Source: Prorocentrum cordatum (lineage: Eukaryota). Taken from it: a stretch of 64,000 nt of DNA. The position numbers were made by a program, and so were the translations under genes. Below the pieces are notes generated by a model that had not been told where the DNA came from, did not search any database, and was given only the letters and a program-made list of their open reading frames with translations. Positions 1 to 64,000 of this stretch are shown here, piece by piece; within the stretch, counting starts at the first letter, position 1, and the number at the start of each line of letters is the position of its first letter. The stretch is taken from the NCBI GenBank assembly GCA_963575745.1, contig CAUYUJ010000002.1, forward strand, positions 1,922,001 to 1,986,000, written 5' to 3'.

Positions 1-1210
1 GCCACGGTTGGATCATGCGAGAAAGGGAAGGCGAAGCTGGAGCCCGATAGCCCTTCCCACGACTCGGAGAACAAGGCAAACCTGGACTCCGACACCCTCA
101 GCGAGAAGTGCGAGAAAGGGGAGGCGAAGACGGAACCCGACATCATCAGCTACAGCGCTGGGATAAGGGCGCGCGGAAAAGGGGGGGCGAAGCTGGGGCG
201 CGAGAGGTGGGGGGCTCAGACAGAGCCCGACATCCTCAGCTACAGCGCTGAGATCAGGGCGAGCGAGATGGACAAGCTGGAACCAGACACCGCTAGCCAC
301 AGCACTGGGCACAGCACGTGCGAGAAGAGCGAGGCTACATGGTCGTCCCCGTTGCTGCGGCGCTGGCCCTGGTCAGAGCTGCGCGCGCGCGCGCAGAGGG
401 AAACCGACGCCATCAGCTACAACGCTGGAACCAGGGCGTGCGAGAAGGAGCAAGCGAAGCTGGAGCCAGATACCCTCCGCGAGAAGTGCGAGAAGGGAGA
501 GGCGAAGATAGAGCCCGACATCATCAGCTATAGCGATGAGACCAGGGAGCGCGAGAAGGGCGACGCGAAGCTGGAGCCCGACACCGCCAGCCAATGCAGT
601 GGAAACAGCGCGTGCGAGATGAGCGGAGACACGTTCAGCTGCAGCGCAGAGACCAGCGCGCTCGGGAAGGGGAAGGGGAAGGCGAAGCTGGAGCCCGACA
701 CCCCAGATCACAGCTCTGAGAACAGCGCGTGCGCGAAGTCGGGAGCGAATGTGGAGCCCGACGTGCGGGCGCGCGCCGAGGCTGAGGCCAGCGACCCTGA
801 GAACAGCGAGAGCGACCAGTGGGAGGCGAGGAGTGAGCCCGACACGGTCAGCTACAACGCAGCAGCCAGGGCTCGCGAGGCCCATGAGGCGGCGGAAGTC
901 GAAAGGTGGCTCATTGGCCTGTGCGGCCACACGTGCGGAGTACCCATGGTGGGCGTGGTACGGCAGCTGGAGCGAGACGGAGTCGACATCGAGTCCGTGG
1001 AAGCCTACTTGGCTTCCCGCCACTCCAAGAGCAAGAAGACGTTCCTCCTGGAAGGAGAGGGGCTCGTCTTTGCGCAGGCGCGCAAGGGATGCGAGAAGGA
1101 GGGGGGTGAAGCGGTCAGACACACGACACAGCGAGAAGTGCGAGAAGAGGGAGGCGAAGACGGAACCCGACATCATCGGCTACCGAGCTGGGAACAGGGC
1201 GTGCGAGCGA
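1..1210 (+). pseudogene. Degenerate PPR (pentatricopeptide)-derived tandem repeat region
   Basis: Repeated KLEPD(T/I)(I/A)SY(S/N)A..(S/R)ACEKG units (e.g. KIEPDIISYSDETREREKGDA, TDAISYNAGTRACEK) in ORF 268-1269 and adjacent frames; most units are ~21 aa rather than 35 aa; frames are broken. Confidence 0.7.
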
Positions 1211-1217
1211 GACGCAA

Positions 1218-1440
1218 GAGTCCAAGAACGGCCTCGAGAACTACTGCTTCACCATGCGCAACACGCTGAGGGAGAAAAGGGTCAACGAGACGTTCGAGGC
1301 CGGCGTAATGGAGCAAGGCGAGAAGCCAGTCCAGGACACCCTTGACAGGTTCGACAAGAACCAGCTCGCCGAGAGGGACGAGTTCGAGAGCAAGCGGAAG
1401 GAGCTGGAGGGCATGGTAAACCTTCTCACGCGGCAGCCGC
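1218..1440 (+). pseudogene. HSP70: Cytosolic HSP70 C-terminal (lid) fragment
   Basis: In-frame ESKNGLENYCFTMRNTLREKRVNETFEAG...VQDTLDRFDKNQLAERDEFESKRKELEGMVN matches the recalled HSP70 motif KNGLENYCFTMRNTL...LDKNQLAEKDEFEAKQKELEG; no ATPase domain, no EEVD tail. Confidence 0.9.
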
Positions 1441-1644
1441 TGACGAGAGAAGTGCGATAAGGGAAGAGAGCCTGACGCAACCAGCTACAGCGCTGCGATC
1501 GCGCGGGCAATGGAGAAGGGCGGACCTGTGAGAAGGACGCCCGAGGGCGCTGCGGGAAGCGCCAGCCGCCCCGCGCGCGCGCGCGAGGCCCGCGCGCGCG
1601 AGGCGGGACGCCAGGAAGCTGGCCGCTCGAAAGGGTCGAAAGGG

Positions 1645-2147
1645 CTCCTCCTCCTCCTCTTCCTCCTCCTCCTCCTCCTCCTCCTCCTCCTCCTCCTCCT
1701 CCTCCTCCAGGGCGGTTTGGGCGAGGCCGGGGGGGCATTGGGCCATGCCTTTCGGTAGGGTGGTCTCGCACAGCCCAGCCCGTAGGGCGGGGGCCGCCGG
1801 GTCTGCTGAATTGCGCCCCCCTTTGCTGCTGGCCCCCCCGGCGCTGAGCCATCGCGTGAATTCCCTGCGCTTCGCGCTCTGCTCGTCTGGGGCGCGCAAA
1901 GTCTGAGCGTTGCAAGCGCCCGCTCCCCTCCTCCTTTTCCTCCTCCTCCTCCTCCTCCTCCTCTCCTCGCTTTTCCCCTCTCCCTCTTCGCCCTCTCCCT
2001 CCGCCTCAATTCCCCTTGGTCCTCCTCTTCCGCTGCCGCTTCCGTCTCATATGTCTCCTCTTCTTTTTTCTTACTTCTCCAAATCATCATTCTTCTTCTC
2101 ATCCCCCTCCTCCTCCTCCTCCTCCGCCTCCTCTTCTTCCTCCTCCT
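1645..2147. repeat. (CCT)n microsatellite tracts
   Basis: CCT runs at ~1645-1707 and interrupted at ~1925-2147. Confidence 0.9.
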
Positions 2148-2310
2148 TGGGTCCATTCGGCGCCCTCCTGGGGGCCTCTTGGGCGCCTTGTTGGACCCTC
2201 TTGCGGTCTCTTGGGTGGTCCTGTGGCGCTTTGGGGCTGTCTTGGGGCGCGGTCTTGGGAGGGGGGTCCCTCGTGGGCCGAATTGGGGTTCCGATGGACC
2301 GTTTGGGATA

Positions 2311-2513
2311 GTTACTGACAGACCAACAACACACCCAAACCCATAGGGGGGGTCGGAGAGGGCTATGGGTGCGTGTTGTCGGATGGGGGTCCCCGCTCGA
2401 ACGGGAGCCATCCCCAGGGTCCGGCATCCGACAACCCGCACCCATACCCATAGCCAGTCTTCTTCCCAACGACCCCCTTATGGGTATGGGTGTCTGTTGT
2501 TCGTTCGTCAGTT
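2311..2513. repeat. ~200-bp imperfect inverted repeat (hairpin, MITE-like)
   Basis: actgacagaccaacaacacacccaaacccataggggg pairs with cccccttatgggtatgggtgtctgttgttcgttcgtcagt; inner tatgggtgcgtgttgtcggatg pairs with catccgacaacccgcacccata. Confidence 0.75.
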
Positions 2514-3786
2514 CTGGGGGCCTCTTCCGAAATTCAGGGGCCTGCTTAGCAATTCTCTCGGGTGTTTCTGAGGCGTCTTGAGGGCCATCTTGGAGGCATC
2601 TTGGATCGGCGAGAGTTCCCAGATACCCGAAAAGGCGAGACCTCAAAAATGCAAACATCGGCATAGGGTTGTCGAAGCCTTTGGCTTCTGGAATTCCTCT
2701 TCGGGCCGTCGGATAAGCAAGAGGAGAACAGGTCGGTGAAGACTGGGCGAAGGAGTAGAGGAGAGAAGCGAAAAGCATGCGGATAACATCAAAAATAGGT
2801 GGAAGGGCGAGGACATTGTGAACGAAGCATGTGACACGCAACGGCCATGGTTTGCTTGACTGAGGAGCCTGAATGCGGGGATTGGTTCGAAGACCCGCTG
2901 AGTGACGAGTTCTTGCCGGTCTTCTTGTCTGCTGAGGATGGGCAAACAGCTTAGCGGTTCCGCATTGCAGCCGGTAAGCAGTGGGGAATGTGTATCCCTC
3001 GGGATTGAGCCGGTTTGCAATATCATTTGGGGAAAGGCGTACAGGGTTAGGCCAAAGATGTTTGGACAGTCTTCTTTGTTGTGCGCATGGGTCAGCGATG
3101 TGGACGTACTACAGCCAAGACGCTGAAATAAAGCCCTAGCTGGTCCCAAGAGGGGCTCTTGTTTGCGGCCGTTTCGTAGGAAAAGGTCGGGGAGTTCACT
3201 CGTGGTCCAGCCTCGCATCCTGCCTTCATTGTGGTAGCCCGATGACTGTGCCTTGCCTCATGCGCCACACTCTATCGGCTCGTCGAGTGAACTCCAGAAC
3301 TTCTTGCTGCATCAGTCTGGAAGCGAACGCGGCGAGCAGATCGTGGCACTGCGTGTGCAAGGCAGACCGCGTGCATCGCGCCATGGTCTGGTTTCATACT
3401 TTATCCAGGTGTGGGGGCCTCCTGGCGGGTGCTGCGGGCCTCCCTTGAACCGTTTTTCCCCGAACAGTCTCTTCTGAGGAACTGTCCCTAAATGTCGGTC
3501 TGGCGCCTCCGTGGTCGCCGTCGCGGCCCCGTCGCCGCTTCGTCGCCGCCCGTCGTCTGGACCAGACTGTCGGTATGGCGGCTCCGTGCTCGCCGTCGCC
3601 ACCCCATCGCCGTTGTCGCGGCCCCGTCGCGGCCTCGCAAAGTTTGCACCACATAGTTTGCACTGCATAGCACTACATCGATTGCACCGCATACATTGCG
3701 CTAGCTTGATTCTCCTTTCTAATAAGAGAATAGACTCTACCCCCCCCCCCCCGGACTTAACGCTCCCCCTGGGATAGTATAATTGC

Positions 3787-3834
3787 ATATATATATATAT
3801 ATATGTATATATAATATATATATATATATATATA
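3787..3834. repeat. (TA)n microsatellite
   Basis: Direct reading. Confidence 0.95.
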
Positions 3835-3961
3835 TGCACACTCGTCCATCCTAAATATGAAATCATACCATCCCAGGCAGGCCGGGTTCCCCCCCCCTGA
3901 GGTCCCCTTGTAAAAAACACTATGCGGTGACATTTTTTGTTCCAACATAGCACTTTTTCAC

Positions 3962-4404
3962 GAATCCCTTGCAAAAAATGGGACGAAGTGCGCACGCGCG
4001 TGTCGTCGCGCGCATGCCGAAATCCTTCAAAAACCTTCGGTGCCGGAAGGATTTCGCAATCGAGTTTGCAAAAAAACATACAAAACACAGGGTTTTGCAA
4101 CACTGATTTGCTAAAAAAGCTTCCGCGCGAGCTCTTGCGAAATCTGAGGAAAACCATTGGTTTTTCAAGATTTTCACAAAATGCTACCAAACGGGCGTCG
4201 CGCGCGCGCATGACGAAATCTGTCGAACGCCCCTGCGCGTGTGCCGTCGCGAGAATCCTCTGCAAAAAATGGGACGAAGTGCAGACGCGCGCGTCGTCGC
4301 GCGCGTACGCCGAAATCCTTCAAAACCCATCGGTTTCGGAAGGATTTCAAGATCGCGCGTCCAAAAAACCTACAAAAACCCAAGGTTTCGCAACACGGAT
4401 CGCT
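3962..4404. repeat. Two ~150-bp direct repeats, each with a GAAATCCTTC...GAAGGATTTC hairpin
   Basis: 3962-4112 and 4253-4404 share tgcaaaaaatgggacgaagtgc...gaaatccttcaaaa...ggaaggatttc...gcaacac. Confidence 0.85.
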
Positions 4405-4408
4405 CTTG

Positions 4409-4439
4409 CGTCGTCGTCGTCGTCGTCATCCCTCTTCCC

Positions 4440-4471
<32 letters not shown>

Positions 4472-4482
4472 TTCTGTCTTTC

Positions 4483-4524
<42 letters not shown>

Positions 4525-5045
4525 TTGGCGTCGTCGTCGCTTCCGTCGTCGTTGTCGCCGTGGTCGTCTTTCCTCCCTCGTCGGCGTTTCGTCGTTGTCC
4601 CTCATATTTCGTCGCCGTCGTCGTCGTCGTCGTCGTCTTCACTCCTCCCTCGTCGTTATCCTCCTCGTCGTCGTCGTCGTCCGTCGTCGGCGTCTTGTCG
4701 TCGTCCCTCCTATTTCGTCGCCGTCGTCGTCGTCTTCGTCGTCGTTGTCGTCGTCTTCGTCTTCCCTCCTCCCTCGTCGTTGTCGTCGTCGGCGTCGCCG
4801 TCCTTCCTCCTTCTTCGTCGTTCGCGTCGTCGCCGTCTTCCCTCGTCCATCGTCGTTGTCGTCGTTGTCGCCGTCGTCGTCCTCCCTCCTCCCTCGTCGT
4901 CGTCTTCGTTGGCGACGTCGTCTTCGTCGTCGGCGTCGGCGTCGTCGTCGTCTTCGTCGACGTCGACGTCGGCGGTGTCGTCGTAGTCGGTGTCGGCGGC
5001 GCCGTCGTCGTCGTTGTCGCTGTCGTCGTCGGCGTTGGTGTCGTT
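4409..5045. repeat. Degenerate (GTC)n microsatellite
   Basis: Direct reading; generates spurious poly-R/S/V ORFs. Confidence 0.95.
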
Positions 5046-5172
5046 GCCAAGTGCCATGTGGTACCTACCGTCACGGTCTTAAGAGATTTTGCAAACCAAG
5101 TTGCGGGTGGGTGGGTGGGATGTTTGCGCGATCAGTGGAGTGGTCAAGCGCGGTGCAGGGTAGTCAATTTTC

Positions 5173-5490
5173 CCACATAGATTGCACCACATGTTTTGCA
5201 CAACATACATTGCACCACGTAGAGTGCACCGCAGATACAGTCGGGGCCCTGAAGAAGGAACCCTTTTCGTTGGGGAGGGGCTCCGTGTTCCTTGATTGTT
5301 TCACAGCTTGCCTCAGGTGTTCCCAAGGTTGTCGATGGGGAATCGAAGTTGAATTTGTGGATAGAAGGGGCCTCGTTCCTTATTTAGGGTTCCTTAGGTC
5401 AACGCCCCGACTGTATTACACCACATAGATTGCGCCACATAGATTGCTCCACCTAGATTGCCCAGCGTATTTTGCATTACAGATTCGAAT
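5173..5490. repeat. 14-bp minisatellite CCACATAGATTGCA in two clusters (related cluster at ~3640-3700)
   Basis: ccacatagattgca ccacatgttttgca caacatacattgca ccacgtagagtgca; ccacatagattgcg ccacatagattgct ccacctagattgcc. Confidence 0.8.
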
Positions 5491-5629
5491 GGCCTCTGGC
5501 CGCCGGCCAGTGCAGCCGATCCGTGGCGCTCTGGATGTTGGTGGTTGGCACGACGGCGGCGACGACGACGACGACGATGACGACCCCGACGCCGACAACG
5601 GAGGACTAACGATTAACGGGAGGACGGAG

Positions 5630-6630
<1,001 letters not shown>

Positions 6631-6633
6631 ACT

Positions 6634-7522
6634 TGTGGACCCCAGGGGGTGCTGGTTCACCAGCGGGTGCGCAGAATACAAGATGTTCTCTTTCATCGCT
6701 GATTTCTGACTCTGCCAGTTCGTTATCGGCCACTGCGCTCAAATATGCCAGCAACTCGGCCTGGGAGGCTGGAAGCAGCCAGAATGGGCCCCACTGGGGC
6801 CGAGGTGGGAGCCCGAGAGCTTCCCTGAGGAAGAACTCGGCAGTTTCAGCCAGACGACGCTCCCAAGAGTTCACGATGGAAGCCAGACTGCGGCCTCCCC
6901 TGGATCTGCGGCCGCCCCGGGCCACCATATACGAGGGGGATGGGAAGAACAGATGTGTTTCTCCAACCCCTTGCTTGAGCCAAAGTCCACAAACATGTAG
7001 ACTAAGAGCCAATCGCATGCAGGCGTGGATTCGCTCTGCATTTGGTTGGCCCCCTACCCCTACAGGCTCATGCTGGCGCAGTGTCGCTCGCATTCCCCTG
7101 TGAGGCGTGCTCGGGCCTGTGCCTGCTATGCTGCACAGCTGCTGACTCCTATATCCAGCTGTGCAGCCCGTTACAAAACAAATCGCTCAAAATGGTCCCG
7201 CGGCGTTCCGCTGTCCCATCGGCCCACGGGGCCAGGGGGAAAAAACACAACATTTCATCACACGGGCGTGGTCTCCTAAGCCCGGTCTTAAGTAACATGT
7301 TATACATATGCCGTGCTATGCTATGCCTCACGCACCGCACAGCACGGCAACGAAAATGTAACGACATTCGGCCCTGTCGAGGCTGATGCAACACAGTGGC
7401 AGCAAATAATGAACGCTGCGAAGGTATGCAACACAGTGGCAGCAAATAGTGCAGAACATCTGATCACGTGCGCTGTCATGCTATGCCTCATGCACCGCAC
7501 AACACTTCACCCCCCCCACACA
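6634..7522 (-). repeat. Copia-1 3' LTR
   Basis: tgtggaccccagggggtgc...cacttcacccccccccacaca; near-identical to 14098-14991 (roughly 3% differences by eye). Confidence 0.95.
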
Positions 7523-7534
7523 CTCTCCTCCTCT
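7523..7534 (-). other. Copia-1 polypurine tract
   Basis: Minus strand AGAGGAGGAGAG immediately precedes the 3' LTR. Confidence 0.85.
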
Positions 7535-7651
7535 GAAGCCGTGGTGGGGCCGCGGCTGCAGCAATCACCGTGCTCTATCTGGCGCGGTGGTGTGGGGGGG
7601 GAACCCTTGCACCTCAAAACACCTAAGCACGCCGATTCACTGACTGCGCCC

Positions 7652-9223
7652 TCAAGCCAGAGCCCGAAGCCCGAAGTGCTGCCGGATCCTCGCTACGTGC
7701 TGGACCCCGCCGCTTTTCGTTAGTCCGTCCGCGCGTTGCTCCTGGGTTTGTACGTAAAGCAGGTCAAGCAGCCCTCGCTGCACTCTGCTCCGGATCGCGT
7801 TCACCTTCGTGTTCAGGGCTCGCGTCCGCCAGCTGCCAACGCCAGAATTGACCTGGTTGGCCGCTTGATTGTCACCGTGCAACGTGGCGCGGATCCTGAG
7901 CATCATGCTCTCGAGGGTCGCACTCATCGAGCTCTGCATGGCCTCCCCGACGGCCAAGGAGTTGACCTCGGCCTCGCATGTGGAGAATGGCACAGTCGGC
8001 TGGCGCACCGAACGCCAATCCACGAGCGAGTCCCACAGGTAGGTCGCCACGCCAGTCTGTGCACCTACGTCTTCGAACGATGCATCGGCGAAAGTGTTGA
8101 CCGCGAACGTCCCCACGTCGGTGCCCTCGCCCCTCTCGTAGACGATGCCGTGACCGCGCGTGCCGGCGAGGTAGCGCAACACCTTCTTGCCAAAGGCCAG
8201 AGCAATCGCAGGCCTGCGAGTGGCCAAAGCCGCCACACGCGACGTGGCGTAAGAGATATCTGGGCGCGTGCGGCTAGCAAGCCACAGGAGGCCGCCAGCC
8301 ATGCGCTGGGCCAGGCTCACCTCGCTGAGGTCGACATCCCGCTCGTCGCCGTCGAAGTCAAGGAACTCCCTCTCGAGATTGATGGACCCGTTGGACTTGC
8401 AATCACACGGCCCCCACTTCTCCAGCATTTCCTCCAAGTAATTCTTCTGGGAGATGCTGATGTCCCCGCCCCCGACGGAGATGTCGATGGAAAGGTAGCG
8501 GACCGTGCCTGGGCGAGAGGGCCCAACGATCGGTTGGCCTGACGTTCTCCACAGCTCCCCGATGGACTGCTGCACTGCCTCCACCACGGCCCCCCTTCCG
8601 AGGATCAGGAAGTCGTCCACGTACGAGAGGAGATACCCTACCGGCTCCCCGGACTCGCTCTCAATGATCGGCCAAACTGCGGGGTCCGTTGATTGCACCA
8701 GCTTGCAGTCCTTGCCGCCGATGCGGACGACCATGCTCTCCAACTGTGAATCTCGTTCCTCCGCCCACGCGCGGGGCGACACCCGCAACCCGTAAATGGC
8801 TTTCTGGGCCACCCAGAGCTCCCCCTCCGGCACCAAGCCGAACTTGACCATGGCGGCTGGCGGACGGACGACCACCCGCTTGTGGTCGATAGGCAGCCAC
8901 GCGTTCAAGAACGCTGTGGAGACGTCCATGGCGCCGACGTCCCAAACTCGCTTTGCCGCGATCGCCAGCGCGGCCCACAGCGAGGAGACGTCGAGGTTCG
9001 CCGTGTACACAGGCTCCGAGCTGTCCGCCTCGAAGTTCCCGCACACGACTGCTCGCGCCTTCTTCCTGCGAAGGCCAGCTTCGTCGGGCGATTTGACGCC
9101 CGGCACGACCTTCCTTGGAAGGATGTCCTTGGCCTTCACCGTGGTCCGCTCGTGCTGCGTGAGGCTCGTGAAGACCTGCTTCTCCTGGATGCTGGTGAGC
9201 TCGTTTCGAGCGCCTGGCGCCAC
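7652..9223 (-). pseudogene. pol: Copia-1 reverse transcriptase + RNase H
   Basis: KKARAVVCG, DVSTAFLNA, KAIYGLRVSPRAW, SYVDDFLI, TRPDISYA, FADASF, STCEAE, DNQAA, QRADGLTK; frameshifted from the upstream integrase frame near 9200. Confidence 0.95.
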
Positions 9224-11130
9224 TCCTCGCGTTGGGCCCCGACGCTCTTTGACAAGACGCTCATAGGGACGATGTTCGTGCCGGAGTCGCGCACGATCTC
9301 CTTGAACTGCACTGGGATGTCGTCGTACTCGTCGTCGTCGTCATCCTCCTCCTTTTCCTTGGCGCCCATGGGGGCGACGGTCGAGTTGATCTCGTCGCGA
9401 TAGCGGAACATCTGCATGTGCACGCCCTCTGCCGAAGGAGTCACCGCTGTCGCTCTGGAAGCCGCAACTGCCGCACCAGGTCGGCATCGATGGTCCCGGG
9501 TGTGATCGACGTGCCGTCCTCGGCACGCCGGGCAAGACCATCTTGGCCCTGCGTTTGCACCAGCGTCGAAAGGAGGCCCCCGCACAGGTCCACGAAGAAG
9601 GGGACCAAGACGGCAGTGTGCATCGCGTGTGTGGGATCGGTGGGAGCGAGTCGTGCTCGCCGGGCACGTGATGTCCTTCAGGTCAGCTGAGAAGATGTCC
9701 TCTTTCTCCTCGCCTGCTCCTGCTGCTCCTGATCCTCCTCCTGGCTTTGCTGCCTCCTCGCTCTCCTCAGCGACTCCTCCTGGTCCTCCTCCCGGTCTTG
9801 CTGCCTCCTCGCTCTCCTCAGCGACTCCTCCTGGCACCTCAGCAGGGCGCGCTGGCGAGGGAACTACCACGTAGGAGCTGGAGGACTCGATGATCCACCT
9901 CCGCTCGGGCATCGTGGCCCTGGAGTCCACTCGCCCCACGAGCCATCCTCCTCCGCCCTCGTCGATCCCCAGAAAGACGCTCTCCACCGCCCTTGCCGCC
10001 TCAAAAAGGCTCCGTGGCACGTCCTTTACACGTGCCTTGACCGCTGCGCCGAAGGCTGGACAGCCCGTGGGGCGACCATCTGCCGCCGCCCTGGAGCACC
10101 AGGCGGCATGCTGCGTCGCGCACGCCCAGAGGGCCTGGCGATCCTCCATCGAGGGGAACGCGAGCAACATTGCCCTGGCTCGCTGCTTCACGAGCCCCAC
10201 GCCCTTCTCTGCTCTCCCATTCGCGTTGGACTCGTACCCCGGAGTGGAGGTCACGACGATCCCCTTTTCGGCAAAATGGGCGCGAACCCGCTCTCCAGTG
10301 AGCTCAGAGGCTCGGTCGCCATGCACGCGGTACACGACGTCGGCGCCCTCGAAGAGCCGTCGCAACTCCGCGATGATGCGGTTCAGCGCCTGGATGCACT
10401 TCTCCGGGTGCTTGCTTTCGAGCGGCACCGCGAAGTACCACGTCCTCCTCGCCTCGGAGCCTCCGTCGCCCTGCCCCTCGGCAGCGTCGTCATTCATGTT
10501 CCCGGAAGCCTCTCCGGGAACATGATCCGCAGGCTCCGCGATGATGGTTGGCTCGGGTTCGCCGCGATCCTCCGGCTGGCCCGGCCCCCTGGCTGGCCGC
10601 GCGGCCGCGCCGAGCGCTGCAGCCACTTGCGCGAGCAACCGTCGCACGGCCAAGCATCCAACCGGCGAGGTCGAGCCAGCTGCCACTGCGACCCCTGCAG
10701 CTCCTCCTGGTTGTGCGGGTGGTTCTCCTCCCACTCCTCCTGTTCCTCCAGCGTCCTCCTCAACGCCCGCATCGGCGCGAGCTGCCTCCTCGCGCAACGC
10801 GCGCGGCGCTAGGTCTGCGTCCGTGGCGACGGAGAACGCGCCAAGGAGGAATTAGGTGGCCTTCCGCCCAGCGTCTTCTGGCCGCCCACTGGGCCACCTG
10901 CCCGCGAGGTGCGGGCCAGATAAGTCCACCGACAGCTGCCCGCCAGGGCGGGTCGCCGCGTCGCGACGGAAGTGCGGTTTCATTCTGCCGGGGGCGCCGC
11001 GGCAGAGCCCGCAGTTCTTATCGAACTTCACGTGCCCGTTCTCCGCGTGCTCCCCCAGCGCTGGATGCGGCACTGCCCCTGCAGGCCGCGCCGCTGCCAT
11101 CGCGCGCAAACCTCGCGCGAGCGTCGCCAT
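9200..11130 (-). pseudogene. Copia-1 integrase and linker
   Basis: HHCC (HAENGHVKFDKNCGLC), LSVDLSGP, in-frame TAA at 10852-10854 in KAT*FLLGAF, acidic insert, YFAVPL, VHGDRASEL, NGRAEKGVGLVKQRARAML. Confidence 0.9.
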
Positions 11131-13740
11131 CGCGGCGCATCATCTTGCGCCGCTCTTGCCGTAAGATCTCGGCGTTCTCCTCCGAAATGTAGAGGGCGCC
11201 GTCGATCCGCTCAAAATGGACCTTCCTGCCGTCGGCCAGCTCCGCGAAGCAGTACGCCGGGTCCCACGTCATCTTGAGGCCGAGCGCCTCGATGTAGGAC
11301 GAGAGAGGAAACAATCGCTGAATGTCATCGCCGGTCACGTACACGATGTCCTGCTGCATCCGCGCCTCCACTTTCCCCGTCGCTGTCCGAAGTTGGACTT
11401 GGGCGCCGCGAACCGACGCAAGATCAGAGACTCCGCGAAGCTCATGCGTCGCCCCGGTATCCGCGAGCAGCAGCTTCGCAGACCGAGCGCCGACCTTGGC
11501 TATCGAGATGGTCTTCGCCGAGGGCCCCGCCTCCCAGAACGCCAGCTCGTCCGAGACCTGGGCGAGCGAGCCCTCGGGCGCTGCACCCATCCCCATCAGG
11601 CTGAGGAGCTGGGCTGAAACCTCCGCCCTCGCAGCCTGCGCTGCGGTTGCCTCAATCGATCCGGCCGCGGGCGCCGAGGCGGTCGGGCTCGTCTCACTCC
11701 TCTCTCCTCCTCTCTGTCCTCGTCCTCGTCCTTCTCCTGATCCTGCCTCTGGGCACTCAGCTGCAGCTGCGCGCGGAGGAGCGCGAGGCCGAGGGCACTC
11801 GTCGTTCCGGTGCTTCGTGGAGCCGCAATTGAAGCACTTGCCATCGCTCGCCGCGAGGCGTCGGTGCTTCTGGCGGCAATTCGCCCCGTGGTTGCACCTA
11901 GAGTCGCGGTCGAAGTACGGGCAAAAGCGCTCGCTGCCCTTGCCGGTGTCCTTCTCCCTGTTCTTATCCTTGTCCTTACCTTTGTCGCCGTTCTTGTCCT
12001 TATCCTTGGTCTTATCCTGATCCTTGTCCATGCCATGCCCTTTGGGGTCTCTGCCACCGGTCTTCAGGGCCAGGGCTGCCACTCGAGCTGCCTCGCTCTT
12101 GCTACCCTCGCTGCTCGCACCACCTGCGAACTCGCGGGCTTCGGCGCTGAGGTAGCGCCACAATTCGTCAACCTGCGCCTGCGTGCAGACGCCGCCGGAG
12201 AGACCATGGAACACGAGGAAGCCATAGTACCTGTGCTTCACCTCCTGGTCGCTCTCCACCATCTTCGCCACGATCGTCTTCAAGGTCGTGAGCTGCACCG
12301 AAGGGTCCGGCGCGTTCACGCCGAGGGAGGCCAACCGCGTGACGTTCAGCATCCAGCGCTGTAGCTCCTCGCAGGTGTTCTGCTTCTCGACGGCGCGCCC
12401 CTTCGAGACCGCGTCGAGGGTGTAGTCCTTGTCGGCAGAGGTCCCGGGCCCTGCCTCCACGAAGGCGCCGAACAGGATGTCCACGGTCGAAGTCATCCTC
12501 GTCGCAAGGCACTGCGACGTGACGCCAGCAGGCATGAGGTGGAGAAGAAGACTTCGAAGGCGAAGCTCACAACTGCTAAAGTTGATCGCCTCAGCCTCCG
12601 CCGCGATCCAAATCACCAGCTGGGATGGCCGAATCCCCGGGCGCTGCAGGGGGCCATGGGACAGGTAGCTGCGATGAGCCTCGCTGACCACCGCTACCAC
12701 GCGTGCCCAGTAAGCCTCGATCAAATGATGGAGGCCCCCCAGGTCGAGGGTGATCCGCTGCAGCCACCTGTCGAAGATGGCCGCCTTCTGGCCCGCACTG
12801 CACCCCTTGCCGAAGGTCAGCACGGGCAAGTCGGAGGCCTTGATCCTGGCCAGCACGTTCTCGAGCGTGCTGTCTCGCCCAGGCTGCTGTGGGACACCGT
12901 CAGCAGCAGCAGCAGCAGCAGCTCCGCCGTACGGTGGAGGTGGAGGTGGTGCACCGCCTCCTGGTCCTCCGAAGCCTCCACCGCCAGGGCCCCCAGGTCC
13001 ACCAAAGCCGCGAGGCTGCCCACTTGGCCCGAACCCGCCTCCTGGGGCGCCGGGCCCACCGAATCCGTGAGGAAATCCACTTGGTCCGAGTCCGCCTCCT
13101 GGGGCCGCGGACCTTGGGTAGCTGCCAGCAGGGCCGCTGCCTGCTGCGCCAGGGTCGCCGCTCGAACCCTGGATCGGCCCTGGCCTGCCGCCCGAGCCTG
13201 TTCCGGCAGCACCTGCTTGAGGCGGCTGTTGGGGAGCACCTCCAACAGTTTCATCGCCCCCTCCATCCTGCTGATCTTTACGCCCATCATCACGACCTCG
13301 ATCACCACGAAGTCCAGGAGGGTCGTCGCAGCTGCCGCAGCCACCCTGCGGAGCCGTGTGGGGAGCACCGGCCGCACTCCAGGACTGGTCGTAGAGCTCG
13401 TCGATGTCTGTGGCGCCATGCCCCTGCTGGACGTCGACTCCACCACCTGCCCCGAAGGCCTCAGGGCTGACAGAGGCCCCTGAACGCGCGGACACGGCGC
13501 TCGCAGCTTCGGCGCGCAGCTGCTCATTCTCAGCGCGCAGCGCCCTCATCTCTGCACGCGTGGACCTGAGCTCTGCAAGAAGCTCTGAGGACACGTCCTG
13601 TCCAGACTCGCCGTGCGTGGGCACCTCGCGGCCGGACCCAGCGTCGGAGATGTCGTACTCCTCGAGGGCGCGGGGTTTCGGACCAACGGCAGAGGCGCCG
13701 AAGACGAGGCCTGAAGGGACAGTGGCGCGGCCGTCAGGCC
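11131..13740 (-). pseudogene. gag: Copia-1 Gag (coiled coil, Gly/Pro-rich, CCCH finger + CCHC knuckle) and aspartic protease
   Basis: CPYFDRDSRCNHGANCRQKH (CCCH), CFNCGSTKHRNDEC (CCHC), LLADTGATHEL (protease). Confidence 0.9.
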
Positions 13741-14091
13741 TCCGAGCGCCGACCTCGCTCCTTGGGCGGCCCCTATCGCGAGCCGCGCAGCGCCGCCCAG
13801 CGCGCCCGTCGCAGCTGCTCCGATCGCCTGGCCTGCCAACGCGCCGCCGCAGCCCATGGCACGGCCCAGGCCCTGGGCAGATGCCCGGAAGCGCGCCTGC
13901 GCACGGGCTGCGTCAAAGTCGTGCACGCAGGCGTAGCACACCACGATGCCTGCGCGCACGCCCACGCAGTGCGAGTGAACCTGCCAGCCGCAGCTCTCGC
14001 ACTGGACGCTCGGGCCGTGCAAGTAGTCGCCGCACGACCGGCACGCCCGAATAATCCATGGTGGTGTCGATGTCATCGCACTTGGGCTCAT
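13735..14091 (-). CDS. Copia-1 Gag N-terminus with PHD-type C4HC3 finger and Gly/Ala-rich segment (frameshifted from the rest of gag)
   Basis: MSPSAMTSTPPWIIRACRSCGDYLHGPSVQCESCGWQVHSHCVGVRAGIVVCYAC; ATG lies inside the PBS; downstream gag frame is open up to ~13735. Confidence 0.7.
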
Positions 14092-14096
14092 AACCC
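14084..14096 (-). other. Copia-1 primer binding site complementary to the anticodon arm of initiator tRNA-Met (half-tRNA priming)
   Basis: Minus strand GGGTTATGAGCCC 1 nt after the 5' LTR; complementary to GGGCUCAUAACCC of eukaryotic tRNAiMet. Confidence 0.9.
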
Positions 14097-14097
14097 G

Positions 14098-14991
14098 TGT
14101 GGACCCCAGGGGGTGCTGGTCCACCAGCGGGTGCGCAAAATACAAGATGTTCTCATTCATCGATGATTTCTGACTCTGCCAGTTCGTCATCGGCCACTGC
14201 GCTCAAATATGCCAGCAACTCGGCCCGGGAGGCTGGAAGCAGCCAGAATGGGCCCCACTGGGGCCGAGGTGGGAGCCCGAGAGCTTCCCTGAGGAAGAAC
14301 TCGGCAGTTTCAGCCAGACGACGCTCCCAAGAGTTCACGATGGAAGCCAGACTGTGGCCTCCCCTGGATCTGCGGCCGCCCTGGGCCACCATATACGAGG
14401 GGGATGGGAAGAACAGATGTGTTTCTCCAACCCCTTGCTTGAGCCAAAGTCCACAAACATGTAGATTAAGGGCCAATCGCATGCAGGCGTGGATTCGCTC
14501 TGCATTTGATTGGCCCCCTACCCCCACAGGCTCATGCTAGCGTAGTGTCGCTCGCATTCCCCTGTGAGGCGTGCGCGGGCCTGTGCCTGCTATGCTGCAC
14601 AGCTGCTGACTCCTATATCCAGCTGTGCAGCCCCTTACAAAACAAATCGCTCAAAATGGTCTCGCGGCGTTCCGCTGTCCCATCGGCCCACGGGGCCAGG
14701 GGAAAAAAACACAACATTTCATCACACGGGCGTGGTCTCCTAAGCCCGGCGGTCTTAAGTAACATGTTATACATATGCCGTGCTATGCTATGCCTCACGC
14801 ACCGCAAAGCACGGCAACGAACATGTAACGACATTCGGCCCTGTCGAGGCTGATGCAACACAGTGGCAGCAAATAATGCAACGCTGCAAAGGTATGCAAC
14901 ACAGTGGCAGCAAATAGTGCAGAACATCTGATCACGTGCGCTGTCATGCTATGCCTCATGCACTGCACAACACTTCACCCCCCACCACACA
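14098..14991 (-). repeat. Copia-1 5' LTR
   Basis: Direct repeat of 6634-7522; followed by the PBS. Confidence 0.95.
14153..14392 (-). CDS. 79-aa ORF inside the LTR, unknown function (second copy 6689-6928 with TGA changed to AGA)
   Basis: MVAQGGRRSRGGHSLASIVNSWERRLAETAEFFLREALGLPPRPQWGPFWLLPASRAELLAYLSAVADDELAESEIIDE*; 45 nt downstream of SL relic TTTGGCTCAAG (14438-14448). Confidence 0.45.
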   Translation of the reverse strand: MVAQGGRRSRGGHSLASIVNSWERRLAETAEFFLREALGLPPRPQWGPFWLLPASRAELLAYLSAVADDELAESEIIDE

Positions 14992-15921
14992 CGGGGAAGG
15001 GGGGGAGGAGGAGGAGACGGAGGAGGAGGAGGAGGAGGAGCAGGAGCAGGAGCAGGAGGTGGAGGAGGAGGCGTTGCGAGTTGCGAGCTATCCCACGTGG
15101 TGGTCGATACGAACTACGAGCGGCGCTGCAGCTCAGCCTTGCTAAGCAGTTTCGGCCACTTCCCGTCTTGAAGTCTGGACAGATACTCCCTTCTATGGGG
15201 TGCGATTTGGCGTGTGCAGTCCTTGGCTAACTCTCGCAACTGGGAATGTGCGAAATAGCCACACTGGGTGCAAAACCAAACCCTCTGCACACGAGACAAA
15301 CGCATAATATGGGACCCCTCGACCCAGCCCCCAGCAATATGAAGCCGCCCCCCCTCAGGTATGGAATCATATCTTTCACACACGTGAACGGGCTGAAAGC
15401 ACGAGGACGAGTGCCATTCGGACACAGTGGCCTTGCTGGCAGATCCCCAACACCTAGTACATTTATGCCTGGTCTCATCCAGGCAATGCTCCGAAACGAA
15501 GCACGAACAAACGACGGACGAGGAGGAGGAGGAGGAGGACCCCTCTCCCTCACACGCGCGGGTCCGCCACGCTCCTCGGTGATCATGCAGTCCAGCGTGG
15601 CTCTGATGAGCCGCATCCTCACGTGCATCGCCTTGCTCTCTACCTGGAAGACAGCCGCCCGAACCTCGTCGGCGACTCTCCCTGCCTCGGCCGCCTGCGC
15701 GGCCAGTTCATCAACACATGTGTTACCGATGGCAAGCCAGGCGGGGGTTCCCGAAGTGACAACTGGCTCACCCGTGAGGTGCGAATTTACGAATAAGACA
15801 GACACTTGGCCCTGTCGGGCGTCCAGCTCACCACCGATGTTGCGCCACAGATCCTTATCGGCCCCTGTGGGCCTCTCATGTCTTCTCTGATGGAGCCCCT
15901 TGGTCACAGCTTCACAGTCTG

Positions 15922-15922
<1 letters not shown>

Positions 15923-15968
<46 letters not shown>
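15923..15968. repeat. (TA)n expansion inside the LINE-C RNase H coding region
   Basis: Interrupts ...EHPVY|ITDCEAV... Confidence 0.9.
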
Positions 15969-15970
<2 letters not shown>

Positions 15971-18900
15971 GGATGCTCGGCAGTGCAGGTGAGAGCTAAC
16001 ACAAAGGCACGTAGCTCCCCTCTGGGTACTGACTGATCTTCGCCCACGAGAGGCCCCTTGACCGATGCACGAATACAGCACGGGTCATACGAACTCAGCG
16101 TAGTTATCGCAAGCCCAACTCTTCGAAACCTGGGGCCCCCAGAGTCTTTGCCCCCAGAAGCGTCTCCGAAAACAACCATGGGTTGCGTATCCGTTCCTCT
16201 GCCCAAGCAGTGCTTAAGTTCGGAGCTGTTCGTGCCTATCAAACTCCAGGCTTCCTCAACTGGCGGTGGTGGTATACGTGTCCACGCCGCTGGAATGAGG
16301 CCTCGTCGCCAGAAACATGAGTCAGCTGCATGCTGCGAGAAAGCTGCACTGATTAAATACTCAGAGTCTTCGTGCGCCTTGGAACCTCGATTTTCTGAAC
16401 ACTCCCAGATTCGATGAAACTGTGTCTCTGGTTTCTCCTGGCACCTGGGACATAAAACCTCGTGGCCCCCAGCCATCTCATCCTGTCGCGTCTGCCGGGG
16501 CCAAGATCCTCCTGAAGCAATAGAAGCCATGAGCTCCCTGATCCTGAGCCCCTGGCGCACAGTCTGTAGTTGCCTTAACAGCCTGCGCAATGAAAAATTG
16601 TCGACGCCGTGCTGCATTCCTTCTCCGCATAAATGGCGTGCAGCTTGGCGCCATTGTTTAGCCTGCACAGTTCTGCTGGTGAAATCCTGAAGAAGCGGAC
16701 CAGGGTCATCTTGCAAAATGTTTCCAGAAAGCTCTGAAAGGTGAAATTTCCACGCCTCCAGATCGCCCACGTGGTCTTCAGGAGCCCTCCAATGCCAGGG
16801 TGCCTCTGGTATCCAGCCTGCCTCCAAAGGATGCATGATGACCGCTCCGTTCGGCCCTCTCACCAACCTTGAACGTTGCCCCTCTGGCGCCTCTCGCAAG
16901 CGCTGCAACATATGCGGCCATGCACGAGCTATGCCTGGCCGCATGGCGGGAATAGTCAGATACTGCTGCAGCCAGAGAGCCAGACATGCCCGAGGAAGTG
17001 TATACCCTGGATCCCATCCTGGACTCCGAAGGTCGAGAAGTGTGGTTAAGCATCGCCCCCGTTTGCCTGACCCACATACATGGCCAATCTGGCGGCGGCA
17101 GCGCAACATGGCACTGCCGAGAACTCCATGCAGCTGATGGCCGTACATCTCAGCGGCCATGGTGCCAGCTCGCGTGAGCCTGCTAGTAAAATGATACCGT
17201 TTAGCTGCCCTTGCAAGCTTGACCACTTTGTTGTGCATGCTTGCTGCCTTTACCACCCGTTTGTTGCGCCGTTGACGTACATGACGTTTCCCCCCACCAA
17301 GATCAATTCCCAAGTACCTTGCACGGCTACACGGCTTGACTTCAGCTCCAGCCGCTCGTAGCTGTTTTGAAATACTCTGGGCATCTTCTAGATGGGAACA
17401 CAGCACAACACTGTTGGGCGAAACTGCGAGGCCTTCGTGCGTGAGCTGGCGACATGTGCCCATGAGCCCACGCACAAGGGATTGTCGGAGACTTCGTCTG
17501 GATCCATGGACTCGCTGGGACCAGTCGTCGATCCAAATGCGCGCCCTCATGCGTGGATGAGCAGATGCGACGCGAGATAAAATATAACAAGTAAGACATC
17601 GGGCAAACCTCTTGCCCCCACGAAGGCCCTGGACGATAGAGTGAGTAGGATAAATAGGCTCCGACAAAGCCCCACCTTGTCCCAGCGTCCTCGGCAGAAT
17701 GCACTGGAGCAGCTCGGGAACTAAACATGATTGGAGGGTGCCCCAGTCTGAGTGCTGCGGGGATGAGATAAAACCACTCCATCGCATCATAGAAGCCTTG
17801 AATATCCAGGAGCCCGTGCCCTGTTGAACTACCCAATACTCCCGATACCCCCTCCTCACATACCCTCCTGAATGCTTCGCATGGGGCCGCATTGCCAGTG
17901 ATGGCTGCGTCCCACATGGGCTCAGACTCTGCTGCCCAAGTCTTAACATGTGGCTCGCGCGCGAGACTCCGTATTCTAGCTGTCATTGGCAGAAGTCCAA
18001 TAACTCTGTCCCCAGACTTTGTTGGGTAAAAGCCGACCGATCGTGAGGCCCAGTTGAGCAGGCCAAACCAAAGTTTCCTCGATGACCTCGTAGAGTTTTG
18101 AAAGTTCTGCCAATGCTACGTCGGGCATCCGCTCGACGTCTGTCGGACTTAAAACATCCACCCCTTGGCCTGCTCGCGCTCGCATGGCGTGAGCCGCTTG
18201 TCTGGTGTCGGAAACTGAAAGCGCTTCGAGGGGGTCAGCTCGTGCCGCGACCCGTGCTGCCTCGAAAGCCTCCAGGATTCGCGTATCCTGGTGTACGCTC
18301 GCCTTGGTCCAGAGGTCCCGAAATGGTTTTGCCCGCTGATCGACCACGTCCTTGGGTTGAAATAACTCCTGGGAGCCCTGGGTGATTTCCTCAGCGGGCA
18401 CTGGGTTTGACTTCGTAGTTTTGTCCAAAATTCCTGGCGCTTCTGCGCCGGCAATCCACTCCTTGAAATCGTGAAGAGCAGAGCGCAAGGCGCGCCCTCG
18501 GCAACGCGATGCAATCTTCTTAGCAGATGCAACAAACAAGGCGAGTTTATCTTGCGTGGCGCGCTTCGCACTGGTGGCAAGAATTGATGTCCAAGCGTCC
18601 CTGGGCGGGTCGGACCCGCGCAAAGCCCTCGATGTCCTTGCTCAGGAGATTGCCCACCAAGTTGCTTGCGCGCTTGCTCAAGCTGCTGCTGCTGAATAGT
18701 ACCATTCGCTCGAGCTCTGTGATTGTGTAGCCGCTGAAGAACCGCATGTGTTTTCTCCCGCCAAGAAGTGAGCCAATCTCTATAAGGCACCACTCGACTC
18801 TTGGTTGGGTGGCGAACCTCCTGCGCCACAAAACGACATCCACCAGCTCGGCTAATGGATGGGGGCCCTGTCACTCCATGATGCTCGATACCGTTCGTTC

Positions 18901-21900
18901 CAACGTGGTAATCCAAGATGCGCACAAAGCCGACGCATCCTCGATTGAGCCAGCTCCGAACCTAGCGGCTACGGACGATACAAACACATCAGGAGGTGGA
19001 CAGTCCTTTGGCGGGAAAAGGCCTACAGCAGCGCGTTCTTTGATCCGCGTCTCAGCGGGGATGTGAAAGGCCATTGCAGGCTCGTCATTTCCTGGCGGGG
19101 GCGGCTCTTGAAATGGGCTGGGGGCGGGGGGAATGCATTCGTTGGTGAACGATGCTCGAGCATTGAGAGTGACAAGGCCCCAGGCGATTGACGGCGTGTA
19201 TTGCGGTAACTTAAATATGTGGGGGGGGCCTCTGGGTTGCACGCCCGAGGCCTCTCGTCGGTAGACTGCGACGGTTGAAACTCAGGCGCTGCCGCATTCA
19301 ACCTCGAGACATTGTGAGATGGAGCTGGCCCCCCCACTTCGGTTCCCGCCTCGGGGCGCCTTCCCGTGCCCACGACGGCGCGGCCATGAGATTGCCCACC
19401 CTCGGCAGGTCCCTTATCCGAAAAAAAAACAACTGCTTTGACTCATGCCCCCGTCAGCGTAGGCAGAAGTCACGTGCTCGTTAATGTTCGCTGACGGCGG
19501 CGGCACAGAGCTGGGCTCACAAGCCTTGGGCTCCGCCCCGCTGGGGCCTGCCCCTGCTCGCCGGCTCTCGTTCACGACGGCGTGTCTGAGGATATGCTTG
19601 GCATCGGCAGCTCCCGCAGCTGAGGCGACCGAGCTAGAAAGCTCGCCCGATGGGTCTGAAGATGGAGGTCCGAAATTTGGCTCCATTGCCCATGGGTCTT
19701 CGTCTAGATCTTTATATTCGTCATATATGTCAAGCTCGCGGTCTCGGTCGGGTTCGACCTCGACCCCTGCCTGCTGCACTGGGGACATATCATTAGTCTC
19801 TGGCCACAGATCACCGAAGAGAACCTCGTAGTGCTCTCGGCGTTTCTCAGCAGGCAGCTCTAACTTGATTCGATTCGCCTGCTTCTGTGCCTGCGTCTTG
19901 GAGCCTGGGGCGGCCCTCTGTTGGGGTCGCTCGACTTGCGACAACCTCGCAGGCACGGCTAAACAGCGCGTGATGAGCTGCTTACCTGACGAGCGCATGG
20001 TGATACATATGCCGCAGTGGGTCTTCCACGGCACAGCTCACATGGCCTCCACCCTCGCAATGCATGCTGCCGCTGAGTGGCTCCTGACAATGCAATCTAT
20101 ATGGCTGCCCTGCTGGCCAGCGTTGCAAGTGTATCCGATGGGAGCCTTAACAATCTCGCCATCCACGCGTGTGAGGAAACCTGAACGGCTGAGGGCGTCG
20201 GGTGAAAGATTGTAGTCTCCGACCGCCACCCATGGCAGCTGCAGTGAGGCTAAAAATGCCCCTAGACGACTGAAGCGTAGCATGTTGTCGCCTGTCAGAC
20301 CCACGGATGTGAGTCCATAAAATGTAACTAGGACGGCTGAGTATCCAGACATGTGGATGAGAGCTGCAGTGAGACCATCCGTGACCAACTGGCCATCGGC
20401 TAGAAATTCACTGAGAGCGAGCTGAGGTAGTAACGAGCGGGCCTGCAGATGACCCGTCGCAAGGATCCATTCTCCACCTTCGGTGGCCCTGTCGGCACCC
20501 TGAGCGGTGCAGGCACGGCCAGTCAACCTCGCCCCATTCGCAAAAATCCTGAGCTTAGCTTTGCGCGCCTTTGGCGCCGACTCTTTAGCAAGGTTGGCCC
20601 GCGAGACATGCGTCTCCACAAGGCAATAAAAAATCAAACTGGCGATGCTCACTAGCCTGCAGAGTGAAGCTCCACACCTCCCCCCCCCAATGGCGGTGAC
20701 GTTGCCAAACATGATACGTGTGACCTCATTCCCCCCTGGCCGTGCTCGTGTCGAGTACGGAGCGCCGCTGGACTCTGGCGAAGGAGCCCGCGTTGATGCT
20801 GGCGACGCTGAACTTGAGCAGGTACACGTGGGCCCACATACCGAGGCACCTAGTCACAGCTGGGACTCGTCGATGACGTTGCCAGCTGCCTGAACCTCGC
20901 GCTCCTTCTGCCTGATCGCTTCGAACTTGGCGTTCGAGATGCGCTCGGCCTCCGCTTGGATGTGTGCCTCCCGCGCGGCGCCTGCGACGGCTGTGGCGGC
21001 GGCGGCTGCTGCTCCTTCGCTGGCGCTTCCTGCTGGGGCCGCTGCCCGCGTGGGGGAGGCGCCGCCGCCGCCTGTGCCGTCGGCGCCGTCGTCGGGCTTC
21101 CTCTTTTTTCGCGGCCCTCTGGTGAATGTCTGCCTGCACCTGCTTGGCGCGCTCCATCCACTGAGATACCTGATCTGCTTTGCCTGACAACGTCTTCTGC
21201 GTCTCGACAAGCTCGGTATGCATATTCCTGAGCTCCTCCTTCTCGTGCTCCTCGCACTCGAGGGCCTCGATATCCTGGAAGAGCTGTTCGTCTCAGTGCA
21301 GGCCAAGGGGCTGCCTGTCGTCCTGGGTGTGCTTCTTGCGTCCATTGGCGGCCAGGCCCTCTTGCGATGCGAGGATCTCTGTCGCCTGCTTCCGTGCCAA
21401 CTCCGCCGCCGCAACCTCCAAGGCGATCTTCTTCTCCTTGGTGCGGGCGTTCTCGAGATTCTTCTCTGAACGTGTGACTGCACGAACTGCTTGTTCGCGT
21501 CGATTGCCGGCATCCCGCAGCGCACCATCAGCTTGCTGAAGAGCCTGGAGCACATTGCCCGCCTGCTGCTGCTGAGCAGCCTTGAGCTGTGCCACCTGGT
21601 TCTCGAGACTCTTCTTCAGCTGCGGGTCGGTCGCCGCTGCCAACGTCTGCTGCATGTGCGACAGCACTTCCACGTCCTTGGTGTTCTTCCCTCTTGGAGA
21701 CTGCTTGGGCGTGGACTGGTTGCTGTTGCCATTGCCACCACTCTCCTCGTCGTCACCCATGAACTTAACTGACTTCTTTAGGATGCCTTTCTTCGGTGAT
21801 GGCGAATACACTTTGACTTTCATGCCACATCGATTGCACTTCATCTCCCCCTGCATGAGTTTGTCATTCTATTCAGCTTGTCCGCAACCCTTGCATTGAG

Positions 21901-22029
21901 ACCATTGACGGCTGGACATGGCTAGCCCCGCGGATTCTGTCACCACACTTGCCTGGAGGGGCTGAATATCCAGGGGCAATGGTGTGCCTCAAGCACCTCG
22001 GGCAGGTACCGCGGTGGGCTGGCGAGCTG

Positions 22030-22062
22030 GCCAAAATGGTGCTCGAGCCCAAGCTGCTTGAG
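22030..22062 (-). other. Tandem relict spliced-leader fragments at the LINE-C 5' end
   Basis: Minus strand (CCT)n-CTCAAG-CAGC-TTGGGCTCGAG-CA-CCATTTTGGC. Confidence 0.65.
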
Positions 22063-23143
22063 AGGAGGAGGAGGAGGAGAGGGAGGAGGGAGGAGGGAGG
22101 AGGAGGAGGAGGAGGAGGAGGAGGATGAAGAGGATGAAGAGGAGGAGGAGGAGGAGGAGGAGGAGGAGGAGGAGGAGGAGGAGGAGCAGGAGGAGGGAGC
22201 AGGAGGGGGGAGGGGGGGGGAGGAGGAGGATGCTGATGATGATGATGAGGAGTAGGAGGAGGAGGAGGAGGAGGAGGAGGAGGAAAAGGGAGGAGGGAGG
22301 AGGAAGGAGGGAGGAGGAGGAGGAGGAGGAGGAGGGGAGGAGGAAAAGGGGGAGGAGCAGGAGGAGGAGGAGGAGGAGGAAAAGAAGGAAAACATGGATG
22401 GGAAAAGGAGCAGAAAAGGGAGGAGGAAAAAAAAGGAGGAAAAGGAGGAGGAAAAGGAGGAGGAAAAGGAAGAGGAGGAGCAGGAGCAGGAGGAGGAGGG
22501 GAGGAGGAGGAGGAGGAGGAGGAGGAGGAGGAGGAGGAGGAGGAGGAGGAGGAGGAGGAGGGGGAGGGGGAGGAGGGAGGAGGGAGGAGGGAGGAGGAGG
22601 GAGGAGGGAGGAAGGAGGAAGGAGGAGGGGGTGAGGAGGGAGGAGGGAGGAGGAGGAGGAGAAGGAGGAGGAGGAGGAGGAGGAGAGAAAAGGAGGGGAG
22701 GAAGAGGGAGGAGGAGGGAAAGGAGAAAGAGGAGGAAGAGGGGAGGAGGAGGAGGAGGAGGAGGAGGAAAAGGGTAGGAGGGAGGAGGGGGAGAGGGAGG
22801 AGGAAGGAAGGAGGAGGGGAGGAGGAGGAGGAGGAGGAACATGGGGAGGAGCAGGAGCGGGAGGAGGGAGGAGCAGGAGGAGGAGGAGGAGCAGGAGGAG
22901 GAGGAAAAGGAGGAGAAGGAGGAGGAGGAGGAGGAGGAAGAGGAGAAGGAAGGGGAGGAAGAAGGAGGAGAGGAAAGGAGGAAGAGGAGGAAGAGGAGGA
23001 GAGGAGGAGGAGGAGGAAAAGTTAGGAGGGAGGAGGGAGGAGGAAGGAAGGAGGAGGGAGGAGGAGGAGGGAGAAGGAACATGGGGAGGAGCAGGAGCGG
23101 GAGGAGGAGGAGGAGGAGGAGGAGGAGGAGGAGGAGGAGGAGG
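22063..23143. repeat. ~1.1-kb (GGA)n polypurine tract
   Basis: Direct reading; contains an internal duplication (gaacatggggaggagcaggagcgggagg at ~22837 and ~23077). Confidence 0.95.
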
Positions 23144-24730
23144 GCCATCACATTCTCAATGGGGGGAAGGCAGAGGGTTGACCGACCCGACCCAACCCTC
23201 TACCTTCAGGGGTGACATCCGATTTCCCTTTCCACTGCCCGCCGACCAGCCGTGCTGCGCCTTCCTTGAGGAGCACGGTAGCAGGGAGGCAAGGAAATCG
23301 GGGCCCCCATCCGAGGCCAGAATATCTTCACTATCCTACCGTCTCCTTCGCTGACAGTCGATCCATCTGCATCGCTTGCGCCCCTGCCTAGAGGAGCTCG
23401 TGGCGGAATCGGCTATCCGAGAGGGGATTTCTAAATCACAAACCCTACTACGGCCTAGAGGCTTATGTGAGCATTCTTTTATTATTATTTTTTTTGCTTT
23501 CGGCGGAACGCCCCTCCCCCCCCCCCCCCCCTCCCCCCCCCCTCCCCCCCCCCCGTAGAGAAGTTCCGGGCTGATTTTGGCACCTGCTTCAATCGATCGG
23601 ACGAACTACAGGGGCCGGCGCCCCCCCCCCTCCCCCGGTAGAAACTCGAATCGCTGATGTGTGCAACTGTGCGCATTTTATCGTGCTACTCTTCTGGAAC
23701 CACAACGACAGGGCTCAGGGGCGCCGGACCCGATCGCCAGAAAGCATGCCTCCGGCTGGGCCCTCCCCTGTTATGCCAGCGACGGCCTCGTGGAATCATG
23801 AATAAGTGATCCCTAGCAATTCTGGCACAGGCTTGCCAAATCACGCATAGCCTTGGTGCAGCCCCGCGCAGCCGCTGCGCGATTCCCCCATGGGGGGTCC
23901 CCCCTAGGATTCCCTCATCGGCATCTCCCACGGGATTCCCCACATGGCATTGACCACGGGCCGAGAGCCGGACCCCCCCCCCCTCCCCCCCATGCGCCTA
24001 AAGCCGGAACCCAGAATAAAAAAATGCTCACTATTCGGGAAAACGAACGAGGACCCCAAATAGGAGGAGGAGGAGGAGGAGGAGGAGGAAGAGGAGGAGG
24101 GAGAAGGAGGAGGAAGAGGAGGCCAGGACTGGGACAGGGAGCCAGGATCGGGGCCGGGGCCTGGGCCGGGGCCGGGGCCGGGGTCGGATTGGAGCCGAAG
24201 CTGGGCGGGGGCCGAAACCGGGGCCGAGGCTAGGGCCAGGACCAGAGCAGGGGCCGGGGCCAAGGCCAATGCGTGGTCATGAGCCGGGGCCGGGACCAGG
24301 GCCTGGGCTGGAGCATGAGCCTGGCCCGGGACCAGGAGCCGAGGCCTGGCTTTACGGCCCGTTCCAATATATTTCAAAATAGATGTAAACCAGTTGTAGT
24401 TTACTTGTGCAATACGTGTAGATTAGTTGTAGAACAGTCATATAATAGATTTCCCGAGTCCGTACATTCATATATACAGATATGTCTGATCAACTACTCA
24501 TTGCCTACTTTATTGAACCGGTCATGGCAACCGAGATTGTTCAGTTCTTTGCAGCTTATTTCGATACACGACGTTTGTTCGTACACATATGATAGAATAC
24601 CACTTGATTGCAAGCGCACGCGTCATACACACAGTTGCGGTTTAAACCGAACGATCTTGCTCGCGCGACGTTGCATTGCGAGCGTTGCTCGCTTGCGATT
24701 GAGAGCTTTGCTCGCAAACGACGCGCCACC

Positions 24731-24808
<78 letters not shown>
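24731..24808. repeat. (GAT)n microsatellite
   Basis: Direct reading. Confidence 0.95.
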
Positions 24809-24810
<2 letters not shown>

Positions 24811-24919
24811 GTGTGGTGGTGCCTGATGATGAAGGTGCCGATGGTTAGCTATTTTGGCACGAGTGGGCGCGTTGCCCGAGGCGTTCAGCTCGCGGGTTAG
24901 CGGCGGCGTTACGATTGCC

Positions 24920-26097
24920 ATGGCGCAGCCGGACGGCGCGATGGCCGCGTGGGAGGTATCCGCCTTAGTTTCCACGGCGAGCTTTGCCCGCGCGGCGATA
25001 GCTTTGGCGCTGCCCAAACGTTGCTTGCGTGGCGTTGCAGCGCGACCAATGACGAGCTTTGCTCGCGTGGCGTTGAAACGCCAACGTTGCGAGCTTTGCT
25101 CGCGTGGAGATTGGCACGCGACGCGCGCATATAATGAAGGTCAGCGTGGCCGACGCGAAGGAGCAGAGGAGCAAGGAGGAGCGTGCCAACGCGCTGGCAC
25201 CGCTCATCAACGGGAGCCTCCAGGCGTATTTCGCGGGCCAGGCTCCCGAGGGTGCCTCGGCATTCCAGGCCGGGCTCCGCAGGGCCATCAAGGAGAACAG
25301 CCCGCGCGAGCAGAAGTTCGCCCGCGCGATGAAGTCGGGGGTGCGCCCCGACAACCACGATGAGGCTCGACTCGTTCCGTTCGACGTCCTCGACCTCCTC
25401 GACATCCTGTGCGCGAAGGGGCGCGACGACGAGTGCTCGAAGACGCTCGCGTGCGAGATCCATTCTGCTTGCGCCGTGTCCGCGCGGGCGAGACACGCAT
25501 CCGTCTTCCGTTTTTGAGCATCGTTTCGCGACGCAGCCGGGGCGCAGGGCGCACGCGTGCCATGCGCGTTGCTACGAGCGCCCGCTCGCAAAGTGCGCGT
25601 TGATTTGGTCGGCGAGCGCGCGCTCGCCTCGCAGATTTGCGCAGCGTGGGTTGGATCCCAGCCGGCGACCCGACCAAGATCCGTGACTTCAACGCGCGTC
25701 TACCGGGGGGTCGGATGGCTTGCTCCCCGAGGTCGAGGATGCGAGCGAGCTGCAGGCGGCTGTGCGGTGCAGTCGCGCGACGGCCACGCTGCGCGTGATG
25801 CATGGCGCGGTTTGGCCGTTGATTAAAGAGTTCTCAGATGAGAACGGCCGCGTCTCAATTGCCCGCATTTGTGGGTGACCGCCGTCTTTCAGGCAGCCAT
25901 TGGAGCGCGGCTTGAAGTACAACGTCATCAGCGGTTTGCCGGTGACGCGCTGCTCGGAGCCGATGAAGCCCATGGCCCAGAGCGGCAGCGCTGACCACGG
26001 GGCCGCGCGCCAGGCCACCACGGCGCAGCGAGCCGAGAAGGTCTGGATGATCGCCAAGGCCCAGTCGAGGCTCGACACGGTGGAGGATTAGGCGAAG
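24920..26097 (+). pseudogene. Putative multi-exon gene remnant, product unknown
   Basis: gccATGGCG start at 24920; exon 1 24920-24955, GT..AG|G intron 24956-25139, in-frame GC3-rich exon 2 25140-~25456, acceptor tttcag|g at 25892, exon 3 with TAG at 26089-26091 and aag|gt at 26097; SL-like 15/18 match at 24846-24863. Confidence 0.45.
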
Positions 26098-27409
26098 GTG
26101 ACGCGCATTGCGGCCCTCGGCATGCCGCGGGAGTTGGGGCGGGAGCTCCCGTGCGAGACGATCGGCCCACGCCATTATCGCAGCCGCCCATGGCGAGCAC
26201 GCTCGCCGCCCCGACGACGATCGACGGGGTGATTGAGGGCATTTCTGGCAATGCTTGCGCCCAGCGCGCAGGATGGCAGACGCGAGTGGGGCGGAGGGGG
26301 GGCGCAGGGGAACGGCGCGCCATGCTCGCCCGGCGGGGAAGCCGATGGTGGGGGGAGAGTTTTGCGGCCACGGTGTTCGGAGGCGCGTGTGTCCTCGTCG
26401 GGTGGAGCGTATTCTCTGCTTGACGCAGGCGTGTCCTGGCTGCGCGGCACGTGTGCCATACGTCGGCCCTGCGCGCGGCACTCATGCCAACTCTTCGGGC
26501 GTCTTGTGACGAGCAGCGGGCCTTTAAGCTCGGGCCGGGATGGGGGGGGGGGGGCGTGGGGCCAGCAATGGCTCCACTGGGTCGTGGGCTTCTGACTCGA
26601 GGTTTAGAGATACCGGGTTCAAATCGGAAGCCCTCTACCATTGTCTTCGTCAGCGGTGGCTCGGGGGCGCGCATTCTTGGCATCGTGCGGATCATCCGCC
26701 CATGTGCGATAGTGCGGTCGTGATAATCTGGTTCTCAATACGGTGTGACCACAGACGGGCATGTGACATGTAGATGATATGCGAGATACGTTGCTAATGT
26801 TGCTTGCGCCCTCTAAGGCTTGCTGAGGTCTGGGCTCTCCGCGGAGAGTAGCCGGACAGGACCCGGGCGCCCAAATGCACTGCAATCATTGGTATGACGA
26901 TTTTGTTGTCGGAGGACCACCCAGAGCGCCACAGGCAAATTCAGTTACTGGTCCTTTTAGAACGCTTTGTACATAGGTCCGCGCTTGCAGCGTCGCTCTG
27001 TTCGCAGATCTGTATTCTTGCAGGCCGCTCGTTGACAGTATGTGCTCCCAGATTCCATTGTCCCAGTATACGCTGAGCGCCGTCCTACACCAATCGAGGG
27101 ATATCAATTGTGCCCCAAAGTTCTCTACACTTGGATTGCATTCCTAGTCCATGTGTCTACCTACGTTCTCCTGCCTCGCAGTCGAAGCCCACACTGAATA
27201 GAGAGAAAGAGAGAGCGAGAGAGAGAGAGCGAGACCTGCATTGGATGTGCAGCTGACGAGCGCCAGGCGAGCAATCACTGCGTCGCTGCCTGCCGCGTGA
27301 GACCGTGCTGGAGGCGCCCGACCGCGGCCCAGGCTTGATCCAGAGAAGGCGTCCGAGCCGCTTTCGATCAACCAGCAGGGAAGCTACAGCGGGTCCGCTG
27401 ACGGTACGA

Positions 27410-27592
27410 CAGGTTCGCGTCGTGTCGACCAGCGGCGACCCTGCCAGCGGCGTTCAACGTTGAACGCCGCTGGCGACCCAGAATCGTTCGATGTGGAACG
27501 ATTTGGACGTTTCGGAAACGGCCGATCGTTCAAGGTTGAACGATCCCCGCGGTGTCAGAGACCAACGCCGGAGTCGGCACGACACGAACTTG
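27410..27592. mobile_element. MITE-like palindromic element, copy 1
   Basis: Termini CAGGTTCGCGTCGTGTCGAC / GTCGGCACGACACGAACTTG are imperfect inverted repeats; second copy at 41661-41848. Confidence 0.75.
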
Positions 27593-28337
27593 ACGTAGGC
27601 GCGCATGGGTTCCCAGATCCTGGTCTACTGTATATGCGCCTTCCTGCTTCAGTAACGGATGGTTGCTTGCTCGAACCGCCTTTAATTCGGGCGGGGCGAG
27701 CCTGGATCTAATGCATCGGCCTTCCTGTTTCATGCTCTTCCTCAGGAGGGGAATAGCACAGACACAACTAAACGCTGATCTCCAGGACAATGCTGTGGGA
27801 AAGCACGGGCCACGGAGGGGAAGACGAGGACCCAGAGCAGATGGGAAAAGATAGGTATCCTGGAACGTGTGCCTATTTCACTGGTGTTGCCCCTGGGCTG
27901 CTTTACGTACCCTCACTTTGGGGCGTCGCCACGCCATGTTATGTCATGCTACGCGTTGATCTTCAACACGATGCTGTGCCATGTAAGTAATGCTATGCCA
28001 TGCTACGACATCCGACTGTGCGAATAGACAAGAGGATCTACGCCATGGTCAGGGTTGGGAGGGAGGGGTAGGACGTTTGATATGACCCGAGCGCACCTAG
28101 CTTGACGTACCCCCTCGCCCTGGATCCCTGCCCCCTTCTCTCGCCCGCCGGGCGCCCACTCCGGGCAGACGTCCCTCCCCGAGCCCCACGGGGCAAGGGG
28201 GTGGGGCGCGGGGCGCTTCTTGGCGCGCCACGGGCGCCCCCCTTCCCCCCCCCCCTCCTCCTCGTCTCCTCCTTTTCCTCCTCCTTCTCCTCCTCCTCCT
28301 CCTCCTCCTCCTCCTCCTCCTCCTCCTCCTCCCTCTC

Positions 28338-28359
28338 TCCGTAGCCATTTTGGCTCAAG
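28338..28359 (+). other. Complete dinoflagellate spliced-leader sequence (genomic, retroposed)
   Basis: TCCGTAGCCATTTTGGCTCAAG, 22/22 to DCCGTAGCCATTTTGGCTCAAG; not followed by a GT donor; preceded by (TCC)n. Confidence 0.95.
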
Positions 28360-31300
28360 TCACCATGTCGCGCTGCGGCCGCATGGAGACCTCTGAGCCG
28401 AGGCCTGACCCAAACTGTTTCCAGCCACCATCAGGGGTGAGTTGGCACCCAAGCGATCTGCCGCTACACTCAGGGGCGTGCGGCCGCCCACTCCTGCTCT
28501 TTGTGCTGGCATTGCAGGCTGCCATCCATATCGCGCTCTCGTGCGCTCCGACCTCCGTCGCCGAGCACCGGCTGGACTTCGGCCTCACTGACGTCGCCGT
28601 CGCTCTTCTCCATAACCCGCTGGACGTCGACCTGCTCGTTCCCCAGCTGCAGCAGCTGCCACGTGGTGGCTCCGCGAAGGCCCTGGAGTCTGGAGCTCTC
28701 GACATCAACTTCCTGAAGCAGAACAGCAGTCAGTCCGACGGCAGCCCACAGTCTCAACCATGTCTTCTTCCAGCGAAGAACGTTCTACCTCCCGAAGTGC
28801 CCCATCTGCTAGCCGAAGAAGGAAAGACCGTCGACGAGAACGTGAACGACTCGACCAAGATCGTGCTGCTTGAGCTCCCCCAGGCCGTGCTGATAAAAAT
28901 GGTCGAGCAGCTGCAGGGCGCGCCGCTCTGGCCTCGCCCGGCGACGCCATCATTGCTACACAGGCAGCGCCACGCTCAGGGCGAGCATCTGGACATGCCG
29001 CTCGCTCTTGCCGCTCCGCAGCTCGTGCACACCATCAGCCGCCCCACTTCGCCATGGACGCTGGAGAAGAAGAAGCTGCTGACCCTGCCCGCGCCGCCGT
29101 CACCGTCAATGCACGCCAATTTCAAGCCGGTGAAGGGACCGAGCCGCCGCCGCAACTCCAAGGTGAAGCTCGTCGCCACGACCCTCTCGCTGCTGCTGAC
29201 CCATGGCGTGCTGGAGGCGCAGCAGCCGCTGGAGGAGCTGCCGCCGTCGGAGCCGCCGCCGATACCGATGCCGCTACGCCAGGCGACCCCGTTCGCCTCC
29301 CAGGTCTGGACCCCGAACTCGACAAAGCTCTTCAAGATCTCATGCAAGCTCAAGTCGCACATGCTGCCAGTACATCCCAAGTTCAAGCCAACGTCCTGCT
29401 CAATGATTCACGCGAAAGCTTTCGCCAACTTCTTGCGCAGCAAGTCCTAGCTACCGAACGACGGGTCGACACCCGTCATGACGTCGTCGCACGCACTCGT
29501 AGAGAACAAGACCGTCAAGCAGAGGAACATAAGAAGATGTGGATGCAGATCGACCAGATGCGAGAGACCCTCGCGCTCGCCGAGGCCCAGGCGCCGATCG
29601 CGGACCTTACCGAGCTCGCTGACTGGGACCGCGAGATCGACCCCACGATCTTCACCATCGGGGCGCAGCGGCCCATCTAGACCGCCGCGCCCACCCCGCC
29701 ATCCTGGAGTGGAACGAGAAGGCGTTCGAGCTTGCCGCCTTCCGCGACCTTGAGCGCGGCGCCACCCTCACGTCGTTCCAGGCGCTCTTCGCGGACGCAG
29801 CGGGGGCCACGCGGCGCGCTTGGCCATCTTTGGGCGGGCTGGCGCCAGGGCGCTCGCCCAGCGCGACGTTTACAATCCACCTCCGAGCCTGGCGCCAAGT
29901 TCCTCAACATCGACGTCGGGCACATCGCGCTCACGGATGCCGCCGAGTTCACCATGAAGTCTGCCGCGCCGCACCGCGACTTCGAGGCTCGGCGGCGCTC
30001 CCTGGCGCGCCGTGCAGCTCAGCTGCCGCGAGGCTCCTTAGGGGCCGCCGATCCCAAGAGGCCCAGGAAGGTCAACCGATCTCCCCTGCGCAGGGCCCCT
30101 CTCTGGGACACCTGGAAGCGCCGTCTGGTTATCCAGGTGATCAAAACCACCGACCCCGAGGGCCTCCCAGGAGTAGCCAGAGAGAGCTGCGCGTTGGTCG
30201 ATGCTCTCCGCGCTCACTGGAGCCACGTCCTCAAGCGCAAGCACGTCGTTGGCATCAAGGTCCAGCAGTGCATTGTCGAGCTCTCGCTCAGCCATCCCAT
30301 CGTTGACGTCGGTGGGCTCATCCAGTCGCACATCAGAGGCTTTCTGCTTCACGCGACTCCATCTGCGTCTGGGCTCGACCTCTTGCCGTACTGCGCCTGG
30401 CTCGCCGCGGGCGCGCCCATTGGCCCGCTGGAGGACCTTGCCTCGCACCTCTGCTTCAACTCCGTCTTCATCCTCGTCCTGAACGGCCCTGACTTCGCGA
30501 TCATGCCAAAGGGCGTCAACCTCATAGGCGTACTCACCACGGACCGCCGCCCTGGGGGCACTCGCCCGCCGCCCCTCAAGTACACCGATGTCAATACCAT
30601 CGCAGGCGAAACCAACATCCTCACCAAATCCGCTGTGGCAGAGCGGACTTATTACATGCAGCAGGGCTTGGTAGTGGGATGCATCTTCACCAAGCACATC
30701 ATCAACCCCGCCGCCGCGATGCGCCGCGCAGGAGTTCATCCAGAGTCCGACAAGCCCAAGCCCGTCTTTACCAGCTTCGAACCCGCGGCTGCGCCCCCGT
30801 CGCTCGGCAGCGTCTGGCCCCTCGCGTCGCTGGAATCCAGGGGCGTCCCTGAGTGCTCGATGAACTTCTCTCGCCAGCTGTACCTCGCCTCCAACTGCTT
30901 CCTCAAAGTTGATAGCGTTCGCCACTTCATGTTTCCGATTGAGACTGGCGCGGCCCAGGGCTGCCCCATGAGCGGCTTTGAATGGGTGATCGCCATGGGC
31001 CCGCTCGTTCACCACTCCGCCTCGTTCATCGCGACAGTCGACGGCGTGCTCATTCACGACAAGAGCTACCTGGGAGATGCTGCGGGCGACATTGGCCTCT
31101 TCACGTTCTCGTTCTCCACGCAGCGCGCTGACTCCGAGCCCTTGGCTGCCGCTCAGGAGCTCGCGCACCCCCACATGAAACATCGCAAGTATGTCGTCGT
31201 CCCGCTTCGGGCGAATACCTTTCAGATAGTGCAACGCGGCTGTGTTGCCACCGTTCGCGTTCACTTCTCATCAGTAGTTTCAATGCTCAGCCATGTCTCG

Positions 31301-32184
31301 CAGTTCGTATTGCTCGATCAGAAGCTTGCCCGCCGTGTACATTTACATGTTTCACAAGTTGCGCCGCCCCCTGCCTAACGCGTTTCGCAAAGTAGTTCTT
31401 ATTGCCATAGTGGAATTGTACCCGCCACAGATGCCAGCTGTTGCCGTCGCCATTCATTCTGCCGCTTTCATGCTCCGAGGGGAATGCGAGCTATTCTCCA
31501 CTGCCGCCCCGTTTCCAGCAGCTGCCGCGGCGGCGGCGAACCACGCAGCTGCCCGTGAAATTCGCGAGGCCCCGAGTGCTGAGCCACCGCGCCGCCCCAG
31601 GCTGCAGCGCGCGGTCGCGCTCACGCTGCAGCGGGCCTCTTTCTCGGTGCCTCTCTCAGTCACGCTCGAGATGCGTATCGCAGCCTGGGGCGTCTCTCAG
31701 CCGCCTCTGCCGCCAGAGGGTGCCGCGCGATGCGCTGCTCCCACGAATTCCATGTGCACCGCTCATCTGTGCTGGCGCTGGGTAGTTCGCAGGTGGACGG
31801 GCGAAGTCCCACTGCATGCACGCTCCCTCGATGATGTCGTGTGTGTTAGGGTGTCCAGCAGCACCCGATTCATTCCCTCTCTTCCTGTCCCGCTCGGTCC
31901 TCCTGTGCCTCCTCCGGTCCCCCATCTTGCCCCTCCTCCGCAGCTCACTTACATCCTGGGGCTTGAGCCCCACCGCGGCCTTTCCGTCTGATCCCGCGAA
32001 CGAGCTTTCGTTATCGTGGTCGAATCAGCGGATTACGCTCGCCATTCTCTTCTTTTACAACATGAAGTACGCCGCGCCGACCCCAGCTACGAGAGCTGCA
32101 GGGTTATGCGCCATCAAAGCATCGCTCTGGAAGTAGACGCGCGGTAGACGGACAGGAGCGGACAGACTTCTTACCCTCGTGCAC
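28338..32184 (+). mobile_element. Non-LTR retrotransposon 'LINE-A' (L1/Tx1-like RT), internally deleted and decayed
   Basis: ORF1-like coiled coil 29054-29680; degenerate RT 30350-31200 (SASGLDLLPYCAW, TRPPPLKYTDVNTIA, QQGLVVG, AAAPPSL, GAAQGCPMSG, AGDIG); C-terminal CVLGC..PDS remnant ~31840; no endonuclease visible; ends at gcac-(TCC)n. Confidence 0.8.
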
Positions 32185-32214
32185 TCCTCCTCCTCCCTCC
32201 CCTCCTCCCTCTCC

Positions 32215-32236
32215 TCCGTAGCCATTTTGGTTCAAC
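32215..32236 (+). other. Near-complete spliced leader at the LINE-B 5' end
   Basis: TCCGTAGCCATTTTGGTTCAAC (20/22), then gccATGG at 32240; preceded by (TCC)n. Confidence 0.9.
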
Positions 32237-34811
32237 GCCATGGCGCCCTCCCGTTGGGCGCACGCCTCTGCGAGGCGCTCTGAGCACCGAGGGAGGTGCT
32301 GGGCAGAGCGTAAAACAAATGTTACCAAGTTCTTTGCGGGCCCGCGCGCTTCGGCATGGCCCCAGAAAAGAAGGACCGGTCCAGCCCAGGCAGCCCCGCC
32401 GCGCCCGTCAGCACGGGCCTCCACGGAGCGGCAGCCCTGGCTGCGCAAGTCCTGCCAGACGGCCACGGGCGCAAGGGTCCGCAACAGCGGCTGGAACCTC
32501 GTGTGTTCGGGCTGCAAGCTGCACAAAGGGGTCGCGTTTGGCGAGGTCGTCGCGGGCGCCCCCAGCAAGCCAGCACCACGGGTCAACAGCCCGCCGCCGA
32601 CCGCCGCCGGGCCCACGGGCGACGGCGCGCCCTGGCAGTATAAGGCGATGGAGGTCAAGATCCGCCAACAGCTGCAGGCCAAGCACGACGGGGACCTCGA
32701 GCTGGCTCGACGCGAGGTCGCTGCGGCCGCGACTGGTGGTGACGCAGCGCCGCCTCTGGCAGCGGCGGCGCCCCCAGCAGACAGAAGACGCCGTCGACCT
32801 CGCGCGCATCAAGAAGCTGGCGGCTCTCATCAAGGCGGGCGAGCACATGGGCGACTCGGAGAAGGACAACGTGCAGCGCTGGAAGACGGAGCTCGAGGCG
32901 CTGCGCACCAAGCGCCAGGAGACGCTCCCCCTCGGCAAGCGCGACCACGCCTGCAACCGCGACGTCAAGCGCTTGGAGGGCCTCTCTGCTTCGATAGGCA
33001 AAGACGTTGAGGCGACCAAGGCCGAGATCGCGCACCTCGAGGTCAAGCTGGCCCTCCAGCAGGAGCAGCAGGCCAAGCATGACAAGGACCTCGCGGCGGC
33101 CCGCGCGCTCCTCGCTGACCTCGGCAAGCAGCGATTCCACGGCGGGAAGGAGTCGGAGGCCATCCCCCCCCTCGAGGACTTCGTGGCGAAGCTCGAGGAC
33201 CATCCCTACGACGAGGGCCTCGACGGCGCCGACGCGCTCGAGATCTGCCAACAGTCCCAGGAGGCCAGGGACCGCCTCCTCCAGAAGGTCTCGAAGGCCA
33301 AGGCGGCGCGCGACCGACGGGCCGAGGCCCGCCGAGCCCCTTGGCCATCAGGTCCCCGAGGACGACGAGAACGCCCGCAGCGCGGCCGAGCGCTGCGCCC
33401 AGGCTCACCAGCCCCCAGCTGTCCATGGAGGCCGCCCGCGCGGCAGGGGACGACGCGGAGGCCCGTGGCCGCGAGGCATTGGCTTGGCAGCCTGCAGGCG
33501 CGGCCGGCGGGCCCCCTGCCCCCGCTGCCCCCGCGGCCGCCAGTGGAGGCCAGCATCATGCCTAACACGGATCAGGTGGACGTCACCGTCCTCTACAGCA
33601 ACATCACGGAGTGGGCCCCCCAGGCCAGGGGCTTCTTGCAGTCCGACCGCGCCATGCGCTTCGACGGCATCGCCTTCGTCGAGCTGCGCCGCGCGGAGAA
33701 ACGCGCCATGTCCATCACCGGGGCAGTCCGCAAGGACGGCTGGAAGGCGACGCACTCCCCTGGGGTCTCCACGGGCAAAGGCGGCGTCACAGGAGGCGAG
33801 CTCGTGGCGGTGCGCGCGCACCTCCAGGCCACCACCTTCGACCATTGGCGCGGCGCCAAGGGCGCTGCGCTCTGCGGCTTCGCCCCCGTGGTCCTGCGCG
33901 CGGCGGCGGGCAACATCGTTGTGGTGGCGCTCTACCTGCGCCCTGCGCTCGGCTTCGGCAAGCGCAACAGGGGCACCCTCGTCGCGCTGGGGGCGCCCCT
34001 CGCGACGCAGAAGGCCCCGTGGATCGTCCTGGGCGACTGGAACCACGAGCCGCGCCAGCTCGCCCAGTCGGGCTGGGTCGCCAAACTGGGCGGCGCGGTC
34101 GCCCTCCCCGACGTCGCCACCACGTGCGACAAAGGGCAGGGCCGCCTGCTGGACTACGGCCTCGCCAAGGACGGCCACCAGCATTTGTTTTCGCTGAAGG
34201 ATGTCCTGAAGGCGCCGTGGGCGACGCACTGCGGGCCCCTGCTCACTTCCGCGGCGCCCGCCAGAGATGGCGGCATCAGGCGCTGGACGCCCCGCGCAGC
34301 CTCCCGGCTACCAAGCGCGCCAAGGCGGCAGCGGACCCCAACAGCAGGAGGTCCAGGCAGAGCCATGCCGCGCTCCAACGGCGGGCGGCGGCCCTGCCGG
34401 CAGGGCTCGGCGCCGACTTCGAGGAGGTGCAGCTGGGCCTCTGCCGCAGCAGCGCGGAGGGCACGCCAGCCAGTGCCCTGCCCAGCCCCCGCCAGCATCC
34501 CGTGGGCCATGGCGCCAGCCCACGGCCAGCCCCACCCCCTGCGGATGGAGGCGGCCCCCTCCCTGCCGCCCAGGCCGACCTCGACCAGTTCCACGATTGC
34601 TTGGCCTCGCCCCAGGTCGAAGGTCACGCGGAGGTTGCGGGTCTACGCAGCCCCCGCCACGCCGGCGCCGTCGCCCGCGCCAACTTCTCGGGCGTCTGGG
34701 ACCCCTTCGACGACCTGGCCGAAGAGCAATTCTTCGAGGCTGTCGAGGGGCACCCGCCAGCAGAACGGCGGGACGAGCCCTACGGGGCTGGCTTCTATAC
34801 TGCGATGGGTT

Positions 34812-35090
34812 CTTCAGTTCAATCACAGGTCGGCCCGCCCGATGAAAGGGGCGCCCTCGCTGGTGGAGAGGGGCCGAGCAGTGCGGCGTCCCAGGCAGGC
34901 TGCACTTACCAGCAGGCCTTCCGTTTCTTCAGTTCATTTACAGGTCGGTCCGCCCGATGAAAGGGGCGCCCTCGCTGGTGGAGAGGGGCCGAGCTGCGCG
35001 ACGTCCCAGGGGTGCTGCATTTACACGAGCAGGCCTCCCATGTCTTCAGCACTGTTGCAGGTCAGCCCGTTTGGTAAAAGGAGCGCCGCC
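34812..35090 (+). repeat. ~116-bp tandem repeat (about 2.4 units) in the LINE-B APE-RT linker
   Basis: cttcagttca..acaggtcgg.ccgcccgatgaaaggggcgccctcgctggtggagaggggccgagc repeated. Confidence 0.85.
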
Positions 35091-38000
35091 ATCGAGCGGC
35101 AGGCCCGGGAGGCCTCCGAGGCCGCCGGGCGCGCTGGGGCGGCCAGCGGGCGCGGGGCGCTCCCGCCCGAGCGCGGGTTGGCCGAGTCGGGCCGGGACTC
35201 GGCCATTTCCCGCGCGGGCGACGCGGCCGAGGCCGTGCGGGGGGCTGCTGGCGCGACGGCTGCCGGGCGCGCGCGCCGGGCCCGCCGGGCGCGCCGCGCG
35301 GGCCCGCGAAAACCCATGTGAAATGCCAAACGCTACGCGCGCGAAGCGTTTGGCATTTCACTAAAGTTTTCGGGGCCTCCCCGGGCAGCCCCGGAGCCAA
35401 AGCGAGGTCGCCCTGGGCCCCGCCAGGGCCGTCGAAGGGGGCGCCGACGCCGCCGCTAGGAGCGCCTCCGGAGCCGCCGGGCGCGCTGGGGCGGCCAGCT
35501 GGCGCGGGGCGCCCCCGCTCGAGCGCGGGCTGGCCGAGTTGGGCCGGGACTCGGCCAATTCCCGCGCGGGCGGCGCGCCCCTCGGCGCGGCGCGGCAGGA
35601 AACCGTCGCAAGGGCAGGCCCCAGGCGACACCCCCGCCGCCCCGTCCCTCGCCGCCGCACCCTGCCGGCACAGCGCTGTGCAGGTTAACTCCGACCTGCT
35701 TTGCCACCCCTTCCTGGACAAGCGCGAGGACCAGGCCCACGCCCTTGCGGAGCTCCACGGCAGCTGGGTCGCCCAGGTCGAGGCCGCCATCCTCCAGCAC
35801 GAGGGCTGCGACAAGGCGAACTGGGCCGCCCGCCAGGGCAGGGCGCGCGGCTTCGGCGCCACCTGGAGGCAGAGGGCGGCTAGCCCAGGCAGGGCCCACC
35901 TCCGCCATCCTGAGGCGGACGCCTGGGCCACCCACAGCGCCAACCTCACGGCCATCCTCGCGCTGGCTGCCAGCGGCAAGGACCACCGACAGATGCTGTG
36001 GCGCCTCGACTTGCACCGCAGCACCCTCGCGGACATCGGCAAGCTCTCGGCCGCCAAGCGCGCGGACCAGCTGGCGGACTACCAGCGCAGGGCCACGGTG
36101 ATCCTCGACCTGCCCCGTCAGGAGCAGGCGGCCGCCAGGCAGCTCGCCCGCGAACTCGCTGGCGACGCCGCGCGGAGGGCCCTCCAGCACGGGCGTCAAG
36201 CCCTTGCGACCTGGGCGGCCAAGGCCACGCTGGGCCAGCTCCACCGCTGGACCAAGGACGGTGACTTGGAGCGGCTCGAAGACCCCACCGACGACGGCAC
36301 CCTGGCGGACCCCGTCGAGGTCATGCTGGCCAAGTCCACCACATGGCAGTAGGTCTGGACCGCCCCCGCCGACCGCGCGAAGGCCATACCAGTAGCTCTG
36401 GCCTCGCTCCGTGTTCTCGCGGCGCAGGAGACCCTCGAGCCCATCGCGGTGGACGGCCTCAACGCAGCCACTGGCAAGCTGGGCCCCCGAAAGGCCCAGG
36501 GCGTCGACAGGCTCAGTCCGCTGGACGTCGAGCGCCTCCCCGACTGCGCCAAGGAGCAGTTCTTGGCCGTCCTCCACCAGGCTGAGGCGCACTGCATGTG
36601 GCTGCCGCAGCTCAACGGCACCCTGGGAGCGGTAGCGGGCAAGCCTGCGGGAGGTCACCGAGTTCTCGCCCTGCTCCCCATGCCAGTGCGCATCTGGGCT
36701 CGCGCGCGCAGTGGCGTCGTCGACCAGTGGACCCAGGGCCTCGAGGACCACTGGGACACGGCCATCAAGGGGTCGTCCGCCCTGCGCGCGACCCTCTACC
36801 GAGCCACTCTAGACGAGACGGCCCAGGGCATGGGCATCCACCACGCCTCGCTGTACGCCGACATCGCGAAGTTCTTCGACTCGCTGGACCTCGCTTGGCT
36901 CATCGAGCGCGCGGTCGACCTCGGCTTCTCCCCCACTGTCCTGGCCCTGGAGGTCGAGGCTTTCCTGGCGCCGCGCTACTTGAAGCGAGGGGCATGGGTC
37001 GACCCCCCGATCTTCGCCAGCCAGTCCAACGTCGCGGATCCTGCAGGCTGCCCAGGCCCAGGCCCATGTCACCACTATCTGGTCGTACATCGACGACACC
37101 GTTGGCGCGCGGAGGGCACCAAGGCCGTCGTCACAGACTCCCTCGCTGTTGCCGGCGCGGCCCTGGCCCAGCAGTGCAGCGACGGCCGCCTCGCGGTCCC
37201 CCCCAAGACCGCGCCCGTTGCGTCCTCGGCTGCCCTTCGCAAGGACATCGGCAGGCGCGTGAGGCAGCGCGGAGTCCCAGGCCACGGGGCCCACCACATG
37301 GTCGACCTCGGGGTGGACGTCGTCACGGGCAACAGGAGGTCCCAGCGCAAGGCCCATACCAGGCACAGGCGCGCGGCCCTCCGTGCCAAGCGGGTGCAGC
37401 GCCTTCGTCGCGCGGCGGCGCGGCTTGGCAAGCTCGGCGCCAGTCTCCATGCCGCTGGCGTGCAGCCGCAGGCGGTGTTCGGGCACGAGGTCTGGGGCAT
37501 CGCGCCCTCCAGACTTACCCTGCTCAGGCGCTCCGCAGCGGCGGCGGCTGCGGGAACGGGCCCTGGGCGATGCCTCGACACAGTCATGGCCCTGCTCTAC
37601 GGCGACAAGGACCCCGTCATCAAGCTGCGCACCCAGCTCGCGCACGAGTGGCTCACGCAGTGGTTCGCCAGGCCAGATTTGCACAAGCGCGTCCTGCGCA
37701 TCTGGCCCCACGTGCACCAATGGCTCCTCAGAGCCAAGACGGGGAGATGGCGCAAAGTCCATGGGCCTGTTGCGGCGGTCATCGCCACGCTCATGGACGC
37801 AGGCTGGCGGCCCTCGTCACCCCACTCCTGGTCGCGCCCCACTGCGCAGGGCGACGAGGAGCGGAGAATCCCGCTCGCTGACCACCACGGCCAGCTCCAG
37901 GTGGACTTCCACAAGTTCTCGGAGCTGCTGGACGACCTCGCCGTGGACCTCGACCGCCTCCGCCGGCAGCGGGCCAGCCAGCGCGCCCACGGCGCTGGCG

Positions 38001-40715
38001 ACGTCTCCCAGGTCAAGCGTGAGCTCGACCACTGCGCCAAGCACGGCCACTGGCAGGAGTGGGCCCTCAACTACCTCGTCGCGGTTGGGGGGCAGTGGCC
38101 ACGGCAGCGGCAGATTGCCGCAGGATGCCAGCGCGACGCAGTCTGCCAGCGATGCTTCGGCGAGGAGGAGACGCTCGAGCACCGCATTTGGCGTTGCCCC
38201 AGCCCGCCTACGACCAGACGGCCCACCTCATCCCCCAGGCACTCAGCGGCAGCGAGGAGTGCCCTGCCCTCTGGCTCAGGGGCGTTGACCCTGCCAGCCG
38301 CACCACCCCGCCGGCACCGACCTGCGACGACGAGCTCCTCGTCCACGTCGGGGCCTCATGGCCCACAGGCGGCATCCAGCCCATCACGATATTCGGCGAC
38401 GCCTCGGGGGGCAAGCACGGCGCGGGCGAGCGAAGGCGTCGGGTTGGCGTCGGACTCGCGGTCATCGAGGCCCGCGGCCCGCAATGGCAGTTGGCAGCAG
38501 GCGCGGTCGCGATTCTCCCTGGGCGGCGGCAGTCGGTCCCGCGCGGGCAGATTTTCGCCATCGCCCGCGCCCTCTAGCAGCATGGAGGCCAACATCCACT
38601 ACGTCACCGACAACATGCCGCTCCTCAACGGGTGGAACGCCCAGCGCTGGCTCAACCTCGGCAAGGGAGCCAACAGCGACCTCTGGGCCCGCATCGGCAG
38701 GTTGCTCCAGGCCCACCCGAACCGCCAGGTGGGCGTCACCTGGACTCCGTCCCACCAAGAGGATAAAAGGGGAACCGATGATCTCACATTTCCTCGCAGC
38801 GGGCAGCTGCTGCGACGACAGGCTCGCCAACCTCGGTGCCGAGGTGGCTGCAGCCTCAGCCAACCGCAGCGCGCCGCACGCGGACCGCTGGGACGTCATC
38901 GCCTCGCAGGTCAGGCGGCGGGCCCGCCGGGCCCTGCTCGACGCGGCGGGCGGCGACCCATGGCTATCGGAGAGGCCCGCGGCGGAGCAGGTGGCCCGCC
39001 CCTCTGCCCTCCAACGGGCCATTGACGACTCGCCGCGCCAGCTTGTCACCGTGGGCCAGGGCAAGTGGAAGTGCCTGCTTGGCCGGCAGCTCTTCCCCGC
39101 GGCCACGCTTCGTGGGGCGGCTGCTTCCGCCTGCGCCGCCACTGAAGCGGACTGGGCCCCGTTCGACCACGTCCGCAAAGTCCCTGCCGGCATGCAGATC
39201 GCCATGGGGGCGGGCGTGGCCCACGCCTCCCACCGCCTCTACGAGTGGCCAGCCCACAACCTCTACTTCTGCGGCGACTGCGGGGCTCACGGCGCAGCAA
39301 TGGGCATGGGGCTGCGAGGCGAGCGCAAGGGCGAGACCACCCGCAAGACGGACGAGGCCCTCAGGAGGATCGCCAAGGGCGTCCACCCGTCGCACCAGGG
39401 GCCGCCCAAGCCCGTTATCGAGGCCAACGCAATTTCCGCCACGATCGCCCACGCGGTCGGCGGCGGATTGGCCCCCGCGGGCCCCGCGATCCCCGAGGAC
39501 CTTTCCGAGGCCGGTGCCACGGAGCACCAGCTCGAGGCGGTCATCGGCGTCCCCCATGGCCAGGCGCTCCAGGCGGCCCAGCGCCCCTCCCGCAAGCAGG
39601 CTCGGAAGCCAGACGGGCCCCAGCCAACGGTCGGCGGAGGCGGCGCGCGCCCTCGGACCCCGAGGCGGGGCAAGGGGAGCCGCCGCCGCGTTGGCCACGG
39701 CGGCCACCCCGCGCGCCCCCGGCGGGCGGTCCGGGCGGGCCCCGCAGGCCCAGGAGGCTTCCGAGGCCGCCGGGCGTGCTGGGGCGGCCAGCTGGCGCGG
39801 GGCGCTCCCGCCCGAGCGCGGGCTGGCCGAGTCGGGCCGGGGCTCGGCCATTTCCCGCGGGGGCGACGCGGCCGAGGTCGCCAGGGCCGCCGAAGGGGGC
39901 GCCGACGCCGCCGACGGGAGCGCCTCCGGAGCCGCCGGGCGTGCTGGGGCGGCCAGCTGGCGCGGGGCGCCCCCGCTCGAGCGCGGGCTGGCCGAGTAGG
40001 GCTAGGACTCGACCAATTCCCGCGCGGGCGGCGCGCCCCTCGGCGCGGCAGAGGCCGAGCAGGGGGCCGCTGGCGCGGCGGCTGCTGGGGCTCCTGGGGG
40101 GCCGCCAGGGGGCACAGGCCAGCGGCGCCGCAGCCAGCCTAGCCAGACGACGCCGAACCGTGACGGCCAGACCGACGTCACCGTGCAGGCGACAGGCGGC
40201 CCCCTCGGTCCTCGCCTCTGGCTGCCTGACTACACGTCCCCGCTCTCGGGTGCGGTCACGGCGTACTGCGCGGCCAGCCACCCTGCCGAGCTGGACCCTA
40301 ACCAGACCCACCGGCAGCGCGCTGCACCGACATCACCCCGCCCGCCGCTTGGCCCCGCGGAGGCACAGCGGGAGGAAGGCCCCACGGCCTGGGGGGCAGG
40401 CGAGCGCACCCTGGCCCAGAAGATCGCTCACCTCCTGAGCGCGGTGCGAGCTGGCAGTGGCGAGGGGAGGGCGGACACGCCACGGGCGTCGCCGGAGCGG
40501 GCGAGCGCGGCGCGCGACCCGTGTGTGCCTGGCGGGGTATAGGTTAACCGCCCCGTCCCTCGACTTCTGGTGCCCTGGACCTCGTGAGCCTGCTCATGGG
40601 GGCCAGGGGCGCCGTGGAAGCTGCGCCCACTCCTCCTCCTCCTCCTCCTCCCCCTCCTCCTTCCTCCTCTCACCCCCTCCCCTCCCTCCCCTGCAGATCT
40701 TGCGGCGCCACCAGA

Positions 40716-40922
40716 CATGCAACGTCACGAAAACGCCTCCCCCGGAGCCCTGACCTCATTCTGCCGCGTCCTGCTCCGAGCTGGACCGATATGTGAGGGT
40801 CTCGGGGCTCGTGTTCGTGACACCAGTCATGCAACATCACGAAAGTGCATCCCCGGAGCCCTGACCTCATTTTGCCGCGTCATGTTCCAAGCTGGACCGA
40901 TATGTGAGGGTCTCGGGGCTCG
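40716..40922. repeat. Tandem duplication, ~112-bp period
   Basis: catgcaac.tcacgaaa...ccccggagccctgacctcatt...gctggaccgatatgtgagggtctcggggctcg twice. Confidence 0.9.
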
Positions 40923-41660
40923 AAACAGAGCGAGAACGCCTGTTGTTTGTTCCTGCGCTGCAATGGCATGGGGCAGCGTGGGATCATTGCGCGCTCGGCC
41001 GCCTCAGATTCGATTCGATTCGATATCGATGGTTTCCGATTTCGATTCGATTCGGCTTCGAAATCCGATCTGGACTCCGCTTTTGCACTGGAGGCTTACT
41101 AGCCTGCCGATTTCCGCCTGTTCGACTTCCCCTGGCTCGGCTGCCGATGTCCGCCGATGCGGTGAATTTCGATTGCCGATCCGATTCATCACTCGATTTT
41201 GGGGCTTCCTCCATCCAGCGCGGGATCACTGCGCGCCCGGTCGCCTCCTGGAGGTCCTCTTGGATCAAGCTGAAGCGTCTCGAGCGCCTTTAGGGCCGTC
41301 TTGACGCCATCTTAGGCCGTTTGGGGTCCATCTTGGACCGCCTTGCAGGCATCTCGGGGCCATTTGGGGTTCGCCTGGGGCAATCTTAGCCAGGCGCCGC
41401 AGCGTCGCCTCCTAGAGGTTCTCTTGGAGCAAGCTGGAGCCTCTCGTGGGCCGTCGTGACGCCATTTTGGGCCGTCTTGGGGCCATCTCTCGAGTCAGGG
41501 ATCGTTTTCAGAACTGACTTACCCCAGATTTGGTTCTCTTGTCGAATGTACAAACAAAGTGCGAATGGCGTTCACAGATCTACGAAGTTTGCACGCGGTT
41601 TTTGTTGTCCGTAGATTCGGCGAAGAAAGCAAAATCTGGGGTAGATCAATTCTGTATGGT

Positions 41661-41848
41661 AGGTTCGCGTCGTGTCGACTGGCGGCGACCCCGCCAGTGC
41701 TGTTCAACGTTGACGTTGAACGCCGCGGGCGACCCAGAATTATTCGATGTGGAACGATTTGAACGTTTCGAAAACGGCCGATCGTTCAAGGTTGAACGAT
41801 CCCCGCGGTGTCAGAAACCAACGCTGAAGCTGGCACGACACGAACCTG
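41661..41848. mobile_element. MITE-like palindromic element, copy 2
   Basis: AGGTTCGCGTCGTGTC...GGCACGACACGAACCTG; collinear with 27410-27592. Confidence 0.75.
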
Positions 41849-43149
41849 CCGCAGTCGACTCTCTGCTCGGATATTGGGCCGCCTCGCAGGCCTCTCGGGG
41901 GCCCTCTGGGGCTCTCCCGGGGGGCCATCTTAGACCCCCGGGCGCTGCGGTACCCAGGGGCCTCGGTGGCTCTTGGAAGCGGCAGGGCCGTTTTTCTTTC
42001 ACCGTTTCCACACCATTTGGATTTTGAGAGTGGAAATCGGGTTGGGCGAGGACGAGGATAAATCCGTTCTGGAGCGTTCTTAGGTCTTCTATGGGGCATC
42101 GGAGCTTAGCTGATGGACAAAAGGGGGCCTCGTTCCTGATCTAGGGTTCCTTATGGCACCGTTTCGACCGTTGGAGATGGCGCTCGATGAGATCAGGATG
42201 GGGCGCACCCGGCAGGCCGAGAGGGTATGATCCGCCAGGTCGCCGCGCGGCCGCGCGGGCACGGCACAGGAAAGAAAGAGCCCCCCACATTGAGGACATG
42301 GGGAGCACTTTTTGGTGGCGTCGCCAGTCGGACGGGGCTCGGACGAGGATATAAATCCGTTCCAGGACGTGCCGGAACGCTCTCATGGCACTCCGGAACG
42401 CTCTGAGACGGTCGCGGCACCCGGTACATCCTCCAGAGCCGTCGGATCTCAGAGATTCTCGATGTATCCACCCCCGAATGTATCCTCGTCCTGGTTTCGT
42501 ATTAGGAAACGGTAGAAACAATATCGCCGGAACGGAAAATGATTCAGGATTGAAGCTGGAGCCAGATCCAGAAAACAACGGCTACGGAGCCGGAAAAATT
42601 CAGACAACGCAGGAATCGGAAAACAACGGCAAAACGAAAACGGAAGCGAAAAATGCTTGTCGTTCCCAAGAGCCAGTAAGCCAGGGACCCCAGTATCCCC
42701 CAGCTCGTTCCAGAGGCGCGCCTGCGGCTGAGACCGCCCGCGCCTCACGGCTGGCCGTAGGATTCGGTCGGGGGTGTCCCTCTACAGGAGGAATGTTCAA
42801 AAATAGTCGAAACATAATCTGGGGACAATTTACGTAAAGGCTGCCGCCTCTGCCGCCGACCCCGATCGAGCGACTGGTAAGAATCGTTGGCGGTGGGAGT
42901 GACTCAGGTTAGCGGTTGGTAGATTGGGCGTGGTAGTAACTATTATCCAGGAGCAGAAGAATGGGATTGGGCATGGAATCGCGATCGACCATTCGCGTCG
43001 GAGCCATCCTCGTTACTTTGGGTCTTGAGGTGCCGCCTGTGAGGCGGTGTGGTCGGTCTCGCCTGAGACGTTCCTGCAATTGTGGTCTTGGAGATGCCGC
43101 GCGAGAGATAGTTCACCCTTTTACGCTTCGACATCCTCGCCGTGGTCCT

Positions 43150-43962
43150 GAGGGGGTCCCGGCGCGATTTTTGCTGGGTGATTGGCCCATCAGAACCTGT
43201 GCCCAGAGGCTCCAGGAGGCTGGCGGTGTCAAGACTGGAGGGGGGTCCCGGCGCGGTCTTTGCTGGGTGGGTGGCCCCTACGAAACTCTGCCGAGAGGCT
43301 CCAAGAGGCTGGCTGGCGGTGTCAGGGGTGGTGGGGGGGCCCTGCGCGTTTGTTGGTGGGTGGGTGGCACCTAAGAACCTGTGCCCAGTGGCTCCAGGGC
43401 TGGCGGTGTCAGGGGTGGTGGGAGGGTCCCGCGCCAGGATTTTGCTGGGTGGGTGGCCCGTAAGAATCTGTGCCGAGAGGCTCCAGGAGGCTGGCGGTGT
43501 CAGGGGTGGTGGGGGTGCCGGCGCGGTTTTTGCTGGGTGGGTGGCCCCGAAGAACCTGTGCCCAGAAGCTCCAGGAGGCTGGCGGTGTCATGGGTGGTGG
43601 GGGGGTCCCGGCGCAGTTTTTGCTTGATGGATGGCCCCTAACAACGAGTGCCAAGAGGGGCCAGGAGGCTGGCGGTGTCAGGAGTGGTGGGGGTGCCGGC
43701 GCGGTTTTTGCTGGGTGGGTGGCCCCGAAGAATTTATGCCCAGAGGCTCCAGGAGGCTGGCGGTGTCAGAAGTGGTGGGTGGGTGGCCCCTGCGCGGTTT
43801 TTGGAGGGTGGGTGGCCCCTCAGAACTTGTGTCCAGAGGCTCCAGGAAGCTGGCGGTGTCAATGGTGGTGGGGGGGTCTTGGCGTGGTTTTTGCTGGGTG
43901 CGTTGCTCCGAATAACCTTTGTGCCGAGGGGTCCAGGAGGCTAGCGGAGTCAGGGGTGGGGG
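43150..43962. repeat. ~88-90-bp G-rich satellite, about 9 units (2-3 further units at ~57820-58020)
   Basis: gaacctgtgcccagaggctccaggaggctggcggtgtcaggggtggtgggggg...ggcgcggtttttgctgggtgggtggcccc. Confidence 0.9.
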
Positions 43963-45106
43963 TCCTGATTCCAGATCCGCCCTACTTTGGGCCATTTCGT
44001 AAGTAGGGCCTGGAATTTCCGCCGCACTTTTCAAGCCCCGCTGATGCAAATTTCCGCCCTACTTTTCTGTTGCTGTTTCCGCCCTACTTTTGTGGTTTCC
44101 TGCCCTACTTTATGTTGGGTGCGCGACCGAACGTGCGTCATGAGAAATGCATTGGATGTGTTCCGTGCTGCGTGGCCGCAGCATGGTTCAGATATTTTTC
44201 CAGGTCGGTTCCACATTGCGGGGCCGCCATGCGGACCTTGTCACTGAAGTCTTCGGCGGCGCTCTCTATTGCGCCATGAAGCGTGTCAGCGGTGTGCCGA
44301 AATGAGGCGGGACCTCCATGCGCACCTTGCCGACGGGCCGTCGGGGCGTTCCGTGGAGCTCCGTGTCACACAACTGCGACCACCGTGCGCGCGGCAGCGG
44401 TGGTGCGCGGGGCGGGTCAAGGGCGGTCGCGCGGCAGGCCGGAAATCGGTCGCAAGGTGGGCGCAAAGAATTGACAATTATGAAGGAGCCGCTCACCATC
44501 TCGAGGCTCGCGCTGGCTTTCAAGATGGCGCCCGCATTGCCGCCGAAGCGAACAGGAGGGCTTCAACGCGGCGCCATGCGGTCCGGCTGACATGGCTCAC
44601 AATGGTCCCTCTTGCTGTTCCTCCTCCTACGCTTCTCCTCCTCCTCCTCCTCCTCCTCCTCCTGTTCCTCCTCATCTTCCGCGTCCTCCCCCTGCCCCTC
44701 CTCCATTCTCCTCCTCCATTCTCCTCCTCCTCGTCCTCCTCCTCCTCCTCCTGCTCCTCCGCCTCCTTCCCCCCTCCTCTTCCTCCTCCTCCTGCCAATC
44801 GTCCTTCTCCACCCCCCCTACACATCCGACGTCGCGGTGAGTTCAATGCGCGGCCCCTGGGGCCCCGACATATAAATTGGACAGCGTTTCATCGCGGGTC
44901 TTCGTGTGACGGCCCTCTCAGAACCCTCGAAAAGCGAAAGCGGCGACAATCTTCCGCGTTGATTTTGGGTGCATCCCGAATTTGCCCCGCGGCGATGCAA
45001 GCTCCGACTGACTGACAGACTGACAGACGAACAGATTGAACGACTGACTGACTGATTGACTGACCAACTGACTGGGCGCATCCGTTGCGCGACGGTTCTA
45101 TTCTTC

Positions 45107-46230
45107 GGCCGCCGAGGGCGCAACCATGGCGAAAGCAATAAGCGGCAGTTCCGAGGGCGCAACCTATGGCGCAACCAATAGCAGGCGTTTTTCTCCTCAG
45201 CCGCCGCCGGGGTCGCAACCCATGGCGCAACCGATATGGGACGGGTTCGTTCTCGGTCGGCGCCGAGGGCGCAACCTACGGCGCAACCGATAGGAGACTG
45301 CGTTTCTCTTGGCCGCCGAGGGCGCAATCTACAGCGCAACCAGTAGGAGACGGATATATGTTTGGCCGCCGAGTGTGCAATTTATGGTGCAACCACCACG
45401 CAACGGGTTTACTCTCGACCGCCGAGGGCGCAACCATGGCGAAGCCAATCGGAAACGGATTCATTCTTGGCCGCCGAGGGCGTAGCTTTTGGCGCAATCG
45501 ACAGCAGGCGGTTTTATTATCGGCCGCCGAGGGCACAACTTATGACGCAACCAACCGCGGACGGTTTTATTTTCGGCCGCCGGGGGCGCAACCTACGGCG
45601 CAATCGATGGGCAGCGGCCTTGCTTTCGGCCGCCGAGGGCGCAACCTATGGCGCAACCAATTGGAGACGGCTTTGTCCTCTTGCACAGGGTGACTGGGGC
45701 CCCGACCACTATATTTCGCGTCGCCCCGCCCCACCCCACCCCTCCTCTGCCCCAAGCTGCCCCCTGTCTTCGCCGCCGGGGGCGCAACCTATGCCCCCTC
45801 TCCCCAGCGGCCCCCTGTGCTCGCCCCCCGCAGCGGATCGCCCTCCCCCTTCGCCCCCGCCGCATTATTTGCGTCGGCCCCCCGCCCCGCCCGCCCCCCC
45901 TGCCGCGCCCCCAGGGCCCGCCCCCTTGTGTTTTCCCTTGTTAGTCCTCTCCCTCTCCTCTCTTTCCCCCGCGCGCAAGACCCACGGCACGCGTACCGTT
46001 TGTTCTCGGCCGCCGGGGGCGCAACCTATGGCGCAATCAGTAGGAGACGGCCTTTTTCTCGGTCGCCGAGGGCGCAACCCATGGCGAAGCCAATAAGAGA
46101 CGGGCTGATCCTCGGCTGCCGAGGGCGCAACCTATGGCGCTACCAGTAGGAATTAGTTTTATCATCGGCCGCCGAGGGCGCAACCAATCGCGTAACCAAT
46201 CGGAAACGGTTTTATTCTTAGCGGCCGATG
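45107..46230 (+). repeat. ~53-bp minisatellite, core GGCCGCCGAGGGCGCAACCTATGGCGCAACC (left arm)
   Basis: Two clusters (45107-45690, ~46005-46230) separated by a C-rich block. Confidence 0.9.
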
Positions 46231-46409
46231 GCTCAACGACAGGCGCAATCAATCGGCGACGCTTTAATTCTCGGCCGACGGGGGGGAACGCGAAAAGCAC
46301 GAGGGCGATGCAGACGACGAACGACGACGAAGACAACGACGACAACCGCGACGACGACGACGACGACGACGGCGACGGCGACAGCAGTGGCACGGCGAAC
46401 GCGTTTGCT

Positions 46410-46441
<32 letters not shown>

Positions 46442-48517
46442 AGCGGCGGCCGCGACGGCGCCAGCGAGACGAGGACCGCCGCCACGACGACACCGAAGGC
46501 AACGATGAGCACGCCGACCCGGCCAAACCGGGCTGGACATCGAAATGCGCGCGGGGCTACGTCCGATTCGTGTCCACTGTTTGGGCTAGCGGCGGGGCCC
46601 AAGCGGCGAGCTGTCTTGTGATTTTTAGAGACGTTGGATGTCTGGGCTCATCGTCCCTCTTCCCGTCTCTCCTCTTCCTTCTCCTCCTCTCTCTCTTCCC
46701 CTCCCCGCTTCCCTCCCCCCCTTTCCCTCCCGCCGACGTCGTCGTCGACGTCGTTGTCGTCGTCGTCGTCGTCCTCGCCGTCGTCGTCGTCGCCTTCTTT
46801 GTCGCCCTCGTCGCAATCGTCGTCGTCGTGGACGCCGTCGTCGTCGTCGTTTTTGTCGTCGTCGCCGTCCTCGTCGACGTCCTCGTCGCCGTCGCCGTCG
46901 CCTTCGTTGCAATCGTCGTCGTTTTTGATGTCCTCGTCGCCGTCCTCCTTTCCATCGTCGTCGTCATCCTCCTCTTCCTCGTCGTCGTCATCCTCGTCCT
47001 CGTCGTCGTCGCCTTTGTCGCAAACACCCCCGTCCTAGTCCTAGTCGTCGTCGTCGTCGTCGTCGTCTTCGTCGTCGTCGTCGTCGTCGTCGTCGTCTTT
47101 CGCGTCCTCATTCTCATTGTCGTATTCGTCCCCGTCGTCGTTGTCACTGTCGTTCCCGTTGGCGTCGTCGCCGTCCGCCATGGCGCCCTGGTGTCGCTCC
47201 ATTTTCTTTGGGCGACCTCTATAGGACCGCCGGAGTGCATTTGCGCAAGCCCCCGGGTGCCAGAAACTATGCAATTTCTGGTCAGACATGGTTCATTTTG
47301 GAAACAATTCTCCCGGATTTCAATTTGAGAACAATCTGAGAACACTTTGAGAAAGTTGTTTTTAAATTGTTCTCAAACTGTCCTCAAACTGTTTCCAAGT
47401 TGTTCTCCAATGGAGATAGCTGTTTCAAATTGAGGAACGTTTCCCCAAGTTTGAAACATGTTTTCCCAGAGATCTTATAGCGTTCGGCCCCCGGGGCCTG
47501 CGCAAATGCATTCCAGCGGTCCGTTAGGGGCCGGATCCGACAGAAAATTGACTCCGTGGAGCAGCGTTGGGACGCCATAGTGGAAGGCGACGACGACCAC
47601 GGGGGCGACGACGACAACAAAGGCGACGAACACGACGAGGACGAGAGCGAAGACGCCGGCGACGTCGACGGGGACGTTGGCGACGACGACGACGACGACG
47701 ACGGCTACGAGGACGACGGCGAGGATAAGGACGACGACGAGGACGGCGATTGCGAGGACGACGAACACGAGGGCGACGAGGAAGAGGGAGAGGAGGACGG
47801 CGACGATTAATGTGACGAGAACGATGACGGCGACGGCAACGAGAACGACGACGACGACGACGACGATCGCGTCGACGACCCAGACGTCGACGACGACGGC
47901 GACGAGGACGACGAGGGCGACGACGACGACGTCGAAGACGACGACGGCGACGGCGACGACGATGGCGACGACGGTGACGACGGCGAAGAGGACGACGAAG
48001 AAAGCGACGACGACGACAGAGGGGGGGAGAAGGAGGGAAGGGGGGAGGAGAAGAGGGGAGGATGGGGGAGGGGAGCAGAGCGGGGAAAAGAAGAGGAAGG
48101 GGGAGGGCGAGGAGGAGGGGCGATGGGCCCACAGACCCAACGTCTTGAAAAGTCAAGGTGGATGTCAGATCCCACATATCGGCATTCGGGTGTCCTAAGC
48201 GGGCCCAGGGCCGTCAAGAAACGACCGTGTATGAAATGGCAAGACAGCTCGCCGCTTGGCCCCCACCGCCAGCCCAAACGGCGAGCATCAATCGGACGTG
48301 GCCCCGCGTGCATTTCGATGTCCAGCCAGGCTTGGCTGAGTCGGCGTGCTCGTCGTCGCCTTCGGTGTCGTCGCGGTGGCGGCGGTCCTCGTATCCGTTG
48401 GCGCCGTCGCTGCCGCCGCTGTCGTCGTCGTCGTCGCAGCAAACGCATTCGCCGCGCCGCCGCCGTCGCCGTCGCCGTCGTTGTCATCGTCCTCGTGCTA
48501 TTCGTATTCCTCCCCGT

Positions 48518-49860
48518 CGGCCGAGAATAAGAAACGTCGCCGATTGGTTGCGCCGAGCGTTGAGCCCTCGGCCTCCGAGAATATAACCGCCTCCGATTGG
48601 TTGCGCGATAGGTTGCGCCCTCGGCGGCCGAGAAAGAACCCCCCCCCGTCGGTCGTGCCATAAGTTGCGCCCCCGGCGGCCGATGACACAAGCAATTCTC
48701 ACTGGTTGCGCCGTAGGTTGAGCCCTTGGGCGCCGAAAAAATACACCGTCTCCTGTTAGCTTCGCCATGGGTTGCACCCTCGGCGGCCGAGAACGAAAAC
48801 CCTTAGTCGCGCCACAGGTTGCGCCCTCGGCGACCGGGAACAAGTGGCGCGCGCGCCGTGGGTCTTGCGCGCAGGGGATGGAGAGGGAAGGGAGAGGAAG
48901 GGCAAAGCAACGCGCGAGGGGGCGGGCCCTGGGAACGCGGCAGGGGGGGCGGGCCGGGGGAGCGACGCAAAATGATGCGGTCGGAGCGGGGGGGGGGGGG
49001 GGGGGAATTTGGCTGCGGGGGGCGAACAATCGGGGCCGCTGGGGCGACAGCTGGGGGCAGAGGAGGAGGGGGGGGCGGGGCGACGCGAAGTAAAGCGGTC
49101 GGGGCGGAGGGGGCATTCGGCTGCTGGGAACAGAGGGGCGTTGATGACAAGGGGATCGCTAAGGGGGGGGCTGGGGACAGAGTGGTGGGCGACGCGAGAT
49201 GCAATAGTCGGGGCTCCGTTCACCCTGTGCAAGAGGACAAAGCCGTTTCCAATTGGTTGCGCCATGGGTTGCGCCCTCGGCGGCCGAGAGAAAAACTGTC
49301 TTCCAATTGGTTGCGCCATAGGTTGCGCCCTCGGTGGCCGAAAGTAAAGCCGCCGCCCATAGATTGCGCCATAGGTTGAGCCCTGGGCGGCCGAGAATAG
49401 AACCGCCGTCTATCGGCTGCGCCGGAGGTTGCGCCCTCGGTTGCCGAAAATAAAACCGTCTGCTGTTGGTTGCGCCATAGGTTGCGCTCCGGCGGTCGAG
49501 AATGAGCCCGCCCCTGACTGGTTTCGCCCTGTTGCGCCCTCGGCGACCGAGAATGATCCCGTCGTTTTGTGGCTGCGCCATAGGTTGCGCCCTCGGTGGC
49601 CGAGGATATGTCCGTCTCCTAGCGGTTGCGCCATAGGTTGCGGCCTCGGCGACCGAGATAAAAAACCGTCTCCTACTGCTTGCGCCATAGGTTGCGGCCT
49701 CGGCGGCCGAGAAAAAAACGTCGCCTACTGGTTGCGCCGCGGGTCGCGCCCTCGGCGGCGGCTGAGAATTAGACCGCCTGCTATCGGTTGCGCCGCAGGT
49801 TGCGCCCTCGGCGGCAGAGAATCACGCCGCCCCTTATAGGCTGCGCCTTTGGCGGCCGAG
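48518..49860 (-). repeat. Same ~53-bp minisatellite in reverse orientation (right arm)
   Basis: ggttgcgccataggttgcgccctcggcggccg units in two clusters separated by a G-rich block. Confidence 0.9.
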
Positions 49861-50083
49861 AATGCAACCGCCGCGTGGCGGGTGTCGCCAGTCAGTTGGT
49901 CAGTCAGTCAGTCAGTCAGTCAGTCAGTCAGTTTGCCTGTCAGTCAGTCGGAGTTTACTTCGCGAGAAACACATTCGGGCCACGCTCAAACACGAAAAAA
50001 AACGCCCCGTTGATGCGTCGGGGGCCCTGGGCCCGCAAAATGAAAACATCCTGATGTCGGGCTTTGTTATATGCATCTATAAA

Positions 50084-50219
50084 CGAGAGAGAGAGAGTGT
50101 ATATATATAGAGAGAGAGTACATATATATATAGAGAGAGGGAGAAATAAAGAAAGAAATACAGGAAGAAAGACAGAAATAAAGACATAGAGAAAGAACAT
50201 ATAAGTAAATAAACAAGAA

Positions 50220-50252
<33 letters not shown>

Positions 50253-50579
50253 AAGAGAGAGAGCAAGAGAGAGAGAGAGAGAGATAAAGAGATAAAGAAA
50301 TAAGAGATAGAGAGAGAGAGAGGGAGAGAAATATAGAAAGAAAGCAAGCAAGAGAGAGAGAGAGAGGGATCGAGAGAGAGAGAGAGAGAGAGAAAAAAAA
50401 AGAGAGAGATAGAGAGATAGAGAGAGAGAGAGGAGAGAGAGAGAGAGATATATATATAGAGAGAGAGATAGAGGGAGAGAGAGAGGGAGAGAGAGAGAGA
50501 GAGAGAGACACAGAGAGAGAGAGAGAGGGAAAGAGAGAGAGAGAGAGGGGGAGAGACAGAGAGAGAGAGAGAGAGATAT

Positions 50580-50618
<39 letters not shown>
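50084..50618. repeat. (GA)n/(TA)n microsatellite
   Basis: Direct reading. Confidence 0.95.
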
Positions 50619-50622
<4 letters not shown>

Positions 50623-51607
50623 GGGGGGGATAGACAACATAAAAACGACAACACGGGGGGGGGGGGGGCGAGGAACAGCGCGCGTTGTGATTGACAGCGC
50701 GGCGGACGCATCGACCTCCGCTTTCGGGCGCGGCCGCGGTTCCTTTTCAGTGGCGGCGCCCGGGGCGGCGCGCAGCCGAGGGCGCCGTCGTGGGCCGCGT
50801 CGGCCGTCTCGGATGCCGTCTTCGATCGTTCTGGCGCCGTCTTGGAGCCCTTTGTTGGGCCTGTCGGGCAAGATTTGGGCCAACCTGACAACGTCTGGGC
50901 CGGGGTCCGATGGGCAAAAACGCCATGACTACTGATGGGCGTTGCGGGGGTCAGCGGACGCGGAGCCATCTTGGGCCATTTTCGAGGCGTCGCGGTCGTC
51001 TCGAGGCCGTCTTTGGCCGTCTTGGGGCCCTCTCGGGCCGCGGCGTGGGCGGCGGGGCCGCGTCGACCAGGTGAAAAAAAATCACGTCTCTGCATCGTGG
51101 ACTAATTCGTCAACCCCGCACTTGAGGACAGTGGGAGACCGCCCGGCCCCGTCGCTCCGACGCGGTGCTCTGGGTGGCTTCGAAAAGAGGCGCCGCGCGA
51201 GCTTGACTATGCATTCACCGCGATGTCCTACGGTTCGGATCCGAACAAATACGCGCTCTGCCACGCGCGACTTCAACAACGAATAGAAACGTCAAGAAGT
51301 AAGGCGGAAACGCCAGACTTGATTTTGGGGGGCGGGAATGTCCGCCCTACTTTGTCGGCTTCTTATGGGGGGTTCCCGGCGCAATTTTACGTTGGACAAT
51401 GCAGCGCAGACCCCCCCCAGAAAGGGCTAAGATATGCTTAGCGCGCGTTCGGAACGATAGTTGATTCGCATCGGGTTTAAGGCTCGACATATGTTTGTTT
51501 GATGTTCCTGCAACCGCTCTGGCTTTAGCACCCTGAGGTGAAAAAGAATCCTCTTGAGGCCCTGCGGGGCCCAGTATCGATCATGATGCTCTAGCGCGAT
51601 TCCGCGG

Positions 51608-57223
<5,616 letters not shown>

Positions 57224-58749
57224 GGATCTACCACGGTCAGCTCAAGGCGCAGATGATCGAGGAACTGCTCGTCGGAGCAGGGCGCAAGTGAATGCTTCTT
57301 CTGTTGCTGTGGCACCGCCTTTTCACGTTTACGACGCAGCTGCAAGAGGTGGCGTCGCCCGTTTGCTCCCCCTTCTTGCGCGTGCTCGAGGGCCCGAGAG
57401 GATTAAGCCCAGCGTCGCGGCGCTGGCCCTCGGAGGAGAAACGAGATAGGCCCGCGGGCGAAGGTGCCAGATCTTGTCTGTGCTAGGATGACCCAGGACG
57501 GTTCCTGTTCAGCTGATGTGCCCCAGGTTAAGCCCAGGGCCCAAGGAGGAGCGAAGTGCAGAAGCACTCCCCCCCGAAGGGTTTCGGATATGCTTAGCAC
57601 ACGTTCGGAACGATAGTTGTTTCGGATCGGGTTTAAGGCTCGACAGATGCTTCAGCGTTTGATGCTCCTGCAATCGTTCCGGCCCTAGCGCCCCGAGGTG
57701 AAAGGGGGTCCTCTCGAGGCCCTGCGGGGCCCAGTACCGATCGTGATACTCCAGCGCGATTCAGCAGAAAAAAAAAAAACGAAAGTAAGGCGGGCCGGAG
57801 TCAGGGGGGGGCCCAGCGCGTTTGTCGCTGGGAGGGTGGCGCGCAAGAGCTTGTGCCCAGAGGCTCCAGAAGGCCAGCGATGTCAGGGGTGGCGGGGGGG
57901 GGCCCGGCGCAGGTGTTGTCGGGTGGGCAGAACTTGTGCCCAGGGCTCCGGGGAGCTGGCGGTGTCGGGGGTGGTGGGGGGGTCCCGGCGTTTTTTGGGG
58001 CTGGGTGGGTTGCCCCGAGAAGAAAGACGGTGGGTTGGGGGGTGCCGTGGCGAGGGGGGCGGGAGGGGGGCGCGGGAGGTGGGTTGTTCCAAAGAGACTG
58101 CGGGGCGGGGGGTGCCACGGCGACGAGGGGGGCCAGGAGGGGAACCGGGGGGGGCGTGGGCTGGCGCTGGGCGACCAATTGCAGGGCGGTTTGTCCCAAG
58201 AAGAGAGGAAGAGAGACTGCGGGGCGGGGGTGCCGTGGCAAAGAGGGGGTCCAGGAGGAGGGCCAGGAGGGAAGCGTGGGCTGGTTCTGTGCGAGAATTT
58301 CTGGGACACAGTGGCGAGGAGGAGGGCCAGGAGGGGGAGCAGGAGGGGTGCGTGGGCGAGAGATTGCAGGGCGGGTTGCCCCAAGAAGATCGACTGTGGG
58401 TTTGGGGGGGGGGCGTGGCGAGGACGGGGGCCCAGGAGGGGGGCGCGGGCTGGTTTTTAAGGAGAAATTGCAGGGTGGATTGCCCCAAGAAAAATGATTT
58501 TGGGTCGGGGGGTGCCTTGGCGAGGAGGGGGGCCAAGATGGGGGCTGGGAGGTGGCGGGGAGGGGGTCCCGGAGGGGGGCCGCGGACAGGTTTTGGGCGG
58601 GAAATTGTAGGGTGGGTTGCCCCGAGCAGAGAGACTGTGGGTTGGGAGGTGCCCTGGCGAGGAGGGGGACAGGAGGGGGGCCCCGGGAGCGGGCGTGTGC
58701 TGGTTCTGGATGAGAAATTTCATGGTGGGTAGGCTGTGGGGTGGGGGGT

Positions 58750-59870
58750 AAATCGTCGCGTGGGGGGTCCCAAGAACAGGGGTTCCGTGGGTGGGGGTGC
58801 CGGGCCGAGTGAGGGGCTTGGAAGGGGATGAGGATGGGGGCGTTGGTCGCTTCCGGCCAGGATATCGTGATGTGGGGGGTCCCAAGAACAGGGGTTCCGT
58901 GAATGGTGCCCGACCGAGGAGGGGGGCGAGGGGAGGGGCGGGGAGGGGGGCGTTGGTAGTTTTTGGCAGAGAAATCGTGGTGTGCGGGGTCCCAAGAACA
59001 GGGGTTCTGTGGGCGGGGGTGCCGGGCCGAGGAGGGTGGGCGTGGAGACGAGGCGAGGAGGGGAGCGTTTGTCGTTTTTGGCAAAGAAATCGTCGTGTGA
59101 TGGGGGTTCCAAGAACAGGGGTTCCGTGGGTGGGGGTGCCGAGCCGAGGGAGGGGCGCGGAGGGGGGCGAGGAAGGGGGCGTTGGTCGTTTTTGGCCGAG
59201 ATATCGTGATGTGGGGAACCCCAAGAACAGGGGTTCCTTGAGTTGGGGTGCCGGGCCGAGGAGAGGGGCGAGGAAGGGAACGTTGGTCGTTTTTGGCTAA
59301 GAAATCATGGCGTGGGGAGTCACAAGAACAGAGGTTCCAGGGGTTGGGGAACTGGGCCGAGGAGGGGGGCGAGGAGGGGGGCGTTGGTCGTTGTGGGCTG
59401 AGAAATCGTGGCGTGGGGGCTCCCAAAAACAGGGGCTCCGTGGGTGGAGGTGCCGCGCCAAGGAGGGGGGCGTGGAGGTCGGCGAGGAGGGGGGTGTTGG
59501 TCATGATTTGGCCGAGAAATCGTGGTGTTGGGAATTCCACGAACAAGGATTCCGTGGGTGGGGGTGCCGGGCCGAGGAAGGGGGGCGTTGAAGGGGGCGA
59601 GGAGGGGAGCGTTGGTCGCTTTTGGCGGAGAAATCGTCGTGTTGGGGCTTCCAAGAACAGGGTTGGGGGGCGTGGACACGAGGCGAGGAGGGGGGCGTGA
59701 GTCGTTCTTAACAGAGAAATCGTGGTGTGGGGGGGCCCAAGAACAGGGGTTCCGTGGGTGGGGGAGCTGGGCCGAGGAGGGGGGCGTGGAGGGAGGCGAG
59801 GAGGAGGGGGGTGGTAATGTTTGGGCGAGAGTTCGTGGGGTGGGGGGGTCAAGAACAGAGGTTCCGTGAT
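58750..59870. repeat. ~105-115-bp G-rich satellite, about 10-11 units
   Basis: gaaatcgtg...ggggtcccaagaacaggggttccgtgggtgggggtgccgggccgaggagggggg...cgttggtcgtttttgg. Confidence 0.9.
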
Positions 59871-61549
59871 GGGCGGGAAATTGTGTTGGTCAATGTTGGT
59901 CAATTTCCCTCACACGCCTCTGGGGCCGGCGGATGTTTTTACATTTTTCGTTATTGTTGAATTGTTTGAGTACTTTCGATTTTTCCTCCAAGGTCCGCCT
60001 GTAGGAAGACATGCCCGACCTAAGGCCGGGACCGCCCGCGTTTCCCGGCCGGCCGCAGGACGGCGGAGGGCTGCACGCGCTGTCGCTTCCTCCCGGGCGT
60101 GCCTGCGCCGTGAGCGGGGCCGCCGGGCAGCACGCGCCCGCGTGCGCACGCGGCCCGGGCGCTCGCCTTGCCAGTGGGGCGTTGCGTAGCGTGGGGGCGA
60201 TAGCACGGGGGGGGGGAGAAAGGTGCAGACATGATTGCGTCGTAAGAAAATCAGGACGGGCGGCTGTTGGCCATTTTCGGCCTCGGGGGGCCCTCGCCGG
60301 GACACAGGACCTTCAAAAAACGATTCAGGATGAGAAGTTTGTCCCAGGGAACGGGTCTGGATTTCCAGGGCCCCGTATTCGAAAAAACATAACATCGCAT
60401 GTCTGCGGGTGCACCTCTCGCGCACCCTAGGGGCCCTAAAGCGGCCAGGCCCAAAAGGGGCACGAAAGGTGCACCTCTCGTTCAAGCTGTGGCGAAGCGT
60501 CATGGCTTGATTGTAGGCCCACCAAAAGGAATGTTCTAAGAACCTCTTCTGTGGTTTGCACGACATGTGATCAGAGCATTTCTGGCTGAGACTGTCTTGG
60601 TTGAAAACATCGGGCTTATGTTCTAAGAATATTGTATTTGTTATTGGAACATGTGTGGGTTCTAAGCGCATTTCGTGGTAGGCCTTTCGGAATGCTGTGA
60701 CGGTCGCGCCTTCTGAGAAGCAGCCTCCTTCTCAGAAGCCCTCCCCCTCTCTCCACCCCTTTGTGCGCGCCGCCGACTGGGACGCGGATTGAAAGAAGCA
60801 TATCGGCGGATGTCTGCGCTCGAGCTGGCTGACTCCGCGTCGCTCGGCCGAGGGCCCGGGCCCGTCGTTTTGAAGCTCTTTCAAGCTCCTTCCCTCGGCA
60901 GCCGTCGTTGCCGGTCCGCGCCCTCCTGTCGCGCAGAGCTCTACTGCGTTGTCCTTCTCGTTTTCTCTAGGCTTTCGCCAGACGCCGAAGGGCCGCACCT
61001 CCCCGCAGGTTTGAGCTCCAGTGCCCCTTGCTGGGATGATCGGTGATCGGATCGACCAGGAGCCCACAGTGGCCATTGGGGAAGGCATTCTGGGAGAAGT
61101 GATGACGATGGCGATGACGACGTTGATGGTAGTGGTGGTGGTGGCGGCGATGGCCAATGACGACCATGATGATGAAGAGCAGTGAAAGTGGGTGACCAGT
61201 AATACGATGATAAGGAGGAGGACGAAGACATTCTGCACGCGTGCGAGAGGTCGAGGTTCTGGGGCCTTCTGGAACTTCAGAACGAGACCATATTGCAGTT
61301 GGGGGAGGGAAGGGAGGTGCACGAAGAGAGGCGAAAGGATCGGGACAAGGAGGAAGATGAGGAGGAGGAGGAGGAGAAGAAGAAGAATTGCTTCCGCTTC
61401 GCGAATCCCCACCAGCCCATTCAGGAGCCCTGCCCATGAGAGCTGACTGACGGGTAAAGGGACGAAGAGACGCGCACAGTGAAACGAGGCGGGCAACCAG
61501 GGTTAACAAGAGAGGTCTCAGGGAGCAAAGGGGTGGCTTTGGAGGGCCT

Positions 61550-62060
61550 CTCGGGTCATCCCCAGGACCCAGAGCTCTTTTTGGGCATCTTGGGGCCCTC
61601 TTGGGGCTCTTTGGGAGGTCTTCGGGTCCTCTTGGGGCTCTTTTGGGGCGCTTTGGGGCCCTCATGTCGCCCTCTTAGGGCTCTCTTGGGGCTGTCTTAG
61701 GGCCACCTTGGGAGCTATGAAGCGCCTCCTGGGGCCGTGCTGGAGACCATCGATCAAAGGAGGGGGGGTCCTCGAGTTGCGTCCCACCTCATGGGCCGTC
61801 GAAATAGCCTCTTGGGGCGTTCTTGGGGCCCTCTTGGGGCGCTCTTGGGCGCTCTTAGGGCAGTCTTGGGGGCCACCTGGGCCCATTTGGGCTTCTCGGG
61901 GAGGTTATGAGGGGTCGCCAAAAGCACCTGGAAGCGTCTTCTGGCCCTCTTGGGGCCTCTCGAAGGCATGTTGTTTGCTAGCTTGGGCCATGTTGGGCTA
62001 TCTTGAGCGATCTTGGAGGCTATCTTGGGCTCCCTGAGGCCCTCTTGGAGCCATCTTGGG
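61550..62060. repeat. Degenerate GGCC(C/A)TCTTGGGG short-period repeat (also ~2150-2260, 41265-41490, 50965-51040)
   Basis: Recurrent tcttgggg / ctcttggg units. Confidence 0.7.
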
Positions 62061-62105
62061 CGAGAAGGACCCTCTGACACCTCGCGGAAACCTCCGTCCA
62101 GTGGT

Positions 62106-63780
62106 GGGGGTAGGGGGAGGGGTCAAGCTGCCCACCCGCCCGCAAGCCGTCTAGTCTAGCTCACTCCCACCCGCCATCCCAACACATAAGTCACACCCGA
62201 GCCTGAGCATGTTCAGCGGTCGACTTTGGATGGACAGCCACTGGGGAACCAAAGCCGACCCCAGGTGCGCGACGCTTGGGCGAGGTGCGCCACGCGTGCC
62301 AGAGGGGCCATGCGCGCCAGGCACCCCTGGGGCCCGAGCGTGCCAGGCACGCCTAGTGTGCAACGTGCTCCGAGTGCGCCAGGTGTGCCGCACACTCCAG
62401 CCGCGCCAGGTGCGCCACTTTCGGGGCACGTGCGGAGTGCGTCAGGTGCCTGCGCACGTGACAGCACACATCGGCAAACATGTCGGCCCCCGCAATCCTG
62501 GTCGAAAACCAATGCGCATCATTGTGTCTGGCGGGCCTGTGCGCAGCACGCCACGCGCCACCACCCCCGCCGCCCCTGTTAAAAAACACTTGACAGTATC
62601 GCGCGGTGGCCGCGCATGATCCAGATTTAGCCGCGAGGTGCATGTTGTATTGTTTGTTGACAGGGATGATAGCCTTGCGCACAGCAGGGAATATGCTGAC
62701 AGCCCCGCCGTCCCTGTCGAAACCAATACAAAGTTCTTGCGGGCCTCACGAATATGACTCAAGACTTTCTGCCTGAAAGTGTATTTTGCATTGTCACTTG
62801 ACAGGGATGGTGGGGGAGCGCATCGGGTTGGCCGCGCATGCTCCAAATGTGGAGGCAAAGTGCGGTTTGTATTGTTTTTTTTGGCATGGAGGGGGGTGGC
62901 ACATGGAGTCGGCAAGGTTCCGGGTTGGTCGCCGGCTGGGCAGGGGAAGGGGTGTTGATCAGGCTACCCACCCGCCCGCAAGCCGTCTAGCTCACTCCCA
63001 CCCGCCCTCCCAACACATATGTAACACCCGAGCCTGAGCATGTTCAGCGATCGTCTTCGGATGGACAGCTACTGGGGAACCAAAGCCGACCCCAGGTGCG
63101 CGACGCTTGGGCGGGGTGCGCCACGCGTGCCAGGGGCGCCACGCGCGCCAGCGTGCCAGGCACGCCTGGTGCGCCAGATGCGCCACGTGCTCCGAGTGCG
63201 CCAGGTGTGCCGCACACTCCAGCCGCGCCAGATGCGCCACTTTCGGGGCACGTGCGGAGTGCGTCAGGTGCCTGCGCACGTGACAGCACACATCGGCAAA
63301 CATGTCGGCCCCCGCAATCCTGGTCGAAAACCAATGCGCATCATTGTGTCTGGCGGGCCTGTGCGCAGCACGCCACGCGCCACCACCCCCGCCGCCCCTG
63401 TTAAAAAACACTTGACAGTATCGCGCGGTGGCCGCGCATGATCCAGATTTAGCCGCGAGGTGCATGTTGTATTGTTTGTTGACAGGGATGATAGCCTTGC
63501 GCACAGCAGGGAATATGCTGACAGCCCCGCCGTCCCTGTCGAAACCAATACAAAGTGCTTGCGGGCCTCACGGACATGTTCAAGACTTTCTGCCCGAAAG
63601 TGTTTTTTGCATTGTCACTTGACAGGGATGGTGGGGGAGCCGCATCGGGTTAGCCGCGCATGCTCCAAATGTGGAGGCAGAGCGCGTTTTGTATCATTTT
63701 TGTTGACAGGGATAGTGGGGGGTGGCCCGCATGGTGTTGACATGGTTCTGCGTTGGCCGCCGGTCGGTTGGGGGAGGGGG
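62106..63780. repeat. Tandem duplication of an ~835-bp non-coding unit
   Basis: cccacccgcccgcaagccgtctag...cacccgagcctgagcatgttcagcg at ~62130 and ~62967; near-identical middle; internal gtgcgccag and ttgacagggat subrepeats. Confidence 0.92.
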
Positions 63781-64000
63781 TGTACATAAAAAAAAGAAGA
63801 GTGATAGACTCCTCCCCGAAGGGGAAGAATGGTTTTTGGATGAGAAAATGCAGACATCCTTAGACCATTTGCGCCCAGAGAGATGATAGGATAAATATGA
63901 GCATCTTGGAGGCGGATTTCTGAAGCGTCCCAGCAGGCGGCTGAAACAAATGTTTTCTCTTTCGGGACGCGTGTGGACAGGTATGACGGGCTCAGCGTGC

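What the first reader, a model, noticed from the sequence alone, without database searches (positions are those of the whole stretch)
13927..14091. PHD-type C4HC3 finger at the N-terminus of a copia Gag
Seen: C-x2-C-x10-C-x2-C-x4-H-x2-C-x9-C-x2-C followed by a Gly/Ala-zipper-like segment, starting at an ATG inside the PBS and one frameshift (~13735) from the main gag frame. Known: PHD fingers read histone tails and occur in some non-LTR ORF1 and BEL/Pao Gag proteins; I do not recall them as a usual copia feature. Inference: possible chromatin-targeting module, notable in a lineage with largely non-nucleosomal chromatin.
Basis: partly seen in the sequence, partly recalled or inferred. Interest (0 to 1): 0.72.

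Follow-up and report, generated by a model that had tools for sequence, protein, structure and literature searches.

The report
Zinc finger on dinoflagellate copia Gag
A family of copia-type jumping genes in the dinoflagellate Prorocentrum starts its coat protein with a conserved two-zinc finger and a glycine-rich helical hairpin whose binding partner is unknown: a real and unusual add-on, but one more case of a known habit of mobile elements.

Summary
On the minus strand, 13927-14043 encodes C-x2-C-x10-C-x2-C-x4-H-x2-C-x9-C-x2-C, in an ORF whose ATG (14089-14091) lies in the primer binding site of a copia-type LTR element (LTRs 6634-7523 and 14098-14992). A relaxed PHD pattern occurs once in the window and in 0 of 100 shuffles. 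The module is conserved: 44 relatives were found among 1.84 billion cluster representatives, and 30 of 34 aligned sequences that span the finger keep all eight ligands. A fixed-length Gly/Ala hairpin with two GxxxG motifs follows.

Relatives carry the module in frame with Gag. This copy is broken by two extra bases at 13676-13677, not near 13735, and contigs from 3 of 3 sequencing runs lack them.

The fold is a confident FYVE/PHD-type cross-brace (pLDDT 92). Its nearest solved structures are FYVE and FYVE-related fingers (Z 4.3-6.8), with PHD fingers next (Z up to 4.3). Sequence profiles lean to PHD and C1, all below threshold. The hallmarks for histone binding and for PI3P binding are both absent.

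My reading is a Gag-borne tethering and assembly module with an unknown host ligand. Histone reading is possible but unsupported. It is a new variant of a known kind, of moderate interest.

The parts
14098..14992 (-). 5' LTR of the element (the element reads on the minus strand)
   Evidence: Direct repeat with 6634-7523, 96.98% identical over 895 columns, 22 mismatches and 3 gap openings. Its ends read TG..CA on the minus strand.
14077..14097 (-). Primer binding site. The 16-nt core at 14082-14097 is the antisense of a tRNA-Met(CAU) anticodon stem-loop and contains the ORF's ATG.
   Evidence: It lies directly after the LTR end. The same 16-nt core is present in L001, a relative only 36% identical in the module. 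In 19 of 20 IMG/VR loci scanned, the same 16-mer lies antisense over the anticodon of a tRNA-Met(CAT) gene.
14089..14091 (-). ATG inside the PBS, in frame with the finger. It is a candidate Gag start; an in-frame ATG further upstream in U5, about 14156-14158, is an alternative.
   Evidence: The peptide RVMSP encoded across the PBS recurs in relatives: 22 have RVMS[PS], 5 start with MSP and 2 carry variants, of 47 family proteins.
13927..14043 (-). C4HC3 cross-brace zinc finger (residues C17 to C55)
   Evidence: The finger-only model has pLDDT 92.2.
13873..13926 (-). Helix that starts at the last Cys pair (residues 56-73)
   Evidence: AF2 predicts a helix from residue 53 on, with pLDDT above 90 up to about residue 70. 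An acidic residue is conserved at positions 58 and 60.
13735..13872 (-). Gly/Ala-rich helical hairpin with two GxxxG motifs (residues 74-119)
   Evidence: It is exactly 46 residues long in 28 of 33 relatives. G87 is kept in 35/36, G91 in 34/35, G107 in 32/33 and G111 in 30/32. The best 19-residue Kyte-Doolittle mean has a median of 1.25 and a maximum of 1.40. AF2 predicts helices but with low confidence (pLDDT 42-55).
13676..13677 (-). Two extra bases that throw this copy's finger ORF out of the gag frame
   Evidence: All contigs covering the place in runs X1, X2 and X3 lack two letters here (table 4).
13631..13675 (-). Conserved linker motif PRALEEYDISDAGSG, the first gag-frame stretch shared with relatives
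13505..13585 (-). Heptad-like, coiled-coil-looking helix
   Evidence: Read by eye from the translation. Similar segments occur in P0005, P0010, P0014 and P0015. No coiled-coil predictor was run.
11018..13912 (-). Gag-protease open frame, stop to stop. It includes a Gly/Pro/Phe-rich low-complexity stretch (about 12923-13099), a conserved Gag core (12128-12865), CCCH (11864-11923) and CCHC (11795-11836) knuckles, and the protease DTG motif (11438-11470).
9913..11058 (-). Integrase-like region, in another frame, with an in-frame stop at 10852-10854
   Evidence: tblastn of P0003 residues 617-965, 49% identity. The stop was read. Pfam rve was not detected.
7658..9208 (-). Reverse transcriptase and RNase H region
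   Evidence: Pfam RVT_2, E 6.9e-13, 49.2 bits against a cut-off of 31.6. tblastn of P0003 residues 1039-1550, 54% identity.
7524..7534 (-). Polypurine tract next to the 3' LTR
   Evidence: Read directly on the minus strand.
6634..7523 (-). 3' LTR

Best explanation
The interval encodes the N-terminal module of the Gag protein of a divergent Ty1/copia lineage of the dinoflagellate Prorocentrum cordatum. The ORF opens at or just before an AUG that lies inside a half-tRNA-iMet primer binding site. After a short Ser/Thr-rich linker comes a two-zinc C4HC3 finger of the FYVE/PHD cross-brace fold. Its last Cys pair starts a long helix, which leads into a fixed-length 46-residue Gly/Ala hairpin with two GxxxG motifs. 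Then come a conserved acidic linker, a coiled-coil-like helix, a low-complexity region and the Gag core. I read the module as a tether and assembly device. The finger binds a host protein or peptide ligand that is still unknown. The hairpin and coiled coil bring several Gag N-termini together, so that weak single contacts add up and place Gag particles at a defined site in the cell. Shown here: the anatomy, the conservation, the in-frame fusion in relatives and the fold class. Inferred: zinc binding, ligand binding, multimerisation and any effect on localisation. The copy in the window is dead. It has two extra bases at 13676-13677, a frame change near 11060-11084, an in-frame stop at 10852-10854 and a frame change near 9205.
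For: Copia anatomy: LTRs, PBS, PPT, RVT_2 and gene order. Organism names come from the database. There are 44 relatives at E<=1e-3, 24 of them at E<=1e-10, among 1.84e9 representatives. One of the 44, P0046, is an unrelated repeat protein. Ligands are complete in 30 of 34 aligned rows that span the finger; the four exceptions each have one substitution. Ligands are also complete in 6 of 6 further long or related proteins that span the finger: P0005, P0006, P0010, P0029, P0030, P0042. In-frame continuity with Gag is seen in P0005, P0010, P0026, P0029, P0030 and P0042. It is also seen in one uninterrupted ORF covering PBS, finger, hairpin and helix on metagenome contig L001. The frame break is private to some copies, since 3 of 3 runs lack the two bases. 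The fold model of the finger alone has pLDDT 92.2 and pTM 0.71. Its neighbours are all cross-brace fingers: FYVE and FYVE-related at Z 6.8-4.3 with rmsd 1.8-3.7 A over 49-59 residues, and PHD at Z up to 4.3. Foldseek gives probability 1.00 for EEA1, rabphilin and RUFY and 0.96 for the BHC80 PHD finger. The hairpin has a fixed length and conserved glycines. Accessory reader or targeting domains on transposable elements are common (passages read).
Against: No partner, ligand or localisation was tested. No fold match reaches Z 8 or Foldseek E<=0.001, which the tool notes may reflect only a common arrangement. No Pfam family reaches its cut-off for the window's sequence. The hairpin is modelled with low confidence (pLDDT 42-55). 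Model coordinates could not be inspected, so ligand geometry was not checked. Four of the in-frame examples are eukaryotic gene models that may contain predicted splices, and I did not see the DNA of P0010 or P0042. Only P. cordatum is named among the sources; the rest are unnamed short ENA or JGI contigs, so the taxonomic range is unknown. The real start codon is not known.
Confidence: 0.55

Rival explanations
1. One reading: a true PHD-type histone reader. The finger binds a histone tail, for example H3, and tethers Gag or the pre-integration complex to the small nucleosomal fraction of dinoflagellate chromatin, biasing where new copies insert.
For: The ligand order is C4HC3 with PHD-like spacing. 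Pfam PHD is a sub-threshold hit in 25 of 38 members, best E 4.8e-4. The best sequence matches among solved structures are the p300, PHF13 and PHF23 PHD fingers, at E 0.04-0.11. PHD fingers appear among the fold neighbours: BPTF at Z 4.3 with 2.7 A over 51 residues, and BHC80 at TM 0.59. PHD is a common accessory domain of transposable elements. [quoted passage not shown]
Against: The score is below the Pfam cut-off: 12.0 bits against 24 for the window. The Trp two residues before the seventh ligand is present in 0 of 38 sequences, and the last loop is only 9 residues long (the hallmark is recalled). FYVE-type fingers outrank every PHD finger. C1_1 is a sub-threshold hit in more members (31 of 38) than PHD. 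The module sits on Gag, not on integrase, where the known targeting domains of LTR elements sit (for chromoviruses).
Confidence: 0.2
2. A membrane or vesicle adaptor, playing the part that the matrix domain plays in retroviral Gag. A FYVE-like finger binds a phosphoinositide or a small GTPase, and the moderately hydrophobic Gly/Ala hairpin lies on or in an endomembrane where particles assemble.
For: The nearest solved structures are FYVE and FYVE-related Rab-effector fingers. Examples are melanophilin at Z 6.8, FYVE domain-containing protein 19 at Z 6.4, RUFY at Z 6.0 with 2.1 A over 49 residues, Hrs at Z 5.6 with 1.8 A over 49, and EEA1 at Z 5.3. The helix that starts at the last Cys pair is as in FYVE domains. 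The position at the Gag N-terminus fits the role. The hairpin is rich in small and hydrophobic residues.
Against: The fifth ligand is His in 37 of 38 sequences, whereas FYVE fingers use eight Cys (the FYVE rule is recalled). The basic PI3P-binding motif before the third Cys is absent, since positions 27-30 read P, S/T/A, V/I, x. No WxxD motif is seen. The finger's median net charge is +1 (the motifs are recalled). Pfam FYVE_2 is a hit in only 4 of 38 members, best E 0.03. The hairpin's best 19-residue hydrophobicity is 1.40 at most, below the usual transmembrane threshold of about 1.6 (the threshold is recalled). The N-terminus has no Gly2 for myristoylation.
Confidence: 0.15
3. The finger ORF is a separate upstream gene, or is joined to gag by a programmed -1 ribosomal frameshift, rather than being part of one continuous Gag.
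For: In this copy the finger frame and the gag frame overlap (13546-13912) and differ by -1. The gene models of this locus (P0002) and of a second copy (P0006) both needed an intron to bridge the same region.
Against: Contigs from 3 of 3 runs lack the two bases, which makes one continuous frame. Relatives down to about 35% identity are continuous. I saw no slippery heptamer by eye around 13660-13740. The copy also carries three further breaks.
Confidence: 0.03
4. A chance Cys/His pattern in an open frame of GC-rich DNA, or a fragment of a host gene picked up by this one copy.
For: The window is 62.7% G+C, so long chance ORFs are frequent.
Against: The pattern is found in 0 of 100 shuffles. There are 43 true relatives with conserved ligands. 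The fold model is confident.
Confidence: 0.01

Closest known systems
PHD fingers carried by transposable elements (CR1-like non-LTR elements, several Chlamydomonas retrotransposons and DNA transposons, cnidarian retrotransposons with Pygo-like PHD)
   Same: A small C4HC3 cross-brace zinc finger added as an accessory domain to a mobile-element protein, thought to direct the element to chromatin (passages read).
   Different: Here it heads the Gag of a copia element and falls below the Pfam PHD cut-off. It lacks the Trp before the seventh ligand. It is fused to a GxxxG hairpin, and its nearest structures are FYVE-type. [quoted passage not shown] 2005) were not held, so I know them only through citing passages.
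FYVE and FYVE-related fingers (EEA1, Hrs, RUFY; Rab effectors melanophilin, Slp4, rabphilin-3A, RIM)
   Same: The best structural neighbours (Z 4.3-6.8). Same cross-brace, with the helix starting at the last Cys pair.
   Different: His is the fifth ligand. The recalled PI3P motifs are missing. There is no N-terminal helix as in the Rab-binding domains. Sequence profiles barely see FYVE (4 of 38).
Targeting domains of other LTR elements: the chromodomain at the integrase C-terminus of chromoviruses, and the methyl-CpG binding domain of arthropod Copia elements
   Same: A host-type reader domain built into an LTR retrotransposon polyprotein (abstract and passages of PMC6673714).
   Different: A different fold, a different position (the CopiaMBD and the chromodomain are not at the Gag N-terminus), and no evident host donor here: one search returned no cellular protein at E<=1e-3.
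Gag-borne tethers of retroviruses (matrix domain; MLV p12; foamy virus Gag chromatin-binding sequence)
   Same: Localisation of the particle or pre-integration complex by a part of Gag rather than by integrase. This works like the reading I favour.
   Different: No sequence or fold relation. This comparison is recalled and was not tested here.
Half-tRNA-iMet priming of Ty5 and Drosophila copia
   Same: [quoted passage not shown]
   Different: Here the AUG that this PBS necessarily contains is in frame with the Gag ORF and is translated as part of a conserved RVMSP peptide. I do not know whether that holds for Ty5 or copia.

Membership tests
PHD finger (Pfam PF00628) | Eight ligands in the order C4HC3, with C-x2-C ... 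C-x2-C-x4-H-x2-C ... C-x2-C | tested here: met
   Complete in 30 of 34 relatives. The last loop is 9 residues, shorter than the 12 or more that I recall as usual.
PHD finger (Pfam PF00628) | Score at or above Pfam's gathering cut-off | tested here: not met
   The window scores 12.0 bits against 24 and 11.2 bits. 25 of 38 members hit at E<=1, best E 4.8e-4.
PHD finger (Pfam PF00628) | Conserved Trp two residues before the seventh ligand, part of the core and of methyl-lysine cages (recalled) | tested here: not met
   Position 50 holds P, V, A, T or N and Trp in 0 of 38 sequences.
PHD finger (Pfam PF00628) | Fold superposes on solved PHD fingers | tested here: inconclusive
   BPTF at Z 4.3 with 2.7 A over 51 residues, TAF3 at Z 3.9-4.0, BHC80 at TM 0.59/0.59. 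All are below Z 8 and rank behind FYVE-type fingers.
PHD finger (Pfam PF00628) | Binds a histone tail | not testable with these tools
   Needs peptide binding assays.
FYVE domain (Pfam PF01363) | Fold superposes on solved FYVE domains, including the C-terminal helix | tested here: inconclusive
   Ranks 1-14 and 1-21 are FYVE or FYVE-related, at Z 6.8-4.3 with rmsd 1.8-3.7 A over 49-59 residues. No Z reaches 8, and no Foldseek E is at or below 0.001.
FYVE domain (Pfam PF01363) | Eight cysteine ligands (recalled) | tested here: not met
   The fifth ligand is His in 37 of 38 sequences.
FYVE domain (Pfam PF01363) | PI3P-binding motifs WxxD, R(R/K)HHCR and RVC (recalled) | tested here: not met
   The four residues before the third Cys are P, S/T/A, V/I, x. 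There is no conserved Asp after the Trp at position 12. Position 50 is not Arg.
C1 domain (Pfam PF00130) | An N-terminal His ligand 12 residues before the first Cys and a single C-terminal Cys (recalled pattern), plus the Pfam cut-off | tested here: not met
   Residue 5 is Ala. Two C-terminal Cys are kept (C52 in 37/38, C55 in 38/38). The window scores 15.8 bits against 26.5. 31 of 38 members hit below threshold, best E 6.3e-4.
RING finger (C3HC4 or RING-CH) | His as the fourth ligand, or C-x-C followed by a 7-residue gap to His (recalled) | tested here: not met
   The fourth ligand is Cys and the gap to His is 4. RING-type chains reach only about Z 3.0-3.7.
Ty1/copia LTR retrotransposon | Two LTRs in direct orientation, with the PBS after the 5' LTR and the PPT before the 3' LTR | tested here: met
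Ty1/copia LTR retrotransposon | Copia-type reverse transcriptase (Pfam RVT_2) | tested here: met
   E 6.9e-13, 49.2 bits against 31.6. Also found in the relatives P0029, P0030 and P0003.
Ty1/copia LTR retrotransposon | Integrase encoded upstream of the reverse transcriptase | tested here: inconclusive
   The region between protease and RT aligns to the same region of full-length relatives. Pfam rve is not detected in the window's ORF or in the six relatives scanned. Calling it integrase rests on position and on my reading of the sequence.
Ty1/copia LTR retrotransposon | Target-site duplication flanking the LTRs | tested here: not met
   The 5-nt flanks differ. Both flanks lie in a GGA/GAG trinucleotide repeat, so the boundary is hard to set.
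Half-tRNA-iMet primed elements (Ty5 and Drosophila copia type) | [quoted passage not shown] | tested here: inconclusive
   The 16-nt core lies antisense over the anticodon of tRNA-Met(CAT) genes in 19 of 20 IMG/VR loci scanned, out of 58 found. Those are phage tRNA genes. No P. cordatum tRNA-iMet was at hand, and the window holds no tRNA gene.

The most novel reading that the evidence does not exclude
The finger plus hairpin is a new kind of Gag-borne reader built on the PHD/FYVE scaffold. It recognises something specific to dinoflagellate nuclei: a divergent histone tail, a DVNP or HCc-type basic nuclear protein, or heavily modified DNA. It thereby docks particles or pre-integration complexes onto largely non-nucleosomal chromatin. 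That would be a targeting principle not described for any retroelement.
Probability: 0.1. Interest if true: 0.8.

Novelty: new variant of a known kind. Interest (0 to 1): 0.45.

Why it matters
Mobile elements repeatedly pick up small reader domains, and where such a domain sits and what it binds tells us how the element chooses its place in the cell or the genome. This one has three unusual features. It heads Gag instead of trailing integrase. It belongs to no curated family. It occurs in an organism whose DNA is mostly not wrapped on nucleosomes, so the usual histone-mark logic may not apply. If the ligand were found, it would give a handle on how LTR elements replicate in dinoflagellates, whose multi-gigabase genomes are rich in such elements. 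It could also supply a natural probe for a dinoflagellate cell structure. The start codon inside a half-tRNA-iMet primer binding site is a neat secondary point: the same AUG would be read by the initiator tRNA's anticodon in translation and in priming.

Tried and rejected
- The window's own genome is not held, so copy number, insertion sites and other copies could not be studied directly.
- A profile search for longer proteins with alignment A1 found nothing among 8000 crowded candidates. A search with P0029 residues 1-130 found only itself and one 95% relative.
With the window's peptide it found no relative in JGI metagenomes. With P0039 it found that protein's own contig only.
- The homodimer prediction of the 119-residue module gave no verdict (score 0.00, controls not run, alignment not used). 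It says nothing either way.
- The ESM Atlas gave only leads under 0.8 (double zinc ribbon, RING-type and C1-type clusters).
- The viral structure library gave no match at E<=0.001, and its top rows are assorted small zinc proteins.
- Earlier findings of this scan: none by sequence or by words.
- Transcription: the only RNA-library piece is one 151-nt contig, 90-95% alike, over 14025-14137 in a phytoplankton metatranscriptome (X16). That is not enough to claim expression.
- No target-site duplication was found, and I saw no slippery heptamer by eye.
- Literature: four searches found no paper describing a PHD or FYVE-like finger at the N-terminus of a copia Gag or in a dinoflagellate retrotransposon. 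The library lacks most subscription journals and Repbase reports, so this is weak evidence of absence. Chen et al. 2018 on Symbiodinium copia elements mentions neither PHD nor zinc (term search). Ke et al. 1999 and Kapitonov and Jurka 2003 are not held.
- Neighbouring long ORFs at 15114-20037 match no Pfam family at E<=0.01.

Full report
**What is in the sequence.** The finding lies in an LTR retrotransposon that reads on the minus strand. Two direct repeats, 6634-7523 and 14098-14992, are 96.98% identical over 895 columns. On the minus strand they begin with TG and end with CA. Between them lie, in order:
- a long gag-protease frame (11018-13912);
- an integrase-like region (9913-11058);
- a reverse transcriptase and RNase H region (7658-9208) that matches Pfam RVT_2 at E 6.9e-13, above the cut-off.

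A purine run (7524-7534) precedes the 3' LTR. The window is 62.7% G+C and holds only this one copy. Database names for the closest proteins, including a 100% identical partial gene model of this locus (P0002), give the organism as Prorocentrum cordatum.

**The observation.** Translation from the ATG at 14089-14091 gives a 181-residue ORF. A Gly/Ala-rich stretch follows. A relaxed PHD regular expression finds this one site in all six frames of the window and none in 100 first-order Markov shuffles.

**Conservation.** A HMMER search of the first 119 residues against 1.84 billion cluster representatives returned 44 proteins at E<=1e-3, 24 of them at E<=1e-10. One of the 44 (P0046) is an unrelated repeat protein.

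I aligned the window with 37 of the 44 (alignment A1). The seven left out were:
- the window's own partial model;
- five proteins of 564 to 1844 residues, for alignment size;
- P0046.

Of the 38 rows, 34 span the whole finger and 30 of those keep all eight ligands. The four exceptions each carry one substitution. All six longer or separately found relatives that span the finger also keep it: P0005, P0006, P0010, P0029, P0030 and P0042. Beyond the ligands, G26, P27, V29, V38 and V51 are nearly fixed, and H41 is kept in 27 of 38.

The segment after the finger is not loose low-complexity sequence:
- Between alignment positions 74 and 119 it is exactly 46 residues long in 28 of 33 rows.
- It carries two GxxxG motifs 20 residues apart, with G87 kept in 35/36, G91 in 34/35, G107 in 32/33 and G111 in 30/32.
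- Its best 19-residue hydrophobicity is 1.25 at the median and 1.40 at most, which is short of a typical membrane span.

**Is it part of Gag?** Yes. A search with the Gag core of the window found nine proteins. P0005 (37% identical in Gag) and P0010 carry the same finger and hairpin at their N-termini, followed by Gag. P0029 (1844 aa) and P0030 (1668 aa) run from the finger through to RVT_2. P0042 runs from the finger into the Gag core. Four of these are eukaryotic gene models and could hide predicted splices. However, contig L001 shows one uninterrupted ORF (230-1225 of 1250 nt) through PBS, finger, hairpin and the following helix.

In the window the two frames are offset by -1. When contigs of four public runs were laid on 13400-14400, every contig covering 13676 lacked two letters there. 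That was one contig in each of three DNA runs, one labelled with an organism and two seawater or marine metagenomes. Without those letters the finger frame continues into the motif PRALEEYDISDAGSG (13631-13675), which relatives have at the same place. So the break is at 13676-13677, not near 13735, and it is a defect of this copy. The gene model of a second copy, P0006, also needed an intron there.

The copy has further damage:
- a frame change between 11084 and 11058;
- an in-frame stop at 10852-10854;
- a frame change near 9205.

**The start codon and the PBS.** The 21 nt after the LTR end (14077-14097) contain the ATG. The 16-nt core is identical in L001, although that relative's module is only 36% identical in protein. 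Scanning IMG/VR for the 16-mer gave 58 loci. In 19 of the 20 I scanned, it lies antisense across the anticodon of a tRNA-Met(CAT) gene.

The core's reverse complement is three G:C pairs closing a seven-base loop with CAU at its centre, which I recall as the signature of initiator tRNAs. Ty5 and Drosophila copia are reported to prime from such a half tRNA-iMet (passages read). The PBS therefore has to contain an AUG, and in this lineage that AUG is in frame with Gag.

The peptide RVMSP encoded across the PBS appears in 22 of 47 family proteins. Five more start with MSP and two carry variants. Most of the remaining 18 begin downstream of where the motif would be. Many predicted proteins extend 10-27 codons further upstream into U5, as does the window (an ATG near 14156-14158). 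The true start is therefore open.

**Fold.** AlphaFold2 with alignment A1 gives pLDDT above 90 for residues 11-70 and 42-55 for the hairpin. The finger alone (59 residues, alignment A3) gives pLDDT 92.2 and pTM 0.71, with four short strands and a helix that begins at the last Cys pair.

- Foldseek against the PDB finds no match at E<=0.001. Its best rows are EEA1 FYVE, rabphilin-3A and RUFY FYVE (probability 1.00, TM about 0.6), with PHD fingers close behind (BHC80 at TM 0.59/0.59).
- VIA-align against 48,161 chains puts FYVE and FYVE-related fingers at ranks 1-14 (Z 6.4-4.4). Examples are Hrs at 1.8 A over 49 residues and RUFY at 2.1 A over 49. The first PHD finger, BPTF, is at rank 15 (Z 4.3, 2.7 A over 51).
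- The second look at Foldseek's top 1000 agrees: ranks 1-21 are FYVE-type, at Z 6.8-4.3.

All Z values are under 8, which the tool warns can mean only a common arrangement. For a 59-residue domain, though, the list is uniform: cross-brace fingers and nothing else near the top.

**Sequence profiles.** These lean the other way. Pfam C1_1 hits 31 of 38 members, PHD 25, C1_2 12 and FYVE_2 4, all below the cut-offs for the window's sequence. The best matches among solved-structure sequences are the p300, PHF13 and PHF23 PHD fingers, at E 0.04-0.11.

C1 is excluded by the ligand set, because two C-terminal Cys are kept and there is no N-terminal His. My conclusion is that this is an unclassified member of the FYVE/PHD cross-brace superfold, with PHD's ligand signature and FYVE's outline.

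**What it does.** Neither known function can be read off the sequence.
- The recalled hallmarks of methyl-lysine-reading PHD fingers are missing: Trp before the seventh ligand is present in 0 of 38 sequences.
- So are the recalled PI3P motifs of FYVE. The four residues before the third Cys are not basic, and the finger's median net charge is +1.

What remains is the general property of this fold: small, rigid adaptors that bind a peptide, a protein surface or a head group. Several things point to a module that places Gag somewhere in the cell. It sits at the very N-terminus of Gag. It is followed by a conserved helical hairpin with GxxxG packing motifs and by a heptad-like helix. It has been retained across families whose Gag cores are only 33-46% identical. 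Several copies acting together would add up weak contacts.

I put 0.55 on that general reading. Within it or beside it, I put 0.2 on histone or chromatin reading and 0.15 on membrane or GTPase binding. A Gag-borne tether has precedents that I recall from retroviruses. Reader domains on transposable elements are well documented.

**Novelty.** PHD-type fingers on mobile elements are known, so this is not a new kind of thing. Three features are new as far as I could find: the position at the N-terminus of a copia Gag, the fusion to the GxxxG hairpin, and the lineage. Four literature searches found no description, within a library that lacks most subscription journals and Repbase.

Among the sources that carry names, only P. 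cordatum appears. The other relatives are short unnamed marine contigs, so the taxonomic range is open. The link to non-nucleosomal chromatin is attractive but untested. P. cordatum does encode all four core histones, and three were detected at very low abundance (passages read).

Noticed in passing
window 14077-14097 and L001 254-274: The AUG that a half-tRNA-iMet primer binding site must contain is in frame with the Gag ORF. The PBS is therefore translated, as the conserved peptide RVMSP. The same AUG would pair with the initiator tRNA's anticodon both in translation and in priming of reverse transcription.
   Followed up: partly
window 11795-11923: The nucleocapsid part of Gag carries a CCCH knuckle (C-x8-C-x5-C-x3-H) directly before the usual CCHC knuckle. 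The CCCH is also seen in relatives, where UniRef names them 'C3H1-type domain-containing protein' and Pfam zf-CCCH scores just below its cut-off.
   Followed up: partly
window about 12923-13099: A Gly/Pro-rich low-complexity stretch with repeated GFG and GGPG units lies between the N-terminal module and the Gag core. Relatives have comparable Gly/Pro/aromatic stretches at the same place. It may be a phase-separating or FG-like region.
   Followed up: no
window 5620-6660 and 14973-15090: Both flanks of the element are GGA/GAG/GAT trinucleotide repeats, so the element sits in a purine-rich microsatellite. No clean target-site duplication could be read.
   Followed up: partly
window 15114-20037, minus strand: Several long open frames (692, 221, 197 and 207 aa) lie just beyond the 5' LTR, with a (TA)n-derived YIYIYI run near 15930-15990. 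None matches a Pfam family at E<=0.01. This may be another degraded mobile element.
   Followed up: partly
window 14156-14202: The finger frame stays open upstream of the PBS into U5 of the LTR, with an in-frame ATG. The peptide there (MNEN..AHPLVDQHPL..) is shared with P0006 and P0011. This could be LTR-end conservation or a true upstream start.
   Followed up: no
window 7652-11139: Pfam recognises neither the Gag core, the protease nor the integrase of this lineage. Only RVT_2 is found, in the window's ORFs and in the six relatives scanned, which shows how divergent these dinoflagellate copia elements are.
   Followed up: no

What the first reader, a model, noticed from the sequence alone, without database searches (positions are those of the whole stretch)
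14992..40690. All three LINEs are bounded by (TCC)n on both sides in the same sense orientation and form head-to-tail arrays
Seen: (TCC)n-SL-LINE-A-gcac(TCC)n-SL-LINE-B-ccac(TCC)n on plus; (CCT)n[22063-23143]-LINE-C-(CCT)n[14992-15070] on minus; no poly(A) tails. The SL starts with TCC and merges with the upstream tract. Known: some AP-endonuclease LINEs target microsatellites. Inference: either (TCC)n target specificity or a self-templated (TCC)n tail that seeds the next insertion, with TCC microhomology to the SL aiding 5' joining; this could help explain the abundance of GGA/TCC tracts here.
Basis: partly seen in the sequence, partly recalled or inferred. Interest (0 to 1): 0.85.

Follow-up and report, generated by a model that had tools for sequence, protein, structure and literature searches.

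The report
TCC-tailed, spliced-leader-capped dinoflagellate LINEs
Three decayed jumping genes (LINEs) in a dinoflagellate genome each sit between runs of TCC repeats in their own reading direction, and a distant relative from another sample ends in the same repeat, so the repeat looks like part of how these elements insert, a known style of LINE not yet described in this group.

Summary
The window is dinoflagellate nuclear DNA. Elements A (28338-32184, +) and B (32215-40630, +) begin with the dinoflagellate spliced leader, DinoSL. C (22062-15071, -) keeps only its last six bases. All six element ends abut same-sense (TCC)n, and none has a poly(A) tail. The chance for three independent 5' ends is about 3e-6.

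All three are APE-type LINEs. B and C are 27-35% identical in protein and belong to a large APE-RT-CCHC-RNase H clade. A is a separate lineage whose 54%-identical relative carries APE and RT domains. Direct Pfam scans of the decayed window copies found nothing significant.

Independent support comes from three results:
- A metagenome contig (L001), 79% identical to B with an open 1331-aa ORF, ends at the homologous 3' terminus followed by at least 80 nt of (TCC)n.
- A very abundant short repeat upstream of A has variable 5' starts. Its fixed 3' end is followed by TCC-rich DNA in 38 contigs from four runs.
- One contig joins that repeat, an 8-nt TCC-like spacer and a 5'-truncated A.

Most likely, the (TCC)n tail and the (TCC)n target are coupled in target-primed reverse transcription. 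I could not separate tail from target. A copia LTR element also sits inside a (TCC)n tract, so a general hot spot remains a live rival.

The parts
27910..28104 (+). Repeat D: very high-copy short repeat with variable 5' starts and a fixed 3' end. Probably the 3' piece of another non-LTR element or SINE.
   Evidence: Depth in bin 27800-28250 is 3184/18171/579/299 in runs X1-X4, against 35/16/3/1 in the next bin. Loose ends lie before 27910, 27987, 28035 and 28041. Loose ends behind 28104 are TCC/C-rich in 8+23+4+3 contigs.
28254..28337 (+). (TCC)n tract upstream of A, merging with the T of the leader.
28338..28359 (+). DinoSL relict at the 5' end of A. ATG follows 5 nt later.
   Evidence: exact 21-mer.
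28338..32184 (+). LINE A, 3847 nt, decayed. The RT core at 29834-30895 is 54% identical to P0005 (APE+RT). No APE was recognised in this copy.
   Evidence: Multicopy in runs X1-X4.
32185..32214 (+). (TCC)n-like tract between A and B: the 3' flank of A and the 5' flank of B.
32215..32236 (+). DinoSL relict at the 5' end of B (2 mismatches). ATG follows 3 nt later.
32215..40630 (+). LINE B, 8416 nt, full length but broken. Coiled-coil ORF1; APE about 33580-34283; RT 36128-38200; CCHC about 38150-38200; RNase H 38200-38770; C-terminal zinc-finger region to about 39620; 3' UTR with two hairpins. The catalytic DD is lost, there are frameshifts and one in-frame stop, and an extra roughly 1 kb with tandem repeats lies at 34615-35603.
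40631..40692 (+). (TCC)n/C-rich tract at the 3' end of B.
22063..23143 (-). 1.08-kb imperfect (TCC)n tract upstream of C.
15071..22062 (-). LINE C, 6992 nt, decayed. Truncated leader CTCAAG at 22062-22057 and a degenerate relict at 22039-22027; APE 20379-19951; RT 18590-16000 (WIDD kept); CCHC; RNase H 15922-15587; C-terminal region to about 15150; stop at 15116-15114.
14993..15070 (-). (TCC)n then C-rich tract at the 3' end of C. It is also the upstream flank of the copia element.
6634..14992 (-). Ty1/copia LTR retrotransposon inserted in the tract. LTRs 14992-14098 and 7523-6634 are 97% identical (TGTGG...CCACA). A polypurine tract precedes the 3' LTR. RVT_2 lies at 7655-9340.
6496..6633 (-). 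(TCC)n tract downstream of the copia element. Probably the other half of the tract that followed C.

Best explanation
A, B and C are APE-type LINEs of a dinoflagellate. Their RNAs are capped by spliced-leader trans-splicing, so full-length DNA copies start with DinoSL. Their 3' ends are joined to (TCC)n instead of poly(A). I think the LINE RNA ends in, or is primed on, (UCC)n. The endonuclease nicks the (GGA)n strand of an existing (TCC)n.(GGA)n tract. The freed (GGA)n 3' end anneals to the RNA end and primes reverse transcription. This fixes the element's orientation relative to the tract and leaves (TCC)n on both sides. It also makes every new tail a landing site for the next element, which produces head-to-tail stacks.

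Shown:
- LINE identity of the three elements.
- DinoSL at the 5' ends.
- Same-sense (TCC)n at 6 of 6 ends.
- The same tail position in one diverged outside copy.
- A TCC-rich continuation behind an abundant 5'-variable repeat.

Inferred:
- The nick site.
- The annealing step.
- That the tract is present in the RNA.
For: - Junction reads. Chance estimate.
- LINE identity: B and C are 27-35% identical in protein across APE, RT, CCHC and RNase H. The B RT region finds 2644 relatives at E<=1e-3. Of 10 scanned, 5 have RNase_H, 4 RVT_1 and 2 Exo_endo_phos, and P0010 has all three. The APE part of P0010 maps to B 33663-34283 and to C 20379-19951. The clade profile hits human LINE-1 ORF2p at E 1.5e-10 and RNase HI at 1.4e-7. 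The RT core of A is 54% identical to P0005, which has Exo_endo_phos (8.9e-7) and RVT_1 (1.3e-5).
- Independent copy: L001 is 79% identical to B over 4086 nt, has an open 1331-aa ORF with YIDD, CCHC and RNase H motifs, and reads ...GCTGCGCCATCCATCC followed by at least 80 nt of (TCC)n to the contig end.
- Other copies: A and B are multicopy in four runs (977, 743, 238 and 69 contigs laid). Repeat D has variable 5' starts, a fixed 3' end at 28104 and TCC/C-rich letters behind it in 38 contigs. One contig joins the D end, CCTTCTCC and A from 31898.
- 3' UTR: the hairpins of B and L001 are conserved, with 5 of 29 pairs compensatory (only two sequences).
- Leader origin: in run X2, contigs join the leader to internal B positions, which fits trans-splicing of B-family RNA.
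Against: - Only one outside copy with a readable 3' end was obtained, and its contig stops inside the tract. An orthologous locus in a related species cannot be excluded.
- Read laying masked the three tracts, so the 3' ends of other A and B copies were not seen.
- No outside copy of C was found.
- Tail and target cannot be told apart from DNA alone, and no RNA 3' end was seen.
- A copia LTR element also lies inside a same-sense (TCC)n tract.
- The window is rich in microsatellites of many kinds. About half of the roughly 14 TCC tract clusters are not next to any element I could recognise.
- The 3' ends of A, C and D share no motif and fold no better than shuffles.
Confidence: 0.6

Rival explanations
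1. (TCC)n.(GGA)n tracts are general insertion hot spots or safe havens, for example through non-B DNA, breaks or open DNA. Any retroelement accumulates there, and the LINEs have no (TCC)n tail or endonuclease specificity of their own.
For: The copia LTR element 6634-14992 has TCC/C-rich DNA on both sides, while same-sense tracts cover under 2% of the window. Two unrelated LINE lineages (A versus B/C; no A ORF matched the B/C profile even at E<=10) share the same tract, which a property of the host DNA explains easily.
Against: Orientation is the same for 3 of 3 LINEs, for L001 and for repeat D. A strand-neutral hot spot does not predict this. The tract starts at the homologous nucleotide in B and L001. 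The copia case is a single event and has no clean target-site duplication.
Confidence: 0.22
2. The tract is only a 3' tail made by the reverse transcriptase (slippage on a short terminal TCC) and there is no target preference. The upstream tracts are simply the tails of older elements in a retroelement-dense patch.
For: The upstream tract of A follows repeat D, and the upstream tract of B is the tail of A. Microsatellite tails made by slippage are established for several LINE clades (recalled knowledge; no paper read for it).
Against: Without target preference, an upstream same-sense tract at 3 of 3 leader-defined 5' ends has a probability of about 3e-6. C has 1.08 kb of tract upstream with no recognisable element in front of it.
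Confidence: 0.1
3. The tracts arose after insertion, or the arrangement was built by recombination between tracts, so the association says nothing about the insertion mechanism.
For: The 1.08-kb tract has internal duplications. The window holds many other expanded microsatellites.
Against: The leader abuts the tract to the nucleotide in A and B. The tail sits at the same position in a copy only 79% identical. TCC-rich letters lie behind repeat D in four runs.
Confidence: 0.05

Closest known systems
Microsatellite-specific APE-type LINEs: Waldo (ACAY)n, Mino (AC)n, Kibi (TC)n, Koshi (TTC)n, Dong (TAA)n
   Same: These are APE-type LINEs found inside one microsatellite in a fixed orientation, so the repeat lies on both sides. 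They are listed in PMC3812793 (passages read).
   Different: Those are animal elements of other clades; their clade names are recalled, and placement was not tested here. The repeat here is (TCC)n. The host is a dinoflagellate. The copies carry a trans-spliced leader at the 5' end. Two unrelated LINE lineages share the same repeat.
DinoSL-tagged retrocopies of dinoflagellate genes
   Same: A DNA-encoded spliced leader at the 5' end shows that a mature trans-spliced RNA was reverse transcribed (PMC7245778, PMC12014239 and PMC5585692; passages read). C shows the truncated CTCAAG form that PMC12014239 describes.
   Different: Here the tagged RNA is the LINE's own message, not a host gene. In the passages I read of those three papers, and in the listings of my searches, I saw no description of leader-capped LINEs or of their 3' ends.
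LINEs with short-repeat 3' tails and a 3' stem-loop read by the RT, such as I factor (TAA)n and eel UnaL2 (TGTAA)n
   Same: There is a short-repeat tail instead of poly(A), and conserved hairpins lie just upstream of the tail in B and L001.
   Different: This comparison is recalled and no paper was read for it. The hairpin evidence rests on two sequences only. No function was tested.
Head-to-tail LINE stacks built by insertion into tails or terminal repeats: Chlorella Zepp, Bombyx TRAS/SART, Drosophila HeT-A/TART
   Same: Elements stacked in one orientation with the tail repeat at each joint.
   Different: This comparison is recalled and no paper was read for it. Those stacks are telomeric. 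Nothing here indicates a chromosome end.

Membership tests
APE-type non-LTR retrotransposon (LINE) | Reverse transcriptase of the LINE type | tested here: met
   The B/C clade profile hits LINE-1 ORF2p at E 1.5e-10. Of 10 relatives, 4 have Pfam RVT_1. A's relative P0005 has RVT_1 at 1.3e-05 (bit score 25.5, under Pfam's curated cut-off of 29.6). Direct Pfam scans of the window copies gave nothing at E<=0.01.
APE-type non-LTR retrotransposon (LINE) | Apurinic-like endonuclease N-terminal to the RT | tested here: met
   Met for B and C. The APE of P0010 (Pfam 1.3e-6) aligns to B 33663-34283 and to C 20379-19951, and direct hits are weak (0.029 and 0.081). Not met for the A copy itself: only its relative P0005 has APE.
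APE-type non-LTR retrotransposon (LINE) | No LTRs, 5' truncation among copies, target-site duplication | tested here: inconclusive
   No terminal repeats of A, B or C appear in the self-comparison. Variable 5' starts were seen only for repeat D, plus one 5'-truncated A in a contig. Target-site duplications cannot be read inside a microsatellite.
Microsatellite-specific LINEs (works like Kibi/Koshi/Waldo/Dong) | Independent copies flanked on both sides by the same repeat in one orientation | tested here: inconclusive
   3 of 3 copies in the window have it on both sides. The 1 outside copy obtained has it on the 3' side only. The tracts were masked in read laying, and no genome was held.
Microsatellite-specific LINEs (works like Kibi/Koshi/Waldo/Dong) | Phylogenetic placement in the R1, Tx1 or R4 groups | not tested
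   No reference LINE set was at hand. The presence of RNase H and of a CCHC motif after the RT was noted.
DinoSL-tagged retrocopy | DNA-encoded DinoSL directly at the 5' end | tested here: met
   A is exact, B has 2 mismatches, and C is truncated to CTCAAG plus a degenerate relict.
Ty1/copia LTR retrotransposon (element 6634-14992) | Two LTRs with TG..CA ends, a polypurine tract, RVT_2, a 5-bp target-site duplication | tested here: met
   The LTRs are 97% identical over 895 nt. Ends are TGTGG...CCACA and AGAGGAGGAGAG precedes the 3' LTR. RVT_2 scores 6.9e-13. The target-site duplication was not found.

The most novel reading that the evidence does not exclude
Unrelated dinoflagellate LINE lineages have converged on (TCC)n because the tract does two jobs. 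On the bottom strand it primes reverse transcription. On the top strand it places a polypyrimidine tract directly in front of the AG-containing leader relict, so each new copy is born with a trans-splice acceptor. Read-through transcription of the one-directional gene arrays could then re-cap it, with no promoter of its own. That loop would also seed the genome's TCC/GGA microsatellites. It could be the same kind of process behind the single dominant trinucleotide repeat reported in another dinoflagellate: (TTG)n covers about 19% of the Polarella genome (PMC7245778, passage read).
Probability: 0.15. Interest if true: 0.85.

Novelty: new variant of a known kind. Interest (0 to 1): 0.58.

Why it matters
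Dinoflagellate genomes are huge, repeat-rich and full of retrocopies. Which elements do the copying, and how they choose sites, is still open: the papers I read call the reverse-transcribing machinery unknown or presumed (PMC5585692 and PMC12014239, passages read).

These loci give concrete, testable features of the LINEs involved:
- a leader-capped 5' end;
- a (TCC)n 3' end instead of poly(A);
- insertion into same-sense (TCC)n;
- at least one relative that still looks intact (L001).

If this holds genome-wide, it gives a signature for annotating dinoflagellate LINEs and their dependent short elements. It also offers a cause for part of the microsatellite load. And it raises the question of why host retrocopies, whose mRNAs end in poly(A), would be handled by machines that use (TCC)n.

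Tried and rejected
- Whole-genome census: no genome is held for this window. Earlier findings of this scan: none.
- Direct Pfam on 15 and then 42 ORFs of A, B and C: nothing at E<=0.01, only weak Exo_endo_phos and RNase_H hints.
- Word-based homologue search with the C RT ORF and with the 5' ORF of A: no hits. What the first 1.5 kb of A encodes is unknown.
- PDB sequence search with B alone: 0 hits. The clade profile was needed.
- Sequencing runs: no RNA holder listed, and all holders had small shares. Expression is therefore untested.
- Read laying masked the three TCC tracts, so loose ends at the 3' ends of A and B were not reported.
- IMG/VR scans with A and B proteins and alignments: no relatives.
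- The first alignment for the metagenome scan was too diverse. A closer one gave a single locus.
- DinoSL scan of IMG/VR as a control: 0 of 134 distinct leader occurrences have TCC upstream. Nearly all lie in AT-rich virus-like contigs and none is a LINE, so this says little about nuclear LINEs.
- Homopolymer runs (a translated tail) in the 155 stored proteins: none.
- Rfam and tRNA scans of the window: nothing. Repeat D has no second copy in the window.
- The 3' ends of A, C and D fold no better than shuffles.
- Literature searches for leader-capped or TCC-tailed dinoflagellate LINEs: the listings and the passages I read described no such element. Subscription journals and Repbase were not searchable.
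Full report
**What the window is.** The exact dinoflagellate spliced leader (DinoSL, CCGTAGCCATTTTGGCTCAAG) lies at 28339-28359, and a copy with 2 mismatches lies at 32216-32236, both on the plus strand. None is expected by chance. The DNA is 55-74% G+C and dense in microsatellites and tandem repeats. No whole genome is held for it, and this scan has no earlier notes on it.

**The observation.** I read all junctions.
- Plus strand: (TCC)n 28254-28337, leader 28338-28359, element A to 32184 (...gtgcac), a 30-nt TCC-like tract, leader 32215-32236, element B to 40630 (...gcgcccac), then (TCC)n and C-rich DNA to about 40692.
- Minus strand: a 1.08-kb imperfect (TCC)n (23143 to 22063), then CTCAAG (the last six leader bases) and 17 nt later a degenerate CCATTTTGGCcAG, element C to 15071 (...cgcaacgc), then (TCC)n to 15004 and C-rich DNA to 14993.
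- None of the three 3' ends is A-rich.
- With an objective tract definition, same-sense tracts cover 431 nt (plus) and 1195 nt (minus) of 64 kb. A random oriented point touches one with probability 0.0146. All six ends do, which gives 3.1e-6 for the three leader-defined 5' ends alone.

**Are they LINEs?** Direct Pfam scans of the decayed ORFs gave nothing at E<=0.01, only weak Exo_endo_phos (B 0.029, C 0.081) and RNase_H (C 0.31) hints.
- B and C match each other at 27-35% protein identity in colinear blocks.
- A full HMMER search with the B RT region found 2644 relatives (104 at E<=1e-30), many of 1500-1900 aa.
- Of 10 relatives scanned, 5 have RNase_H, 4 RVT_1 and 2 Exo_endo_phos. P0010 has all three. 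Two have no family and one only a weak HTH hit.
- The APE part of P0010 aligns to B 33663-34283 and to C 20379-19951.
- The clade alignment shows FYDSIDL, VDD..QR.EGT and CPRCG...ET..HR.W.C motifs. Its profile hits human LINE-1 ORF2p (E 1.5e-10) and RNase HI (1.4e-7) among solved structures.
- B itself has lost the catalytic DD and carries frameshifts, one in-frame stop and an extra roughly 1 kb of repeats. C keeps WIDD.
- A matches neither B nor C, and the B/C profile finds no A ORF even at E<=10.
- The RT core of A (29834-30895) is 54% identical to P0005, which has Exo_endo_phos (8.9e-7) and RVT_1 (1.3e-5).
- So two unrelated APE-LINE lineages are present. What the first 1.5 kb of A encodes is unknown.

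**Other copies.** Contigs of four public runs laid at >=85% identity show that A and B are multicopy families. 977, 743, 238 and 69 contigs were laid, most of them 85-95% alike. The tool masked the three tracts, so the ends of other A and B copies were not reported.

Three things could still be read:
- The 27910-28104 stretch upstream of A's tract (repeat D) is far more abundant than A, at depth 3184 against 35 in run X1. Its 5' starts vary. Its 3' end is fixed at 28104 and is followed in other copies by TCC/C-rich letters (8, 23, 4 and 3 contigs in the four runs). This is the pattern of a 5'-truncating retroelement with a TCC-rich tail.
- One contig joins the D end, CCTTCTCC and A from 31898 onward. 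That is a 5'-truncated A sitting in the start of D's tail.
- Contigs of run X2 join the leader to internal B positions (33592, 35507, 39693). This fits trans-splicing of B-family RNA.

**An independent B-family copy.** A scan of metagenome contigs with a B-family alignment returned one locus, L001.
- It is 79% identical to B over 4086 nt.
- It has an open 1331-aa frame with YIDD, CCHC and RNase H motifs.
- It ends ...GATGCTGCGCCATCCATCC followed by at least 80 nt of (TCC)n up to the contig end. This is the position homologous to B's ...GGAAGCTGCGCCCAC|(TCC)n.
- The 3' UTRs of B and L001 share two hairpins, with 5 of 29 pairs compensatory (only two sequences).

**A non-LINE in the same tract.** The 97%-identical 895-nt repeats at 6634-7523 and 14098-14992 are the LTRs (TGTGG...CCACA) of a Ty1/copia element on the minus strand.
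- It has a polypurine tract before the 3' LTR and RVT_2 at 7655-9340 (E 6.9e-13).
- Its upstream flank is C's (TCC)n. Its downstream flank is another (TCC)n, 6633-6496.
- It therefore split the tract that followed C. No clean target-site duplication is visible.
- (TCC)n is thus not a landing place for LINEs alone.

**Mechanism.** I think it most likely (about 0.6) that the tail and the target are coupled in target-primed reverse transcription.
- A nick in the (GGA)n strand frees a 3' end that pairs with a (UCC)n end of the LINE RNA.
- This fixes orientation, leaves (TCC)n on both sides, and turns each tail into the next landing site.
- The leader at the 5' end, with an ATG 3-5 nt behind it in A and B, shows that the template was a mature trans-spliced message copied to its very end.
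- The nick site, the annealing step and the presence of the tract in the RNA are inferred, not shown.

**Rivals.**
- A general hot spot for any retroelement (0.22). The copia element and the sharing of one repeat by unrelated lineages speak for it. The uniform orientation and the identical tail position in B and L001 speak against it.
- A tail without target preference (0.10). Upstream tracts at 3 of 3 ends speak against it.
- Post-insertion expansion or recombination (0.05).

**What is known.**
- APE-type LINEs that live in one microsatellite are established in animals: Waldo, Mino, Kibi, Koshi and Dong (PMC3812793, passages read).
- DinoSL relicts on retrocopied host genes, including the truncated CTCAAG form, are established (PMC7245778, PMC12014239 and PMC5585692; passages read).
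- Song et al. propose that the TTT(T/G) in the relict acts as a promoter motif (PMC5585692). That would also serve a leader-capped LINE.
- In five searches and the passages I read, I found no description of leader-capped LINEs or of a (TCC)n tail or target in dinoflagellates. Subscription journals and Repbase were out of reach.
- I therefore file this as a new variant of a known kind. It works like a microsatellite-specific LINE. Membership in the named animal clades was not tested.

**Limits.**
- One outside copy carries most of the weight for the claim that this is a family property. Its contig ends in the tract, so an orthologous locus cannot be excluded.
- About half of the roughly 14 TCC clusters in the window are not next to anything I could recognise.
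- Expression, RNA 3' ends and endonuclease specificity are untested.

Noticed in passing
Loci L002-L120 (IMG/VR contigs, many named GVMAG): The exact DinoSL is encoded in DNA 134 distinct times in AT-rich (median 21% G+C) contigs filed as giant-virus bins, often many times per contig. Each copy sits behind a conserved AT-rich motif (for example ATTGATAAATCAATTTTTTATTTTTTATTTTTAAATATAAATTTTA) and is followed by unrelated sequence. In 113 of the 134, an ORF of at least 80 aa starts 0-192 nt (median 49) downstream. This looks like viruses of dinoflagellates writing the host's spliced leader into the 5' ends of their own genes. One literature search listed 4 of the 5 papers holding all four terms; none of those titles or abstract starts describes this, and none was opened.
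   Followed up: partly
window 6634-14992 (-): A Ty1/copia LTR retrotransposon with 97%-identical 895-nt LTRs. Each LTR holds a 13-nt partial DinoSL-like string (ACTTTGGCTCAAG, at 14450-14438 and 6986-6974) that is not preceded by TCC.
   Followed up: partly
window 27411-27601 and 41661-41857 (+): An 87%-identical direct repeat lies about 0.7 kb upstream of the A-B pair and about 1 kb downstream of it. I did not examine whether the pair sits inside a larger repeated unit.
   Followed up: no
window 34810-35600 and 39744-40049 (+): B carries internal duplications: a 115-bp tandem repeat at 34810-35049, and 35099-35591 similar (83-95%) to 39744-40049 near its own 3' region. Relative to the 91%-identical protein P0008, about 1 kb is extra at 34615-35603.
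   Followed up: partly
window 1-1450 (+): An open frame of degenerate repeats (...EPDTISYSA...CEKGEAK...) runs into a stretch that, from memory, resembles the C-terminal part of HSP70 (...FTMRNTL...NQLAERDEFE.KRKELE...). About 200 nt later comes (TCC)n at 1643-1711. Pfam gave no hit and I did not test the resemblance.
   Followed up: no
window 45014-46624 versus 49949-48234; 43152-43959; 58404-59868: Large arrays of 53/106-nt units occur in inverted orientation to each other (71% identical over 1.7 kb). There are also 178-nt and roughly 101-137-nt tandem arrays rich in G.
   Followed up: no
window 32234-32236 joined to 33592, 35507 and 39693 in run X2 contigs: Contigs carry the spliced leader joined directly to internal positions of B-family sequence. 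They could be trans-spliced sub-length transcripts or retrocopies of them. The run's RNA label is only a guess.
   Followed up: no

What the first reader, a model, noticed from the sequence alone, without database searches (positions are those of the whole stretch)
28338..40630. LINE retrotransposons whose 5' end is the dinoflagellate spliced leader
Seen: LINE-A begins exactly with a perfect 22-nt SL and LINE-B with a 20/22 SL followed directly by gccATGG of ORF1; LINE-C (minus) begins with tandem SL relics. Two different LINE families (L1/Tx1-like A; RNase H-bearing B/C) share this. Known: SL relics mark retroposed mRNAs in dinoflagellates, and SLACS/CZAR/NeSL elements insert into SL RNA genes in other taxa. 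Inference: here the elements are themselves trans-spliced and the mature SL-capped RNA is the transposition intermediate, so they could dispense with an internal promoter and be cut out of read-through transcripts by trans-splicing. No SL-RNA intron is adjacent, which argues against SL-gene targeting.
Basis: partly seen in the sequence, partly recalled or inferred. Interest (0 to 1): 0.9.

Follow-up and report, generated by a model that had tools for sequence, protein, structure and literature searches.

The report
Dinoflagellate LINEs headed by spliced leader
Three jumping genes (LINE retrotransposons) in this Prorocentrum-like dinoflagellate DNA begin with the short leader that the cell splices onto its messenger RNAs, so the spliced RNA itself seems to be what is copied back into the genome.

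Summary
The core observation holds. A perfect 22-nt DinoSL lies at 28338-28359 and a 20/22 copy at 32215-32236, with none expected by chance. Each is followed within 3-5 nt by an ATG and preceded by a (CCT)n tract.

The anatomy needs correcting. "LINE-B" and "LINE-C" are one plus-strand element of about 8.5 kb (32215-40692). It carries a zinc-finger/coiled-coil ORF1, an APE endonuclease, RT, RNase H and a (CCT)n tail. No minus-strand LINE lies inside the given coordinates. A third LINE, on the minus strand at 22062-14993, does start with degenerate tandem SL relics.

All three elements sit between (CCT)n tracts. None is followed by SL-RNA intron sequence. LINEs from other samples show the same head: L002, L003, L017 and L020.

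Best reading (about 0.75): LINE mRNAs are trans-spliced like host mRNAs, and the SL-bearing mRNA is the template for target-primed reverse transcription into (CCT)n. Promoter independence is inferred, not shown. One rival, for element A only, is that its SL is a 35-nt target-site duplication of B's SL.

I found no paper stating this. Song et al. 2017 noted RT functions among SL-relic genes. Verdict: new variant of a known kind, interest about 0.68.

The parts
28237..28337 (+). (CCT)n tract directly 5' of element A; ends ...CCTCCTCCCTCTC
28338..28359 (+). Perfect 22-nt DinoSL, first bases of element A
   Evidence: 0 mismatches; 0 matches in 100 shuffles
28365..29450 (+). Element A, first open frame (361 aa from ATG 5 nt after the SL). 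No family match; only 3 short fragments (77-82 aa) found as relatives
29300..29680 (+). Element A, coiled-coil-like stretch in another frame. It runs straight into the post-endonuclease linker, so the APE domain of the family is missing in this copy
29834..31270 (+). Element A, reverse-transcriptase region. 29834-30895 is 54% identical to P0009 aa 336-689. In-frame stop at 29678-29680
32185..32214 (+). CCT-rich 3' tail of element A (or tail plus 13-nt target duplication); ends CCTCCTCCCTCTCC and abuts the SL of B
32215..32236 (+). 20/22 DinoSL, first bases of element B/C
32240..33557 (+). Element B/C ORF1-like part: Cys-rich N-terminus (frame of 32240), frameshift, then coiled coil from about 32784
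33558..34280 (+). Element B/C APE-type endonuclease (GDWN, LDY motifs)
   Evidence: Exo_endo_phos E 0.018, below cut-off; tblastn P0005 76% identity, P0006/P0007 E 2e-15
34615..35603 (+). Extra stretch absent from relative P0005: tandem repeats of about 115-165 nt, plus a 188-nt piece (35233-35420) with a 77-nt palindrome at 35301-35377
35603..38200 (+). Element B/C linker and reverse transcriptase (YIDD at 37086) and CCHC knuckle (from 38144). Frameshifts near 37040 and 37105. RT motif-B region deleted relative to P0001
38311..38790 (+). Element B/C RNase H domain, broken by a frame change and a stop at 38575
   Evidence: (family profile against RNase H1, E 1.8e-4)
38791..40629 (+). Element B/C C-terminal Cys/His-rich region, low-complexity repeats and 3' UTR
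40630..40692 (+). (CCT)n-rich 3' tail of element B/C
22063..23144 (-). About 1.1 kb (CCT)n (read on the minus strand) directly 5' of element D
22025..22062 (-). 5' end of element D: CTCAAG (last 6 nt of the SL), then a 10/15 relic, CA, and a relic with the exact 10-nt core CCATTTTGGC
   Evidence: (score 30 against SL+2 relics; 0 of 300 shuffles reach it)
14993..22024 (-). Body of element D. ORF1 ATG at 21919 (zinc-ribbon-like, coiled coil), APE 20853-20041, RT 18013-15973, C-terminal part to 15153, (CCT)n-rich tail 15071-14993. Several stops

Best explanation
These are APE-type non-LTR retrotransposons (LINEs) of a Prorocentrum cordatum-like dinoflagellate. Their mRNAs receive the 22-nt spliced leader by trans-splicing, as the host's nuclear mRNAs do. 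The element's own proteins then copy that mature, SL-bearing mRNA into DNA by target-primed reverse transcription. A full-length new copy therefore starts with the SL.

Integration goes into (CCT)n microsatellites. This leaves (CCT)n on both sides and builds head-to-tail arrays: A lies in front of B/C.

The 5' joints sit where the SL resembles the target. They fall at TCC (SL positions 1-3) in A and B, and at CTC (positions 17-19) in D and L002. This suggests microhomology-guided joining.

Shown: the anatomy, the SL heads, the flanks, and recurrence in other samples. Inferred: the trans-splicing itself, the use of the elements' own proteins, and the idea that a new copy needs no promoter because read-through RNA can be re-spliced. 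In that scheme the (CCT)n tract would act as polypyrimidine tract and an AG inside the old SL as acceptor.
For: 1. SL at the exact boundary between (CCT)n and the element in A (22/22) and B (20/22), with 0 expected by chance. ATG follows 5 and 3 nt later.

2. A third LINE (D), found only by protein similarity, starts at the (CCT)n boundary with CTCAAG plus two degenerate relics. Its score against SL+2 relics is 30, and 0 of 300 shuffles reach it.

3. Four loci were fetched by an APE alignment from metagenome contigs with no reference to the SL. The 2 that contain the 5' region both carry SL-derived sequence. L002 reads (CCT)n-CCA-CTCAAG-ATTTGGGCCCGAG..., and its 5' end aligns to D's (score 28, 0 of 300 shuffles). 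L003 reads GTAGG-TTTTGGCTCAAG, a 12-nt exact SL 3' end about 100 nt before the ORF1 ATG (0 of 300 shuffles). The other 2 (L001, L004) begin inside ORF1.

4. There are 21 exact 21-nt SL sites in prokaryote-bin contigs. Seven are SL RNA genes (SL+GTAC...). Of the other 14, two head clear LINEs. L017 has the SL, a 5' UTR resembling D's, an ORF1 with a RanBP2 zinc ribbon (E 1.4e-7), and an open ORF2 of more than 2260 aa with Exo_endo_phos 5.1e-9 and RVT_1 4.5e-11. L020 has the SL, a 286-aa ORF1, and an ORF2 with Exo_endo_phos 7.1e-8.

5. No SL intron lies on any flank, and the endonuclease is APE-type.

6. The tails are (CCT)n, not poly(A), in all 3 window elements. L002 also follows (CCT)n.

7. 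Weak: laid contigs of other runs join 21-22 nt of SL to inner LINE sites. These are X3 32234->33592, X3 32235->35507 and X5 32235->35561. The short sides mean they could come from repeats or other organisms.
Against: There is no direct RNA evidence. No listed run is on record as RNA, and all laid data are contigs.

All three window copies are decayed, with stops, frameshifts and deletions. A lacks its endonuclease, so none can be shown to be active.

The SL remnants of D, L002 and L003 are partial.

Because the target is itself (CCT)n, no target-site duplication can be read to fix the element ends.

The samples are small: 3 informative SL-blind loci and 2 SL-selected LINEs.

For A, the 13 nt before the SL plus the SL itself recur in front of B, which also fits a 35-nt target-site duplication.

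One SL-linked candidate (L012) has the SL between two 19-nt repeats in a possibly chimeric contig and does not fit the simple model.
Confidence: 0.75

Rival explanations
1. For element A only: A has no SL of its own. It inserted just behind B's SL, and the 13 nt CCTCCTCCCTCTC plus the 22-nt SL were duplicated as a target-site duplication of about 35 nt, so the 'SL of A' is a copy of B's SL.
For: CCTCCTCCCTCTC followed by the SL stands in front of both the A body (28325-28359) and the B body (32201-32236). The motif occurs only 4 times in the window.
Against: It would leave A as the only LINE seen here without its own SL remnant, starting 5 nt before its ATG. The two copies differ by 2 substitutions and 1 extra C, all on the B side, while A's SL is perfect. 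That fits better with a younger, separately acquired SL. A 13-nt duplication with A's own SL explains the same letters. The rival does not touch B, D, L002, L003, L017 or L020.
Confidence: 0.15
2. The copies are passive processed pseudogenes. LINE mRNAs, trans-spliced like any mRNA, were copied back by some other reverse transcriptase (for instance of LTR elements), exactly as ordinary dinoflagellate retrogenes are. The SL would then say nothing about the LINEs' own cycle.
For: SL relics mark more than 20% of genes in some dinoflagellates, and the enzyme responsible is unknown (passages of PMC5585692, PMC6050394 and PMC11453091). All window copies are decayed.
Against: Three LINE families end in (CCT)n rather than poly(A) and lie in (CCT)n. 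That is typical of tail- or target-specific priming by a LINE's own machinery. All 3 SL-type sites in this 64-kb window head LINEs, and none heads a cellular gene. L017 looks intact over more than 2260 codons.
Confidence: 0.1
3. Site-specific insertion into SL RNA genes or SL sequences, as in SLACS/CZAR/CRE or NeSL-1. The SL would be target DNA, not part of the element.
For: A sits immediately next to B's SL. Such elements exist in other SL-using taxa (recalled, not from a call).
Against: The full 22-nt SL is on the 5' side only. Upstream of it is (CCT)n or another microsatellite, not SL-gene flank. No GTAC... intron follows the SLs or the 3' tails, whereas 7 of 7 SL genes fetched elsewhere have it. 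The endonuclease is APE-type and N-terminal.
Confidence: 0.03
4. Template switching at the end of reverse transcription from the LINE RNA onto free SL RNA or another capped RNA, giving chimeric 5' ends as in U6-L1 chimeras.
For: LINE reverse transcriptases can switch templates (recalled, not from a call).
Against: Copying unspliced SL RNA would bring its intron between the SL and the LINE. Only the exon is present, joined at a fixed point a few nt before the ATG. Relic structures are inherited within a family (D and L002).
Confidence: 0.02

Closest known systems
Dinoflagellate processed retrogenes with DinoSL relics (Slamovits and Keeling 2008, recalled; Song et al. 2017, PMC5585692, passages read)
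   Same: A DNA-encoded SL lies at the 5' end of a retro-copied unit. Tandem truncated relics (CCATTTTGGCTCAAG) arise from repeated rounds, as in D and L002. Song et al. list 'RNA-dependent DNA replication' among functions enriched in SL-relic genes, so RT genes with relics were seen.
   Different: Here the retro-copied unit is the retrotransposon itself (ORF1-APE-RT-RNase H), with a (CCT)n tail and a (CCT)n target. The passages I read treat RT enrichment as a sign of activity, not as LINEs whose own 5' end is the SL. A 2019 preprint (10.1101/783902, passages) even calls retroposition and retrotransposition independent.
SL-gene-specific non-LTR elements: SLACS, CZAR, CRE1/2 (trypanosomatids) and NeSL-1 (C. 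elegans); recalled
   Same: LINE-like elements physically next to spliced-leader sequence.
   Different: Those elements cut inside the SL exon of SL RNA genes with a restriction-like endonuclease, so they are flanked by the two parts of the gene. The elements here have an APE endonuclease, the whole SL on the 5' side only, and no SL intron nearby.
Trypanosomatid L1Tc/ingi with the Pr77 internal promoter (PMC1874656 and PMC8190864, abstracts in the listing)
   Same: LINEs living in an organism where mRNAs are trans-spliced.
   Different: By those abstracts, Pr77 drives abundant unspliced transcripts, so the element brings its own promoter and avoids the SL. The dinoflagellate elements carry the SL as their first bases.
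Microsatellite-targeting LINEs of insects and fish (Waldo, Mino, Kibi, Koshi, Dong); recalled
   Same: The same simple repeat lies on both flanks, the tail is made of that repeat, and arrays are head to tail.
   Different: Different repeat, (CCT)n. Clade relationship not tested. No SL in those hosts.
Microhomology at 5' junctions of human L1 insertions; recalled
   Same: The joint between target and the 5' end of the cDNA falls where a few bases match.
   Different: Here the matching bases are inside the SL: TCC at positions 1-3 and CTC at positions 17-19. This is my inference from 4 junctions.

Membership tests
APE-type non-LTR retrotransposon (LINE) | Reverse transcriptase domain with the YxDD motif | tested here: met
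   YIDD at 37086. RVT_1 scores only E 0.17 on the decayed window copy, but relatives reach 8.3e-11 (P0008) and 4.5e-11 (L017). tblastn of P0006/P0007 to the window gives E 7e-58 and 8.5e-64. Element A is 54% identical to P0009.
APE-type non-LTR retrotransposon (LINE) | Apurinic-type endonuclease N-terminal to the RT | tested here: met
   B/C 33558-34280: Exo_endo_phos E 0.018, below cut-off, and homologous to the APE parts of P0005/P0006/P0007. D 20853-20041. L017 5.1e-9 and L020 7.1e-8, both above cut-off. Not met in copy A, which lacks the domain its relative P0009 has.
APE-type non-LTR retrotransposon (LINE) | No LTRs; simple-repeat or A-rich 3' tail; target-site duplication | tested here: inconclusive
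   (CCT)n tails on all 3 elements and no terminal repeats. Duplications cannot be read because the target is the same repeat. A possible 13-nt or 35-nt duplication flanks A.
SL-gene-specific elements (CRE clade / NeSL) | Insertion inside an SL RNA gene: SL exon split, SL intron on the 3' flank | tested here: not met
   Whole SL on the 5' side only. The letters after the SLs and after the tails are not GTAC..., unlike 7 of 7 SL genes in L010, L011, L016, L022 and L023.
SL-gene-specific elements (CRE clade / NeSL) | Restriction-like endonuclease C-terminal to the RT, and no APE | tested here: not met
   An APE domain is present N-terminally. No restriction-like domain was reported by Pfam for the relatives. 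The C-terminal Cys/His region was not examined further.
DinoSL-relic retrogenes | DNA-encoded SL or relic directly upstream of the coding unit | tested here: met
DinoSL-relic retrogenes | The copied unit is a cellular gene that depends on foreign RT/endonuclease | tested here: not met
   The units encode their own ORF1, APE, RT and RNase H.
   No reference set of LINE clades is held. The only evidence is that P0009 matches human L1 ORF2p weakly (E 0.0055).
Microsatellite-specific LINEs | The same microsatellite on both flanks of independent copies | tested here: met
   (CCT)n lies 5' and 3' of A, B/C and D, and 5' of L002. L017 lies behind (AG)n instead. L003 and L020 have no repeat upstream.

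The most novel reading that the evidence does not exclude
Dinoflagellate LINEs are promoter-less elements that depend on trans-splicing. They land in polypyrimidine microsatellites such as (CCT)n. That tract, together with an AG inside the retained SL, forms a ready-made trans-splice acceptor, so any read-through transcript regenerates a capped, translatable, transposition-competent mRNA. The same elements would be the long-sought machinery that makes the thousands of SL-relic retrogenes of dinoflagellates, which would explain why SL-bearing retrocopies from several species sit directly behind microsatellites.
Probability: 0.3. Interest if true: 0.85.

Novelty: new variant of a known kind. Interest (0 to 1): 0.68.

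Why it matters
Two open points in dinoflagellate genome biology become testable.

First, which retroelement supplies the reverse transcriptase and endonuclease for the massive retroposition of SL-bearing mRNAs? Reviews I read in passages say this is unknown (PMC6050394; PMC5585692; PMC12014239). LINEs that themselves carry SL heads, with a recognisable tail and target, are concrete candidates. Their (CCT)n signature can be looked for at the ends of ordinary retrogenes.

Second, how does a LINE survive without carrying a promoter? An element whose first bases are the host's spliced leader could rely on read-through transcription plus trans-splicing. That would be a different solution from the internal promoters of L1 or the Pr77 of trypanosomatid elements.

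It also gives annotators a simple mark for full-length LINE copies, and a way to count rounds of retrotransposition from relics.

Tried and rejected
- Pfam on crude start-to-stop ORFs of the region found nothing at E <= 0.01.
- No RNA holder was listed for the stretch. X3 is only guessed to be RNA, so I draw nothing on expression from it.
- The exact-pattern search for the SL 3' half plus the first bases of A or B in metagenome contigs gave 0 hits.
- The RT/RNase H alignment A1 in viral contigs matched 19 pattern stretches, none a relative.
I then searched that collection with the plain SL motif.
- L001 and L004 begin inside ORF1 and are uninformative about the 5' end.
- A's first ORF against 1.84 billion representatives gave only 3 hits of 77-82 aa. 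So I could not show from relatives that A's 5' 1.5 kb belongs to the LINE family; that rests on contiguity and on similar contig cover in X1.
- L012 (SL followed 6.9 kb later by an RVT_1 match of 25.6 bits, below cut-off) was not counted. The SL lies between two 19-nt repeats, an SL-less copy of the same stretch lies 8.6 kb downstream, and the contig carries bacterial genes elsewhere.
- A1 found nothing in that genome.
- The protein atlas could not be used.
- Earlier findings of this scan held nothing relevant in 4 look-ups.
- PMC2993343 is not held.
- RT clade assignment was not attempted for lack of reference sequences.
- The 119 SL-bearing loci of the viral collection contain no LINE by tblastn, so they add nothing to the LINE question.

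Full report
**What is there**

The window is GC-rich, 0.55-0.74 per 2 kb. Its best protein matches are named Prorocentrum cordatum: P0001 at 81% identity and P0005 at 88%. That species has a 59.7% G+C genome (PMC10666404, passages). No whole genome is held.

The dinoflagellate spliced leader (DinoSL) occurs twice. One copy is perfect, at 28338-28359. The other matches 20/22, at 32215-32236. Both are on the + strand, and none was found in 100 shuffles. The 15-nt relic finds nothing more. Each SL is followed almost at once by an ATG (28365 and 32240). Each is preceded by a (CCT)n-type tract that ends CCTCCTCCCTCTC.

**Anatomy, corrected**

The stretch 32215-40692 is one + strand element, not two.
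- P0005 aligns to 33334-34615 (endonuclease) and then to 35603-36745.
- P0001 aligns to 35600-39515.
- More distant single-ORF relatives (P0006, P0007; 28-29% identity) cover the endonuclease, the RT and the RNase H in order.

Its parts, in order:
- a Cys-rich N-terminus and coiled coil;
- an APE endonuclease (33558-34280);
- about 1 kb of extra repeats holding a palindromic insert (34615-35603);
- the RT (YIDD at 37086);
- a CCHC knuckle;
- RNase H (38311-38790);
- a Cys/His-rich C-terminus;
- a (CCT)n tail (40630-40692).

Pfam support on this decayed copy is weak: RVT_1 E 0.17 and Exo_endo_phos E 0.018. Relatives pass the curated cut-offs (P0008, L017, L020). A family profile hits RNase H1 at E 1.8e-4. 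The copy has frameshifts, a stop and a deletion in the RT.

Element A (28338-32214) belongs to another family. Its RT region is 54% identical to P0009, an APE+RT protein. However, P0009's first 335 residues, which include the endonuclease, have no counterpart here. A coiled-coil stretch runs directly into the post-endonuclease linker. A ends in a 30-nt CCT-rich tail that touches B's SL.

A third element, D, lies on the minus strand from 22062 to 14993. It has a zinc-ribbon-like ORF1 from 21919, then APE, RT, a C-terminal part and a (CCT)n tail at 15071-14993. About 1.1 kb of (CCT)n lies upstream of it. Its first bases are CTCAAG, the last six of the SL. A 10/15 relic follows, then CA, then a relic with the exact core CCATTTTGGC. 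Against a model of SL plus two relics it scores 30, and the best of 300 shuffles scores 19.

**Is the SL head general?**

I could not run a census of the genome, so I used public collections.

(a) Search blind to the SL. An alignment of APE domains pulled 4 loci from metagenome contigs.
- Two of them (L001, L004) start inside ORF1 and say nothing.
- L002 begins (CCT)n-CCA-CTCAAG-ATTTGGGCCCGAG-CACCA..., then a zinc-ribbon ORF1 and an APE related to D's. Its 5' end aligns with D's (score 28, 0 of 300 shuffles).
- L003 has ...GTAGG-TTTTGGCTCAAG about 100 nt before its ORF1 ATG.
- Together with D, that makes 3 of 3 informative LINEs with SL-derived heads.

(b) Search by the SL. The exact 21-nt SL occurs at 21 sites in contigs of prokaryote bins.
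- Seven sites are SL RNA genes, each continuing GTAC....
- Of the other 14, L017 and L020 are LINEs.
- L017 reads (AG)n, SL, a 5' UTR resembling D's (score 23; 2 of 300 shuffles reach it), an ORF1 with a RanBP2 zinc ribbon (E 1.4e-7), and an open ORF2 of more than 2260 codons with APE (5.1e-9) and RVT_1 (4.5e-11).
- L020 reads SL, 96 nt, a 286-aa ORF1, then an ORF2 with APE (7.1e-8).
- L012 is a doubtful third case and is not counted.

(c) Contigs of four other runs laid on 27500-41200 cover both elements with many diverged pieces, so these are multi-copy families. Three contigs join 21-22 nt of SL to inner LINE sites near the start of the endonuclease and of the RT part. Their short sides make this weak evidence.

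**How it most likely works**

The simplest account is that LINE mRNAs are trans-spliced like other nuclear mRNAs, and that the SL-bearing mRNA is reverse-transcribed at the target. The shared, degenerate tandem relics of D and L002 are what repeated cycles would leave: copy, transcribe, splice at the AG inside the old SL. This matches the model for retrogenes (passages of PMC7245778 and PMC12014239).

The (CCT)n on both sides of all three window elements, and in front of L002, points to priming on (CCT)n targets. That would also explain the head-to-tail order.

The four joints with (CCT)n lie at the only two places where the SL resembles the repeat: TCC at positions 1-3 (A, B) and CTC at positions 17-19 (D, L002). 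I read this as microhomology at the 5' joint. This is inference from 4 junctions.

The following is also inference only. A new copy behind a polypyrimidine tract, with AGs inside its SL, would be a good trans-splice acceptor for read-through RNA, and so would need no promoter.

**Rivals**

- SL-gene targeting is disfavoured. There is no intron on any flank, the whole SL is on one side only, and the endonuclease is APE-type.
- Template switching onto SL RNA would bring the SL intron along. It is absent.
- Passive copying of LINE mRNA by another enzyme cannot be excluded. It fits poorly with the shared non-poly(A) tail and target.
- For A alone, the 13 nt plus SL found in front of both A and B also fit a 35-nt target-site duplication. 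I give this 0.15. A's SL is perfect while all three differences lie on B's side, and every other LINE examined has its own SL remnant.

**Comparison with what is known**

SL relics on retrogenes are well known. Song et al. 2017 even list 'RNA-dependent DNA replication' among functions enriched in SL-relic genes, and read it as a sign of activity (PMC5585692, passages). [quoted passage not shown]

In six full-text searches, and in the passages I read from 12 papers, I found no statement that dinoflagellate LINEs begin with the SL or use trans-splicing in their cycle. Supplements were not opened, and subscription papers are not covered. Repbase notes are likewise outside what I searched.

I therefore rate this a new variant of a known kind. 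A specialist may find it natural in an organism where mRNAs are trans-spliced. Even so, it gives concrete candidates for the unknown retroposition machinery and a distinct answer to the LINE promoter problem.

**Side observation**

The same SL motif occurs at 136 distinct sites in 119 loci of the viral collection. Almost all are AT-rich giant-virus bins (114 loci have G+C below 0.35).
- At 129 of 135 sites the SL is preceded by A, giving the full 22-mer.
- At 123 of 133 sites it follows an upstream stretch that is at least 80% A+T and often conserved.
- The median distance to the next ATG is 49 nt.
- None continues with an SL intron.

This looks like virus genes that encode the host leader at their transcript starts. 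It is unrelated to the LINEs, and the listing showed no paper on it by title.

Noticed in passing
L033 onward (viral contigs; e.g. L045 6103-6123, L139 5835): The exact DinoSL is encoded at 136 distinct sites in 119 loci of giant-virus bins. 114 loci have G+C below 0.35. At 129 of 135 sites an A precedes it, completing the 22-mer. At 123 of 133 sites it follows an upstream stretch that is at least 80% A+T, often the recurring AATCAATTTTTTATTTTTTATTTTTAAATATAAATTTTA. The median distance to the next ATG is 49 nt, and none continues with GTA. This looks like giant viruses of dinoflagellates writing the host's spliced leader into the start of their own transcripts. No paper on it appeared by title in one search.
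   Followed up: partly
L005, L008, L017, L019 (genome contigs): A microsatellite stands directly 5' of the SL in 4 of 12 non-SL-gene SL sites that have at least 20 nt of upstream sequence: GT/GC-rich, (TCA)n, (AG)n and (GACA)n. This echoes the (CCT)n in the window. Dinoflagellate retrocopies in general may land in simple repeats.
   Followed up: no
L012 / L031 (G001:C67, about 88-96 kb): An exact SL lies between two copies of the 19-nt TTTTGCTTGCAGGCGTGAG. An SL-less copy of the same stretch of about 85 nt lies 8.6 kb downstream, behind an RT-like ORF, and the 3' UTR is repeated after it. The same 209-kb contig carries plainly bacterial genes at 136-154 kb, so it may be a chimeric assembly.
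   Followed up: partly
window 27411-27600 and 41661-41845: A palindrome-rich repeat flanks the LINE cluster on both sides (88% identity). In laid contigs the bins 27500-28413 reach word depths of 2181-2605 (X1) and 17943-42231 (X3), against 0-188 over the LINE bins. Other copies run on at 28104 into CCT-rich sequence. It is a very high-copy element of unknown kind.
   Followed up: no
window 35233-35420: A piece of about 188 nt with a 77-nt palindrome (35301-35377) interrupts a stretch that is contiguous at 39744-40049. It is possibly a small inverted-repeat element inserted into LINE B/C.
   Followed up: no
window 28325, 32201 (+); 22089, 22803 (-): The motif CCTCCTCCCTCTC occurs 4 times in the window, and 3 of those lie within 30 nt upstream of the three LINE 5' junctions. 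It could be a target-site duplication, a preferred cleavage context, or a common variant of the repeat.
   Followed up: partly
L010, L011, L016, L022, L023 (genome contigs): Bins labelled as bacteria hold dinoflagellate SL RNA genes (SL followed by a GTAC... intron and a T-run). This is eukaryote DNA in prokaryote bins.
   Followed up: no
window 40709-40811 and 40821-40922: A tandem duplicate of about 103 nt (90% identity) lies directly behind the tail of LINE B/C.
   Followed up: no
L015 (genome contigs), contig end: An SL followed by two perfect 15-nt relics (CCATTTTGGCTCAAG twice). This is a textbook multi-round retrocopy head.
   Followed up: no
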